The notes below the pieces were generated by a model. It did not search any database. It saw nothing but the letters and a program-made list of their open reading frames with translations, and was not told the DNA's origin. The position numbers and the translations under genes are program-made. Source: Diadema antillarum (taxonomy: Eukaryota). Taken from it: 64,000 bases of DNA. Shown one piece after another: positions 1 through 64,000 of the stretch. How positions within the stretch are numbered: position 1 is the first letter of the stretch; every line of letters starts with the position of its first letter. The stretch covers positions 1,612,001-1,676,000 of the forward strand of contig NW_027271598.1 in assembly GCF_040938485.1 (NCBI RefSeq), given 5' to 3'.

Positions 1-61
1 GTGTTCTACTAATATTGTTGCATTTTCTCAATCCTTATGTTTATGAAGGTGAACTTGTCCT

Positions 62-579
62 TTAAGTTTAAGGCGAGCTACCGTAGATTTATAGACTGGC
101 AGGACGCGGGGAAAATTCTGAACAGCGTCGGACGCGGTAAAAAGTTTTGATCTGCTCAAAATTTTATTCCGCGGACAACCACGGGAGGCACACGTGGTAA
201 AGACGTGCAACACACGTGAAACACACGTGATGATCCGTGTTCCGGCAGTGATTAAAACTTGGGGAGACGCGGTAAAGACGCGAAAGTTTAGCGATCTGTC
301 ACGGGCAGAGCACGGTCATCTGACTCCTGTTACGCGTTGGTATCACAGGAAATAGCGTGTGTTTAGCGGCTTATCGCTGACAAATGGATTTTTCCGCGTA
401 CACACACGTGGCTGGACGTGGTCAGCCGTGCCTAGGTAGTGCTTCAGCAGTGGAACAGTCGCCAACGGCCATACCCCGTATAAAGCACGACCAAACCAAA
501 GTTGACCAAAAACTTACCACTTACTACCACGTCCACCAAATTTTCATAACTTTTTGTACGTGATTTGGACGTGGAGTGC
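62..579. repeat. Truncated tail of a further (fourth) array unit: internal fragment of the TA-flanked MITE ending at the standard unit junction
   Basis: 62-579 matches 13161-13678 and the corresponding parts of the copies ending at 33969 and 49628 almost base for base. Bases 1-61 do not match the other copies. It ends in the same GGAGTGC|CGTGGGAGG junction. Confidence 0.85.
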
Positions 580-1080
580 CGTGGGAGGGGGACACCCACA
601 TCCTCCCACTCGCTCACTCTTATCGCTCTTGCTTGGCCGCGTTCATGATATTCAGTGTAAATATTAAAACAGGAAGTTTATTTGGATGATACTATTTTAC
701 GGGCAAATTGTTCATTAATAATCTACATCAAAATTTACTGCTACCTTAAACAAGTGGGACTGTTTCAAGTCGATAAAACAAGCAAAACATGCATCAAATT
801 GCACCATTTACAACATCAAAATGCAATTTCAGTTCTAAGAGTGGGAGGAGGGGGGGGGGGGGGACAACAGGTACTTCTACATCCTCCTCCTCCCCCCCCC
901 CCCCCAAAGATAAAATCCTAGCTACGCCGGTGCCCTTTCCCCGTTTGGTTTCCCTCAAAAAACAGTAAAAGTCTAGGGATTGAGAGCTTCCTATCATATT
1001 CCAAATGTCTGTCCAAAAAATCTCGTTACATTTTAGTGTCAAAACGCACCCCCCTTGAAAAAAAGCTGGTGACGCCCCTG
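580..1080. mobile_element. Right-end fragment of the CAG-ended DNA transposon family also present full length at 45439-48787 (copies at 13679-14184 and 33970-34471)
   Basis: Near-identical to 48286-48787. Ends in CTGGTGACGCCCCTG, the right TIR. It is followed by CTTAG here rather than TTATT, so this is a different insertion site. Confidence 0.85.
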
Positions 1081-1399
1081 CTTAGCCCTCCTTTATACGT
1101 TCTTTTCTTCTTTTTTTCCTCTTTCTCTCATTTCTTACCCCTGAGGGAAACAGTATATCATACCAACTTCACAATTGTCTAGATTCACTGGAAGAATGGT
1201 GCCTCCGAAGCTTTAGTAATGTTGAAACAAGAGTTGTATGTGATTTATATATAACTATATAGTTTTACAGATAATCGGTGTAAACGGGAGTCACTTGAAC
1301 CTGTAATTGTTGTTCTCTTTCCAATCCACATTATTGTTTTGTATACATGATTTCTCTCACTATTAGAGAGTGAGATGGGTTTATGTTATTGTCGAAAAA

Positions 1400-1865
1400 C
1401 GGAAATAAGTTTGATTTGAATTGATCTGAAAGTGAAAGTGGTTGACAGATATGGACAAATCTTCAGTGGACCAACAGACCGACACTTTCATGGTAGATCC
1501 ACGCAAATAAAATGTTAGATCTCACTGAAATCACCGGAGGCAAAAAAAAAAAAAAAAAAAATCATGTCGGGCACAAATGGAGGAACGCGTACAGAAAAGT
1601 CGTACCACCATTTTCTTCTGGAAACCATGGCAAAAGCAATTTAGAGAAGATATTCGAACTTTATTGAAATTCGTCTTTAGAAACCTGGAATATGCCGCAC
1701 GATGGAAGAAAAAAAAAATCTTGAGTACAGTAATAATCATAAGTGTTTCAGAAAATGGTGTCTATTTGGACACCCGTATTCTTGATGTGTATGGCAATAA
1801 TAAATGATGGTCTGAGTCACATTTCATTGCCTGTTTTTCAAAGTGCTTTGTTAGAAGTAGTATGA
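1400..1865 (+). pseudogene. Possible decayed coding relic of unknown family; a diverged second copy lies at 12870-13062 and continues at 49647-49705
   Basis: The two copies translate to similar peptides with stops and frameshifts: DRYGQIFSGPT/NRYEQFFSGPT, TLSW*IHANKMLDL/TLSWKIYANKIFDL, YHHFLLETM/YHHFLVETM, RRYSNFIEIRL*KPGIC/RSYSNFIEICL*KPGIC. Several differences are synonymous. Confidence 0.35.
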
Positions 1866-2119
1866 TGTATTATGTGTTTAGATAACGTATGTTGGATTTA
1901 GAATGATAAATATCCCACTGGGAAAAATGCACACACAAAAGAAGGACAAACACACAAACACACACATACAACATACATACACAAACATAGTGTGTAAACC
2001 ACCGTAGAGATGTAGAGAGAGAGAGAGGGGGGGGGGGGATGCTTTACAGCTTATTCCAGAATGTTATACCTTTCACAGAGAAGAAAGAACAGCAACCCAA
2101 TTTGGTAGATTGACATACG

Positions 2120-2275
2120 GGTCCTGTTGCATAAAATTTACTATTATGGTAACTTTGGCATCATGGTAACTTCCATGGAATTCTTGATTTTGATTGGCTG
2201 TTGAGTATTGTTGCCATGGTAGTTACAATTGGATGGCAAAGTTAACCATAATATTAATTTTTATGCAACATGCCC
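2120..2275. mobile_element. MITE with GG(T/G)C..GTTGCATAAAA termini (PIF/Harbinger-like); copies in units B (22455-22610) and C (~35520-35680)
   Basis: Terminal inverted repeats GGTCCTGTTGCATAAAATT and AATTTTTATGCAACATGCCC. Same terminus type as 46398-46592. Confidence 0.6.
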
Positions 2276-3963
2276 CAGATGTTATATATATTGTATTATA
2301 CAACACCTCAGAATGATGTCGAATTGTGATTGGCCAAGAACATGTCACATGACATTCAATAGAAAATACCTACCAAACTCATTGAGAGTGACAGCCATAC
2401 AATAGGCCCCTGGCATGGGCCTATTGCACGGCTCGAAGGTACTATAGCACGGCTTCGTGGGGGGCTACTAATGCATGGCCGCTCACAGAGTTCTGTGGCT
2501 CACAGCAGCAATAAAAGCGCCAGCAAACTACATTGTAGGGTGGAACATCCTATTACCGGACGCTTTTCTTTGTGGCTTTGAATTCCGTACTCATAGAATG
2601 AAATTTCGGCTAAAAACAACACCACTTATTCACAGACTCATGGAAATTACGAATTCAGCCAACTTACGTCATTTCTTCGTTCCAGTTTTTAGAAAATATG
2701 CTTCAAACATACCCCTCTAAAAATAGTGGTTTTTTGCGCCGTGCAAAATCGCATTGTATTACCGGACGCTATTTTCGTAATCGAATAATCGAGGTCTTTC
2801 GCACCTAATCCTTGCACCAGAATCACAATTCATCCCACAAATCACCGTACACATTCTCACCGAGCGGATGACACACACAAAAAATCTGCAAATGAAGCTC
2901 AAATTTCGTATTTTACAGTAAAATGTCTGTCTTGACCATTTCGAACAGTTCACGCAATAAAACCTTGTGAGAAATCGACAACTGGTTAGAGTATACGTGC
3001 TTTGTCTATGGGAGCTGCACGCGCGGGCGATGAGTTGCGTGCCCCTTGGCGCACAACTATTCCGCATCGTTCGCGTTTGAGGACGATAGCTACAAATTTC
3101 CGATATTGATCAGTGAACTTTTGGTTCTAATAGAATCTTCAGCATTTTTCCTGTATGTGAGTGGGATTTCATGGAATTTCAGTCGCGAAATGTGATTCAA
3201 ACATGCATAAATATTAACTATAAACGAGGTGCGGGTCACTCAACTATAAATTTGAGGTAAAATGTGAATTTTTTCGTGTTTTTACATTTTTATGTGGCGT
3301 TTTTTGCGATTTCGGTCCACACAAAGTTCTGTGAGGCTAATCTACGAAGTCTCGCGCGTACAGAATGTCATTAGTACGCAAAAATGTGCGTGTCCGGTAA
3401 TACCATGGTGTCCGGTGACACCATGCTTGCCCCTACGTGCTGGCCGGCTGCGCTGCGATGCGCTGCCGGTAAACAGACCAGTCGCGGCGGAGTACTGCAA
3501 CGTTAACGTGTACGCGCAGCTACTTTACCTAGCTAGTTGCATGTATTGCGGCCTACCTACTGCTGTGTTTTTAGTTTTGACTCTGATCTGCTATGTGGAC
3601 CACAGTGATCCCAAAATCAAGACTTCATTTGAAGTTGAGAAACCGTAATTTGATTATTTTTCTGTGTTTTTATACAAAATCATTTTCGGAAATAGAGAAA
3701 GTCTAGACCTACTACTAGATCTACCGACATCTCAGGTAGGCTTAACAGTCAGGCCTAACTCGATCTAACGTTAGCGTAGAATGGGTATAGACCCTGCGGA
3801 GTTTGTGATTCCTGTGACTGTGTGGTCGAATCATGACGAGTGTTTGAAGCAGTACACAGGGTGGTTTACAATTCTCGGCCTAATTGTTACATTTATTTTT
3901 GGGCCTTCCTGAGTTAGCGGTCACTAATTTAGTACTGTGATTGTGGACAAGGTGTTGTATAAA

Positions 3964-4139
3964 ACGAATAATTTATGATTTTGTTCGTGCATTGGGGCAC
4001 GTAATACCGCACTCGGCGCGAGATTCGCCACTGGTCTATTCAACGCGGCGCTACGCGCCTTGTTGAATAGACCAGTGGCTTATCTCGCGCCTCGTGCGAT
4101 ATTCGTGCCCTATGCACTCACAACTCATAAATTATTCGT
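3964..4139. repeat. Long palindromic (hairpin) repeat element, present in all three units
   Basis: Outer arms ACGAATAATTTATGA (3964-3978) and TCATAAATTATTCGT (4125-4139). Perfect 18-bp inner arms at 4027-4044 and 4062-4079. Confidence 0.8.
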
Positions 4140-5374
4140 ATAATATTGCAGTCCTTGAAATAAACACTGAAATTTGTTAACTTCCAAACATCACCTGGGA
4201 TGACTCAGTATTGGACATTCATTTTATACAGCATTGATAAGTGGCAATGTAATCACATTCTTTCTCTGTGATGTTTTTCATTAGGGCCTACTCAGTGATG
4301 GATATACAGTCTGTATTCATCTTCCAGATGATGTCATGGGCAAAATGGACCTTTATTTCTTCGCACTTTACTGCGGTTTTTTTTTAAATCTAAGACAAGA
4401 AATCAGTTTCCTCTAAACAATTTTGGGAACAGAATGTGTACTTTATAACATATTATATATATATATATATTTATTTATATATTCTCGTGGTGATCATATA
4501 CAATTTTCATAAACAAGTAAGATGTGTCAAACTTCAAAACATTTAATGACTTTAGGATTTTGACCGCAGGTAGTTAAGGAATCGACACAATTTCCAGGTG
4601 CAAGTTTGGATTCAGTCAAGCATGTATGAGATTAATTTTTTTTTTGACAAGTGTCAATTCTACATGTAGTGCTAATAACATGCTTCACAAAAAATAACAT
4701 ATTAGTAGTTTTTAAACATTGCAAAATGAACCCAAGGTAGTTTTTACATTTTGAATAGATACTAAATTATTCCTCTTCATCCATATCATCTTAAGATGCA
4801 GTTTGATCAGGTTTGATGTCTGTGACCTTGTCAGGGTTTCCTGGAGGAGGATCACATAATATATGAAATATATGAAATCAAATCATCAAATCAAAATCAC
4901 ATATAATCAAAACTTGTAGAAGCTAACCCTAGCACTCTTACTGTGCATACACATGCATACAGGGAGGGAGATAGAGAGAGAGAGAGAGAGAGAGAGACAA
5001 ATAAGAAAAGGAGATAGATCAATATATATATAGAGAGAGAGTGAAGGAGAGAGATAGAGCGAGAGGGAGTCCTTTACAGCACATTAAACAACACGTAAAG
5101 AGGAACACAATTTGTGATTGGGCCGATCTTTTATTCGAAGTCTCACAGACAACACAGAAATTGCTGATTTAGTAACATTCATACAGAATGTCTCAGTATT
5201 GATTATTTACATCTAGTTAAGGGTAGAGCTTATAATTGGGAGCAGCGATGTTCGAGTTATTACATTTGTTGCATAATTATGTGTAGGTCAGTTGCATCAC
5301 AAAACATCCTACTATATGAAATTTTTGCAAAAACCCCTAAAATATAAGGAGATATCACTATTTTTCTCACTTAA

Positions 5375-5446
5375 CCCGTTCCATGCCGAATTCTGAAATT
5401 CCCATAGATTTAATACACAGGCCACCAGGTTCCCGTAAGGAATGGG
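5375..5446. mobile_element. 72-bp piggyBac-type MITE, unique to unit A
   Basis: TTAA target duplication at 5371-5374 and 5447-5450. CCC...GGG termini with imperfect ~14-bp TIRs (CCCGTTCCATGCCG vs reverse complement CCCATTCCTTACGG). Units B and C have the empty site CTCACTTAACCATAAC. Confidence 0.85.
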
Positions 5447-7393
5447 TTAACCATAACTGTGGACGGTTTAGTCTAGAAACACTTTTATTATAACTGTTGT
5501 TCATATTTTGTATATCTAACATTAAACAATATGTAACATTGATTATCCTGATTAATTTTTTACATTAGTGGTTTCTATCCCTAACTCACATTTTAAAACT
5601 ATTTTGAAGCACTAAAGCTGAGTTTTTGTTTCATCTGCAGATGTGGTATAGGGCCTAAATAATGCCTTTAATGTATATCATGCACTCACGTCTTTTCTCT
5701 GCGCGTATGATGTACTCCATTTGCCAAGAATTGGCATATTTACCCTTTATCTACGTAATGTTATCATCAATTTATCTGCATCATACAAAAATGAAAGCAA
5801 TGGTAACTCTGAACTGATTTAAGACTGATTATCTCGGTTTGAATAATGCTGCAAACAAATTCCAAGAAACAAAACAAACAACCACAAATTGATTAAAACA
5901 TTCATTTCATGAAGTCAAGCTGTAAGTTTTCGTGATAATCGGATCGGCGACCTTGTGCCCATCTCCGCATGATCGCCATCGGATGGGACGTCGTCTAAAA
6001 ATCGAGACAATTTTGTTTGCAGCCTTTAATACGGTTTCTATAAAAAGCTTCCCTCTATACCATTTCCCCTTGTCTCCTCCATTCTCATCGCGCAGAGTAA
6101 TACATGAGCTTTGTTGACCCGCGGGCCGACGGCAGACTCGGGTCTCCATTCCATAAATCTCATTACAATGATTATTGTTATGTTACAATGATGGTTCTTT
6201 CAATGGCAGCAGTCATGCAGTAACCAATCAGATATGAGTATTCGGGTTATTCGTCATGGTAACTGCAATCACAGCAGCCTTTGATTATGGCAAACCCACC
6301 AGACTTCATTACAATGTCATGTATCAATTTCGCGCACCTATTATATTCGCCCAGGGATTTTCATAATTTCCCGTAGGTGCCTCCTACTAGAGCAACCTGT
6401 AGATTTTCGTTCTATCAAGGGGGTACTAGGCGAGTCTAGCACCTCACCCTACTTTCTGGTTGCCCTGTACGGAGTCCATGAGCAATGAGCAATCTAGACC
6501 CTTTTGACTGACATGTTGTAACATACACATCTAATAGCAGGCAACATTTTTTTTTTTATCATTTACAATGTTTTAAAGCTTACATACTGAGTCCATTCAG
6601 CTTTGTCACTATCTACAGCCTAATGTGCAGACAATTTTGTTTGATCCTCCTACATCCACTAATAAAGATTCCATTATTGGCAAATACCGTACATTTTAAA
6701 GTAAAAAGAGAGATATAAAGAGAGAATACATCAGGCACATGACTTCCACCAAGCTTTTCTCAACTTTTCTGCAGAAAAAAAAAGTAAGCTCATGCACATT
6801 TACACTTACATTTTCATGCCGTTGCGCAGACTACACATTTTGTATTTCGCACTTCACCCCTACACCTCGATTTCTATTAACCATGACGTACTACAAACAT
6901 GAGCCTTGTTTGATGAAACAACATACATGTACAATACAATTCAATACAATTGAATCATTTATATAGCGCTCTTACACGGTCAAGGAATGGTTTCACAGCA
7001 CTTCACAACAAAATTCAGTCACAGATTATTATTATAAAGGAATGACAATAAAAAAAGCTTTTGGTGTCACCATATTATTCATTAAACACAACACATTTCG
7101 ATCTTCAAGAATAATGGTTACATTTCATTCCATCATTATGATGATCTTTCCAGAAGGATCGATTGGCTGCCTCACAGAGAAGCACAGTTTCTGCTCTGTT
7201 TTCGGGGGGGGGGGGGGTGGAAAGAATAGTCTACTGCGCATGAATGCTTCATCTCATGCATTTAATTAGCCGTCGTTCATCTTGTTTATAAACAATGATT
7301 GATTCAAGAATTACTCATTACATGATTATTTTCTGAGACAAACCCTGCCCCTAAATAGAAGGTAAAAATGAAATGAAAAAAATGAAAACATTT

Positions 7394-10012
7394 TCACTTG
7401 TAAAGACCAGACAAAAAATCTTTGATGTAATCCCCAACTTCAATGGGCGAATCCTCCTGAATGAAATGCAGTCCAGCCGCATCAACAACTTTCTGATTGG
7501 GCCAGTGCTCAGTGGTTTTCTTGACGCTCGGGCCAAAGAGACCAGATAGGACATTGATGAACAACTTGGGGAGATTTGCAGACTCACTCAGCCAGGCGTA
7601 ATAAGCTGCAGCAGCTGCAATGACATCCTCGGGACCATCTCCAATGATGGGGATCTGCCTTGCAAACGTCAGGGTTGGGCGTCTGTCTTCTCCTGGGTTC
7701 TTGAAGGGCTCCACGTAGGCCTCCTTCTCCTCCTTCCTAAGCTCCCGCTTGATAAGGCGAGGCATGAGTACTTCCACAAAGGCATTCTTCTGGAGAACCA
7801 TCTCCTCCCCTTCGTCGGTGCGGAACACCTTGAAATCGGCATCGGGAAATTCCTCCCAACCGTGATAAGGAGCGACGAGGCTTTCAATGTGAACAAGGGC
7901 GTCCAGACGATCACGATGTTCATTGCTCCAATGGAAGCCCAGTATGGAGCCCCAGTCATGGCAAACGATGCTGATCTGTAGACAGAGAAAGCAGACTTAA
8001 ATGGAGCTACATGTAGTAGTTTTGGTTGAGACCTAACTTCAGGTTTCTAATATTTTTGGGTGAAATAATGAGAAATATCTAATGAAATATGAAAAGGCAT
8101 GTAATTCCGAGAGGGATTCAACGTTTATTTGATGGAAATCGGTTTTGAAATGGCTGAGATATCAACAACAAAAAAGAGCATTCCTAATAAAAAGCTGGAC
8201 CAATCTTTTATTCCTGGTCGGTTTGTTTTACTTTGTTTTTGGATGTTTCAGTCATTCCAAACCCGATTTTCATCAAATAAACTCTGAATTCCTCTGAAAA
8301 TGGTATGCTCTGTATACTATTTCGTAAGTGGTTTCTTGGTACCTCACAAAAAGTTGAAAGCCCAATTCTCATCTCCACCAACCCCTTTATTCAATTACAA
8401 CCTCAGTTAGCACATTTTAATTGCCCACCTTGCATTGCCAGTGGATTCTGTCTATTTTTCATCTGAAGTTGAAATAATGACGGACAACTTCGTTTACATT
8501 TTCATTAATTTTAACTCTTAACCCACAAGCACGAATATTCTCATTGTCCTAACACGAATAAGAGTTATTTCATACAATAAGGATAATTCTTTCAGTATTT
8601 TTTTCCACATATTTATCTGAATCAGATCTTTTTCTTTCCAGTTTCTTCATCACCTCTCTGGTTAAGGCACAATTTATTCTAGACCAGAAATAACTAGATT
8701 TGTTTTAGCTCATTTTTGCAAAACACTTCTCGGGAACAGTTCTCGAACAGTAAATATGCATATATGCAAATGTATGAGATCGCGATGTCATCACCTCAAA
8801 GTTTTCTTCTGCTTATGTGCAAAACAAACAACTTCAAAATAGCCCTACTTGATATTATATATACATTTCCATAATAATATGGTTATGAATGAGTTGATGA
8901 TTTCATGGCCTCAAAACTATAATAGTGATCAGTAAGAAATATAAATATAATTTTGAATAAAACAAGCTGGAATCAGTTCTTGTCTACAAAATATGTGACA
9001 AGTTTTGAGGCCATGAAATCATCAACTCATTCATTTCCATATTCATATTGACTATTCGAGAACTTTACTTGTGTAAATCTGTGAAAATTCAGAATACTGT
9101 GAATTTCCTAATTTCATTTCCTGTTGATCAAATTTTCAGTTGTGCCCTTAAAGCTTATCTATTTCTTTTCAGACATGCTATTCTGAGCTGTATTATGAAC
9201 TGGTAACTCAAAAAAGGCAAGAGGTATAATGAACTCACAAAAAGATGCATAAACAAGTAAGATCTCTAACATGTGTAGGGAGCTACTGTTTGTGATAACA
9301 CAAGAGTAGGAATTCACACAGTGAACGACAATTTTTTTAAACAAGATATATTAGGGTAAAGGATACAAAAATTAACATATTTATCGTAGTAAGTGCTTTG
9401 AGCCATGGTTTATGTATTACGATATAGTGCCGATTTTACATTATAATATACGTACTACTACAGTACTTACAATCTCAGCTTCGGGGAGGATCAACCGCCT
9501 AACTCACACATTAACGAAAGCTAACAAAGAACGAGAGAGAAAATATTATGGAAAAAACGAAACAGCATTTTGAAGAAAAAAAAATCACGTTAGTGCTCAC
9601 TGTTCATTTGTGTTTAAAAAAGTAACCAAACATTCCCTTAAGGAGGCCTACACACCTTTTTAGGCAGGTTAAGCTTGTCAAACCAGGCAGACAGGAATCT
9701 ATAGTGATCGACGAAGCGATACGACAGGCTTGCGAGCTTGTTGGATCTGCCCATGCCGATTAGGTCGGGAGCTAGACAACGAGCAATAGGCTGAACTTGA
9801 GGTACGACGTTCCTCCAGAGGTACGACGAGGTCGGGTTCCCGTGGAGAAACACGACTGCTCGATCACTATCGCGCTGATCGGGGTCGGAGTCGTAGTACG
9901 ACATCTGTTCTCCCAAGACGTCCAATTTTTTGCATTTCCCCCACCATTCGTCTGCTGTCACTATTGGTACTGTGGACTGTTGCTGTGCTGGCGCTCCGTC
10001 TGAGGAAGACAT
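7394..10012 (-). CDS. Renilla luciferase-like / haloalkane dehalogenase (coelenterazine 2-monooxygenase-like), copy A; exon 1 10012-9656, exon 2 7975-7394; 312 aa
   Basis: Motifs [32 protein letters not shown] (nucleophile Asp plus halide-binding Trp), VHIES (catalytic Glu) and [10 protein letters not shown] (catalytic His). Phase-0 GT-AG intron 7976-9655 (AAG|GTGTGT ... TCTACAG|ATC). No stops or frameshifts. Confidence 0.95.
8001..8390. mobile_element. Degenerate Kolobok-like (TTAA-flanked) element in the intron of genes A-C, same family as 50899-51280 in opposite orientation
   Basis: Similar to the reverse complement of 50899-51280 (e.g. TAGTTTTGGTTGAGACCTAA and CAAAAAGTTGAAAGCCCAATTCTCATCTCCAC). 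TTAA at 7997-8000. Confidence 0.55.
8666..9147. mobile_element. TTAA-flanked non-autonomous element (Kolobok-like) in the intron of genes A-C
   Basis: TTAA|GGCACAA ... TTGTGCCC|TTAA, with TTAA at 8662-8665 and 9148-9151. Confidence 0.5.
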
Positions 10013-11351
10013 GTCTGACGTAACATTTAAAACGTATGAAAATTGAACGAAAATTGTCAACTTTTCGTGTGTAAGACGATGGTTTGTCGTTAGGATGTAG
10101 ATGTGATTTTGTGTCCTCCACCTGCGCTCATAGATCAGTCGCATCCCTTGCCTGGTGTACTAATGTTCCCTGGCCTCTGAGAGCGGAAGGGGTTATTTTG
10201 TTCCACCAAGCATAATATGTGAATTACAAGCTTAAATAGTCCGAGAAAGCCCGTTATACGAGTGCATCGTTGCGCGACAGCGTGTACCCTGGGCATCCCA
10301 AGTTTAATGGAGCGGCCATCCAGGTATCATGTTTAATCTAAAAAGTAAAAAAAAAAAAAAGTAAGCCATGTAACATTATTCACTTCTCAAAAGATGATTC
10401 AGGGAAATGTTTGTTAGCTGATTTTTTAAGCCCCTGGAAGAAAAGTCTTTCATTCCCAGACTGCAGAATCTGCTGCTGTAGTAGGTCTACTGCTCATCCT
10501 TGCTGATCTTTAGTTGTTGTTTTTTCCAACATTATCAGTAACTTTGTGATTTTCTGTAAGTACTAGTGGCAACATTGTCATTAATGTCATCCTTATTATA
10601 TCCTGGGGGGGGGGGGGGGAGTAGTCGTCCTTCAGTCTATAATAATCTATTCAATTTCATCCCGATTCAAGTCAAGAGTTCTCATTATCCGACTTCACTT
10701 TAAAGTAAATCTATAACGGCCTTCATGAACTTTACGCCTATATGGCATATTTTGGGCAAGACTCTTTAGCCGTCTCACGTAGGGCTTCAATAATTTTATG
10801 TCCCTGATTACGGGCTTTACTTTTTATTTGATTTTCCACTTTGATTCAGGTTGTCCATTTAAAAGAATATTCCAGCGCCAGAGCATTGTCAGGTACCCAT
10901 CACCATGAAAATACAGTGATATGAAAATGCTTGCGTATCAATAAGCTATCATCTGAGAAAGACCCATCAAATCAACCCAAGGAGACATGATTATAATGGG
11001 AGTGGTCGACAAGGCTTCAGGAGTTGTTGGTCAAAGAGATGGATCCCATACTAATGAGGCCCCAACAAGTAAAATGACATTCGGTTCTCCTACAAGAATA
11101 CTACAGCATAGATAGGCCTACATTATCTACATACTCTCCACTTCGTTGAGATCGGAAACATCAGAATCGTATATCATTCAAGAAATACTGTCACGGAGGC
11201 TGTTACTTATCTTTTAAAATCCCCTCCCCGTTCATCCTCAGTAACGACCAGCTCAGTGACTTGAAGAACAGCGAGATGTTCGTTGGCCGGCAAAGTAGTT
11301 GACACCTGTTCGATGGATGTTTTGTTTGGTTTTGGTGTTCTTGTTTTTTGA

Positions 11352-11962
11352 TTTTTTTGTCCCCGCCGAACGAGTTCGAGCAGGGGACTATGAAACGGGC
11401 TCCGTACGTGTGTGTGTCCGTGTGTGTGTATGTGTGTGCGTCCGTGTGTGATCGAAATATTCAATTTGCTACTTCTCTGTCATTTATGAGCCAATTTTGA
11501 TTCTGTTTGCTTTATATGATAACACTACATGGGAGCTTTGAAACTTCTACACAGAATTTCAGTTGTGACCTTTGACCTTGACCTTTGACCTTTCCGACAT
11601 TTTGCTACAAAATGCTACTCCTTCGCCATTTCTAACCCGATTTCGATTCCGTTTGCTTTATGTGATGGCACTAGGTGAGGGCTTCAAAACTTCTACACAG
11701 AATTTTGACCTTTGACCTTGATTTTTGACCTGTGTTGTACATTTTGCTACAAAATGCTACTCCTTTGCCATTTCTAACCCGATTTCGATTCCGTTTGCTT
11801 TATGTGATGGCACTAGGTGAGGGCTTCAAAACTTCTACACAGAATTTTGACCTTTGACTCCTTTGACCTTTGACCTTGATTTTTTACCTACATTGTACAT
11901 TTTGCTACAAAATGCTACTTCCGGCGGGGACATTATATTACGCACCACGTAATTTCTACTTT
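11352..11962. mobile_element. Helentron-associated non-autonomous element (HINE/DINE-1-like) with ~120-bp central tandem repeats; copy in B ~31640-32249; only the right end survives in C (44469-~44550)
   Basis: Subterminal inverted repeats TGTCCCCGCCG (11358-11368) and CGGCGGGGACA (11922-11932). GT/GTCC-type microsatellite ~11405-11450, tandem ~120-bp units, 3' stem-loop ATTACG-cacca-CGTAAT (11937-11953), T-rich flanks. Confidence 0.65.
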
Positions 11963-13064
11963 CCTTATTGTTTTTTATTTGTTTTTTGTTTTTTGTGTTT
12001 TTTTTTTTGCAACGATTTCCTGGTTTGAAGCAGCAAACACTGTTTTCGCACATACCATCGACACAAACGAAGGTACATGCAGTGATCTTTGCTGAGAGGC
12101 TGCCTGTTTTGGGACTTTCCAGGGTTGCGTGCATGACCCGAGGAGCTCGGGGCGTTCTTTCTCTCGGTACGAGGGCAAAGGCCAGACGTAGGCACCAGGC
12201 ACGTTTGGTTACCATTGCATTGTGTCAGACCAGGGATGTGAGACCAAAGTTCTGTGGGGGAGACACCTCCCTGGTATGACGCACCAACCTGCACACCAAT
12301 TTGCACGAAAGCCATACACCTCCCTGACCTGACCTCCTCCTCAACTCTAAACCGTCAGAGTATTATAGAGTACGGCATCTTTTTATTAACTCTCCTCACA
12401 CCGACTGACCTCCCTTGCCTGCAGAGGTTCATATCATCAGCAAAGGCAATCCAGAAGCTCTAAATATTCCAGTCTTTTCAATAGAATTCTCGATAGTCAT
12501 TTCAGTTGAAATAAATGTGCATGTTTACTACAGAGGGCCATGAGACAGCGGCTGATGAGACTGGATAACTTCTGAAAATAGCATCGCCAAGATCGTGCAC
12601 ACTTTAATGGCTGAGTAGAGCATCATTACTACTTCAATTTATTCTAGCTGAGATGTTAGATCCTGAAATCTTTCATAATGATTCGATTAAGCTGGCTGGC
12701 TACATTATTGATAGGTTGCTAGGAGTGATAAATCTCAGTGAGAGTACGTGCGCGCTCAAATAAACAGCAGTTACACAGCAAAAGTGTTGCTTCAAAATGG
12801 CAAATCATTCTCGTTAGTGTGATCTTGTGTGATACAATTATTGCACTGCTAAGCAACGAAACTCAAGTAGGTAACAGATACGAACAATTCTTCAGTGGAC
12901 CAACAATAAAAGGAAATCGACTGACACTTTCATGGAAGATCTACGCAAATAAAATATTCGATCTCAATGAAACCCTGGACCCAAATATTTTCATGAAGGG
13001 CACACGGGAAAAACGCGTACCTTTCCGTCGTATACCATCATTTTCTTGTAGAAACCATGGTGTA

Positions 13065-13678
13065 AAACCCCCGGTCGCAAAGCGCTTTACGGCTTATGCA
13101 CGGCCAAAACACGTCAAAAAGTGGTCTCCCGTGAAGCAGACGATGTTGTTCGCGTTGATGTTAAGTTTAAGGCGAGCTACGGTAGATTTATAGACTGGCA
13201 GGACGCGGGGAAAATTCTGAACAGCGTCGGACGCGGTAAAAAGTTTTGATCTGCTCAAAATTTTATTCCGCGGACAACCACGGGAGGCACACGTGGTAAA
13301 GACGTGCAACACACGTGAAACACACGTGATGATCCGTGTTCCGGCAGTGATTAAAACTTGGGGAGACGCGGTAAAGACGCGAAAGTTTAGCGATCTGTCA
13401 CGGGCAGAGCACGGTCATCTGACTCCTGTTACGCGTTGGTATCACGGGAAATAGCGTGTGTTTAGCGGCTTATCGCTGACAAATGGATTTTTCCGCGTAC
13501 ACACACGTGGCTGGACGTGGTCAGCCGTGCCTAGGTAGTGCTTCAGCAGTGGAACAGTCGCCAACGGCCATACCCCGTATAAAGCACGACCAAACTAAAA
13601 TTGACCAAAAACTTACCACTTACTACCACGTCCACCAAATTTTCATAACTTTTTGTACGTGATTTGGACGTGGAGTGC
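13065..13678. mobile_element. MITE lacking the last ~16 bp of its right end, truncated by the unit junction (also 33353-33969); intact copy at 49015-49644
   Basis: Left end AAACCCCCGGTCGCAAAGCGC after TA. Identical to 49015-49628 up to GGAGTGC, then switches to the CAG-element fragment. Confidence 0.8.
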
Positions 13679-16600
13679 CGTGGGAGGGGGACACCCACAT
13701 CCTCCCACTCGCTCACTCTTATCGCTCTTGCTTGGCCGCGTTCATGATATTCAGTGTAAATATTAAAACAGGAAGTTTATTTGGATGATACTATTTTACG
13801 GGCAAATTGTTCATTAATAATCTACATCAAAATTTACTGCTACCTTAAACAAGTGGGACTGTTTCAAGTCGATAAAACAAGCAAAACATGCATCAAATTG
13901 CACCATTTACAACATCAAAATGCAATTTCAGTTCTAAGAGTGGGAGGAGGGGGGGGGGGACAACAGGTACTTCTACATCCTCCTCCTCCCCCCCCCCCCC
14001 CCCCCCCCCCAAAGATAAAATCCTAGCTACGCCGGTGCCCTTTCCCCGCTTGGTTTCCCTCAAAAAACAGTAAAAGTCTAGGGATTGAGAGCTTCCTATC
14101 ATATTCCAAATGTCTGTCCAAAAAATCTCGTTACATTTTAGTGTCAAAACGCACCCCCTTGAAAAAAAGCTGGTGACGCCCCTGCTTAGCCCTCCTTTAT
14201 ACGTTCTTTTCTTCTTTTTTCCTCTTTCTCTCATTTCTTACCCCTGAGGGAAACAGTATATCATACCAACTTCACAATTGTCTAGATTCACTGGAAGAAT
14301 GGTGCCTCCGAAAGCTTTAGTAATGTTGAAACAAGAGTTGTATGTGATTTATATATAACTATATAGTTTTACAGATAATCGGTGTAAACGGCAATCAGTT
14401 GAACCTGTAATTGTTGTTCTCTTTCCAATCCACATTATTGTTTTGTATACATGATTTCTCTCACTATTAGAGAGTGAGATGTGTTTATGCTATTGTCGAA
14501 AAACGGAAATAAGTTTGATTTGAATTGAACTGAAAGTGAAAGTGGTTGACAGATATGGACAAATCTTCAGTGGACCAACAGACCGACACTTTCATGGTAG
14601 ATCCACGCAAATAAAATGTTAGATCTCACTGAAATCACCGGAGGCAAAAAAAAAAAAAAAAAAAATCATGTCGGGCACAAACCACACTGCAAAAAATGCG
14701 GTGTTAAAAGTGTAACACCAACCGGGTGTTAAACGGTGGGTGTTAAATTTGGTGTTAAATTGACACAATTTGACACCCTTCGGTGTTGATTTAACACCAA
14801 CATTCTCTCATTCATTGGGTGTTAGATTCTCGGTGTTAAAATGACACCCAAGTGGTGTTATAGTTTTGTCATGAAAAGGGGGTTTTCACTAGTAACACCG
14901 TATCGGTGTTAGTTGTCCACCAGAGAAAGTCACGTGTTCGCAGTCCGATGATCTCATTGGTTACACATGCCAATGCCTGAAATTTGTTGCTGTGGCGCGG
15001 AGTCGTCAACGTCTGTCATCGCGATAGTCAGGTTTTCGATGTCGTCTGGGGCTAAAAATGACATTGAATCTATGATGGTGACTTTGCTAAGTCTGTCAGC
15101 GGGGATAAGTATCTTTTAAGGTAATTATTTCGTGTACCAGTTATTTTCTATCATAAACGATGTGCATGATTTTCACGGATTTCATCGCATATTATAGACA
15201 ACTTTGTCTTAGCACACACATAATACTATAGTATACTATGTAGCGCAGCATACTAAGTACATGTAGCCTATAGTGTTTGCCATACATGTACATAGTAATA
15301 GGCCATAACACCAACGCGCTATACAGCGGTGCATTGAGTCCGAATTTCGCTGAGGGTTCCTTTGTCCAATAATTGCATTTTAAAAATATCATCAAATTTT
15401 AAATATAAAAGGTTCCGTGGCATTTTGTATTGTTATTGATGTAGTTTTCTTACCTCTGAGGCTCTGGTGCGGATCTTTGTTAGCGCGCAAATCATTACCC
15501 GCTACTGACGTGCACGAAGACGAAGTTCGAACAATGTTTGTGTGTAACGTTACATGTTCGTAAGTTTGTACATGTTCGTAGGTATACTATATTTTTTGTA
15601 GGGCCTACTGTAACTGTTCTAGGTCCAAACTGTTAGGTTTAAATTAGTGCTAGGTACTAGTAGCAAATATCGCTCTAAAAAGAGCGTAAATACCCGATTA
15701 AAGGGGCTGGGTGGGGGGTTCTCCCGACCTGATTTTTGTTTATCACAACAGGTTACGTGATGTTTTCAGTAGCTACACGTAGGAACGTAGGGGCCTCTAT
15801 AGGACGCTAGTGTTTGCGCGTGGATCTTACGTTAGAATCTACTAACTAGTTTCTAATATGAGTACGTTGTACTACTATTTATGAGTTTGCTAACCGATTA
15901 CAAATTTAAGAATATGCTCTTATAAAGTTGACGTCACATGCATGTAAAACCGGTATTTCCACCGAGTCCATGTTAAGACTCTAGACTCTAGATCTAATTG
16001 TAAGGTGCGAGTTCAAGGGTAGCGAGAAACAAAATCACAGCCCATATTAATAACTGGCAGTTGTTCTCTGTCTGAGAACTGATCCTAAATTTCACAAATG
16101 AGTCAAAATGGAATACATGTATCATCGCTTTTTTCATGATTCAGGTGAGGGAATATACGTCTACTTTGATGGTAGTATTTGTTGAAATAATCTCTTGAAA
16201 AAAAAATCCCTTCTGGAATATGCCTCTTCCCCATACTTATGTTATTGCCACACTTAATGATATTGGCAATATTGCACTTGAGAATCTTGAAAATGACAGA
16301 ATTGCAAAAAGACCTTTTACTTGTATTATCTATCTAAAAAAACCTTGAAAATGAGAGTAGATCAATTGCAAAATGGCATTTGATTTTTCCATTTCTCCTC
16401 AAATAATATTTGCATAAATGTACACTGCATAAAGATGATGAATACCTGGAAGCAGGATATTATTGCCCCCCCCCCCCCCCCCGTGGCTAATTAAAACAAA
16501 CTTGAAATTATGAGCATATCTCAAGTAGGTATATACATGTATAATACAATCACCGACTGAATTAATCTGAAGCCACCTGAACAAAACCCTTTGTTTTCTG

Positions 16601-17663
16601 CAGTTCTGATCAAATCTTTCATGCACACAAGATAAATCTGTTTCATGCACTTGTATACAGTAAATACACTAGTGCAGTAATATGTGGATGTTCAGTACTT
16701 TGAATCCTAAGCCAGTGCATCACACCTTGCGCACCAGCTTGACAGTTTGCGGACTTGTAGCCACTTGATAATTATGTATGTTCATGGTCCTTACACATGC
16801 AGGTTGAACAGTACTTCTCACTCCTTCTCCCAGGCAACGATGCCAAGCTTTTTTGAGCAGTGGCCAGTTTTTGGTGGAAGGTCTTGTCAAGCTAGCAAGA
16901 GGAAAGCCTTCAGAAACCACAGTCAAGCTGTTGAGTTTGCTGGGAGAACACACGCGGAAAACTGATGTGGATTCATGAGACTTGGAGCAATCATCAAATA
17001 GTGTACCACCAGACCTGGTAGCAGTCAGGGTATGCACAATACTATAGGTTTTGAAAGCCCCCTTTTTTTATGTTCTAGATGTCTATCCATCCAATATCGT
17101 TTCTTGTGTATCATGCCGCAAGTTGAAAACAATCATCTGTGAATGAAACTTGGTAAGGCTATGTAAATCCAGGGGGCGTTCCACAAAACTTGTCATTGGT
17201 GACAACTGTTATAAGTAGCTGAAATCTTTGCATCTGACAATACATTTTATCAAACGTTTCCCTGGAGTCGATGAGGGTCGTGAGGTCAATAATCAAGGGT
17301 CAGGAGCCCTTCATTATGAAAAAAAAAAATGCAGGAAATATCTTGTGACTTTGATTTTTCAAAGGCAGATGAATGGATTTCACCAAACTCAATTGTAATA
17401 TAAAAGTTCACAGTCACAAATCAATATGTAATGTAATTTTGTTATTTTGGAGATGCTGATGAAATAAAGAAGACTTTTTCTTGTTTTCTTTTAAAGAAGT
17501 CACACAACAACCCATGGGTTCATCCTACATGAAGGATCATATGTTTTACTTAATGCTCCCTGATTATGCAGTGCAATTCACTGATAATTTCTGTTGATAC
17601 CTGGATACTTTGTTAATGAGTCGTAGAATATATTGTATATAACATGCATTTCTTACAACACAG

Positions 17664-19248
17664 CATAGAATGTAAGTAACCTGCAAATCCTTCTTGTACT
17701 CTATCTGCTTCCACCTGTGAACCAGGGCACAAGGATTGTGCAAGATTTCTGTGGCTTTGGCTATAGACTACCTTATCCGATTTCAAAAGGTAAGTCTACA
17801 TGACTATAAGGTTTGTTCAAATATGATGCGACAAACCCCCTGACATTTTTAGTGTTCAGATATGGTGCACCGAACCACGCCACTTTCATTATGTTAATGA
17901 ATGCACATGACTCAAAAAAAAAATAAGATAAAGATAAACTCATGACATTGTATCTTCACTTACTTTTGAGCTTGATTGCACCATATCTTCTTGCCACTGT
18001 GTTGCAAAATATATTCCTCTTGCCTCAGTGTTTTTGTTTTGTTTTGTTGCATTTTGATCTGTTTATTTGTTTGTTTTTTACCATCTCATATCGCATTGAT
18101 TTGTGCACTAAAATGTTGCCGGAGTTTGACTCATCATATCTGAACAAGCCTTTATGAGTCATTTTGGACAGGCAATTAGAACTCACAGTACTTTGGTATT
18201 CTGAAAATGAAATTGATTTTTACGAGTTTAATTGATTTTGCATTTTCTACTTTCTATGATCTGTTTTTGTATTAGAAAAGAAATTAGAGGTCAAGGGAAA
18301 TTTTCTGGGGTTTTTTGTCTTGTTGGACTATGTAATTTATTAAGATCACTTGCTTTTCAATGTTTCATAGGTTAACTTTTTTTTTTTGGATGTTGTGAAT
18401 ATTTTTGCGCACTTGCCTTTGTCAGGGTTATGTCCTGATGTCGACGAGAACTTTACTCGTGAATTCTTCAAAGTCGATCCTTGAACTTTAAAGATTGTCT
18501 TCCCCATATGTAGGCTAAAATTTTGAAGTTGCTTTTTGATCAGTCACGAATAAGAGAAAAGTGATAAATTTCAAAGCTTCTTTAAGAAAAAATAGGTATA
18601 CAAGTGTAAGTGAGTTTTAATTGTGAAATTATAGTGATCTTTAAGTAAAATGGAATAAGATCCATTTATTATCCTCTGCCAAGAAGTGGTGCCTGAATTG
18701 TTATGGTTTTGAGTAGTCCATCCCTCCGTGTGTGTGATAGCTTGAAATCTGTTAAAATAATCATAAATGTGAATAAAATGTGTTAAGCCTATGTGTGACT
18801 GAGTCTATCAAATTGCATTATGGAATCGAAATAAATGTCACAGTCAAATTTGTCTAGTTTTTATTTGTAATAGATTCATACAATGTCTCTTTGTTTTTCA
18901 TTGTTTCCTTACATTTTCAGCCTGATGCTAGTTTTGATCACCACTTGAAGAGGGAAAGCAGAAGAAGATGTAGCTCTTGATGCAGCTTGGTTGCTTGAAG
19001 ATCAGAAGATGCAGCTTGCTTGACAGAGGACGTCAGAAGGATAACATACATGTGTACCAATATTACTTCATTGTTGACCACTTGGTACTACCCTGCCCTG
19101 GTGATATCATTCAGAGTGCCTTCGACACATTGTTCAAAGCACATTAAATATGTGTTTTGTCTACGGTATGCAAAACCTCTCATCAACCTTTGGACATTTG
19201 GAATTACCCCGAGTTCGTGAACCGAGATCTAAACTTTCAAATAGATAA
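17664..19248 (+). pseudogene. Degenerate C-terminal exons of the accessory (ORF2/TnpA-like) protein of the EnSpm element (~17664-17789 and 18921-19248)
   Basis: Frameshifted translation gives LQILLVLYLLPP...KISVALAIDYLIRFQK| (donor AAG|GTAAGT at 17789), acceptor TTTTCAG at 18920, then QYYFIVDHLVLPC...AFDTLFKAH.YVFCLRY...NLWTF and LPRVREPRSKL*. I recognise these as motifs of animal EnSpm accessory proteins (from memory, not a search). Confidence 0.6.
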
Positions 19249-19535
19249 TGAAGTGATGCATTCTTTAGGAGTTCCCACTGAAACTGCTTTTTTTTTTCAC
19301 TGTTTGCCATACGAACATGGACTGAGTGATGGACAAACAATAAATTGCGCCCAGGGGGCCTGTGTACGGACATAATTTGATTCGTTCAATGGTTTTAGAA
19401 GACACTTGAAGAATCATCATTGTGACAGTGAAACTGTGAAGATACTCCAAGTCCAGTTCTATGGAGGAACCGAGATAGAGACTGATGATATACAGTTGAT
19501 GAAGCAGTACTCTTCATTAGTCGATGACAGTTTTT
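19248..19535 (+). pseudogene. Degenerate N-terminus (two C2H2 zinc fingers) of the probable EnSpm transposase; catalytic part apparently deleted
   Basis: ATG at 19248. Reads ...FHCLPYEHGLSDGQTINCAQGACVRT*FDSFNGFRRHLKNHH, a canonical C-x4-C-x3-F-x5-F-x2-H-x3-H finger once the in-frame TAA (19373-19375) is ignored. Confidence 0.55.
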
Positions 19536-19949
19536 GATGAGGAGGTGATTACCTTTAGTCCAGGGGACATTGAACAACGACCTTGTAATTTTTACATGTC
19601 CTAGTTTACATGTGTCAGTATGGAGTAATGCATTACCATGGTAACATCAAATTTTCATAAAGATTACAAATACAGAATGTGGATCAAGCTACTTAGTTTT
19701 AAATCAATTCTGTTGAAATTCGATTGTCCAGAAATCTGTTGCCATGGCAATTGCAGTTTTTAAACAAATCATACAAAATTGTGTGGATCACGCTGCTCTC
19801 GTAGTTTCTTTTTTTTTTAGCATTTAAATCTGAATTTGATACATATGGTCACTATGATAATATGTTATCGTGCAAGACACTTTGTGGGGGGTCATAAATC
19901 CGTTTCCATGGCAACAGCATCTTCATACAAATCATCCACAAGTACCATG

Positions 19950-20750
19950 TGGATTCAGCTAACTTCCTCAGATTTTGAGCATTTGACTTTAAATTTGGCA
20001 CATGTGACCACTGTATTATGTACCTGTGCAAATTTTATTTTTCGTCATTGTCAAATAGTATGTTGTCAAGTTAATGGTATTTTGTAATGAGAATCGTATA
20101 AACTACAAGTGGATTGAGCTTACTCTCTCAATTTTTAGCAATAACCATGAGATATGACACCTATATATTGTGACAAGATAAATTCTAGATGTGCAAAACA
20201 CTTATCTCGTCAATGTTAAACAATGCGTTGCCATGCTAACTTATTTTTTTTTTAATACAAAGCAATCGAAGATATTGTGATTGACTCATAACTCCCTCAT
20301 GTTTTAGGCATTTGACTTGAAATTTGGCACGTGACCACTGTAGTGCGCTAATGTGCAAATGTCATCTTTTGTATCGGTCAAAGAAAGTGTTATCATGGCA
20401 GTGACATTTTCAAATTAAAAACTTACACGACAGTTGATTATGCAATCTCCCTCAGTTTCTTAGCATCTGGCCTGAAATATTGCACAGAGTGCTAATGTAA
20501 TGGCAACCATCTTTCAAAATGAAAATCAAACAAAAAATACTGTGAATTGGGTGAGCTCCCTCAGTTTTCTAGCATTTGACTTGAGGTTTCGCTCATGTAA
20601 CCAGTGTAATCTTAAAATGAGTCGCACACTGATCTCACTGTTGAGTAATCTTGCTATGGTAACAACTTTTGTTACATTGTACTTTTTTTTTCAACAAAAG
20701 GCATACAAGAATATCATGAATTGAGCTAACTCTCTAAGTTTTAGGTGGGG
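19950..20750. repeat. Degenerate ~150-bp tandem repeats (about 6 units) nested in the EnSpm element
   Basis: Recurring GAGCTAACTCCCTCAG..TTAGCATTTGACTTGAAATTTGGCAC.TGTGACCACTG-like units at ~19958, 20117, 20283, 20440, 20553 and 20723. Confidence 0.55.
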
Positions 20751-23700
20751 GTATCAATTACATCCAGTTCGAGTTGAAAATATTGGCCCAAGAAGGCCTT
20801 ATGTGTGTCATTTGAATATTTAAATGATCAGAATTTCACATGCTTGTATCGTCACTTGCAATAGCATTGATCAAAAGAAAGAGTATAATTTTTTTTTATG
20901 TTAACATTTTACAACCAGACTGGATGATCTATGTTGAATATTTGAATTATACAGCTGAGTAGGCAATTCAATTTGAACATTTGAATGATAGAGCTAAGAA
21001 GATATAATACTAGTATCAATTTCATTTGAAAATTCAACTTGATAGTGCCAAGAAGGCCAAAGGTATTCAGAGTGAGTATTTAAATTTGATATTTTAGCCT
21101 ACAATAGCCATAATGTATCTCATTTGCATAGATAATCACAGAACCAACTGACAGGGTCAAAGGTTTTCCATTTTGATACTTATATTGTAGAGATGAGGCT
21201 TTCATTACATGTAATAGAATTATTGTGTTTTGTTGTGACAGACAGAATTTATTAAATATTTTGATCAACCTAGTGGCACGTGACTGTCTTTCACCTACTT
21301 ACATTACTGTGTTATTTTGTGTGATTGAATGTGGAGAGTGTGAAATGATGTCGAGGTATCGACACTTCAAATTGTTAATAAGTTGGCATCACTTGGAATT
21401 TATTTCTCACTCTGAAGCGTTGAATCAACACTTCTGTGGTGTCAAATAAACACCAAATAATGCAAACTTATAACACTTTGAAGTGTTAGAATAACACCAT
21501 GACAGGTGTTGGGGTATAGATTCTAACAACAAATAGTGTTGAAGTTACACCGTCATTGGTGTTAAAGGGTGTCAAAAGAACACCAAAGTGGTGTCAACTT
21601 ATCAATAATCTAAGCAACACCAAAGCTGGTGTTGGTATATTTTAACACCACGGGTGTTGAACTTACACCATAACTGGTGTTGGGATGTCAAATGAACACC
21701 ATTATGGTGTCAACTTCTTAACACTCTCTTAAGTGTTGAAAAAACACCGAGGCTGGTGTTGGTATATTTTTACACCCTTTAACACCCATGGGTGTTGGAT
21801 ATTTTAACACCAGAGACGGTGTTACTTCAACACCAGATGGTGAGGTCCTTTATTGAAGTTCGGCCGGTGTTAGATTCAACACCAGTGGTGTTAAATCTAA
21901 CACCACTGTTTTTGCAGTGCACGCGTACCGCACAGTCGTACCACCATTTTCTTCTGGAAACCATGGCAAAAGCAATTTAGAGAAGATATTCGAACTTTAT
22001 TGAAATTCGTCTTTAGAAACCTGGAATATGCCGCACGATGGAAGAAAAAAAAAAATCTTGAGTACAGTAATAATCATAAGTGTTTCAGAAAAATGGTGTC
22101 TATTTGGACACCCGTATTCTTGATGTGTATGGCAATAATAAATGATGGTCTGAGTCACATTTCATTGCCTGTTTTTCAAAGTGCTTTGTTAGAAGTAGTA
22201 TGATGTATTATGTGTTTAGATAACGTATGTTGGATTTAGAATGATAAATATCCCACTGGGAAAAATGCACACACAAAAGAAGGACAAACACACAAACACA
22301 CACATACAACATACATACACAAACATAGTGTGTAAACCACCGTAGAGATGTAGAGAGAGAGGGGGGGGGGGGGATGCTTTACAGCTTATTCCAGAATGTT
22401 ATACCTTTCACAGAGAAGAAAGAACAGCAACCCAATTTGGTAGATTGACATACGGGTCCTGTTGCATAAAATTTACTATTATGGTAACTTTGGCATCATG
22501 GTAACTTCCATGGAATTCTTGATTTTGATTGGCTGTTGAGTATTGTTGCCATGGTAGTTACAATTGGATGGCAAAGTTAACCATAATATTAATTTTTATG
22601 CAACATGCCCCAGATGTTATATATATTGTATTATACAACACCTCAGAATGATGTCGAATTGTGATTGGCCAAGAACATGTCACATGACATTCAATAGAAA
22701 ATACCTACCAAACTCATTGAGAGTGACAGCCATACAATAGGCCCCTGGCATGGGCCTATTGCACGGCTCGAAGGTACTATAGCACGGCTTCGTGGGGGGC
22801 TACTAATGCATGGCCGCTCACAGAGTTCTGTGGCTCACAGCAGCAATAAAAGCGCCAGCAAACTACATTGTAGGGTGGAACATCCTATTACCGGACGCTT
22901 TTCTTTGTGGCTTTGAATTCCGTACTCATAGAATGAAATTTCGGCTAAAAACAACACCACTTATTCACAGACTCATGGAAATTACGAATTCAGCCAACTT
23001 ACGTCATTTCTTCGTTCCAGTTTTTAGAAAATATGCTTCAAACATACCCCTCTAAAAATAGTGGTTTTTTGCGCCGTGCAAAATCGCATTGTATTACCGG
23101 ACGCTATTTTCGTAATCGAATAATCGAGGTCTTTCGCACCTAATCCTTGCACCAGAATCACAATTCATCCCACAAATCACCGTACACATTCTCACCGAGC
23201 GGATGACACACACAAAAAATCTGCAAATGAAGCTCAAATTTCGTATTTTACAGTAAAATGTCTGTCTTGACCATTTCGAACAGTTCACGCAATAAAACCT
23301 TGTGAGAAATCGACAACTGGTTAGAGTATACGTGCTTTGTCTATGGGAGCTGCACGCGCGGGCGATGAGTTGCGTGCCCCTTGGCGCACAACTATTCCGC
23401 ATCGTTCGCGTTTGAGGACGATAGCTACAAATTTCCGATATTGATCAGTGATCTTATGGTTCTAATAGAATCTTCAGTATTTTTCCTGTATGTGAGTGGG
23501 ATTTCATGGAATTTCAGTCGCGAAATGTGATTCAAACATGCATAAATATTAACTATAAACGAGGTGCGGGTCACTCAACTATAAATTTGAGGTAAAATGT
23601 GAATTTTTTCGTGTTTTTACATTTTTATGTGGCGTTTTTTGCGATTTCGATCCACACAAAGTTCTGTGAGGCTAATCTACGAAGTCTCGCGCGTACAGAA

Positions 23701-24800
23701 TGTCATTAGTACGCAAAAATGTGCGTGTCCGGTAATACCATGGTGTCCGGTGACACCATGCTTGCCCCTACGTGCTGGCCGGCTGCGCTGCGATGCGCTG
23801 CCGGTAAACAGACCAGTCGCGGCGGAGTACTGCAACGTTAACGTGTACGCGCAGCTACTTTACCTAGCTAGTTGCATGTATTGCGGCCTACCTACTGCTG
23901 TGTTTTTAGTTTTGACTCTGATCTGCTATGTGGACCACAGTGATCCCAAAATCAAGACTTCATTTGAAGTTGAGAAACCGTAATTTGATTATTTTTCTGT
24001 GTTTTTATACAAAATCATTTTCGGAAATAGAGAAAGTCTAGACCTACTACTAGATCTACCGACATCTCAGGTAGGCTTAACAGTCAGGCCTAACTCGATC
24101 TAACGTTAGCGTAGAATGGGTATAGACCCTGCGGAGTTTGTGATTCCTGTGACTGTGTGGTCGAATCATGACGAGTGTTTGAAGCAGTACACAGGGTGGT
24201 TTACAATTCTCGGCCTAATTGTTACATTTATTTTTGGGCCTTCCTGAGTTAGCGGTCACTAATTTAGTACTGTGATTGTGGACAAGGTGTTGTATAAAAC
24301 GAATAATTTATGATTTTGTTCGTGCATTGGGGCACGTAATACCGCACTCGGCGCGAGATTCGCCACTGGTCTATTCAACGCGACGCTACGCGCCTTGTTG
24401 AATAGACCAGTGGCTTATCTCGCGCCTCGTGCGATATTCGTGCCCTATGCACTCACAACTCATAAATTATTATATTAAATCATAAATTATATATTATTGC
24501 AGTCCTTGAAATAAACACTGAAATTTGTTAACTTCCAAACATCACCTGGGATGACTCAGTATTGGACATTCATTTTATACAGCCTTGATAAGTGGCAATG
24601 TAATCACATTCTTTCTCTGTGATGTTTTTCATTAGGGCCTACTCAGTGATGGATATACAGTCTGTATTCATCTTCCAGATGATGTCATGGGCAAAATGGA
24701 CCTTTATTTCTTCGCACTTTACTGCGGTTTTGTTTTAAATCTAAGACAAGAAATCAGTTTCCTCTAAACAATTTTGGGAACAGAATGTGTACTTTATAAC

Positions 24801-24841
<41 letters not shown>

Positions 24842-27674
24842 TTATTTATATATTCTCGTGGTGATCATATACAATTTTCATAAACAAGTAAGATGTGTCA
24901 AACTTCAAAACATTTAATGACTTTAGGATTTTGACCGCAGGTAGTTAAGGAATCGACACAATTTCCAGGTGCAAGTTTGGATTCAGTCAAGCATGTAAGA
25001 GATTAATTTTTTTTTTTGACAAGTGTCAATTCTACATGTAGTGCTAATAACATGCTTCACAAAAAATAACATATTAGTAGTTTTTAAACATTGCAAAATG
25101 AACCCAAGGTAGTTTTTACATTTTGAATAGATACTAAATTATTCCTCTTCATCCATATCATCTTAAGATGCAGTTTGATCAGGTTTGATGTCTGTGACCT
25201 TGTCAGGGTTTCCTGGAGGAGGATCACATAATATATGAAATATATGAAATCAAATCATCAAATCAAAATCACATATAATCAAAACTTGTAGAAGCTAACC
25301 CTAGCACTCTTACTGTGCATACACATGCATACAGGGAGGGAGATAGACAGAGAGAGAGAGAGAGAGAGAGACAAATAAGAAAAGGAGATAGAGAGTGAAG
25401 GAGAGAGATAGAGCGAGAGGGAGTCCTTTACAGCACATTAAACAACACGTAAAGAGGAACACAATTTGTGATTGGGCCGATCTTTTATTCGAAGTCTCAC
25501 AGACAACACAGAAATTGCTGATTTAGTAACATTCATACAGAATGTCTCAGTATTGATTATTTACATCTAGTTAAGGGTAGAGCTTATAATTGGGAGCAGC
25601 GATGTTCGAGTTATTACATTTGTTGCATAATTATGTGTAGGTCAGTTGCATCACAAAACATCCTACTATATGAAATTTTTGCAAAAACCCCCTAAAATAT
25701 AAGGAGATATCACTATTTTTCTCACTTAACCATAACTGTGGACGGTTTAGTCTAGAAACACTTTTATTATAACTGTTGTTCATATTTTGTATATCTAACA
25801 TTAAACAATATGTAACATTGATTATCCTGATTAATTTTTTACATTAGTGGTTTCTATCCCTAACTCACATTTTAAAACTATTTTGAAGCACTAAAGCTGA
25901 GTTTTTGTTTCATCTGCAGATGTGGTATAGGGCCTAAATAATGCCTTTAATGTATATCATGCACTCACGTCTTTTCTCTGCGCGTATGATGTACTCCATT
26001 TGCCAAGAATTGGCATATTTACCCTTTATCTACGTAATGTTATCATCAATTTATCTGCATCATACAAAAATGAAAGCAATGGTAACTCTGAACTGATTTA
26101 AGACTGATTAATCGGTTTGAATAATGCTGCAAACAAATTCCAAGAAACAAAACAAACAACCACAAATTGATTAAAACATTCATTTCATGAAGTCAAGCTG
26201 TAAGTTTTCGTGATAATCGGATCGGCGACCTTGTGCCCATCTCCGCATGATCGCCATCGGATGGGACGTCGTCTAAAAATCGAGACAATTTTGTTTGCAG
26301 CCTTTAATACGGTTTCTATAAAAAGCTTCCCTCTATACCATTTCCCCTTGTCTCCTCCATTCTCATCGCGCAGAGTAATACATGAGCTTTGTTGACCCGC
26401 GGGCCGACGGCAGACTCGGGTCTCCATTCCATAAATCTCATTACAATGATTATTGTTATGTTACAATGATGGTTCTTTCAATGGCAGCAGTCATGCAGTA
26501 ACCAATCAGATATGAGTATTCGGGTTATTCGTCATGGTAACTGCAATCACAGCAGCCTTTGATTATGGCAAACCCACCAGACTTCATTACAATGTCATGT
26601 ATCAATTTCGCGCACCTATTATATTCGCCCAGGGATTTTCATAATTTCCCGTAGGTGCCTCCTACTAGAGCAACCTGTAGATTTTCGTTCTATCAAGGGG
26701 GTACTAGGCGAGTCTAGCACCTCACCCTACTTTCTGGTTGCCCTGTACGGAGTCCATGAGCAATGAGCATCTAGACCCTTTTGACTGACATGTTGTAACA
26801 TACACATCTAATAGCAGGCAACATTTTTTTTATCATTTACAATGTTTTAAAGCTTACATACTGAGTCCATTCAGCTTTGTCACTATCTACAGCCTAATGT
26901 GCAGACAATTTTGTTTGATCCTCCTACATCCACTAATAAAGATTCCATTATTGGCAAATACCGTAGGGCCTACATTTTAAAGTAAAAAGAGAGATATAAA
27001 GAGAGAATACATCAGGCACATGACTTCCACCAAGCTTTTCTCAACTTTTCTGCAGAAAAAAAAAAGTAAGCTCATGCACATTTACACTTACATTTTCATG
27101 CCGTTGCGCAGACTACACATTTTGTATTTCGCACTTCACCCCTACACCTCGATTTCTATTAACCATGACGTACTACAAACATGAGCCTTGTTTGATGAAA
27201 CAACATACATGTACAATACAATTCAATACAATTGAATCATTTATATAGCGCTCTTACACGGTCAAGGAATGGTTTCACAGCACTTCACAACAAAATTCAG
27301 TCACAGATTATTATTATAAAGGAATGACAATAAAAAAAGCTTTTGGTGTCACCATATTATTCATTAAACACAACACATTTCGATCTTCAAGAATAATGGT
27401 TACATTTCATTCCATCATTATGATGATCTTTCCAGAAGGATCGATTGGCTGCCTCACAGAGAAGCACAGTTTCTGCTCTGTTTTCGGGGGGGGGGGGGGT
27501 GGAAAGAATAGTCTACTGCGCATGAATGCTTCATCTCATGCATTTAATTAGCCGTCGTTCATCTTGTTTATAACAATGATTGATTCAAGAATTACTCATT
27601 ACATGATTATTTTCTGAGACAAACCCTGCCCCTAAATAGAAGGTAAAAATGAAATGAAAAAAATGAAAACATTT

Positions 27675-30299
27675 TCACTTGTAAAGACCAGACAAAAAAT
27701 CTTTGATGTAATCCCCAACTTCAATGGGCGAATCCTCCTGAATGAAATGCAGTCCAGCCGCATCAACAACTTTCTGATTGGGCCAGTGCTCAGTGGTTTT
27801 CTTGACGCTCGGGCCAAAGAGACCAGATAGGACATTGATGAACAACTTGGGGAGATTTGCAGACTCACTCAGCCAGGCGTAATAAGCTGCAGCAGCTGCA
27901 ATGACATCCTCGGGACCATCTCCAATGATGGGGATCTGCCTTGCAAACGTCAGGGTTGGGCGTCTGTCTTCTCCTGGGTTCTTGAAGGGCTCCACGTAGG
28001 CCTCCTTCTCCTCCTTCCTAAGCTCCCGCTTGATAAGGCGAGGCATGAGTACTTCCACAAAGGCATTCTTCTGGAGAACCATCTCCTCCCCTTCGTCGGT
28101 GCGGAACACCTTGAAATCGGCATCGGGAAATTCCTCCCAACCGTGATAAGGAGCGACGAGGCTTTCAATGTGAACAAGGGCGTCCAGACGATCACGATGT
28201 TCATTGCTCCAATGGAAGCCCAGTATGGAGCCCCAGTCATGGCAAACGATGCTGATCTGTATACAGAGAAAGCAGACTTAAATGGAGCTACATGTAGTAG
28301 TTTTGGTTGAGACCTAACTTCAGGTTTCTAATATTTTTGGGTGAAATAATGAGAAATATCTAATGAATATGAAAAGGCATGTAATTCCGAGAGGGATTCA
28401 ACGTTTATTTGATGGAAATCGGTTTTGAAATGGCTGAGATATCAACAACAAAAAAGAGCATTCCTAATAAAAAGCTGGACCAATCTTTTATTCCTGGTCG
28501 GTTTGTTTTACTTTGTTTTTGGATGTTTCAGTCATTCCAAACCCGATTTTCATCAAATAAACTCTGAATTCCTCTGAAAATGGTATGCTCTGTATACTAT
28601 TTCGTAAGTGGTTTCTTGGTACCTCACAAAAAGTTGAAAGCCCAATTCTCATCTCCACCAACCCCTTTATTCAATTACAACCTCAGTTAGCACATTTTAA
28701 TTGCCCACCTTGCATTGCCAGTGGATTCTGTCTATTTTTCATCTGAAGTTGAAATAATGACGGACAACTTCGTTTACATTTTCATTAATTTTAACTCTTA
28801 ACCCACAAGCACGAATATTCTCATTGTCCTAACACGAATAAGAGTTATTTCATACAATAAGGATAATTCTTTCAGTATTTTTTTCCACATAATTATTTAT
28901 CTGAATCAGATCTTTTTCTTTCCCGTTTCTTCATCACCTCTCTGGTTAAGGCACAATTTATTCTAGACCAGAAATAACTAGATTTGTTTTAGCTCATTTT
29001 TGCAAAACACTTCTCGGGAACAGTTCTCGAACAGTAAATATGCATATATGCAAATGTATGAGATCGCGATGTCATCACCTCAAAGTTTTCTTCTGCTTAT
29101 GTGCAAAACAAACAACTTCAAAATAGCCCTACTTGATATTATATATACATTTCCATAAAAATATGGTTATGAATGAGTTGATGATTTCATGGCCTCAAAA
29201 CTATAATAGTGATCAGTAAGAAATATAAATATAATTTTGAATAAAACAAGCTGGAATCAGTTCTTGTCTACAAAATATGTGACAAGTTTTGAGGCCATGA
29301 AATCATCAACTCATTCATTTCCATATTCATATTGACTATTCGAGAACTTTACTTGTGTAAATCTGTGAAAATTCAGAATACTGTGAATTTCCTAATTTCA
29401 TTTCCTGTTGATCAAATTTTCAGTTGTGCCCTTAAAGCTTATCTATTTCTTTTCAGACATGCTATTCTGAGCTGTATTATGAACTGGTAACTCAAAAAGG
29501 GCAAGAGGTATAATGAACTCACAAAAAGATGCATAAACAAGTAAGATCTCTAACATGTGTAGGGAGCTACTGTTTGTGATAACACAAGAGTAGGAATTCA
29601 CACAGTGAACGACAATTTTTTTTAAACAAGATATATTAGGGTAAAGGATACAAAAATTAACATATTTATCGTAGTAAGTGCTTTGAGCCATGGTTTATGT
29701 ATTACGATATAGTGCCGATTTTACATTATAATATACGTACTACTACAGTACTTACAATCTCAGCTTCGGGGAGGATCAACCGCCTAACTCACACATTAAC
29801 GAAAGCTAACAAAGAACGAGAGAGAAAATATTATGGAAAAAACGAAACAGCATTTTGAAGAAAAAAAAAAATCACGTTAGTGCTCACTGTTCATTTGTGT
29901 TTAAAAAAGTAACCAAACATTCCCTTAAGGAGGCCTACACACCTTTTTAGGCAGATTAAGCTTGTCAAACCAGGCAGACAGGAATCTATAGTGATCGACG
30001 AAGCGATACGACAGGCTTGCGAGCTTGTTGGATCTGCCCATGCCGATTAGGTCGGGAGCTAGACAACGAGCAATAGGCTGAACTTGAGGTACGACGTTCC
30101 TCCAGAGGTACGACGAGGTCGGGTTCCCGTGGAGAAACACGACTGCTCGATCACTATCGCGCTGATCGGGGTCGGAGTCGTAGTACGACATCTGTTCTCC
30201 CAAGACGTCCAATTTTTTGCATTTCCCCCACCATTCGTCTGCTGTCACTATTGGTACTGTGGACTGTTGCTGTGCTGGCGCTCCGTCTGAGGAAGACAT
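27675..30299 (-). CDS. Renilla luciferase-like / haloalkane dehalogenase, copy B; exon 1 30299-29943, exon 2 28256-27675; 312 aa
   Basis: Same motifs and GT-AG intron as copy A. No amino-acid difference seen; one synonymous AAC>AAT change in exon 1. Confidence 0.95.
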
Positions 30300-33200
30300 G
30301 TCTGACGTAACATTTAAAACCTATGAAAATTGAACGAAAATTGTCAACTTTTCGTGTGTAAGACGATGGTTTGTCGTTAGGATGTAGATGTGATTTTGTG
30401 TCCTCCACCTGCGCTCATAGATCAGTCGCATCCCTTGCCTGGTGTACTAATGTTCCCTGGCCTCTGAGAGCGGAAGGGGTTATTTTGTTCCACCAAGCAT
30501 AATATGTGAATTACAAGCTTAAATAGTCCGAGAAAGCCCGTTATACGAGTGCATCGTTGCGCGACAGCGTGTACCCTGGGCATCCCAAGTTTAATGGAGC
30601 GGCCATCCAGGTATCATGTTTAATCTAAAAAGTAAAAAAAAAAAAAAGTAAGCCATGTAACATTATTCACTTCAAAAAAGATGATTCAGGGAAATGTTTG
30701 TTAGCTGATTTTTTAAGCCCCTGGAAGAAAAGTCTTTCATTCCCAGACTGCAGAATCTGCTGCTGTAGTAGGTCTACTGCTCATCCTTGCTGATCTTTAG
30801 TTGTTGTTTTTTCCAACATTATCAGTAACTTTGTGATTTTCTGTAAGTACTAGTGGCAACATTGTCATTAATGTCATCCTTATTATATCCTGGGGGGGGG
30901 GGGGAGTAGTCGTCCTTCAGTCTATAATAATCTATTCAATTTCATCCCGATTCAAGTCAAGAGTTCTCATTATCCGACTTCACTTTAAAGTAAATCTATA
31001 ACGGCCTTCATGAACTTTACGCCTATATGGCATATTTTGGGCAAGACTCTTTAGCCGTCTCACGTAGGGCTTCAATAATTTTATGTCCCTGATTACGGGC
31101 TTTACTTTTTATTTGATTTTCCACTTTGATTCAGGCTGTCCATTTAAAAGAATATTCCAGCGCCAGAGCATTGTCAGGTACCCATCACCATGAAAATACA
31201 GTGATATGAAAATGCTTGCGTATCAATAAGCTATCATCTGAGAAAGACCCATCAAATCAACCCAAGGAGACATGATTATAATGGGAGTGGTCGACAAGGC
31301 TTCAGGAGTTGTTGGTCAAAGAGATGGATCCCATACTAATGAGGCCCCAACAAGTAAAATGACATTCGGTTCTCCTACAAGAATACTACAGCATAGATAG
31401 GCCTACATTATCTACATACTCTCCACTTCGTTGAGATCGGAAACATCAGAATCGTATATCATTCAAGAAATACTGTCACTGAGGCTGTTACTTATCTTTT
31501 AAAATCCCCTCCCCGTTCATCCTCAGTAACGACCAGCTCAGTGACTTGAAGAACAGCGAGATGTTCGTTGGCCGGCAAAGTAGTTGACAACTGTTCGATG
31601 GATGTTTTGTTTGGTTTTGGTGTTCTTGTTTTTTGGGTTTTTTTTTGTCCCCGCCGAACGAGTTCGAGCAGGGACTATGAAACGGGCTCCGTACGTGTGT
31701 GTGTCCGTGTGTGTGTATGTGTGTGCGTCCGTGTGTGATCAAAATATTCAATTTGCTACTTCTCTGTCATTTATGAGCCAATTTTGATTCTGTTTGCTTT
31801 ATATGATAACACTACATGGGAGCTTTGAAACTTCTACACAGAATTTCAGTTGTGACCTTTGACCTTGACCTTTGACCTTTCCGACATTTTGCTACAAAAT
31901 GCTACTCCTTCGCCATTTCTAACCCGATTTCGATTCCGTTTGCTTTATGTGATGGCACTAGGTGAGGGCTTCAAAACTTCTGCACAGAATTTTGACCTTT
32001 GACCTTGATTTTTGACCTGTGTTGTACATTTTGCTACAAAATGCTACTCCTTTGCCATTTCTAACCCGATTTCGATTCCGTTTGCTTTATGTGATGGCAC
32101 TAGGTGAGGGCTTCAAAACTTCTACACAGAATTTTGACCTTTGACTCCTTTGACCTTTGACCTTGATTTTTTACCTACATTGTACATTTTGCTACAAAAT
32201 GCTACTTCCGGCGGGGACATTATATTACGCACCACGTAATTTCTACTTTCCTTATTGTTTTTTATTTGTTTTTTGTTTTTTGTGTTTTTTTTTTTGCAAC
32301 GATTTCCTGGTTTGAAGCAGCAAACACTGTTTTCGCACATACCATCGACACAAACGAAGGTACATGCAGTGATCTTTTCTGAGAGGCTGCCTGTTTTGGG
32401 ACTTTCCAGGGTTGCGTGCATGACCCGAGGAGCTCGGGGCGTTCTTTCTCTCGGTACGAGGGCAAAGGCCAGACGTAGGCACCAGGCACGTTTGGTTACC
32501 ATTGCATTGTGTCAGACCAGGGATGTGAGACCAAAGTTCTGTGGGGGAGACACCTCCCTGGTATGACGCACCAACCTGCACACCAATTTGCACGAAAGCC
32601 ATACACCTCCCTGACCTGACCTCCTCCTCAACTCTAAACCGTCAGAGTATTATAGAGTACGGCATCTTTTTATTAACTCTCCTCACACCGACTGACCTCC
32701 CTTGCCTGCAGAGGTTCATATCATCAGCAAAGGCAATCCAGAAGCTCTAAATATTCCAGTCTTTTCAATAGAATTCTCGATAGTCATTTCAGTTGAAATA
32801 AATGTGCATGTTTACTACAGAGGGCCATGAGACAGCGGCTGATGAGACTGGATAACTTCTGAAAATAGCATCGCCAAGATCGTGCACACTTTAATGGCTG
32901 AGTAGAGCATCATTACTACTTCATTTTATTCTAGCTGAGATGTTAGATCCTGAAATCTTTCATAATGATTCGATTAAGCTGGCTGGCTACATTATTGATA
33001 GGTTGCTAGGAGTGATAAATCTCAGTGAGAGTACGTGCGCGCTCAAATAAACAGCAGTTACACAGCAAAAGTGTTGCTTCAAAATGGCAAATCATTCTCG
33101 TTAGTGTGATCTTGTGTGATACAATTATTGCACTGCTAAGCAACGAAACTCAAGTAGGTAACAGATACGAACAATTCTTCAGTGGACCAACAATAAAAGG

Positions 33201-36200
33201 AATCGACTGACACCTTTCATGGAAGATCTACGCAAATAAAATATTCGATCTCAATGAAACCCTGGACCCAAATATTTTCATGAAGGGCACACGGGAAAAA
33301 CGCGTACCTTTCCGTCGTATACCATCATTTTCTCTGTAGAAACCATGGTGTAAAACCCCCGGTCGCAAAGCGCTTTACGGCTTATGCACGGCCAAAACAC
33401 GTCAAAAAGTGGTCTCCCGTGAAGCAGACGATGTTGTTCGCGTTGATGTTAAGTTTAAGGCGAGCTACGGTAGATTTATAGACTGGCAGGACGCGGGGGA
33501 AATTCTGAACAGCGTCGGACGCGGTAAAAAGTTTTGATCTGCTCAAAATTTTATTCCGCGGACAACCACGGGAGGCACACGTGGTAAAGACGTGCAAACA
33601 CACGTGAAACACACGTGATGATCCGTGTTCCGGCAGTGATTAAAACTTGGGGAGACGCGGTAAAGACGCGAAAGTTTAGCGATCTGTCACGGGCAGAGCA
33701 CGGTCATCTGACTCCTGTTACGCGTTGGTATCACGGGAAATAGCGTGTGTTTAGCGGCCTATCGCTGACAAATGGATTTTTCCCGCGTACACACACGTGG
33801 CTGGACGTGGTCAGCCGTGCCTAGGTAGTGCTTCAGCAGTGGAACAGTCACCCAACGGCCATACCCCGTATAAAGCACGACCAAACTAAAATTGACCAAA
33901 AACTTACCACTTACTACCACGTCCACCAAATTGTCATAACTTTTTGTACGTGATTTGGACGTGGAGTGCCGTGGGAGGGGGACACCCACATCTCCCACTC
34001 GCTCACTCTTATCGCTCTTGCTTGGCCGCGTTCATGATATTCAGTGTAAATATTAAAACAGGAAGTTTATTTGGATGATACTATTTTTACGGGCAAATTG
34101 TTCATTAATAATCTACATCAAAATTTACTGCTACCTTAAACAAGTGGGACTGTTTCAAGTCGATAAAACAAGCAAAACATGCATCAAATTGCACCACTCT
34201 ACAACATCAAAATGCAATTTCAGTTCTAAGAGTGGGAGGTGGGGGGGGGTGGACAACAGGTACTTCTACATCCTCCTCCCCCCCCCCCCCCAAAGATAAA
34301 ATCCTAGCTACGTCGGTGCCCTTTCCCCCGCTTGGTTTCCCTCAAAAAAACAGTAAAAGTCTAGGGATTGAGAGCTTCCTATCATATTCCAAATGTCTGT
34401 CCAAAAAATCTCGTTACATTTTAGTGTCAAAACGCACCCCCATTGAAAAAAAAGCTGGTGACGCCCCCCTGCTTAGCCCTCCTTTACTACGTTCTTTTCT
34501 TCTTTTTTTTCCTCTTTCTCTCATTTCTTACCCCTGAGGGAAACAGTATATCATACCAACTTCACAATTGTCTAGATTCACTGGAAGAATGGTGCCTCCG
34601 AAAGCTTTAGTAATGTTGAAACAAGAGTTGTATGTGATTTATATATAACTATATAGTTTTACAGATAATCGGTGTAAACGGCAATCACTTGAACCTGTAA
34701 TGTTGTTCTCTTTCCAATCCACATTATTGTTTTGTATACATGATTTCTCTCACTATTAGAGAGTGAGATGTGTTTATGTTATTGTCGAAAAACGGAAATA
34801 AGTTTGATTTTGAATTGAACTGAAAGTCAAAGTGGTTGACAGATATGGACAAATCTTCAGTGGACCAACAGACCGACACTTTCTATGGTAGATCCACGCA
34901 AATAAAATGTTAGATCTCACTGAAATCACCGGAGGCAAAAAAAAAAAAAAAAAAAAAAAATCATGTCGGGTCACAAATGGAGGAACGCGTACAGAAAAGT
35001 CGTACCACCATTTTCTTCTGGAAACCATGGCAAAAGCAATTTAGAGAAGATATTCGAACTTTATTGAAATTCGTCTTTAGAAACCTGGAATATGCCGCAC
35101 GATGGAAGAAAAAAAAAATCTTGAGTACAGTAATAATCATAAGTGTTTCAGAAAAAATGGTGTCTATTTGGACACCCGTATTCTTGATGTGTATGGCAAT
35201 AATAAATGATGGTCTGAGTCACATTTCATTGCCTGTTTTCAAAGTGCTTTGTTAGAAGTAGTATGATGTATTATGTGTTTAGATAACGTATTGTTGGATT
35301 TAGAATGATAAATATCCCACTGGAAAAATGCACACACAAAAGAAGGACAAACACACAAACACACACATACAACATACATACACAAACATAGTGTGTAAAC
35401 CACCGTAGAGATGTAGAGAGAGAGAGAGGGGGGGGGGGGAATGCTTTACAGCTTATTCCAGAATGTTATACCTTTCACAGAGAAGAAAGAACAGCAACCC
35501 AATTTGGTAAATTGACATACGGGTCCTGTTGCATAAAATTTACTATTATGGTAACTTTGGCATCATGGTAACTTCCATGGAATTCTTGATTTTGATTGGC
35601 TGTTGAGTATTGTTGCCATGGTAGTTACAATTGGATGGCAAAGTTAACCATAATATTAATTTTTATGCAACATGCCCCAGATGTTATATATATTGTATTA
35701 TACAACACCTCAGAATGATGTCGAATTGTGATTGGCCAAGAACATGTCACATGACATTCAATAGAAAATACCTACCAAACTCATTGAGAGTGACAGTCCA
35801 TACAATAGGCACCCTGGCATGGGCCTATTGCACGGCTCGAAGGTACTATAGCACGGCTTCGTGGGGGGCTACTAATGCATGGCCGCTCACAGAGTTCTGT
35901 GTGCTCACAGCAGCAATAAAAGCGCCAGCAAACTACATTGTAGGGTGGAACATCCTATTACCGGACGCTTTCTTTGTGGCTTTGAATTCCGTACTCATAG
36001 AATGAAATTTCGGCTAAAAACAACACCACTTATTCACAGACTCATGGAAATTACGAATTCAGCCAACTTACGTCATTTCTTCGTTCCAGTTTTTAGAAAA
36101 TATGCTTCAAACATACCCCTCTAAAAATAGTGGTTTTTTGCGCCGTGCAAAATCGCATTGTATTACCGGACGCTATTTTCGTAATCGAATAATCGAGGTC

Positions 36201-37828
36201 TGTTCGCACCTAATCCTTGCACCAGAATCACAATTCATCCCACAAATCACCGTACACATTCTCACCGAGCGGATGACACACACAAAAAAATCTGCAAATG
36301 AAGCTCAAATTTCGTATTTTACAGTAAAATGTCTGTCTTGACCATTTCGAACAGTTCACGCAATAAAACCTTGTGAGAAATCGACAACTGGTTAGAGTAT
36401 ACGTGCTTGCTTGTCTATGGGAGCTGCACGCGCGGGCGATGAGTTGCGTGCCCCTTGGCGCACAACTATTCCGCATCGTTAGCGTTTGAGGACGATAGCT
36501 ACAAATTTCCGATATTGATCAGTGAACTTTTGGTTCTAATAGAATCTTCAGCATTTTTCCTGTATGTGAGTGGGATTTCATGGAATTTCAGTTTCAGTTT
36601 ATAAACGAGGTGCGGGTCACTCAACTATAAATTTGAGGTAAAATGTGAATTTTTTTCGTGTTTTTACATTTTTATGTGGCGTTTTTTGCGATTTCGGTCC
36701 ACACAAAGTTCTGTGAGGCTAATCTACGAAGTCTCGCGCGTACAGAATGTCATTAGTACGCAAAAATGTGCGTGTCCGGTAATACCATGGTGTCCGGTGA
36801 CACCATGCTTGCCCCTACGTGCTGGCCGGCTGCGCTGCGATGCGCTGCCGGTAAACAGACCAGTCGCGGCGGAGTACTGCAACGTTAACGTGTACGCGCA
36901 GCTACTTTACCTAGCTAGTTGCATGTATTGCGGCCTACCTACTGCTGTGTTTTTAGTTTTGACTCTGATCTGCTTTGTGGACCACAGTGATCCCAAAATC
37001 AAGACTTCATTTGAAGTTGAGAAACCGTGATTTGATTATTTTTCTGTGTTTTTATACAAATCATTTTCGGAAATAGAGAAAGTCTAGACCTACTACTAGA
37101 TCTACCGACATCTCAGGTAGGCTTAACAGTCAGGCCTAACTCGATCTAACGTTAGCGTAGAATGGGTATAGACCCTGCGGAGTTTGTGATTCCTGTGACT
37201 GTGTGGTCGAATCATGACGAGTGTTTGAAGCAGTACACAGGGTGGATTACAATTCTCGGCCTAATTGTTACATTTATTTTTGGGCCTTCCTGAGTTAGCG
37301 GTCACCAATTAGTACTGTGATTGTGGACAAGGTGTTGTATAAAACGAATAATTTATGATTTTGTTCGTGCATTGGGGCACGTAATACCGCACTCGGCGCG
37401 AGATTCGCCACTGGTCTATTCAACGCGGCGCTACGCGCCTTGTTGAATAGACCAGTGGCTTATCTCGCGCCTCGTGCGATATTCGTGCCTATGCACTCAC
37501 AACTCATAAATTATTCGTATAATATTGCAGTCCTTGAAATAAACACTGAAATTTGTTAACTTCCAAACATCACCTGGGATGACTCAGTATTGGACATTCA
37601 TTTTATACAGCATTGATAAGTGGCAATGTAATCACATTCTTTCTCTGTGATGTTTTTCATTAGGGCCTACTCAGTGATGGATATACAGTCTGTATTCATC
37701 TTCCAGATGATGTCATGGGCAAAATGGACCTTTATTTCTTCGCACTTTACTGCGGTTTTTTTTTAAATCTAAGACAAGAAATCAGTTTCCTCTAAACAAT
37801 TTTGGGAACAGAATGTGTACTTTATAAC

Positions 37829-37871
<43 letters not shown>

Positions 37872-40706
37872 TCGTGGTGATCATATACAATTTTCATAAA
37901 CAAGTAAGATGTGTCAAACTTCAAAACATTTAATGACTTTAGGATTTTGACCGCAGGTAGTTAAGGAATCGACACAATTTCCAGGTGCAAGTTTGGATTC
38001 AGTCAAGCATGTATGAGATTATTTTTTTTTTGACAAGTGTCAATTCTACATGTAGTGCTAATAACATGCTTCACAAAAAATAACATATTAGTAGTTTTTA
38101 AACATTGCAAAATGAACCCAAGGTAGTTTTTACATTTTGAATAGACACTAAATTATTCCTCTTCATCCATATCATCTTAAGATGCAGTTTGATCAGGTTT
38201 GATGTCTGTGACCTTGTCAGGGTTTCCTGGAGGAGGATCACATAATATATGAAATATATGAAATCAAATCATCAAATCAAAATCACATATAATCAAAACT
38301 TGTAGAAGCTAACCCTAGCACTCTTACTGTGCATACACATGCATACAGGGAGGGAGATAGACAGAGAGAGAGAGAGAGAGAGACAAATAAGAAAAGGAGA
38401 TAGATCAATATATTATATAGAGAGAGAGTGAAGGAGAGAGATAGAGCGAGAGGGAGTCCTTTACAGCACATTAAACAACACGTAAAGAGGAACACAATTT
38501 GTGTATTGGGCCGATCTTTTATTCGAAGTCTCACAGACAACACAGAAATTGCTGATTTAGTAACATTCATACAGAATGTCTCAGTATTGATTATTTACAT
38601 CTAGTTAAGGGTAGAGCTTATAATTGGGAGCAGCGATGTTCGAGTTATTACATTTGTTGCATAATTATGTGTAGGTCAGTTGCATCACAAAACATCCTAC
38701 TATATGAAATTTTTGCAAAAACCCCTAAAATATAAGGAGATATCACTATTTTTCTCACTTAACCATAACTGTGGACGGTTTAGTCTAGAAACACTTTTAT
38801 TATAACTGTTGTTCATATTTTGTATATCTAACATTAAACAATATGTAACATTGATTATCCTGATTAATTTTTTACATTAGTGGTTTCTATCCCTAACTCA
38901 CATTTTAAAACTATTTTGAAGCACTAAAGCTGAGTTTTTGTTTCATCTGCAGATGTGGTATAGGGCCTAAATAATGCCTTTAATGTATATCATGCACTCA
39001 CGTCTTTTCTCTGCGCGTATGATGTACTCCATTTGCCAAGAATTGGCATATTTACCCTTTATCTACGTAATGTTATCATCAATTTATCTGCATCATACAA
39101 AAATGAAAGCAATGGTAACTCTGAACTGATTTAAGACTGATTAATCGGTTTGAATAATGCTGCAAACAAATTCCAAGAAACAAAACAAACAACCACAAAT
39201 TGATTAAAACATTCATTTCATGAAGTCAAGCTGTAAGTTTTCGTGATAATCGGATCGGCGACCTTGTGCCCATCTCCGCATGATCGCCATCGGATGGGAC
39301 GTCGTCTAAAAATCGAGACAATTTTGTTTGCAGCCTTTAATACGGTTTCTATAAAAAGCTTCCCTCTATACCATTTCCCCTTGTCTCCTCCATTCTCATC
39401 GCGCAGAGTAATACATGAGCTTTGTTGACCCGCGGGCCGACGGCAGACTCGGGTCTCCATTCCATAAATCTCATTACAATGATTAATGTTATGTTACAAT
39501 GATGGTTCTTTCAATGGCAGCAGTCATGCAGTAACCAATCAGATATGAGTATTCGGGTTATTCGTCATGGTAACTGCAATCACAGCAGCCTTTGATTATG
39601 GCAAACCCACCAGACTTCATTACAATGTCATGTATCAATTTCGCGCACCTATTATATTCGCCCAGGGATTTTCATAATTTCCCGTAGGTGCCTCCTACTA
39701 GAGCAACCTGTAGATTTTCGTTCTATCAAGGGGGTACTAGGCGAGTCTAGCACCTCACCCTACTTTCTGGTTGCCCTGTACGGAGTCCATGAGCAATGAG
39801 CAATCTAGACCCTTTTGACTGACATGTTGTAACATACACATCTAATAGCAGGCAACAATTTTTTTTTTATCATTTACAATGTTTTAAAGCTTACATACTG
39901 AGTCCATTCAGCTTTGTCACTATCTACCAGCCTAATGTGCAGACAATTTTGTTTGATCCTCCTACATCCACTAATAAAGATTCCATTATTGGCAAATACC
40001 GTACATTTTAAAGTAAAAAGAGAGATATAAAGAGAGAATACATCAGGCACATGACTTCCACCAAGCTTTTCTCAACTTTTCTGCAGAAAAAAAAAGTAAG
40101 CTCATGCACATTTACACTTACATTTTCATGCCGTTGCGCAGACTACACATTTTGTATTTCGCACTTCACCCCTACACCTCGATTGCTATTAACCATGACG
40201 TACTACAAACATGAGCCTTGTTTGATGAAACAACATACATGTACAATACAATTCAATACAATTGAATCATTTATATAGCGCTCTTACACGGTCAAGGAAT
40301 GGTTTCACAGCACTTCACAACAAAATTCAGTCACAGATTATTATTATAAAGGAATGACAATAAAAAAAGCTTTTGGTGTCACCATATTATTCATTAAACA
40401 CAACACATTTCGATCTTCAAGAATAATGGTTACATTTCATTCCATCATTATGATGATCTTTCCAGAAGGATCGATTGGCTGCCTCACAGAGAAGCACAGT
40501 TTCTGCTCTGTTTTCGGGGGGGGGGGGGGGTGGAAAGAATAGTCTACTGCGCATGAATGCTTCATCTCATGCATTTAATTAGCCGTCGTTCATCTTGTTT
40601 ATAAACAATGATTGATTCAAGAATTACTCATTACATGATTATTTTCTGAGACAAACCCTGCCCCTAAATAGAAGGTAAAAATGAAATGAAAAAAATGACA
40701 ACATTT

Positions 40707-43327
40707 TCACTTGTAAAGACCAGACAAAAAATCTTTGATGTAATCCCCAACTTCAATGGGCGAATCCTCCTGAATGAAATGCAGTCCAGCCGCATCAACA
40801 ACTTTCTGATTGGGCCAGTGCTCAGTGGTTTTCTTGACGCTCGGGCCAAAGAGACCAGATAGGACATTGATGAACAACTTGGGGAGATTTGCAGACTCAC
40901 TCAGCCAGGCGTAATAAGCTGCAGCAGCTGCAATGACATCCTCGGGACCATCTCCAATGATGGGGATCTGCCTTGCAAACGTCAGGGTTGGGCGTCTGTC
41001 TTCTCCTGGGTTCTTGAAGGGCTCCACGTAGGCCTCCTTCTCCTCCTTCCTAAGCTCCCGCTTGATAAGGCGAGGCATGAGTACTTCCACAAAGGCATTC
41101 TTCTGGAGAACCATCTCCTCCCCTTCGTCGGTGCGGAACACCTTGAAATCGGCATCGGGAAATTCCTCCCAACCGTGATAAGGAGCGACGAGGCTTTCAA
41201 TGTGAACAAGGGCGTCCAGACGATCACGATGTTCATTGCTCCAATGGAAGCCCAGTATGGAGCCCCAGTCATGGCAAACGATGCTGATCTGTAGACAGAG
41301 AAAGCAGACTTAAATGGAGCTACATGTAGTAGTTTTGGTTGAGACCTAACTTCAGGTTTCTAATATTTTGGGGTGAAATAATGAGAAATATCTAATGAAA
41401 TATGAAAGGGGCATGTAATTCCGAGAGGGATTCAACGTTTATTTGATGGAAATCGGTTTTGAAATGGCTGAGATATCAACAACAAAAAAGAGCATTCCTA
41501 ATAAAAAGCTGGACCAATCTTTTATTCCTGGTCGGTTTGTTTTACTTTGCTTTTGGATGTTTCAGTCATTCCAAACCCGATTTTCATCAAATAAACTCTG
41601 AATTCCTCTGAAAATGGTATGCTCTGTATACTATTTCGTAAGTGGTTTCTTGGTACCTCACAAAAAGTTGAAAGCCCAATTCTCATCTCCACCAACCCCT
41701 TTATTCAATTACAACCTCAGTTAGCACATTTTAATTGCCCACCGTGCATTGCCAGTGGATTCTGTCTATTTTTCATCTGAAGTTGAAATAATGACGGACA
41801 ACTTCGTTTACATTTTCATTAATTTTAACTCTTAACCCACAAGCACGAATATTCACATTGTCCTAACACGAATAAGAGTTATTTCATACAATAAGGATAA
41901 TTCTTTTAGTATTTTTTTCCACATATTTATCTGAATCAGATCTTTTTCTTTCCAGTTTCTTCATCACCTCTCTGGTTAAGGCACAATTTATTCTAGACCA
42001 GAAATAACTAGATTTGTTTTAGCTCATTTTTGCAAAACACTTCTCGGGAACAGTTCTCGAACAGTAAATATGCATATATGCAAATGTATGAGATCGCGAT
42101 GTCATCACCTCAAAGTTTTCTTCTGCTTATGTGCAAAACAAACAACTTCAAAATAGCCCTACTTGATATTATATATACATTTCCATAATAATATGGTTAT
42201 GAATGAGTTGATGATTTCATGGCCTCAAAACTATAATAGTGATCAGTAAGAAATATAAATATAATTTTGAATAAAACAAGCTGGAATCAGTTCTTGTCTA
42301 CAAAATATGTGACAAGTTTTGAGGCCATGAAATCATCAACTCATTCATTTCCATATTCATATTGACTATTCGAGAACTTTACTTGTGTAAATCTGTGAAA
42401 ATTCAGAATACTGTGAATTTCCTAATTTCATTTCCTGTTGATCAAATTTTCAGTTGTGCCCTTAAAGCTTATCTATTTCTTTTCAGACATGCTATTCTGA
42501 GCTGTATTATGAACTGGTAACTCAAAAAGGGCAAGAGGTATACTGAACTCACAAAAAGATGCATAAACAAGTAAGATCTCTAACATGTGTAGGGAGCTAC
42601 TGTTTGTGATAACACAAGAGTAGGAATTCACACAGTGAACGACAATTTTTTTTAAACAAGATATATTAGGGTAAAGGATACAAAAATTAACATATTTATC
42701 GTAGTAAGTGCTTTGAGCCATGGTTTATGTATTACGATATAGTGCCGATTTTACATTATAATATACGTACTACTACAGTACTTACAATCTCAGCTTCGGG
42801 GAGGATCAACCGCCTAACTCACACATTAACGAAAGCTAACAAAGAACGAGAGAGAAAATATTATGGAAAAAACGAAACAGCATTTTGAAGAAAAAAAAAT
42901 CACGTTAGTGCTCACTGTTCATTTGTGTTTAAAAAAGTAACCAAACATTCCCTTAAGGAGGCCTACACACCTTTTTAGGCAGGTTAAGCTTGTCAAACCA
43001 GGCAGACAGGAATCTATAGTGATCGACGAAGCGATACGACAGGCTTGCGAGCTTGTTGGATCTGCCCATGCCGATTAGGTCGGGAGCTAGACAACGAGCA
43101 ATAGGCTGAACTTGAGGTACGACGTTCCTCCAGAGGTACGACGAGGTCGGGTTCCCGTGGAGAAACACGACTGCTCGATCACTATCGCGCTGATCGGGGT
43201 CGGAGTCGTAGTACGACATCTGTTCTCCCAAGACGTCCAATTTTTTGCATTTCCCCCACCATTCGTCTGCTGTCACTATTGGTACTGTGGACTGTTGCTG
43301 TGCTGGCGCTCCGTCTGAGGAAGACAT
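40707..43327 (-). CDS. Renilla luciferase-like / haloalkane dehalogenase, copy C; exon 1 43327-42971, exon 2 41288-40707; 312 aa
   Basis: Same motifs and GT-AG intron as copy A. No amino-acid difference seen. Confidence 0.95.
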
Positions 43328-45500
43328 GTCTGACGTAACATTTAAAACGTATGAAAATTGAACGAAAATTGTCAACTTTTCGTGTGTAAGACGATGGTTT
43401 GTCGTTAGGATGTAGATGTGATTTTGTGTCCTCCACCTGCGCTCATAGATCAGTCGCATCCCTTGCCTGGTGTACTAATGTTCCCTGGCCTCTGAGAGCG
43501 GAAGGGGTTAGTTTTGTTCCACCAAGCATAATATGTGAATTACAAGCTTAAATAGTCCGAGAAAGCCCGTTATACGAGTGCATCGTTGCGCGACAGCGTA
43601 CTATACCCTGGGCATCCCAAGTTTAATGGAGCGGCCATCCAGGTATCATGTTTAATCTAAAAAGTAAAAAAAAAAAGTAAGCCATGTAACATTATTCACT
43701 TCTCAAAAGATGATTCAGGGAAATGTTTGTTAGCTGATTTTTTAAGCCCCTGGGAGAAAAGTCTTTCATTCCCTGACTGCAGAATCTGCTGCTGTAGTAG
43801 GTCTACTGCTCATCCTTGCTGATCTTTAGTTGTTGTTTTTTCCAACATTATCAGTAACTTTGTGATTTTCTGTAAGTACTAGTGGCAACATTGTCATTAA
43901 TGTCATCCTTATTATATCCTGGGGGGGGGGGGGGGGGGGAGTAGTCGTCCTTCAGTCTATAATAATCTATTCAATTTCATCCCGATTCAAGTCAAGAGTT
44001 CTCATTATCCGACTTCACTTTAAAGTAAATCTATAACGGCCTTCATGAACTTTACGCCTATATGGCATATTTTGGGCAAGACTCTTTACCGTCTCACGTA
44101 GGGCTTCAATAATTTTATGTCCCTGATTACGGGCTTTACTTTTTATTTGATTTTCCACTTTGATTCAGGTTGTCCATTTAAAAGAATATTCCAGCGCCAG
44201 AGCATTGTCAGGTACCCATCACCATGAAAATACAGTGATATGAAAATGCTTGCGTATCAATAGGCTATCATCTGAGAAAGACCCATCAAATCAACCCAAG
44301 GAGACATGATTATAATGGGAGTGGTCGACAAGGCTTCAGGAGTTGTTGGTCAAAGAGATGGATCCCATACTAATGAGGCCCCAACAAGTAAAATGACATT
44401 CGGTTCTCCTACAAGAATACTACAGCATAGATAGGCCTACATTATCTACATACTCTCCACTTCGTTGACCTTGATTTTTTGACCTACATCGTACATTTTG
44501 CTACAAAATGCTACTTCCGGCGGGGACATTATATTACGCACCACGTAATTTCTACTTTCCTTATTGTTTTTTATTTGTTTTTTGTTTTTGTGTTTGTTTT
44601 TTTGCAACGATTTCCTGGTTTGAAGCAGCAAACACTGTTTTCGCACATACCATCGACACAAACGAAGGTACATGCAGTGATCTTTGCTGAGAGGCTGCCT
44701 GTTTTGGGACTTTCCAGGGTTGCGTGCATGACCCGAGGAGCTCGGGGCGTTCTTTCTCTCGGTACGAGGGCAAAGGCCAACCGTAGGCACCAGGCACGTT
44801 TGGTTACCATTGCATTGTGTCAGACCAGGGATGTGAGACCAAAGTTCTGTGGGGGAGACACCTCCCTGGTATGACGCACCAACCTGCACACCAATTTGCA
44901 CGAAAGCCATACACCTCCCTGACCTGACCTCCTCCTCAACTCTAAACCGTCAGAGTATTATAGAGTACGGCATCTTTTTATTAACTCTCCTCACACCGAC
45001 TGACCTCCCTTGCCTGCAGAGGTTCATATCATCAGCAAAAGGCAATCCAGAAGCTCTAAATATTCCAGTCTTTTCAATAGAATTCTCGATAGTCATTTCA
45101 GTTGAAATAAATGTGCATGTTTACTACAGAGGGCCATGAGACAGCGGCTGATGAGACTGGATAACTTCTGAAAATAGCATCGCCAAGATCGTGCACACTT
45201 TAATGGCTGAGTAGAGCATCATTACTACTTCAATTTATTCTAGCTGAGATGTTAGATCCTGAAATCTTTCATAATGATTCGATTAAGCTGGCTGGCTACA
45301 TTATTGATAGGTTGCTAGGAGTGATAAATCTCAGTGAGAGTACGTGCGCGCTCAAATAAACAGCAGTTACACAGCAAAAGTGTTGCTTCAAAATGGCAAA
45401 TCATTCTCGTGAGTGTGATCTTGTGTGATACAATTATTCATGGGCGTCACCAGGGGGGGGGGGGGGTGCGTTGGGTGCGAACGCACCCCCCTTCAGATCC

Positions 45501-45531
<31 letters not shown>

Positions 45532-46397
45532 TTCAGTCTGCAAGCGACCTCAACGCCGGACGCTAAATGATTATTCTTTTCTATTTTGTTTTTAATTTTG
45601 CACCAGGGACATAAAAAAAAAAATCGTGGGCAAAAACAATTCGCACCCCTAGTTCTGGCAGCACTTATTTCATACATATCTACTAGTATTCTATACAGTG
45701 TTTACTATGTATCGACCGTACTGTACATCCGTACAGTACGGAACACGTACACGTTTGCATGTTCGTGTGCTACTTACAAGTATGTAGGGTCTATGTAGGT
45801 TACTTCTGACCAATCCATATTGCCAGCCCAAGAGCGAGCCCTAAATTAGCCTCATAAAAAAAAAGAATGGAGGGGCAAGCATATCATTTTGCCCCCCCCC
45901 CCCTCCATAATTCCAGAGATGAGAAGATTTTCTTACCTTTTATTTGACAGAAAAAAAAAGTTGCCCCCATAAAAATATTGGAGGGGCAAGCATAATTATT
46001 ATAATTTCGCCCCCCCATAATTAATAATTCCCGAAATGAGAAGATTTTCTTGCTTTTGAAAGAAAAAAAAATGTTGCCCCCATAAGAAATATTGGAAGGC
46101 AATTGCACCATTTGCCCCACCCCACATGCTCATAATTCCCGCGATGAAAAGATTTTCTTGCTTTTTTGTTAGAAATCTGTCCAATTATTTCACCCAAATG
46201 CAGTGGCGTAACTACGGGGAGGGGGGGAGGCGGGAGGGGGAGGGGAGGGGGGGGGGAGGGGGGAGGGGGGGTAAGAAAATCATCTAAGGTAAGAAAATCT
46301 TCTATGATTTCTTTTAACCATGAAATAGGTGTATAGTGTGAAACATTGTTCAAAAAGCCCGGAGCCGACAAAAGATTGTGATTCAGCGTGATTCCTG

Positions 46398-46592
46398 GGG
46401 CCCGTTGCATAAAACTCCAACCAGATTTTTTTTTTCCGGTTGAAATCACAAAATTCCGGTTGGAAGCTCCCAACCAGAGTTTTTATGCAACGGATTTTAC
46501 ATTCTTAGGTTAGCAACCTTAAAAAATTCAGGTTGGGCAAATCCCAACCTGAATTTTCTAAGGTTGCTAAAAAAGTTTTATGCAATGGGACC
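46398..46592. mobile_element. PIF/Harbinger-like MITE nested in the composite element
   Basis: TIRs GGGCCCGTTGCATAAAACT and AGTTTTATGCAATGGGACC. CTG target duplication at 46395-46397 and 46593-46595. Confidence 0.7.
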
Positions 46593-47029
46593 CTGGTTGG
46601 CATCCTGCAAAGCAGTATGTGCGCAGTGTGTACTCAGAATATCCGAACGGCAAAAAGAGTCGCTACAATGTTGCACAATGTGATGTAGAATTTACACCTT
46701 TGTACCTTACGCTTCGTTATATCAAAGCTAGATCATTGATTTTGCAGTGTTGCTTTACATATTTATAGTCTATATAAAAATGTCTTGCATTGCCAATAAA
46801 AAGACTTGACCTTTATGGGCTAATTCCTAACTTTTCCATGTATATAATACACACACACAAACAAACACTCACAATTAGGGGATGCTCTAAAGTGCAGATT
46901 TTGGACATCCTTCCCCCGCTTGGTCACTTCGACGCCACCTCGCTGGTTATACCTCCCCCAGTCATGAACATAAACCGACACCCTTGACTACCAGTGGCGG
47001 ATCCAGGGGGGGGGGGGGGTGCACCGGGC

Positions 47030-48200
47030 GTCCCCCCCCCCCCTCACAATTTCCAAAGCGAAAAAATATAGCTTCAAATGGCAGTTTTTGTCCGCTCGCT
47101 CGCATTTAGTCGTATAATGCCATTGAAGTTGCTGCCAGTAATTGCCGGCAGTTGCACCCGGTGCGCCCCCCCCCCCCCCTCAATTTCCAAAGCAAAAAAA
47201 TATAACTACAAACGGCAGTTTGGGGACTGTAAAATAACACAATTTTCAAGCTCGCTCGCTACCGCTCTCGCATTTAAATTCTCCTGATATTGCTGCCAGT
47301 AATTGCCAGCAGTTGCGCCCGGTGCGCCCCCCCCCCCTTAATTTCGAAAGCAAAAAAAGACATAGCTTCAAACGGCAGTTTTTGGACTGTAAAATGTCAA
47401 AATTTTCGAGCTCGCTCGCATTTCAAATCTTTATGCAATTCTTCTGATGTTACTGGCAGTAAATGTCAGCAGTTGCGCCCGGTGCGCCCCCCCCCCTTAA
47501 TTTCCAAAGCGAAAAAATATAGCTACAAACGGCATTTTTTTTTACTGTAAAATGTCAAAATTTTCAAGCTCGCTCTCTTCGCTCGCTCGCATTTAATCGT
47601 TTTGCAATTCACCTGATGTTGCTGCCAGTAATTGCCAGCAGTTCCGCCCGGTGCGCCCCCCCCCCCTTAATTTCCAAAGCGAAAAGATATGGCTAAGAAC
47701 GGCAGTTTTTGGACTGTGAAATGTAAGATTTTCAAGCTCGCTCGCTCGCATTAATAATAATCGTTATGCTCTCCTGATATTGCTGCCAGTAATTGCCAGC
47801 AGTTGCGGTCGATGCGGCCCCCCCCCCTTAAATTCCAAAGCGAAAATATATAGCTAAAAACGTCATTTTTTTTTTTTTTACTGTGATGTGTTAAAATTTT
47901 CCAGCTCGCTCGCTACGCTCGCTCGCATTTAATTGTTATGCCATTCTCCTGATGTTGCTGCCAGTTATTGCCGGCAGTTGCGCCCGGTGCGCCCCCCTTT
48001 ATTTCCAAAGCGAAAAAAATATGTCTCCAAATGGCAGTTTTGGGACTGTAAAATGTCAAACTTTTCAAGCTCGCTCTCTTCGCTCGCTCGCATTTAATTG
48101 TTATGCCATTCACCCGATGTTGCTGCCAGTAATTACCAGCAGTTGCACCCGGTGCGCCCCCCCCCCCCCTAATTTCCAAAGCAAAAAAAAAAAAAAAAAA
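47030..48200. repeat. ~165-bp minisatellite, about 7 units
   Basis: Recurring GCAGTTGCGCCCGGTGCGCCCCCC anchors at ~47150, 47310, 47470, 47640, 47800, 47975 and 48140, with homologous sequence between them. Confidence 0.85.
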
Positions 48201-49014
48201 TGACTGTTTCAAGTCGATAAAACATGCAAAAAACTTGCATCAAATTATTTACTATTTACAACATCAAAATGCAAAAAGTGCTCACCGTGGGAGGGGGACA
48301 CCCACATCCTCCCACTAGCTCACTCTTATCGCTCTTGCTTGGCCGCGTTCATGATATTCAGTGTAAATATTAAAACAGGAAGTTTATTTGGATGATACTA
48401 TTTTACGGGCAAATTGTTCATTAATAATCTACATCAAAATTTACTGCTACCTTAAACAAGTGGGACTGTTTCAAGTCGATAAAACAAGCAAAACATGCAT
48501 CAAATTGCACCATTTACAACATCAAAATGCAATTTCAGTTCTAAGAGTGGGAGGAGGGGGGGGGGGACAACAGGTACTTCTACATCCTCCTCCTCCCCCC
48601 CCCCCCCCCCAAAGATAAAATCCTAGCTACGCCGGGGTGCCCTTTCCCCGCTTGGTTTCCCTAAAAAAACAGTAAAAGTCTAGGGATTGAGAGCTTCCTA
48701 TCATATTCCAAATGTCTGTCCAAAAAATCTCGTTACATTTTAGTGTCAAAACGCACCCCCCTTGAAAAAAAGCTGGTGACGCCCCTGTTATTGCACTGCT
48801 AAGCAACGAAACTCAAGTAGGTAACAGATATGAACAATTCTTCAGTGGACCAACAATAAAAGGAAACCGACTGACACTTTCATGGAAGATCTACGCAAAT
48901 AAAATATTCGATCTCAATGAAACCCTGGACCCAAATATTTTCATGAAGGGCACACGGGAAAAACGCGTACCTTTCCGTCGTATACCATCATTTTCTTGTA
49001 GAAACCATGGTGTA

Positions 49015-49644
49015 AAACCCCCGGTCGCAAAGCGCTTTACGGCTTATGCACGGCCAAAACACGTCAAAAAGTGGTCTCCCGTGAAGCAGACGATGTTGTT
49101 CGCGTTGATGTTAAGTTTAAGGCGAGCTACGGTAGATTTATAGACTGGCAGGACGCGGGGAAAATTCTGAACAGCGTCGGACGCGGTAAAAAGTTTTGAT
49201 CTGCTCAAAATTTTATTCCGCGGACAACCACGGGAGGCACACGTGGTAAAGACGTGCAACACACGTGAAACACACGTGATGATCCGTGTTCCGGCAGTGA
49301 TTAAAACTTGGGGAGACGCGGTAAAGACGCGAAAGTTTAGCGATCTGTCACGGGCAGAGCACGGTCATCTGACTCCTGTTACGCGTTGGTATCACGGGAA
49401 ATAGCGTGTGTTTAGCGGCTTATCGCTGACAAATGGATTTTTCCGCGTACACACACGTGGCTGGACGTGGTCAGCCGTGCCTAGGAAGTGCTTCAGCAGT
49501 GGAACAGTCGCCAACGGCCATACCCCGTATAAAGCACGACCAAACCAAAATTGACCAAAAACTTACCACTTACTACCACGTCCACCAAATTTTCATAACT
49601 TTTTGTACGTGATTTGGACGTGGAGTGCTGTGTGACCGGGGCTT
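49015..49644. mobile_element. Intact ~630-bp TA-flanked MITE
   Basis: Imperfect TIRs AAACCCCCGGTCGCAAAGCGCT vs reverse complement AAGCCCCGGTCACACAGCACT. TA on both sides (49013-49014, 49645-49646). The flanks rejoin into sequence homologous to 1620-1700. Confidence 0.75.
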
Positions 49645-50898
49645 TAGCAATCTATAGAAGCTATTCAAACTTTATCGAAATTTGTCTTTAGAAGCCTGGA
49701 ATATGCGGATATTGCCTTCAATTTTGTCTGCATACTGACGGTCATATTAACGCACATGTATCAAATCAGTTGTGAGATTTTGTGCTTTATGGTCAGCTAT
49801 AGCATTTTCCTGTCAATGAATATTACACATTTGATCTTGGATGCAGCAGGTATTTTTTTCATTCCTTTTTCTGATGAACGCCGTTGCCAATCATGTGTGT
49901 CATTTATGAAGGTTACGATATACAATAAAGAAAACTAGTACCCTATGACACAGCATAAACCTCTTATGTTCTCCACCTTGTAATTGCGACATTGCGTGCG
50001 TTAGAATAAAGTATCAAAGTATATTAGACACTGATTATGAGATAACAAGACTTTTTGCAACAGGTTATTATATACGAAAACATCTTTGGTTATTTGCACA
50101 GCGGCGCGTGAGCAATTAAGTACCGTTTCTTTCAAAGTAGGCCTACGCGACTAACTTTTTACGTGAGTCAGGGTAATTAATCGATGACTAGAGTTGTTAT
50201 CGTAATATGATAACTCGTAATGATAAATGACAGTCAAAAGGCCATAATCATCAACACAATGATAAACTTTCATACTTTTTCACCATTGGAGAGAACGATG
50301 TATGGGGCTTAGGACCTAAGATACTCGACTCAAGTATCTTCGGCTTGCGTGGTTGAAATGATTGAAGCATGACACAATTAAATCATTGTTTCAGTGTACT
50401 TTATTTCAACAAACACGCAAGTTTCAATGTTAATGATTAAAGGGGACCTCCGGAAGATTTTCAGGGGATTTTCACGTGTCAACATCTATGAATAAGTTAT
50501 ACAGAGTACAGAGTTTCAGAATTTATAGTGACTGGGATGGGGAATGATAATGTTTTTAAAATTTTTAACAAATTGCAATAAACAAGGATGATGACATGGC
50601 ACCCTCACCATAAGAATGCATGAGTTAGGGCTCGAGGAAGCAGAACAAAAGAAGAAGACATGCATAGATTCTACGCAGGTGAACTTGTCAAGCCAGCGGT
50701 ATTGTAATGGAATTACATTTCGGAAATATGTGAGGCTACTATGTCATCAACACTGTTCAGTGTAATTTGTTTACGATTTTCAGATTATTGGTTTCTCTGC
50801 TCAAGGGCCACAATAAATTCCACAAGTCTATACATGGAGCTGTTGATTTATGCACTTCATGATGTGAGATGATGAAAATCGTCTGGATGCCCCTTTAA

Positions 50899-51280
50899 AG
50901 GGATAGTACAGTATTTGTGGAGATGAGAATTGGGCTTTTAACTTTTTGCGAGATACCAAGAAAACACTTATGATATAGTACAGAGCATACCATTTTAAGA
51001 GGAATTCAAAGTTTATTTGATGAAAATCGGGTTTGGAATGACTGTAACATCCAAAAACAAAGTGAAACAAAGGGATCGCAATAAAGTGTGGGTCCCACAC
51101 TTTATTACAATCGCTCTTTTTTGGATATCTCAGCCATTTCAAAACCAATTTTCATCAAATAAACGTTGAATTCCTCATAGAAGTACATGCTCTTTCATAT
51201 TTCATAAGAGGCTTCTCATTATCTCACCAAAAGATGTTAGAAACCTGAAATTAGGTCTCAACCAAAACTATACAATCCCT
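50899..51280. mobile_element. Kolobok-like non-autonomous DNA transposon (382 bp)
   Basis: TTAA duplications at 50895-50898 and 51281-51284. TIRs AGGGATAGTACAGTATTTG vs reverse complement AGGGATTGTATAGTTTTG. Confidence 0.75.
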
Positions 51281-51726
51281 TTAACACAATGATGTACTCT
51301 GATGGGCTACCAACAATACACAAGAAGCGAGAAGTAAAATTCGCCATCGCAGGGAGCGAGGTGGGGTGACGATTGGGGTGGGGGGGGGGATGGGGGTGAG
51401 GTCTGCGTTTGGGTAAAAATCTTATTACTTCGGCCGTAAACACAAACAGGTCAGGTTCTGATCAAGGATTGGTATCGTTTCTTCTCGAATGGGAGCGTGA
51501 GATACTGTAAAATGTAAATGCTCGAGTCTCATGGTCAATAAGTGACAGTCATGCTGAGGCTGGAATAGGCCTACAATTTACATATATCTGTAAGTTTGTT
51601 CATTTTTTTTAAGGAATATCTGCAATTAGATTCTGACTGTGTACGGCAAAGCATTAGAATACAAGGCAATTTGGTATGACATCTTGCCACATTCGACTAG
51701 TCCTCATTACTTCATACAACTGTGAT

Positions 51727-54015
51727 TTACTTGTACAGTTCCGTAAGGAATGTCTTTATGTAATCCCCGATTTCTATCGGGGAATCCTCTTGAACGAAGT
51801 GCAACCCTTCGCATTCTACTATCTTTTGATTCGGCCACTCTTGGACCATCTTCTCGAAGACCGGGCTCAGCACGCCCGGCTTGACGCTGATGTAGAGCTT
51901 AGGTAGATCGGCTGACTTCGTCTTGAACCAGTCGGCGTAGGCAGCCACGATGGCGATCATATCGTCCGGTCCATCGCCGACGACGGGAATCAACCTTGGC
52001 CAGGTGAGCGTCGGTTGCCTGTCGTCCGGATCCCTGAATGGTCCCCGGTAGGCCTCCATCTCCTCCTCGCTCATCTTGCGCATGACGCCGAGTGGTAAGA
52101 ACTGCTCCACGAACACGTTTCCCTCTCGGATAAGTTTCTCCCCAGCCACGCCAGCCCGAAGCGCCTGGAGTGGTTCTCGCCCGATGTCAGGGAAAGTATC
52201 CCAACCGGGAATGGGACCCACGAAACTCTCCATGTGGACCAGGCCTTCCATGCGATCTCCGTGTTCGCTGGACCAGTGTAGTCCTAGTCCGGAACCCCAG
52301 TCATGGCACACAATGCTAACCTGTGGGAAGAAAGAATGAATTGAATATCGAGTATTTTTTACATTACATTGCAGTGAAACGAAATCCACTGTACTATAGC
52401 GTCAATGTGTAGAGCTTCTTTAAACGAACTCCCACCCTCCCTCATTATCATGATGTATCTTCTATATAACACGAGAGAAAACTAATACACGCAAGAAAAA
52501 TCCAAACAAAAAGTGACTTACAGGCCAAAGAGATTAAAGTTATTGTAAAAGCAAACCACATGTATTGACTAAAGACATGAATAGTTACCGTCTGTATAAA
52601 CTGCGTCATTATGTACATAAACGTTTTGAAAACATCTCACAGAGGTAACTGTCATTTTGCATCATGTCACGTGATCGGGAGTGTTAATTCTGGCGCAAGT
52701 TGCTGGGATCAAATTTTAACATGACTGGAGGTAGGCCTACATCAAGGATCTAAATGTTCATTGAATCCCCTGAAGCAAAGCAAGTCTCTGTACTCATAGG
52801 TGCTATAACGTAAATCGAAGAAGTAACGTCGCACTCACAGTCATGATAATTTTCTCTGCTTGTACGTCCTTGATAGGACATACTGCATGAGAATTGTGTG
52901 AAAGGGGCATCCATTTTCTGTAGATATTCATTACTTTCTCAAGAGCACCAGATATACCATCATTAAAGCGAAATCTGAATTCGGAGTTAGAGAGCGAAGT
53001 TCTTAAATCAACAGGTCATCTACTGAGACGTCCTAGGTTCTTCATTATAGACTGAAGTATTCAGGCCTATCGATTATAATACTATGGGCGAGCTCGTTTC
53101 GTATGTAGCAATTTCCTTCAGTGGCCTTCATTACGCCGGCTTCTTATTCGAAAAAAAAACACGAATACCCAGCATTTCATAACAATGTACATCACACCAT
53201 TACTACATGCACTACTACTTCTACTATCACTACTACTACTTTAACTACTACTACTACAACTACCTCTACTACTACAAGTGCTACTACCTCTGTATTAGTA
53301 TAATCTTCTCCCGTTTTTCTATTTTCATTGTAACTATTCCCTCTCCTACTAATATTGCGATTGCAAGTAACTGGCATTAGTTCTTGCTTTGTTAATGGAT
53401 ATCATTATAACCACCACATTATAGTGTGAACGATCAAAACAAAAAAAGTTAGACACAGAAATATACAGATATAGATGCAGAAAAAGAGTGAAAAGGAGAA
53501 ATAATGGCAATAAGGACAAAGAAAGCTTTCTATCTCTTTGCTTTTTACCGATTATTTCTTGTCGAGATGATAGGAATAAATCGAAAGTTTTCTGCAGCTT
53601 AAATCACCTTCGCAGGAAGACTGACTGCGTCAAACCATGCTGAGAGGTAGCGGTAGTGATCCAGAAAGTGGTAAGCCTTGTTGGCAAGCTTGCTGGATCG
53701 CCCGTGCCCGACTAGGTCTGGAGCGAGGCAGCGAGCAACGGGCTCGACCCGGGGAATCACGTTCCTCCAGAGGTACGACGAGGTCGGGTTCCCATGCAGG
53801 AAGACCACAGCGTGATCGCTGCCGCGTTGCTCGGGGTCCGAGTCGTAGTACGACATCGTCTCCCCCAGCACGTTGACCTTGCCGCATTTCTCCCACCATT
53901 GTGACGCCGTAATCAACGGTATCGTCGACTGGCTCCGGCGAGTCCCAACGACGAAGCTGACTGGACGTGATATGAGAAAGAGTCGGCCGCATGTGTTCCT
54001 TAAAAGGCATGCCAT
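51727..54015 (-). CDS. Divergent Renilla luciferase-like / haloalkane dehalogenase paralogue D; exon 1 54015-53608, exon 2 52320-51727; 333 aa with N-terminal extension
   Basis: Motifs [28 protein letters not shown] and GLHFVQEDSP. Phase-0 GT-AG intron (AAG|GTGATT ... CCCACAG|GTT) at the same position as in A-C. The first ATG is at 54015; the ORF track start at 54090 is a TTG. Confidence 0.93.
53195..53300. repeat. Imperfect (ACT)n microsatellite in the intron of gene D
   Basis: Run of ACT/CTA triplets with interruptions. Confidence 0.8.
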
Positions 54016-54644
54016 CTTGTGGTCACTTGTTGAAATGTCCACTCTATCTATCCTCTCAAGGTTTGATACGTCTCGGCGAGATTCCTGCAATATTTCTATG
54101 TATGATTTTCAATCGTTGTGTGTCAAAACCTTTATTCATGCCTCTCTGTGCAAATTGACATAAACTAGACTTTGGTCTTTGATACAGTGGGCGGTATATA
54201 CAGACGACATGATTACGATCGTCCTCTGAAAGTGATGGCGCTCTTCACTTCCCTTTCATCATATGGCAGTAACGTACATACGTTAAATTTTGTGTCCTAC
54301 TTCACAACTTCACGCAGTTCATGATGGAGAAGATCAGATTCAACAAATTACTACATCGTGTTTCTAAGCCCACACCTCACTATAACTTTATGTGAGCACA
54401 AAGAACGGCCATGATACATTAGCAACTATGAAGAACATGAAGAAGATTTTAAAGAGAAAAATAAAACCAGGGTTAAAAAGAAAAAAAAATATGCATGAAC
54501 TATTTTCCGAGAAGGGCTATTGTGATGCTGCAGGATCCCAGTTGATTGGGAGCTAGAGTAGTTGTTTGTGGTGATCACGTGGGAATTACAGTCAGAGCTC
54601 GCAATCTGTATGAACTAAATCATTACACGTAAAGCCATCCATTC

Positions 54645-54708
54645 CTACTGCTTCTACTACTACTGCTACTACTACTACTAGGCCTACTACGACTACGACT
54701 ACTACTAC

Positions 54709-54740
<32 letters not shown>

Positions 54741-54742
54741 CT
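54645..54742. repeat. Inverted (CTA)n/(TAG)n microsatellite
   Basis: CTA triplets switch to TAG triplets at ~54710, giving a self-complementary tract. Confidence 0.8.
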
Positions 54743-55730
54743 AATTCGAGGGAATGTGTTAGCTTTGGCCTATGCCATATCGAGTTCCATTAACGAAGTT
54801 GCACCTCCAAACCTGTCCATCTGACATCAATGGCTGATGTCCCGAGGTCCTTAATGCATTAATCCATTAAAACAGCATTATCATTCGTAAAGCATTCAGA
54901 GCATGCTACAGTTGAATGAGAACAATGATTTGAATAAATAAATGCAAAATAAGCACTATGCTTTTAAGTGCTCTTGAGATGAAAGTGCCTCGAGTAAAAT
55001 AGCTCGTCTTATTCGCTTAAAATGTCCTAAAACTACAACCTTGCTTTGTTGACTATTAAATAGACCATTAGTCGTAGAAAGTGAAGAAGTCTCGAGGATC
55101 CTCCCGTGTTACAAGATGGCTGTGAGAAATATTCTTAACACTCTGGGAAGATGTAGCCCATATTTCTCGTCTCTTTTGATTAGCCACGTTTTCTACAGAT
55201 TCCAATTACAGGATAATTACCCATCCACTAATGGACGCCAAATCATCTTCAAGAGTCAGTGCAGCAATAAATGATTATGTAAGTTTTATGTCGTCATCTC
55301 CAGTCCTTTGTATTAGTACGAGGACAGAGCAAACAATTTCGTAATAAAGAGTAAAGCACATACAGGGCTTCCGATAGCCGATGGGTTCACCGACGTTGAG
55401 CTGAATTAGCTCGGGCAACATTGTGTAACAATGGCGCTATTGATTCGTTTCTTGCTTCTGTGTTAGTTTGATTGATACCGCTGTAAAACAAAACAAGTGA
55501 AACCTGTGCGCTTAAACTCCCTCACCATTTTTGCTGACAGCCACCCTAAGACATGCACACTTTGTTTTGTCGAATCCCTGTCTCATTATTATATGTATCG
55601 CTACGTATACTGTAAGAGAATTCTCTTTCAGGTCTTCAATAAAGGTAGCTCGCTCTTAGTCCTGCGTTCTGTAATGTTTTTGTACTGAATCATTGCCCGG
55701 AATTACAATTATTGCATACATTTCCTTAAA

Positions 55731-58700
55731 ATGCCCCTTAAACGAATCAGTGTCACACCGAGCGATGAGCAAAAAGCGATTCCGAAATCGTACGTCATTG
55801 AAGACTCTATCAAGAAGCCGCCGACATTTGCCGACACGGTCATCGGCATCGGCGACAATGGATTCGATATATCGACCATAAGTGGAGCACAGGTGGCCAT
55901 GCCGATGTCGAGGGTGAGAGAGACCGCCCGTTACTCTGACCGCGTGTCATGGATGGGAGTGCTCTCGAAGTCGGCCTCGAGTTCCATCGGAGTGGCGGGA
56001 CTGAAGTACGCCGTCACTGCGCGGGAGAACTCTGGAAGGCGGTAGGACACCATGATTTCCGTTCTATCATGTAAAATGGTCGTACTCCCTCGTATAGGCC
56101 TACTCACCATTCAAAGCTCACTATTCTGATATGCACTTGCACATTTCGTAATAGATAAATGGTCAAATTGGTACATATCATGTAAAAGGGCAACTCATTT
56201 GGCTAGTCAATAATAATAATGATAATAATAATAATGATAATAATAATGATAATAATAATGACAATGATAATTATAGTAATGAAATAATAAATCCCATCTA
56301 AGTCCTTTAAGGATTTTTTTTCACCTACACAAGGTAGGTTTCAAAATTTTCCTCGTTTTATCCAAATATGGTATGATAGACTCAATAATAGATGTATCAA
56401 TAATGTGAATACATGACATAATATATGTGACTACGACGTATAAAAATAATTATGTATACACTGCAACACAGAGCATAGGGGTGTTATATACCATGCCTGT
56501 ATAGAACATAATCTGTTCAACAAAGGCAAACAAAATCATAGACGTGCATGAGGGAAGCTGATAATTGTCCTAGGTCTTTTCATCAGTGCTTACTTTTCTC
56601 TCCATATATATTGAACTTTTCATTTTGCCCCGCTTGAGTCAGCTGGATCTGGGCGATCATCCTCACAGCGGCAATGCTTATAGCCGCCGTGCAGATCATC
56701 CAACAGGTGCACTGCTTTTCCACCTACCCCAGGAGCGTCGACGTGGTGGTCGAAAACGTTGACGAACTCCCCTTCCCTACAGTCGCGGTGTGCAATTTCA
56801 ACAAATACAGGTTAGAATGAATGAACGAGTTTGAATTCAGTGTGCGTAAGTGTGTCTGTGTTTGACAGGGCTTTTAAACATTTGGCAGTGCAGGTTCGTG
56901 CTCTTTTTATCTTTTCGCTGCTTGCATCCATCTCTCATCCACAAACTGCCATCTGAACCTACTTTGGTCCTTTCAGATGAAGATAACTTAAAAAGAGACG
57001 GGGAAGAAAGCAAAGAAGGACAAGAAGGTGACAGGAAGAAAATGCCCAATGTTGGGAGGAGAGCGAAGTGATTAGAAGAACAAGACGATGGAATAGAAAT
57101 GAAAGAGAAAACAAAGAATAATATAATTATTATAATATTGTAAAATCATATGCATGCAATGATGCCTTCCTGATGCATGTATAGTTTTCGTTTTGTTATG
57201 TTTTGCTCTGTTTTGTGTTGATTTGCCTTGTTTTCAGTTCTGAATAAATAATTATCTTTTATTACGAACGAGGCCCTAACATGTCAATGGCCTTTCCTTC
57301 CTCCTCCACACTTTGTATTGTATATGATTTCTTTGTTCTTTTGTCATCTTTCAAATGTTCATTCCTTTTACTGAATTTATGCAAGCATTGAAAATAAATT
57401 AATAGAAAAAAAGGAAAAAAGGGCGACGAAGAAGAATGTTATAGTTGATAGAAGTTTGCTCGAATAACAAATTCAAATCTTTGTTGTCTTTCAGTTTCAC
57501 AGTTTAGATCAATTCTTGTTCGTCTTCGTTAAAAAGAAAAAAAAAGTTTGAAGACAGTCACATATTCGTATTACAAAGTTGTTTTTTTAATTTGAACAAA
57601 TCTACGTAATAAAAAGAAACCGAAGTTTTCAATTTCTTTTTTCATTCTGCTGACTTCCGCGTATGTCGACAGATTTTATCCGCGTCATGCGTGCTTGTCG
57701 CCTTTAATACGCAAGACTGTGTACCTGCCGTCCTTCAAATAAGCATTAAACCTGTTATAAAGGCACCATTCCACTGACCATCGTAGGCTCAACTGACTCC
57801 CGAAATGCACAAATTTCGATTCCCCCATTAAAACTGATCCGACAAGCTCCAGAAACTATCATCATGGCTCACCGAGGATGAATCAAGGTAAACCGAGGGT
57901 GCCCCGGCGTAAACTCTACAAACTGGTTGGATGTCGGCTGGACACGCCTGATACAGTGCACTCCTAGTATAACGAACACGGTTATACCGAAATTTCGTTA
58001 TAACGAAGTAAAAGTTCAGGCCCCAAAATTATCACCATTTTAAAGTCTATGGCAATTAAAAAAAAACACTAATAACGAACATGGTAATAGCGAAATTTCG
58101 TTATAACTAAATCTTTTCGGAGCGCTATTGATAAAGGAAAACAAAAGAAACATGTTCCGATTTAACAAAAATGCGGATCGCTTACGTAAAAAAAAAAAAT
58201 AGCAAAAACAAACATTTACAGAGCGTCTGATTGGCGGATGCTTCAAATCTCTTCGTTCGCTCGGTGTGTCACGTATTGTTTCTGAGGTTACTATGATACG
58301 TCAATCCGAGATGAATTGATTACGAAAAACACAAATTCTGATCTACGTAGATGTTCGTTCATTTGTAAATGAAATACGTTTGTTATTACGAACGTTGTTG
58401 CGTTATATTCGTAAGGTTCTTTAATCCATCCTTGAAGTAAGGTTCTTTTTAAGAAGATTCGTTAATCCGAAAATTAAAGGAATTTTCGTTATTCCATAAT
58501 GTTCGTTAATCTAAGAGAGAGAGAGAAAGAGAAAAAAAAAAGGTGTATACATTAACAAAACTTATGAATTACGGACCTAATATCTTCTTCGAATAAGCGA
58601 ATCTTCGCCATGACGAACCTTTCTCATTCTTCGATTAACAAACTTTCGGACTAACAATCTTATTTTATTTTCAAAAATTAACCTTCTGAACAATGAACCT

Positions 58701-61676
58701 TATGATAATTTTAAGAATATCGAATCTTCAGAAGAACGAAGCTGCAGAATAATAAACTTTATTTCACTTTCGGATTAATGAACCTTCGGAATAACGAATC
58801 CTATGAATGACGAACCTTTGAATAGGGAGCCTTCAGAATAAGTACTCTCTGGGACAACGAACTTGAGTAATAACGAACTTTCGAATGACGAGCTGCAACC
58901 GAATTCTTAACCATCACTTCTTATACATGTGTTTTAAAACAGGCATGAAAGTGCAAACGACTTCATGCTCAAATATGACATTTAAACGAAATTAATGAGA
59001 TAACATCCAACATCCCATAATCTTATCATGACAAAGTTTCCCAGGGTATAATGAATTCTCAATAAACTATTAAATGGGTTCAAGAATGTAGCCAATAGGA
59101 AGCGCTGAAATGAGTCACATGCGCTTTGGTTACTCAGTCCCATTGCACTGCGTATTAAATCCTATTGCCGATCGTCTGTGCGCGCGGCGGCTCCTTTGAA
59201 TTGCATGCATACGCGCTGTCAATCCTGTAAACAACTTCTAGTTCGGGCTGCCGGCGGCCGGCCGGCCTTTCTTCCCTTGTTAATTGTGCATAACATGTGT
59301 GGCGTACACGTACGTATCATACGTATATACAGTGTACAGTAGACCAAGCGTTGTGGGACCGGACGCGTACATGGAGTCACTTTGAAGGGCAAATCCAACG
59401 ATTTAGCAGGTTAATTCTCACGCCGTTTTCAGAGTACATGTATGTTGTCTAGTAGGCCTATATGAGGAGTCTATATCAAGTCTTTAAGGTACAGGGTGCA
59501 TATTCTATGTAAAATAAGTAAGTTTTCATGCGGGAACTTAAGTGTCCGGAAACCCAACCCCCATCTAACTGCGACCAGCCCCAACACGCAGTGTTGGGGC
59601 TGCGCATTGTAGCAGACATGATCATGATAGGCGAAGTATAGCGCCTAGATATCAATATGAAATCGCAAAAATTCTGTAATATGAAGACTTACAGGTGAAG
59701 TTATAATGTTGAAGACTGACTGCGTTCAACTTTTGGTCCTGCCAATATTCCATTTCTGCTCGAATTGATGAGTTAAATACGACTCGGTCGAGAGGAACTT
59801 GGGAGAACGACATCTTATACAGTCAATGGATTTGAAATTTTTGCGCATGCGCTGGCCGTCAATTCATCTGTACAGCTGTTAGCTTTACCAAGGCCGTATC
59901 ATACTGTTGTGGCAAACCCTCTCGCTGTATATTGCGTTGCTTTCTGGGTGGGTACGCGCGCGCAGGCGTTGTCAGAAGGCTAAAAGCATTGCGACTCCGC
60001 CCAGCACATGAATATTTACGTGCGCAGTGTACTGCATACTGATTTCGAAAATGGTGAATGGGATGGGGAGCTAGGAGATGGACCTGTAAAAAAAAAACGT
60101 TTTTTCAAGATCATTGGACCAGTGTGAACAAGAACAAGGTGAACGGATGGTAGGAATTAGATAAGAATCTTATGTATACTATAAAAGTAAGTTTTTTTTT
60201 TTCTAGTGAAATTCGAAACTTACGGAGGCGCGAAAATCTGTGACAGACTGTGTATGTTTTTCAAGCTTACCGATAAAGCACTCTATGGACTCAGGACGCT
60301 CCCACAGTGTGTAACTGTGTACACGGAGCGTCCCGGGGTTACACGGAGCGTCCCGGGGTTACCCCCCATCATACTTATATGTGCGGGAGTTCAGAGTGCG
60401 ACGTGCGTAAATGTTTGGGACGAACATCTTCGGACGTCTTGACCCACAAAGGTACGTGAAAAACGCTGAAAAATGCTGTTAGTTTCGAAAATTCGACCCA
60501 TTTTATAAAACAAATGATGCACAGGATTATTTCGTGGCGTTAGTGGAGGCGTATAGCTCACTCTCGGGTATTTACAATGTAGTGCGACATGCACTCGGCT
60601 TCGCCTCGTGCATGTTTCACAATTGTAAATACCCTCGAGTGCACTATACGCCTACACTAATGCACTCTATCCTGTGCATCATTTGTATAATATATAGCAC
60701 AATACTCATGGTTTGCGTATTCATACTGTATTTGTTCGGTTATGACGAAATGTCATTAAAACGAAAGAAAAATGCCGATCCCGAGGATTTCGTTATAACG
60801 GGAGTGAACTGCAGACGCACAATAAATGTTTAACATAACGGATTGACTCGAAACTATATCATTGGAAATGGCATCCAATGGCAAACTGAAGTCTGAGCTT
60901 GTACCTCCTCTACACAGAGATTATTGTTTTTCTCGTCGGGAACTGGTCGGCAGCAAAGCTTATGCTACTTCCGGCCACCAACCGAAGTGTATCGGATCAC
61001 AGTCTTATGCATTCGACTTGTGTCGGCCGACTTTATGTTGTCAGTGTCAGATATGTCGGGCGCGATCCCATGAGGCAACATCATGAGGATCACGCGCAAC
61101 ATGTAAATCTGTGGAATGGAGGCATTGCAAAGAGATGCGCAAGAATGACGAGTGCGCCGCCGGCGGAGTTGGCAGGCAAAACTGGCCTATCGTTCTTTTT
61201 CTCTCCAGCCGCTAGTTGTTCAACGCTTTCATAGGTGAATGGTGCAAAAGGAGAACGAAGACAGTTCTTCCTTACAAAGTAATATATTGAAAAAAAGACT
61301 ATAATTAAAACGCAGTTGAGCTATCACACGATGTGGGATCCTCTTCCAAGAGAGCATATCATATACGTATATATTATTATCATGTAAGTTGTGGTGTGGA
61401 GTCTTTTGTGATGCCTGTGCAATTTTGGCTCCATACTATCATCAGTGGGGTCGTGGTTATTGACGTTCTTTCGAGGTCTCAACATAGAATGTCGTTGCTT
61501 TTTTTTTTTTGTAGACAGTCCAGAATCAGCGGAACGCCTTTTGAGGATCTCATGTTGGCGGCTGTTGCTGATCCCTACACAGTGGGCAACTACTCTATGT
61601 TTAACGAAGCTCTCAATAACACTGGCATGGATGAGATCGTCCTTGATATGGGACATCAGAAAACAGCGTTTTTCTT
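55731..61676 (+). CDS. DEG/ENaC (acid-sensing ion channel-like) subunit, 5' part; exons 55731-56041, 56643-56810, 61515-61676; continues beyond the window
   Basis: Three phase-2 GT-AG-bounded exons splice in frame: ...SSIGVAGLKYAV...GRR|WIWAIILTAAMLIAAVQII (TM1)...TYPRSVDVVV...ELPFPTVAVCNFNKYR|QSRISGTP...DMGHQKTAFFL. FPxxxxCNxN and GHQ are hallmark DEG/ENaC motifs. Confidence 0.88.
56210..56285. repeat. (ATA/ATG)n microsatellite in intron 1 of the channel gene
   Basis: TAATAATAATGATAATAATA... run. Confidence 0.8.
57954..60811. mobile_element. Tc1/mariner-pogo (Tigger-like) MITE ends, apparently expanded by nested insertions
   Basis: Left TA|CAGTGCACTCCTAGTATAACGAA. Right TTCGTTATAACGGGAGTGAACTG|CA. 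The interior holds an ACGAA/TTCGT-rich repeat (58300-58900) and other unrelated pieces. Confidence 0.5.
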
Positions 61677-62039
61677 GTGAGTATTTTGCCCGTTCTCATT
61701 TCTCTTTTGTTTTCACTTCTCTCATATAGTTTGTGTCCTGTGTGTTCATCTTGCATTACCACTTATTCCTCTTGATCAGAGTCAGATTATCATCTATAAT
61801 CTTGTATTGAACATTACTTAGGGCCTACAGTATATCTTGTATGTACAAAGATTACGTTTTGATACCTATTCCAAGCATGCGGCGCATTCAGATCGCACTA
61901 TTACACTGTTCCTTTTTTTAATGAATAATAACGATTTCTGAAATTGTTTCCCCATGCCAGAGATACAGTACAGTACAACCTTATTCCAATTTACGAATGG
62001 TTTGATGATTTCACACAAATCTAACATATTTAATATGAC

Positions 62040-63065
62040 TTATTGTCGAGCCCGCCGGAGATGAGGAAAGACTAAGGGCTCTGTCGGTCCGTCCGTTCGT
62101 CCGGGTGTAACGCTACTAAAACTTGAATAACTCTCTACTGAGGACTTCAACTATAATCAAACTTGGAAGGAAGAGTAGTTATACAAAGTTACACATTTAA
62201 CCAAACATAAAGGGTCACCACTGGTCAAAGGTCACAGACCAGGGGTCAACAAACTTTAAGGGCCCAATGTTAAGTTTTTATACGGCATGTTTCTATTATG
62301 GCTAATAACTTTTGATCCCTATATCCGTTTGTGACAATGGAAAAGTTGGATTGTAGAGGTCTCTTGGGGAGTTGAAGGTCATCACAAAGTCGAAGGTCAC
62401 AGACAGGGGTCAACGAACTTTTAGGGCCCAATGTTAAGTTTTTACGGCGCATTTTGATTATGGCTCATAACTTTTGATCCTAAAGGGCCTATCCGTTTGT
62501 AACCGTGACAAAGTTGGATGGTAGAGGTCTCTTGGGGAGGGGAAGGTCATCACAAGGTCAACAGTTACAGACAGGGGTCAACGAACTTTTAGGGCCCAAT
62601 GTTAACTTTTTACGGCGCATGTTGATTATGGCTCATAACTTTTGATCCCTATATCCGTTTGTGACCATGACAAAGTTGGATGGTAGAGGTCTCTTGGGGA
62701 GTTGAAGTTCATCACAAGGTCAACGGTCACAGACAGGTTCAACGAACTTTTAAGTTTTTAAGGCGCGTTTTGATTATGGCTCATAATTTTTTATCCCTAT
62801 ATCCCTTTGTGACCATGGCAAAGTGGGATGGTAGAAGTCTCTTGGGGATTTGAAGTTCATCACAAGGTCAAAGGTCACAGACAGGGGTCAACGAACTTTT
62901 AGGGCCCAAGTTAAGTTTTTACGGCGCGTTTCGATTATGGCTCATAACTTTTGATCCATATGTCAGTTTGCGACCAAACCTGGCTGGTTAATGTTCCTTG
63001 GGGGAGTTCAAGGTCACCACAAGGTCAAAGGTCATAGGCGGGGTCAATGAACTTCAGGGAGTTAT
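62040..63065. mobile_element. Second HINE/DINE-1-like element with ~165-bp central tandem repeats (about 5 units)
   Basis: 5' TTATTGTCGAGCCCGCCG, a GTCC-type microsatellite (62084-62103), tandem units rich in AGGTCA/GGTCACAGACAGGGGTCAACGAAC, and 3' GGCGGGGTCAAT followed by a short hairpin. Confidence 0.55.
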
Positions 63066-64000
63066 AAAAACATTATTTTTTCTACATGAATGGGCGAGAC
63101 ACATTTTGGCACCTGCCTTGTCTTTAATATCACTATCACATCTTACTAACACCTGAAAAATATTTGAAATGTTTTGCATTGACCATGCTTCTGCTGTGTT
63201 CAAGACTATGTCAATTTTGTCGGTAATTAAAAACAATGAAATGAAATAAAGATGATATTCGTTGATTTGCGAGAAACCAGCTTGAAATTAACATGTGAAA
63301 AATGTTCGAGAAACAAAAACTGCAATTCAAATGTGGTTAATGATATAACAAATCTTATCAATACAACTATGCAGAACGAAACTACAGTTATGTTACTTTT
63401 TTGGACTTGACATAAGCCAAGTAGGTTGATAGTTGCGCGTATAGTCTCTATTTGGTCGAATAGTTTATACGAAATGCGTAATCTTCGGAACACGCATTGA
63501 GACAATCATGTTTACACCATATTTGCGTGTTTGTATTGAATTGCTACGACATTCTTGCAGTGGTCAATTTTCATTTCTTTTTCTTTTCTTTTTTTTTTTT
63601 GATCATGTGACTTGTTTCACCTGGTTCGTGTCACGATGTCAATGGGCGCGCCTTGTCAGGCAATCGCACTGAAACTACAGCCCAGGCAGCTAGTTCGCGC
63701 ATAGTATTATACGATGTGCATAGTTGACGAAGTGTTTACGAAAGAAAGTTGCCAAAAAAGTTCGTAGTACCAAGCAAAGTGTTGAACCTGTTGAAAATGT
63801 TGTCACGCATTTTACGAATTGACCTTATTAGCCAGCCTCCCACCACACAGTGCCACGAATGTTTCCCGCATTGACACGAATCGGTAAGTCTATAACTGCG
63901 CGAACCATTCTCAAACTCAAACAAGTGTCAGGGTGGCTTGGTGCTTGTTGTTGATGTGAGACTTGGGTGTGAACTTGAATGGTTATAGCAAAGAGAGAGA

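What the first reader, a model, noticed from the sequence alone, without database searches (positions are those of the whole stretch)
580..54015. Recent tandem amplification of a Renilla-luciferase-like/haloalkane dehalogenase gene beside an old paralogue
Three intact copies encode an apparently identical 312-aa enzyme, followed by a much more divergent fourth gene with the same intron position, so duplication happened on two time-scales. Established: this fold includes bacterial haloalkane dehalogenases and Renilla luciferase, and echinoderms have tandem luciferase-like genes, including non-luminous species. Inference: recent dosage amplification of one paralogue points to selection or copy-number variation in handling halogenated compounds or coelenterazine-like substrates.
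Basis: partly seen in the sequence, partly recalled or inferred. Interest (0 to 1): 0.75.

Follow-up and report, generated by a model that had tools for sequence, protein, structure and literature searches.

The report
Copy-variable luciferase-like dehalogenase array, Diadema
In the sea urchin Diadema antillarum a 13-kb block carrying a Renilla-luciferase-like haloalkane dehalogenase gene has very recently been repeated in tandem, with three intact genes on one chromosome copy and two on the other; this is a real but fairly ordinary example of a gene-family expansion already known from echinoderms.

Summary
On the minus strand, three two-exon genes (A, B, C) encode one identical 312-aa protein. 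A fourth gene (D, 333 aa) has its intron at the same place.

The window is Diadema antillarum contig C710, and my models equal the RefSeq proteins.

- The cluster has eight such genes per haplotype, and all share that intron.
- The assembly keeps both haplotypes. The partner contig C1011 has two intact A-type genes plus a third unit whose gene was removed by an 8.95-kb deletion. Copy-number variation is therefore seen within one animal.
- The five units differ by 0.2-0.8% in substitutions, about as much as alleles do, so none is an assembly duplicate. All junctions are the same transposon-to-transposon joint.
- The five coding sequences differ at 3 sites, all synonymous, against 42 of 3133 non-coding sites. 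This points to purifying selection.
- The amplified gene is an older, faster-evolving Diadema paralogue (dS about 0.4 to its siblings). It lacks the basic N-terminal extension of all other paralogues, and I found no counterpart in the D. setosum cluster.

The fold and catalytic pentad are intact. A cytosolic dehalogenase-type hydrolase is the likeliest function.

Other notes of this scan on this window touch the same genes.

The parts
62..583 (.). Last 522 bp of the leftmost copy of junction segment Y (Y0). Its first 327 bp lie just left of the window, separated by a 570-bp insertion. The high-identity array begins about 1.35 kb left of the window.
579..13677 (-). Repeat unit 1 (13.1 kb): element X 579-1084, gene A, 142-bp minisatellite 11467-11877, segment Y 12838-13682
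7394..10012 (-). Gene A: exon 1 10012-9656, intron of 1680 bp, exon 2 7975-7394 (stop included). 312 aa, identical to protein P0001 (XP_071504255 / XP_071509971).
13678..33968 (-). Repeat unit 2 (20.3 kb, or 13.05 kb without the transposon): X 13678-14188, gene B, Y 33125-33973
14682..21920 (.). 7.2-kb insertion with terminal inverted repeats and no ORF over 105 aa (non-autonomous DNA transposon). Present only in unit 2 of this haplotype, so it arrived after the duplication.
27675..30299 (-). Gene B: exon 1 30299-29943, intron of 1686 bp, exon 2 28256-27675. Same 312-aa protein. One synonymous difference (CDS nt 345), shared with the second copy on the other haplotype.
33969..49632 (-). Repeat unit 3 plus the closing copy of Y (48788-49632): X 33969-34467, gene C. 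It lacks the 720 bp that hold the minisatellite.
40707..43327 (-). Gene C: exon 1 43327-42971, intron of 1682 bp, exon 2 41288-40707. Coding DNA identical to A. On the other haplotype the stretch equal to 34467-43418 is missing, which removes this gene.
45439..48787 (.). 3.35-kb insertion private to this haplotype: 2.85 kb with a roughly 155-bp tandem repeat (47093-48187), followed by another copy of element X (48285-48790)
51727..54015 (-). Gene D: exon 1 54015-53608, intron of 1287 bp, exon 2 52320-51727. 333 aa, identical to P0241 (XP_071504256). It has a 27-residue basic N-terminal extension and an orthologue in D. setosum (P0128).

Best explanation
This is the distal half of an eight-gene tandem family of HLD-II (Renilla-luciferase-like) alpha/beta-hydrolase genes in Diadema antillarum.

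One member, the A-type, is an older Diadema paralogue. It has lost the basic N-terminal extension carried by all its relatives and has evolved 2-4 times faster than they have. It sits in a 13-kb unit that was very recently multiplied head to tail. All internal junctions are the same joint between two dispersed repeats. The copies therefore descend from one founding junction and were multiplied by unequal crossing-over between units (inferred).

The array is copy-number polymorphic. One haplotype of the sequenced male has three intact genes. The other has two, plus a third unit whose gene was deleted. The protein has been kept unchanged in all five copies while non-coding DNA drifted, so the copies are functional genes under purifying selection.

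The product most likely is a cytosolic haloalkane-dehalogenase-type hydrolase with an altered cap and tunnel, not a luciferase (inferred). Whether extra copies are favoured for dosage is open.
For: Structure of the array.

Identity of the genes with RefSeq models.

Both haplotypes are in the assembly. PMC13511894 reports 1.75 Gb, 84.4% duplicated BUSCOs, 2.52% heterozygosity and one sperm donor. C710 and C1011 are colinear over more than 120 kb, with 0.08-1.78% substitutions.

Gene counts are 3 versus 2 intact, with an 8.95-kb deletion in the third unit of C1011.

Five distinct units exist in one diploid. The smallest pairwise difference is 0.19%, against an assembly error of about 1 per 28 kb.

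Copy B of both haplotypes shares three derived sites, so the duplication is older than the split between the two haplotypes.

Purifying selection: 3 of 939 coding sites vary, all synonymous, against 42 of 3133 non-coding sites (Fisher p = 0.007).

Junction repeats: Y holds a roughly 620-bp dispersed repeat, and X is a complete roughly 505-bp element with thousands of candidate copies.

Age and rate:
- dS between A and G2-G5 is 0.40-0.45, against 0.15-0.17 between D. antillarum and D. setosum orthologues.
- The ML tree puts A inside the Diadema G2-G5 clade (support 100/100) on a stem of 0.29.
- The relative-rate test gives 41-42 versus 11-12 unique changes against G2 (p about 3e-5).

Enzyme:
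- Matches to solved structures: E = 1.7e-131 to AncHLD-RLuc, 3e-100 to RLuc, 6e-73 to LinB.
- The model has pLDDT 88.7, with TM 0.91-0.97 to RLuc-type structures and 0.87-0.92 to LinB.
- N59, D126, W127, E150 and H289 are invariant in the alignment.
- The sea urchin homologue DspA dehalogenates and gives no light with coelenterazine (Fortova 2013, as cited in PMC5413902).
Against: - No read-level check of the contig was possible, and HiFi reads averaged only 6.8 kb against 13-kb units.
- No transcript evidence was obtained here. RefSeq gives the three identical genes three different models (356, 276 and 312 aa), which suggests weak evidence for the 5' end.
- Cytosolic location and dehalogenase activity are inferred from sequence only.
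- The A-type carries replacements at positions conserved from bacteria to echinoderms (M149I next to the catalytic Glu, A174E, W223F, P224A, P263S) and a 3-residue deletion in the cap loop. Its substrate range could therefore differ much from DspA.
- The mechanism of the very first duplication is not resolved.
Confidence: 0.72

Rival explanations
1. Assembly artefact: the three copies on C710 are a false tandem duplication, for example alleles of the two haplotypes strung together, and the true number is one or two per haplotype.
For: The assembly is an uncollapsed hifiasm draft at about 11x per haplotype with 6.8-kb mean reads. Units are 13 kb and over 99% alike. Read depth could not be checked.
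Against: - All five gene-bearing units on the two contigs differ from each other by 0.19-0.78%, far above the consensus error. One diploid male therefore carries five different units, which needs at least three on one haplotype.
- Units carry private structural marks: the 7.2-kb transposon, the 3.35-kb insertion and a 720-bp deletion.
- The second contig independently shows two intact units plus the two ends of a third.
- There are no gaps in the window.
Confidence: 0.06
2. Old duplicates kept alike: the copies are ancient and only look recent because gene conversion keeps homogenising them.
For: - Divergence between units (0.2-0.8%) is no larger than between alleles (0.08-1.78%).
- Orthology by position is blurred: unit 1 of C710 is closest to unit 2 of C1011.
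- An older, 74%-alike partial copy of the unit's end lies left of the array.
Against: - Identity runs through the whole 13 kb, including introns, intergenic DNA and the same transposon copies, with one identical junction. Conversion tracts are usually much shorter (own knowledge).
- No A-type gene stands in the D. setosum cluster, so no array is shown to be old.
Confidence: 0.12
3. Adaptive dosage amplification: extra copies are favoured because the enzyme detoxifies halogenated algal metabolites in this grazing urchin.
For: - Purifying selection acts on all copies.
- The pentad is intact.
- DspA is an active dehalogenase.
- D. antillarum is a reef herbivore.
- The A-type has changed at cap and tunnel positions.
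Against: - There is no expression, activity or population data.
- One haplotype has lost a copy by deletion.
- The neighbouring G3-G5 genes also differ in number between haplotypes (2 versus 3). Copy change may therefore simply reflect an unstable repeat-rich cluster.
Confidence: 0.15
4. The amplified gene is a coelenterazine-using oxygenase (luciferase-like) rather than a dehalogenase.
For: - It is closest in sequence and fold to RLuc-type structures: 48% identity to RLuc, about 60% to engineered ancestral luciferases.
- Brittle-star homologues evolved luciferase activity (PMC12059646).
- The changes lie in the cap loop region, which is the part exchanged in the engineered 'fragment transplantation' luciferases listed.
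Against: - No luminous sea urchin is known (own knowledge).
- DspA and a sea-star homologue give no light with coelenterazine.
- The halide-binding Asn and Trp are kept.
Confidence: 0.05

Closest known systems
DspA of Strongylocentrotus purpuratus (XP_794172; Fortova et al. 2013, cited in PMC5413902)
   Same: It is an echinoid HLD-II enzyme of about 308 aa without the N-terminal extension, and it shares the Trp-to-Phe change in the TLTWPR motif. It belongs to a group of near-identical genes within a cluster of at least 60 kb on one chromosome.
   Different: It is not the orthologue. DspA sits in a separate echinoid clade. The Diadema A-type arose inside the Diadema G2-G5 clade, has its own set of replacements and a 3-residue cap deletion, and has not been assayed.
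Renilla luciferase (RLuc) and the reconstructed AncHLD-RLuc
   Same: They share the fold (TM 0.91-0.97), the catalytic Asp-Glu-His and the Asn/Trp pair. Identity is 48% to RLuc and about 60% to the ancestor.
   Different: The host is a non-luminous animal, no luciferase activity is shown, and the cap loop is shortened.
Tandem luciferase-like gene arrays of Amphiura filiformis (PMC11310086; AfLuc and DafA in PMC12059646)
   Same: The same gene family is expanded by tandem duplication in an echinoderm.
   Different: Here the expansion is within-species young (under 1% divergence) and differs between the two haplotypes of one animal. The species is not luminous.
Bacterial HLD-II dehalogenases (LinB, DhaA, DmbA)
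   Same: They share the pentad and the fold (TM 0.87-0.92, 42-44% identity).
   Different: This is an animal gene with a spliceosomal intron, a family-wide N-terminal extension in its paralogues, and tandem genomic organisation.

Membership tests
Haloalkane dehalogenase subfamily HLD-II (including Renilla-luciferase-like proteins) | Alpha/beta-hydrolase core with a helical cap domain | tested here: met
   Pfam Abhydrolase_1 matches both exons. The AlphaFold model has pLDDT 88.7 and pTM 0.89. TM is 0.91-0.97 to AncHLD-RLuc and RLuc, and 0.87-0.92 to LinB.
Haloalkane dehalogenase subfamily HLD-II (including Renilla-luciferase-like proteins) | Catalytic pentad of HLD-II type: nucleophile Asp, base His, acid Glu after strand 6, and halide-stabilising Asn and Trp | tested here: met
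   N59, D126, W127, E150 and H289 of the 312-aa protein fall in invariant columns of an 18-sequence alignment that includes a bacterial HLD, an engineered ancestral luciferase (AncFT7) and echinoderm homologues. That these columns are the pentad rests on my own knowledge of RLuc N53/D120/W121/E144/H285.
Haloalkane dehalogenase subfamily HLD-II (including Renilla-luciferase-like proteins) | Hydrolytic dehalogenation of haloalkanes | not testable with these tools
   This needs recombinant enzyme. The only assayed urchin homologue (DspA) is active.
Coelenterazine luciferase of Renilla type | Light emission with coelenterazine | not testable with these tools
   No assay was possible. Non-luminous echinoderm homologues tested by others gave no light.
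Recent tandem segmental duplication with copy-number polymorphism | Head-to-tail units of high identity with the same junction | tested here: met
   There are three units, 0.2-0.8% substitutions apart. Every internal junction is Y (ending in a 620-bp dispersed repeat) abutting X (a 505-bp dispersed element).
Recent tandem segmental duplication with copy-number polymorphism | Different copy number on homologous chromosomes | tested here: met
   C710 has 3 intact genes. C1011 has 2 intact genes plus a unit with an 8.95-kb deletion. The assembly is documented to retain both haplotypes.
Recent tandem segmental duplication with copy-number polymorphism | Support from read depth or junction-spanning reads | not tested
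Expressed functional gene copies | Transcripts of copies A-C | not tested
   No run on record as RNA held the stretch. Indirect support: 0 non-synonymous changes among five copies.

The most novel reading that the evidence does not exclude
The amplified A-type gene is a neofunctionalised, cytosolic offshoot of an otherwise organelle-targeted dehalogenase family. D. antillarum kept it and D. setosum lost it. Its remodelled cap and tunnel give it a new substrate range, for instance dietary algal organohalogens. Its copy number is a segregating polymorphism under dosage selection. This parallels the independent, extension-less and amplified DspA group of S. purpuratus.
Probability: 0.15. Interest if true: 0.6.

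Novelty: new member of a known kind. Interest (0 to 1): 0.35.

Why it matters
Animal haloalkane dehalogenases are rare and of unknown physiological role, and they are the raw material from which luciferases evolved at least twice. This locus offers a natural experiment. A lineage-specific paralogue has lost its N-terminal extension and changed residues conserved since bacteria. It is now present in different numbers on the two chromosomes of a single keystone reef grazer.

The locus gives concrete handles for later work:
- copy-specific variants for expression studies;
- a deletion allele;
- a sister species that has no such gene in this cluster.

With these one can ask what the enzymes do in animals and whether dosage matters. 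It is also a practical warning for users of the uncollapsed D. antillarum assembly: gene counts there mix paralogues with alleles.

Tried and rejected
- **Read evidence.** No depth, junction or splice evidence was obtained. Local whole-unit alignments in scripts ran across them, and no conclusion rests on those 44 bases.
- **Paper searches.** Searches for expression of these genes in urchins found nothing. No divergence date is given in the genome paper.
- **Other ORFs.** Pfam scans of other ORFs in the units, the insertions and the right end of the window gave no family.
- **Positional orthology with D. setosum.** I tried to resolve it from non-coding matches. The matches are partly repeats, and their order is not simply colinear with the D. 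antillarum cluster. I claim only that no A-type gene is present in the 45.6 kb read, and that one exon-1 fragment is.
- **The 356-aa RefSeq isoform.** I reject it as the real product. Its extra 44 residues come from DNA unrelated to the extension-coding DNA of the paralogues and are closed by a stop in copy B.
- **Enrichment in the cap domain.** A-specific replacements are only weakly enriched there (24 of 85 against 40 of 215, p = 0.08). I make no claim from this.
- **Searches left out.** The big representative search, the complex prediction and the atlas were not needed.
Full report
**What is in the window**

A self-comparison shows three head-to-tail repeat units at 579-13677, 13678-33968 and 33969-49632, with no assembly gaps. 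Each unit holds a two-exon gene on the minus strand. The introns are GT/AG, in phase 0, and 1680-1686 bp long. Each gene has a 939-nt coding sequence giving the same 312-aa protein. A and C are identical in coding DNA, and B differs by one synonymous base.

A fourth gene, D (54015-51727, 333 aa), has its intron at the same codon boundary. It is 53% identical to A in exon 2 and 71% in exon 1.

**How the spliced models were searched**

The joined 312-aa protein was never typed. One search returned a database protein (P0001) that is identical to the spliced model, so later full-length steps used that identifier. Joined coding sequences were built only inside local scripts, for lengths and substitution counts.

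**Organism and annotation**

Exon 2 finds a 100% identical protein named 'coelenterazine h 2-monooxygenase-like [Diadema antillarum]'. All of my models equal RefSeq proteins residue for residue.

RefSeq gives the three identical genes three different products, of 356, 276 and 312 aa. The 44 extra residues of the 356-aa form come from DNA unrelated to the paralogues' 5' coding DNA. In copy B that stretch is closed by a stop. I take 312 aa as the real product.

**The wider locus**

The window is C710:1612001-1676000. A whole-genome search finds eight genes of this family in a row on C710. Four more (G1-G4) lie left of the window. A parallel row stands on contig C1011. All sixteen genes are intact, have two exons and share the same intron position. 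So do the two D. setosum genes I rebuilt. The shared intron is therefore a family trait.

**Two haplotypes**

The published description of this assembly states that the 1.75-Gb version retains both haplotypes of one male. It reports 84.4% duplicated BUSCOs, 2.52% heterozygosity, a k-mer haploid estimate of about 0.70 Gb and phased haplotypes of about 0.9 Gb each (PMC13511894).

C710 and C1011 are colinear over more than 120 kb, with 0.08-1.78% substitutions in single-copy blocks. I read them as the two haplotypes.

C710 has three A-type genes. C1011 has two, plus a third unit that keeps its two ends. That unit lacks the 8.95 kb equal to window 34467-43418, which removes the gene and 91 bp upstream of its ATG. 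Further differences between the haplotypes:
- The 7.2-kb insertion with terminal inverted repeats (14682-21920) and the 3.35-kb insertion (45439-48787) exist only on C710.
- C1011 has an extra G-type gene (G5) in a 20.9-kb insertion.

**Is the duplication real?**

I could not lay reads. However, the five gene-bearing units of the two contigs all differ from one another by 0.19-0.78% over 4.5 kb. That is about fifty times or more the reported consensus error. One diploid animal with five different units must carry at least three on one chromosome.

Copy B of both haplotypes shares three derived sites, including the synonymous coding change. The two-copy state therefore predates the split of these haplotypes.

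**How the array was made**

Each internal junction is the same. Segment Y ends in a dispersed repeat of about 620 bp, which has at least 452 candidate copies at 92-94% identity. Y abuts element X, a complete dispersed element of about 505 bp with at least 2627 candidates, many at 95-99% identity.

Y also closes the array on the right, and it opens the array on the left. The high-identity block starts about 1.35 kb left of the window. One shared junction means one founding event, followed by unequal exchange between units. This is inference. The first event itself is not resolved.

**Age**

Unit-to-unit substitution divergence is 0.2-0.8%, within the range of allelic divergence here. It is 20-80 times smaller than synonymous divergence between D. 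antillarum and D. setosum orthologues, which is 0.15-0.17.

From memory, and unchecked, that species split is of the order of 10 million years. On that figure the amplification is on the order of 0.1-0.5 million years old, or is being continually renewed.

**Constraint**

Among the five copies, 3 of 939 coding sites vary and all three are synonymous. Among non-coding sites, 42 of 3133 vary (Fisher p = 0.007, binomial p = 0.001).

At the non-coding rate, roughly nine or ten non-synonymous differences would be expected. None is seen. The copies are being kept functional.

**What the amplified gene is**

In a maximum-likelihood tree, the A-type falls inside a Diadema-only clade with G2-G5 and their D. 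setosum orthologues (support 100/100). Its stem is 0.29 changes per site, against 0.01-0.04 for its siblings.

Relative-rate tests give 41-42 A-specific changes against 11-12 for G2 (p about 3e-5). Against G3-G5 the counts are 32-33 and 16-21.

Synonymous divergence from G2-G5 is 0.40-0.45, with dN/dS of 0.31-0.38. The A lineage is therefore older than the species split. Yet no D. setosum protein groups with it. The 45.6 kb of the D. setosum cluster that I read holds the D orthologue, two G-type genes and one exon-1 fragment, and no A-type gene. Loss in D. setosum is the simplest reading. The rest of that genome could not be searched.

**N-terminus**

Every other paralogue carries 27-43 extra N-terminal residues. 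This is also true of most other urchin homologues compared. These extensions hold 5-8 basic residues and, except in G1, no acidic ones.

The A-type has only ten residues before the conserved core, and none of them is basic. The DNA upstream of its ATG is unrelated to the extension-coding DNA of G2-G5.

That the extension is an organelle (probably mitochondrial) targeting signal, and that A is therefore cytosolic, is inference from composition only.

**Enzyme**

Fold and family are not in doubt:
- Matches to solved structures are E = 1.7e-131 to AncHLD-RLuc, 3e-100 to RLuc and 6e-73 to LinB.
- The model has pLDDT 88.7, with TM 0.91-0.97 to RLuc-type structures and 0.87-0.92 to LinB.
- The pentad residues sit in invariant columns.

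The A-type differs from all six G-type sequences at 64 positions. Four of these (M149I, A174E, P224A, P263S) are positions where all 17 other aligned sequences agree. W223F is a position where 16 of the 17 agree. The A-type also has a 3-residue deletion in the cap loop, where model confidence dips.

The one assayed urchin homologue, DspA, is a dehalogenase that gives no light with coelenterazine. Brittle-star relatives include both a luciferase and a dehalogenase. I therefore favour a dehalogenase-type hydrolase with a shifted substrate range.

**Comparison with what is known**

Tandem expansion of this family in echinoderms is published. In S. purpuratus the family also lies in one chromosomal cluster.

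What is new here is of modest scale:
- a within-species-young amplification;
- copy-number difference between the two haplotypes of one animal;
- the particular nature of the amplified paralogue.

The neighbouring G3-G5 genes also differ in number between the haplotypes. The cluster as a whole therefore looks unstable, and dosage selection on the A-type remains a hypothesis.

**Limits**

- No read depth and no RNA evidence were obtained.
- Localisation and activity are untested.

Three first-reader notes of this scan lie on the same window. I checked the junction note and partly checked the other two.

Noticed in passing
C710:1568567-1603200, left of the window (loci L017-L021); C1011:1669715-1722500 (L023-L028): Four more intact family members (G1-G4; 341-346 aa) precede the window. 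G3, G4 and G5 form a second young sub-array (dS 0.03-0.06) that also differs in number between the haplotypes: 2 on C710 and 3 on C1011, where the extra G5 sits in a 20.9-kb insertion.
   Followed up: partly
window 14682-21920: A 7.2-kb element with terminal inverted repeats (CACTGCAAAAA... / ...TTTTTGCAGTG), subterminal GGTGTTAAA-like repeats and no ORF over 105 aa. It is present only in unit 2 of C710 and replaces 7 bp of the empty site.
   Followed up: partly
window 579-1084, 13678-14188, 33969-34467, 48285-48790: Element X is a complete dispersed repeat of about 505 bp. It has at least 2627 candidate copies in the genome, many 95-99% identical, so it is probably a young non-autonomous mobile element.
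   Followed up: partly
window 47093-48187 and 62213-63054: Two minisatellite-like arrays with units of roughly 155-165 bp, about 80% alike. Related repeats occur on C1011 at other places in the cluster.
   Followed up: no
window 11467-11877 (and the same place in unit 2): A 142-bp tandem repeat (2.9 copies) lies 1.5 kb upstream of gene A. Unit 3 lacks this stretch through a 720-bp deletion.
   Followed up: no
window 8012-8381, 28293-28661, 41325-41695 versus 50914-51274: A 370-bp stretch in the intron of A, B and C recurs, inverted and 85% alike, just downstream of gene D. Related copies are also in the D. setosum cluster. It is probably a transposon fragment.
   Followed up: no
window 52321-53607 versus C1011 (locus L033): The intron of gene D is 1287 bp on C710 but 2717 bp on C1011, which carries a 1.43-kb insertion. 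The D protein is identical on both.
   Followed up: no
D. setosum OZ188196.1, about 34,020,680-34,020,830 (loci L037/L038): An isolated exon-1 fragment of a family member (about 30 codons, 63% identical to A and 75% to G1 at DNA level) lies between the two G-type genes of D. setosum. It is a remnant of a lost cluster member.
   Followed up: partly
S. purpuratus proteins P0258, P0261 (DspA), P0257, P0260; loci L039, L040: The DspA group of S. purpuratus parallels the Diadema A-type. It has near-identical multiple genes, a long stem in the tree, 308-aa forms without the N-terminal extension, and the same Trp-to-Phe change in the TLTWPR motif.
   Followed up: partly
locus L036 1-8244 (D. setosum): In D. 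setosum an ASC-family sodium-channel gene (PF00858) lies divergently next to the D orthologue. The matching side of the window (54-64 kb) gave no Pfam match for its longer ORFs.
   Followed up: partly

Follow-up and report, generated by a model that had tools for sequence, protein, structure and literature searches.

The arginine-rich leader of a luciferase-like dehalogenase in Diadema antillarum: a possible import signal in a family with an ancestral PTS2 core

The arginine-rich leader at the N-terminus of paralogue D, a luciferase-like dehalogenase of the echinoid Diadema antillarum, may be an organellar import signal whose target has changed from the peroxisome to the mitochondrial matrix and that would then be removed near the sequence RS|QS. 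The probability of this reading can be put at roughly 0.4, and mitochondrial import is, at that level, the leading guess for the destination of the enzyme. The PTS2 signal that runs through the whole family is a more notable point than the leader of D itself, and D is not an exception within its gene cluster. A sequence-only reading of the region had singled D out as the odd member of the cluster; this part of it does not hold, since the cluster genes Y1-3 and Z and most of the animal homologues carry a homologous leader.

The window (the whole stretch of D. antillarum DNA that was analysed, 64,000 nucleotides) contains D as a two-exon gene on the minus strand, which encodes a Renilla-luciferase-like haloalkane dehalogenase of 333 amino acids. 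Exon 1 (53608..54015, minus; 136 codons) carries the HGNP motif with the halide-stabilising Asn76 and ends at the donor AAG|GTGATT. The single intron (52321..53607, minus) runs from GT to CAG and includes a low-complexity tract at about 53190-53420, and exon 2 (51727..52320, minus; 197 codons and the stop) begins at the acceptor CAG|GTT and supplies the nucleophile Asp143-Trp144, Glu167 and His310. The D. antillarum assembly holds two haplotype copies, C710 and C1011. The exons of D were searched separately, and the orthologue P0001 from Diadema setosum served as a full-length stand-in in the alignment, the tree and the structure prediction; this protein of 332 amino acids is the best database relative of D, with 93% identity over exon 2 and complete identity over the first 33 residues. 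Matches of D to PDB structures have E-values from 1.6e-51 to 3e-38 and include Renilla luciferase, ancestral dehalogenase-luciferases and bacterial haloalkane dehalogenases. The NCBIfam equivalog model for haloalkane dehalogenase, NF002938, whose cut-off is 241 bits, matches P0001 from residue 43 with 329.6 bits, and it gives 117 bits with exon 1 and 195 bits with exon 2 of D taken singly; Pfam finds Abhydrolase_1 and Abhydrolase_6. The catalytic pentad is complete (N76, D143, W144, E167 and H310), and the matching columns of the homologue alignment are invariant or nearly so. The initial classification of D as a luciferase-like protein or dehalogenase is thus well founded in the NF002938 and PDB matches and the intact pentad, and D is judged to be a catalytically intact enzyme of the HLD-II type.

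Codons 1-28 of D (53932..54015, minus) make up the leader, MACLLRNTCGRLFLISRPVSFVVGTRRS, which contains a degenerate nonapeptide homologous to PTS2 and a possible R-2 site, RS|QS. Translation of the window from 54015 to 53932 agrees with the original description of this segment: there are five Arg (R6, R11, R17, R26 and R27), including an Arg just before the start of homology, no Asp, Glu or Lys, and five Ser/Thr. The homology of D to PDB structures does not extend N-terminal of residue 28 (SQSTIP). In the AlphaFold2 model of P0001, which was built with a 32-sequence alignment, the mean pLDDT is 90 and the fold begins at about residue 36; residues 1-30 score 38, 47 and 57 in successive ten-residue blocks and are coil, with no secondary structure. 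The leader of D is predicted to be disordered and to lie outside the alpha/beta-hydrolase fold.

The leader is judged to be translated and to be under purifying selection. The ATG of D at 54015 lies in a good start context (CACAAGATGG). Its 5' flank (54016..54111, minus) is non-coding, with an in-frame TGA at 54109-54111, 32 codons upstream, and no ATG between; the D. setosum sequence has a 1-nt indel in this flank, which breaks the upstream frame. Between the two species, codons 1-27 show five synonymous and no non-synonymous differences (pS 0.23, pN 0; P=0.0014 for changes at random), and codons 1-33 show seven and none (P=9e-5); the extension is therefore conserved, and indeed identical, in the orthologue. 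DNA identity between D. antillarum and D. setosum is 95-96% in the exons, 85-90% in the flanks (90% in the 200 bases upstream) and 71% in the intron. Furthermore, the next in-frame Met of D, M54, lies within the fold, so that every product of D should carry the leader.

These observations weigh heavily against a wrong gene model, in which transcripts start downstream or use another first exon and the leader is not in the protein. The substitution pattern, an NCBI model of P0001 that begins at the same start as D, the position of M54, and an upstream frame that is closed and not conserved all make such an error very improbable. What can be said for it is that the single RNA-seq run found, a small one labelled 'echinoderm metagenome', gave contigs only on the low-complexity tract in the intron of D (53229-53418), and that the D protein of D. 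antillarum is not among the protein database matches. The surroundings of the gene also bear on its 5' end. In D. setosum, a divergently transcribed gene for an amiloride-sensitive channel begins about 1.7 kb upstream of the D orthologue. An ORF at 55731..56045 (plus) of the window, collinear with D. setosum L016:7681-10000, is presumed to be the first exon of the divergently transcribed neighbour; Pfam finds no match to this ORF alone, and we infer its identity as exon 1 of the channel gene. A divergent neighbour at this distance leaves little room for the promoter of D or for another coding exon.

The origin of the leader becomes clearer when the animal family is considered as a whole. About 40 animal homologues were collected, from echinoids, brittle stars, a sea cucumber, starfish, crinoids, acorn worms, amphioxus, tunicates, an octocoral and marine sequences. 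A leader of 20-46 residues is found in most of them, across a range that extends from octocoral-like sequences to amphioxus; Apostichopus P0145 and the older S. purpuratus model P0122 have none. The leaders align across 28 animal homologues with a common R-[LVI] column, and at their conserved core they read R-[LVI]-x5-[HQ]-[LAF], the fifth residue being hydrophobic. The canonical PTS2 nonapeptide, an N-terminal signal, has the form [RK][LVI]x5[HQ][LAF] (PMC7710942). This pattern occurs in 13 of the 30 leaders that are 15 residues or longer, as compared with 0.49 in shuffles (maximum 3 in 2000), and position 5 is always hydrophobic. Canonical examples include Lytechinus P0121 (RLQTVVGHF), Amphiura P0127 (RLQVVAKHF), Ptychodera P0139 (RVSILRSHL), Branchiostoma (RVSVMFGHL) and Apostichopus P0015 (RLNVLTSHL); the PTS2 of thiolase is RLQVVLGHL. 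On this evidence, the leader is judged to be ancient in the animal family, with a canonical PTS2 as its ancestral core, and because the core is of this kind, the organelle history of the family points to peroxisomes.

The canonical PTS2 has been kept in gene Z of two Diadema species and in Lytechinus P0121, and this conservation suggests that the PTS2 pathway is in use in echinoids. A search of the D. antillarum genome with the thiolase N-terminal domain returned internal exons or other thiolases only, with no PTS2 motif; a literature search returned nothing linking PEX7 with Strongylocentrotus. In the text of the family literature that was searched there is no mention of mitochondria, of peroxisomes or of a signal peptide; in the literature searched, PTS2 or peroxisomal targeting is not paired with luciferase-like dehalogenases. 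As a separate observation, several amphioxus and brittle-star leaders have a Cys about 10-15 residues downstream of the nonapeptide; PTS2 processing sites have a Cys placed likewise (PMC7710942).

The gene cluster preserves a record of how leaders have been kept and lost. A whole-genome search places eight genes in the tandem array, which follow one another in the order of transcription D, C, B, A, Y3, Y2, Y1 and Z; the first four are within the window and the other four lie just outside it. Leaders are present in D, Y1-3 and Z and absent from A, B and C. Genes Y1-3 start with MMSIRAVSVLKSVAVIGRVHVGRLLSTQLPATGGVRARH|QSTIP, in which the leader is basic and acid-free, and Z starts with MAEDAKNRLQTVVGHLQFGRL... 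and has the canonical PTS2 RLQTVVGHL. The first report that A-C lack an extension of the type found in D is confirmed at their ATGs (10012, 30299 and 43327, respectively). A gene-record look-up for P0123, the NCBI model of A-C, returned no entry with exactly that product, in a collection that may omit records of the D. antillarum genome. In paralogue C the replacement start spans 43297..43327 (minus): DNA homology to Y3 begins at 43297, which is the leader/mature junction, and ahead of the junction is sequence unrelated to Y3 with a new ATG at 43327. The replacement starts of A (ATG 10012) and B (ATG 30299) are arranged in the same way. In the tree, A-C are sister to Y3 (support 100/99), and since the DNA homology starts exactly at the junction, the leaderless state is derived and the leader ancestral. 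Because A-C lack a leader, the products of this one cluster very probably do not all reside in the same place. The idea of compartment-split paralogues, which the sequence-only reading had put forward, is reasonable on this evidence, with its polarity reversed: A-C are the derived genes, and D has kept an ancestral leader. The organelle involved is uncertain.

Where, then, would the leader of D send the enzyme? Residues 11-19, RLFLISRPV, align with the PTS2 column and fit it at positions 1, 2 and 5; positions 8 (Pro) and 9 (Val) do not fit. Within the first 40 residues of D there is no match to the canonical PTS2 pattern, and a relaxed pattern is likewise unmatched. The PTS2 forms a helix on PEX7, and Pro breaks helices. 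A Pro in place of His or Gln at position 8, which is among the four best conserved positions of the motif, would disrupt that helix and, together with the Val at position 9, makes it unlikely that the leader of D is still peroxisomal, whether by means of a non-canonical PTS2 or because D is carried in together with a PTS2-bearing paralogue (Z, for example). A continued peroxisomal role does draw on the homology of the leader to PTS2 leaders, with R11-L12 in the conserved R-[LVI] column, and on the retention of a canonical PTS2 in the cluster gene Z and in Lytechinus P0121. Furthermore, the very strict conservation of the leader is more in keeping with a peptide that binds a receptor than with a loosely constrained presequence, and relaxed PTS2 variants are known (PMC7710942).

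The preferred reading, in which the leader has been re-aimed to mitochondria, can be set out as a series of steps. An ancestral leader with a PTS2 core would have directed import into the peroxisome. In the lineage that comprises D, S. purpuratus P0003 and Lytechinus P0005, the PTS2 consensus has been lost and an Arg-rich, acid-free leader kept. The leader of D would still work as an organellar import signal, with its target switched from the peroxisome to the mitochondrial matrix, and cleavage would take place near RS|QS, so that the mature enzyme would begin at about the conserved QSTIP. The tree places D with S. purpuratus P0122 and P0003 and with Lytechinus P0005 (90/81), within the echinoid clade (100/99). 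The sisters of D have degenerate nonapeptides, RLQTMLGHK in P0003 and RLQTLFGYK in P0005, and both have strongly amphipathic Arg-rich segments just before R-x-QST, with moments of 0.76 and 0.81, respectively.

Several features of the leader make mitochondrial import plausible for D. The extension lies outside the fold and falls within the range of 15-60 residues expected of a mitochondrial presequence; it is Arg-rich and acid-free, with a net charge of +5 in 28 residues, and contains a phi-x-x-phi-phi element, VSFVV. The sequence R27-S28|Q29-S30 fits an MPP-type R-2 site, and R-x-QST is conserved in the echinoid paralogues; the R-2 motif is one of low information, and it is also found in the PTS2-bearing P0121. 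A match to the R-10 pattern (MPP plus octapeptidase) at R11..S20 was set aside as a chance fit, since the presequence would then be 12 residues long. The leader was lost altogether where it was dispensable, in A-C, and its strict retention in D thus suggests a function. Several clearly PTS2-bearing homologous leaders are just as basic and acid-free as that of D, so composition alone does not discriminate between the two kinds of signal. Indeed, PTS2 leaders and mitochondrial presequences are alike in composition and can be confused (PMC7710942).

The amphipathic helix of a typical presequence is not apparent in D. By what is a crude test, the maximum Eisenberg moment of the leader is 0.46 (11-residue window, 100 degrees), which is below the shuffle mean and is equalled or exceeded by 86-88% of shuffles (73-88% over the analyses with an 11-residue window); other windows and angles give a similar outcome. 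The moment of D is the lowest among the long leaders, and the leader contains the helix-breaking residues Gly10, Pro18 and Gly24. Of the original proposal that D has a cleavable mitochondrial presequence, the composition is borne out, but it has turned out to be common to several PTS2 leaders as well. The conservation of the leader is a further observation that counts against a presequence: mitochondrial presequences tolerate substitution, and it is unusual for one to have 33 residues unchanged between two species.

Another explanation is that the leader of D no longer serves in targeting at all, D being a cytosolic enzyme and the peptide acting in the regulation of stability or activity, in a protein contact or as a propeptide. 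The lack of an amphipathic signal, the predicted disordered coil, the broken PTS2 consensus and the unusually strict constraint on the sequence are all compatible with such a role, and the length of the branch that leads to D (0.41) hints at a change of function. This explanation is nevertheless an improbable one. Leaders that are not needed are simply absent, as in A-C, Apostichopus P0145 and the older S. purpuratus model P0122. In addition, the composition of the leader is typical of import signals, and in the literature found there is no such role for members of this family.

There is also a slight chance that the leader is a secretory signal peptide or anchor, with MACLLRNTCGR as the n-region, LFLISRPVSFVV as the h-region and cleavage after VVG. 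The Kyte-Doolittle mean over residues 12-23 is 1.88, and the small residues at -1/-3 (V-V-G|T) could suit cleavage. A secretory h-region consists of about 7-15 uninterrupted hydrophobic residues, and in D Arg17 and Pro18 break up the hydrophobic stretch; no uncharged run is longer than PVSFVVGT. There are two Arg after the putative cleavage site, and the homologous leaders of the relatives of D are of the PTS2 type, not secretory.

A broader but more doubtful view of the cluster can also be considered, in which the animal family was ancestrally imported into peroxisomes by a PTS2 leader that has been conserved between octocorals and amphioxus, and changes in the leader alone have distributed the Diadema paralogues among three compartments. 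Z, with its canonical nonapeptide intact, would be directed to the peroxisome; D and Y1-3, whose Arg-rich, acid-free leaders contain a degenerate nonapeptide, would go to the mitochondrion; and A-C, which have lost everything ahead of the junction and start at a new ATG, would be left in the cytosol. Were this true, the physiological substrate of the luciferase-like dehalogenases would be placed in oxidative organelles, and leaderless luciferases such as that of Renilla would descend from a peroxisomal ancestor. The published view, in the literature found, is of soluble enzymes that served evolution as the starting material for luciferases. The family-wide PTS2 leader is a testable clue to the site of action of these enzymes and hence to their substrates, and a further clue to both comes from the tandem paralogues, in some of which the PTS2 is kept and in others degraded or lost.

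Comparisons with better known systems help to define what is distinctive about D. Its nearest counterparts are the echinoid relatives, namely the S. purpuratus 'coelenterazine h 2-monooxygenase-like' proteins P0003 and P0122 (the DspA group) and Lytechinus P0005. They share the HLD-II/RLuc fold and the catalytic residues of D, and the leader ends, as it does in D, in R-x-QST[IL]P. The leader of D is shorter than theirs and is not amphipathic, its nonapeptide is more degenerate (RLFLISRPV compared with RLQTMLGHK), and its branch is long. Published work on DspA and its relatives deals with the enzyme only and does not mention the leader; DspA presumably corresponds to the short S. purpuratus model. 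Renilla reniformis luciferase (PDB 2PSD and others) is homologous to D from residue 34 (E about 3e-38) and has the same pentad positions, but unlike D it has no leader. Among the luciferase and dual-function enzymes of Amphiura filiformis, the paralogues P0127 and P0128 have canonical or relaxed PTS2 leaders.

The targeting signals themselves provide two further comparisons. In PTS2 enzymes such as 3-ketoacyl-CoA thiolase (RLx5HL), the signal is likewise N-terminal and within the first 40 residues, and D keeps positions 1, 2 and 5; D has Pro-Val at positions 8-9 instead of His/Gln followed by Leu/Ala/Phe, and thus lacks the defining motif. Mitochondrial matrix presequences (handled by TOM20/TIM23 and MPP) resemble the leader of D in their length of 20-40 residues, in being Arg-rich and acid-free with Ser/Thr, and in having an Arg at -2 of a candidate cleavage site and a phi-x-x-phi-phi element. 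D departs from them in that its moment does not rise above that of shuffles, in its Gly and Pro helix breakers and in its unusually strict conservation.

A precedent for the kind of change envisaged here is provided by alanine:glyoxylate aminotransferase, whose location has switched repeatedly between mitochondria and peroxisomes in mammals through the gain and loss of an N-terminal presequence. As is proposed for the family of D, that enzyme is partitioned among peroxisome, mitochondrion and cytosol by changes in an N-terminal leader or start codon. The two systems differ in how this is achieved: alanine:glyoxylate aminotransferase has a C-terminal PTS1 and alternative starts, whereas in the family of D the peroxisomal signal is in the leader and the switch would occur between tandem paralogues.

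In paralogues A-C, the luciferase-like dehalogenase genes without an N-terminal leader, the leader was removed via a breakpoint rather than by decay. Compared with leader-bearing Y3, a member of the same cluster just outside the window, A-C are 91.6% alike in DNA, with the homology beginning exactly at the leader/mature junction; 5' of this junction their sequence is unrelated to that of Y3 and is the source of the new ATG. The junction and new ATG of C, placed by DNA homology to Y3, lie at 43297-43327 of the window, and the equivalent junctions of the other leaderless copies lie at about 9982-10012 and 30269-30299.

The surroundings of leader-bearing D can be compared with the D. setosum locus (L016). 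There, a gene of the amiloride-sensitive channel family (L016:1-8244) is transcribed divergently from the D orthologue. The window is collinear with this region, and the putative divergent neighbour of D starts at 55731-56045 on the plus strand. D is therefore the last gene at the cluster end, and about 1.7 kb of intergenic DNA is common to D and this neighbour. On its other side the gene order differs: the leaderless A-C lie between D and Y3 in D. antillarum, whereas in D. setosum a Y-type leader-bearing copy of 359 aa (L016:18129-21882) is found immediately downstream of the D orthologue. The A-C array may thus either belong to the D. antillarum lineage alone or have been lost in D. setosum.

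Between C and D, at 46960-48620, short open reading frames follow in series on both strands, and their recurring motifs include RGGGRTGRNCWQLLAA and PPPP(L)ISKAKK; the region resembles a repeat, either tandem or dispersed. The intron of D contains a low-complexity tract (53190-53420) whose open reading frames read as Thr-rich or Val-rich repeats. Contigs of an "echinoderm metagenome" RNA-seq run match the D locus in this tract only, at 90-95% likeness, so it is probably a dispersed repeat.

The entire cluster occurs twice in the D. antillarum genome, on contigs C1011 (1,669,000-1,771,000) and C710 (1,568,000-1,666,000), in near-identical copies that are apparently unmerged haplotypes. Copy number may differ between them, because C1011 carries an additional exon pair near 1,719-1,722 kb.

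Cluster gene Z lies outside the window, at L013:3784-4251 (about 1,571,280-1,571,750 of C710). Its product begins MAEDAKNRLQTVVGHL, with a canonical PTS2 peroxisomal import nonapeptide, RLx5HL, and the corresponding nonapeptide of the D. setosum orthologue of Z, P0002, reads RLQTVVDHL. The PTS2-bearing Lytechinus protein P0121 has an internal Met immediately before ASRNQSTIP, and an older S. purpuratus model, P0122, begins at the equivalent Met (MASRNQATIP); one gene might yield organellar and cytosolic forms through alternative starts. Homologues in at least five animal phyla share the PTS2 motif seen in Z, a distribution suggesting that the luciferase-like dehalogenase family is of peroxisomal ancestry.
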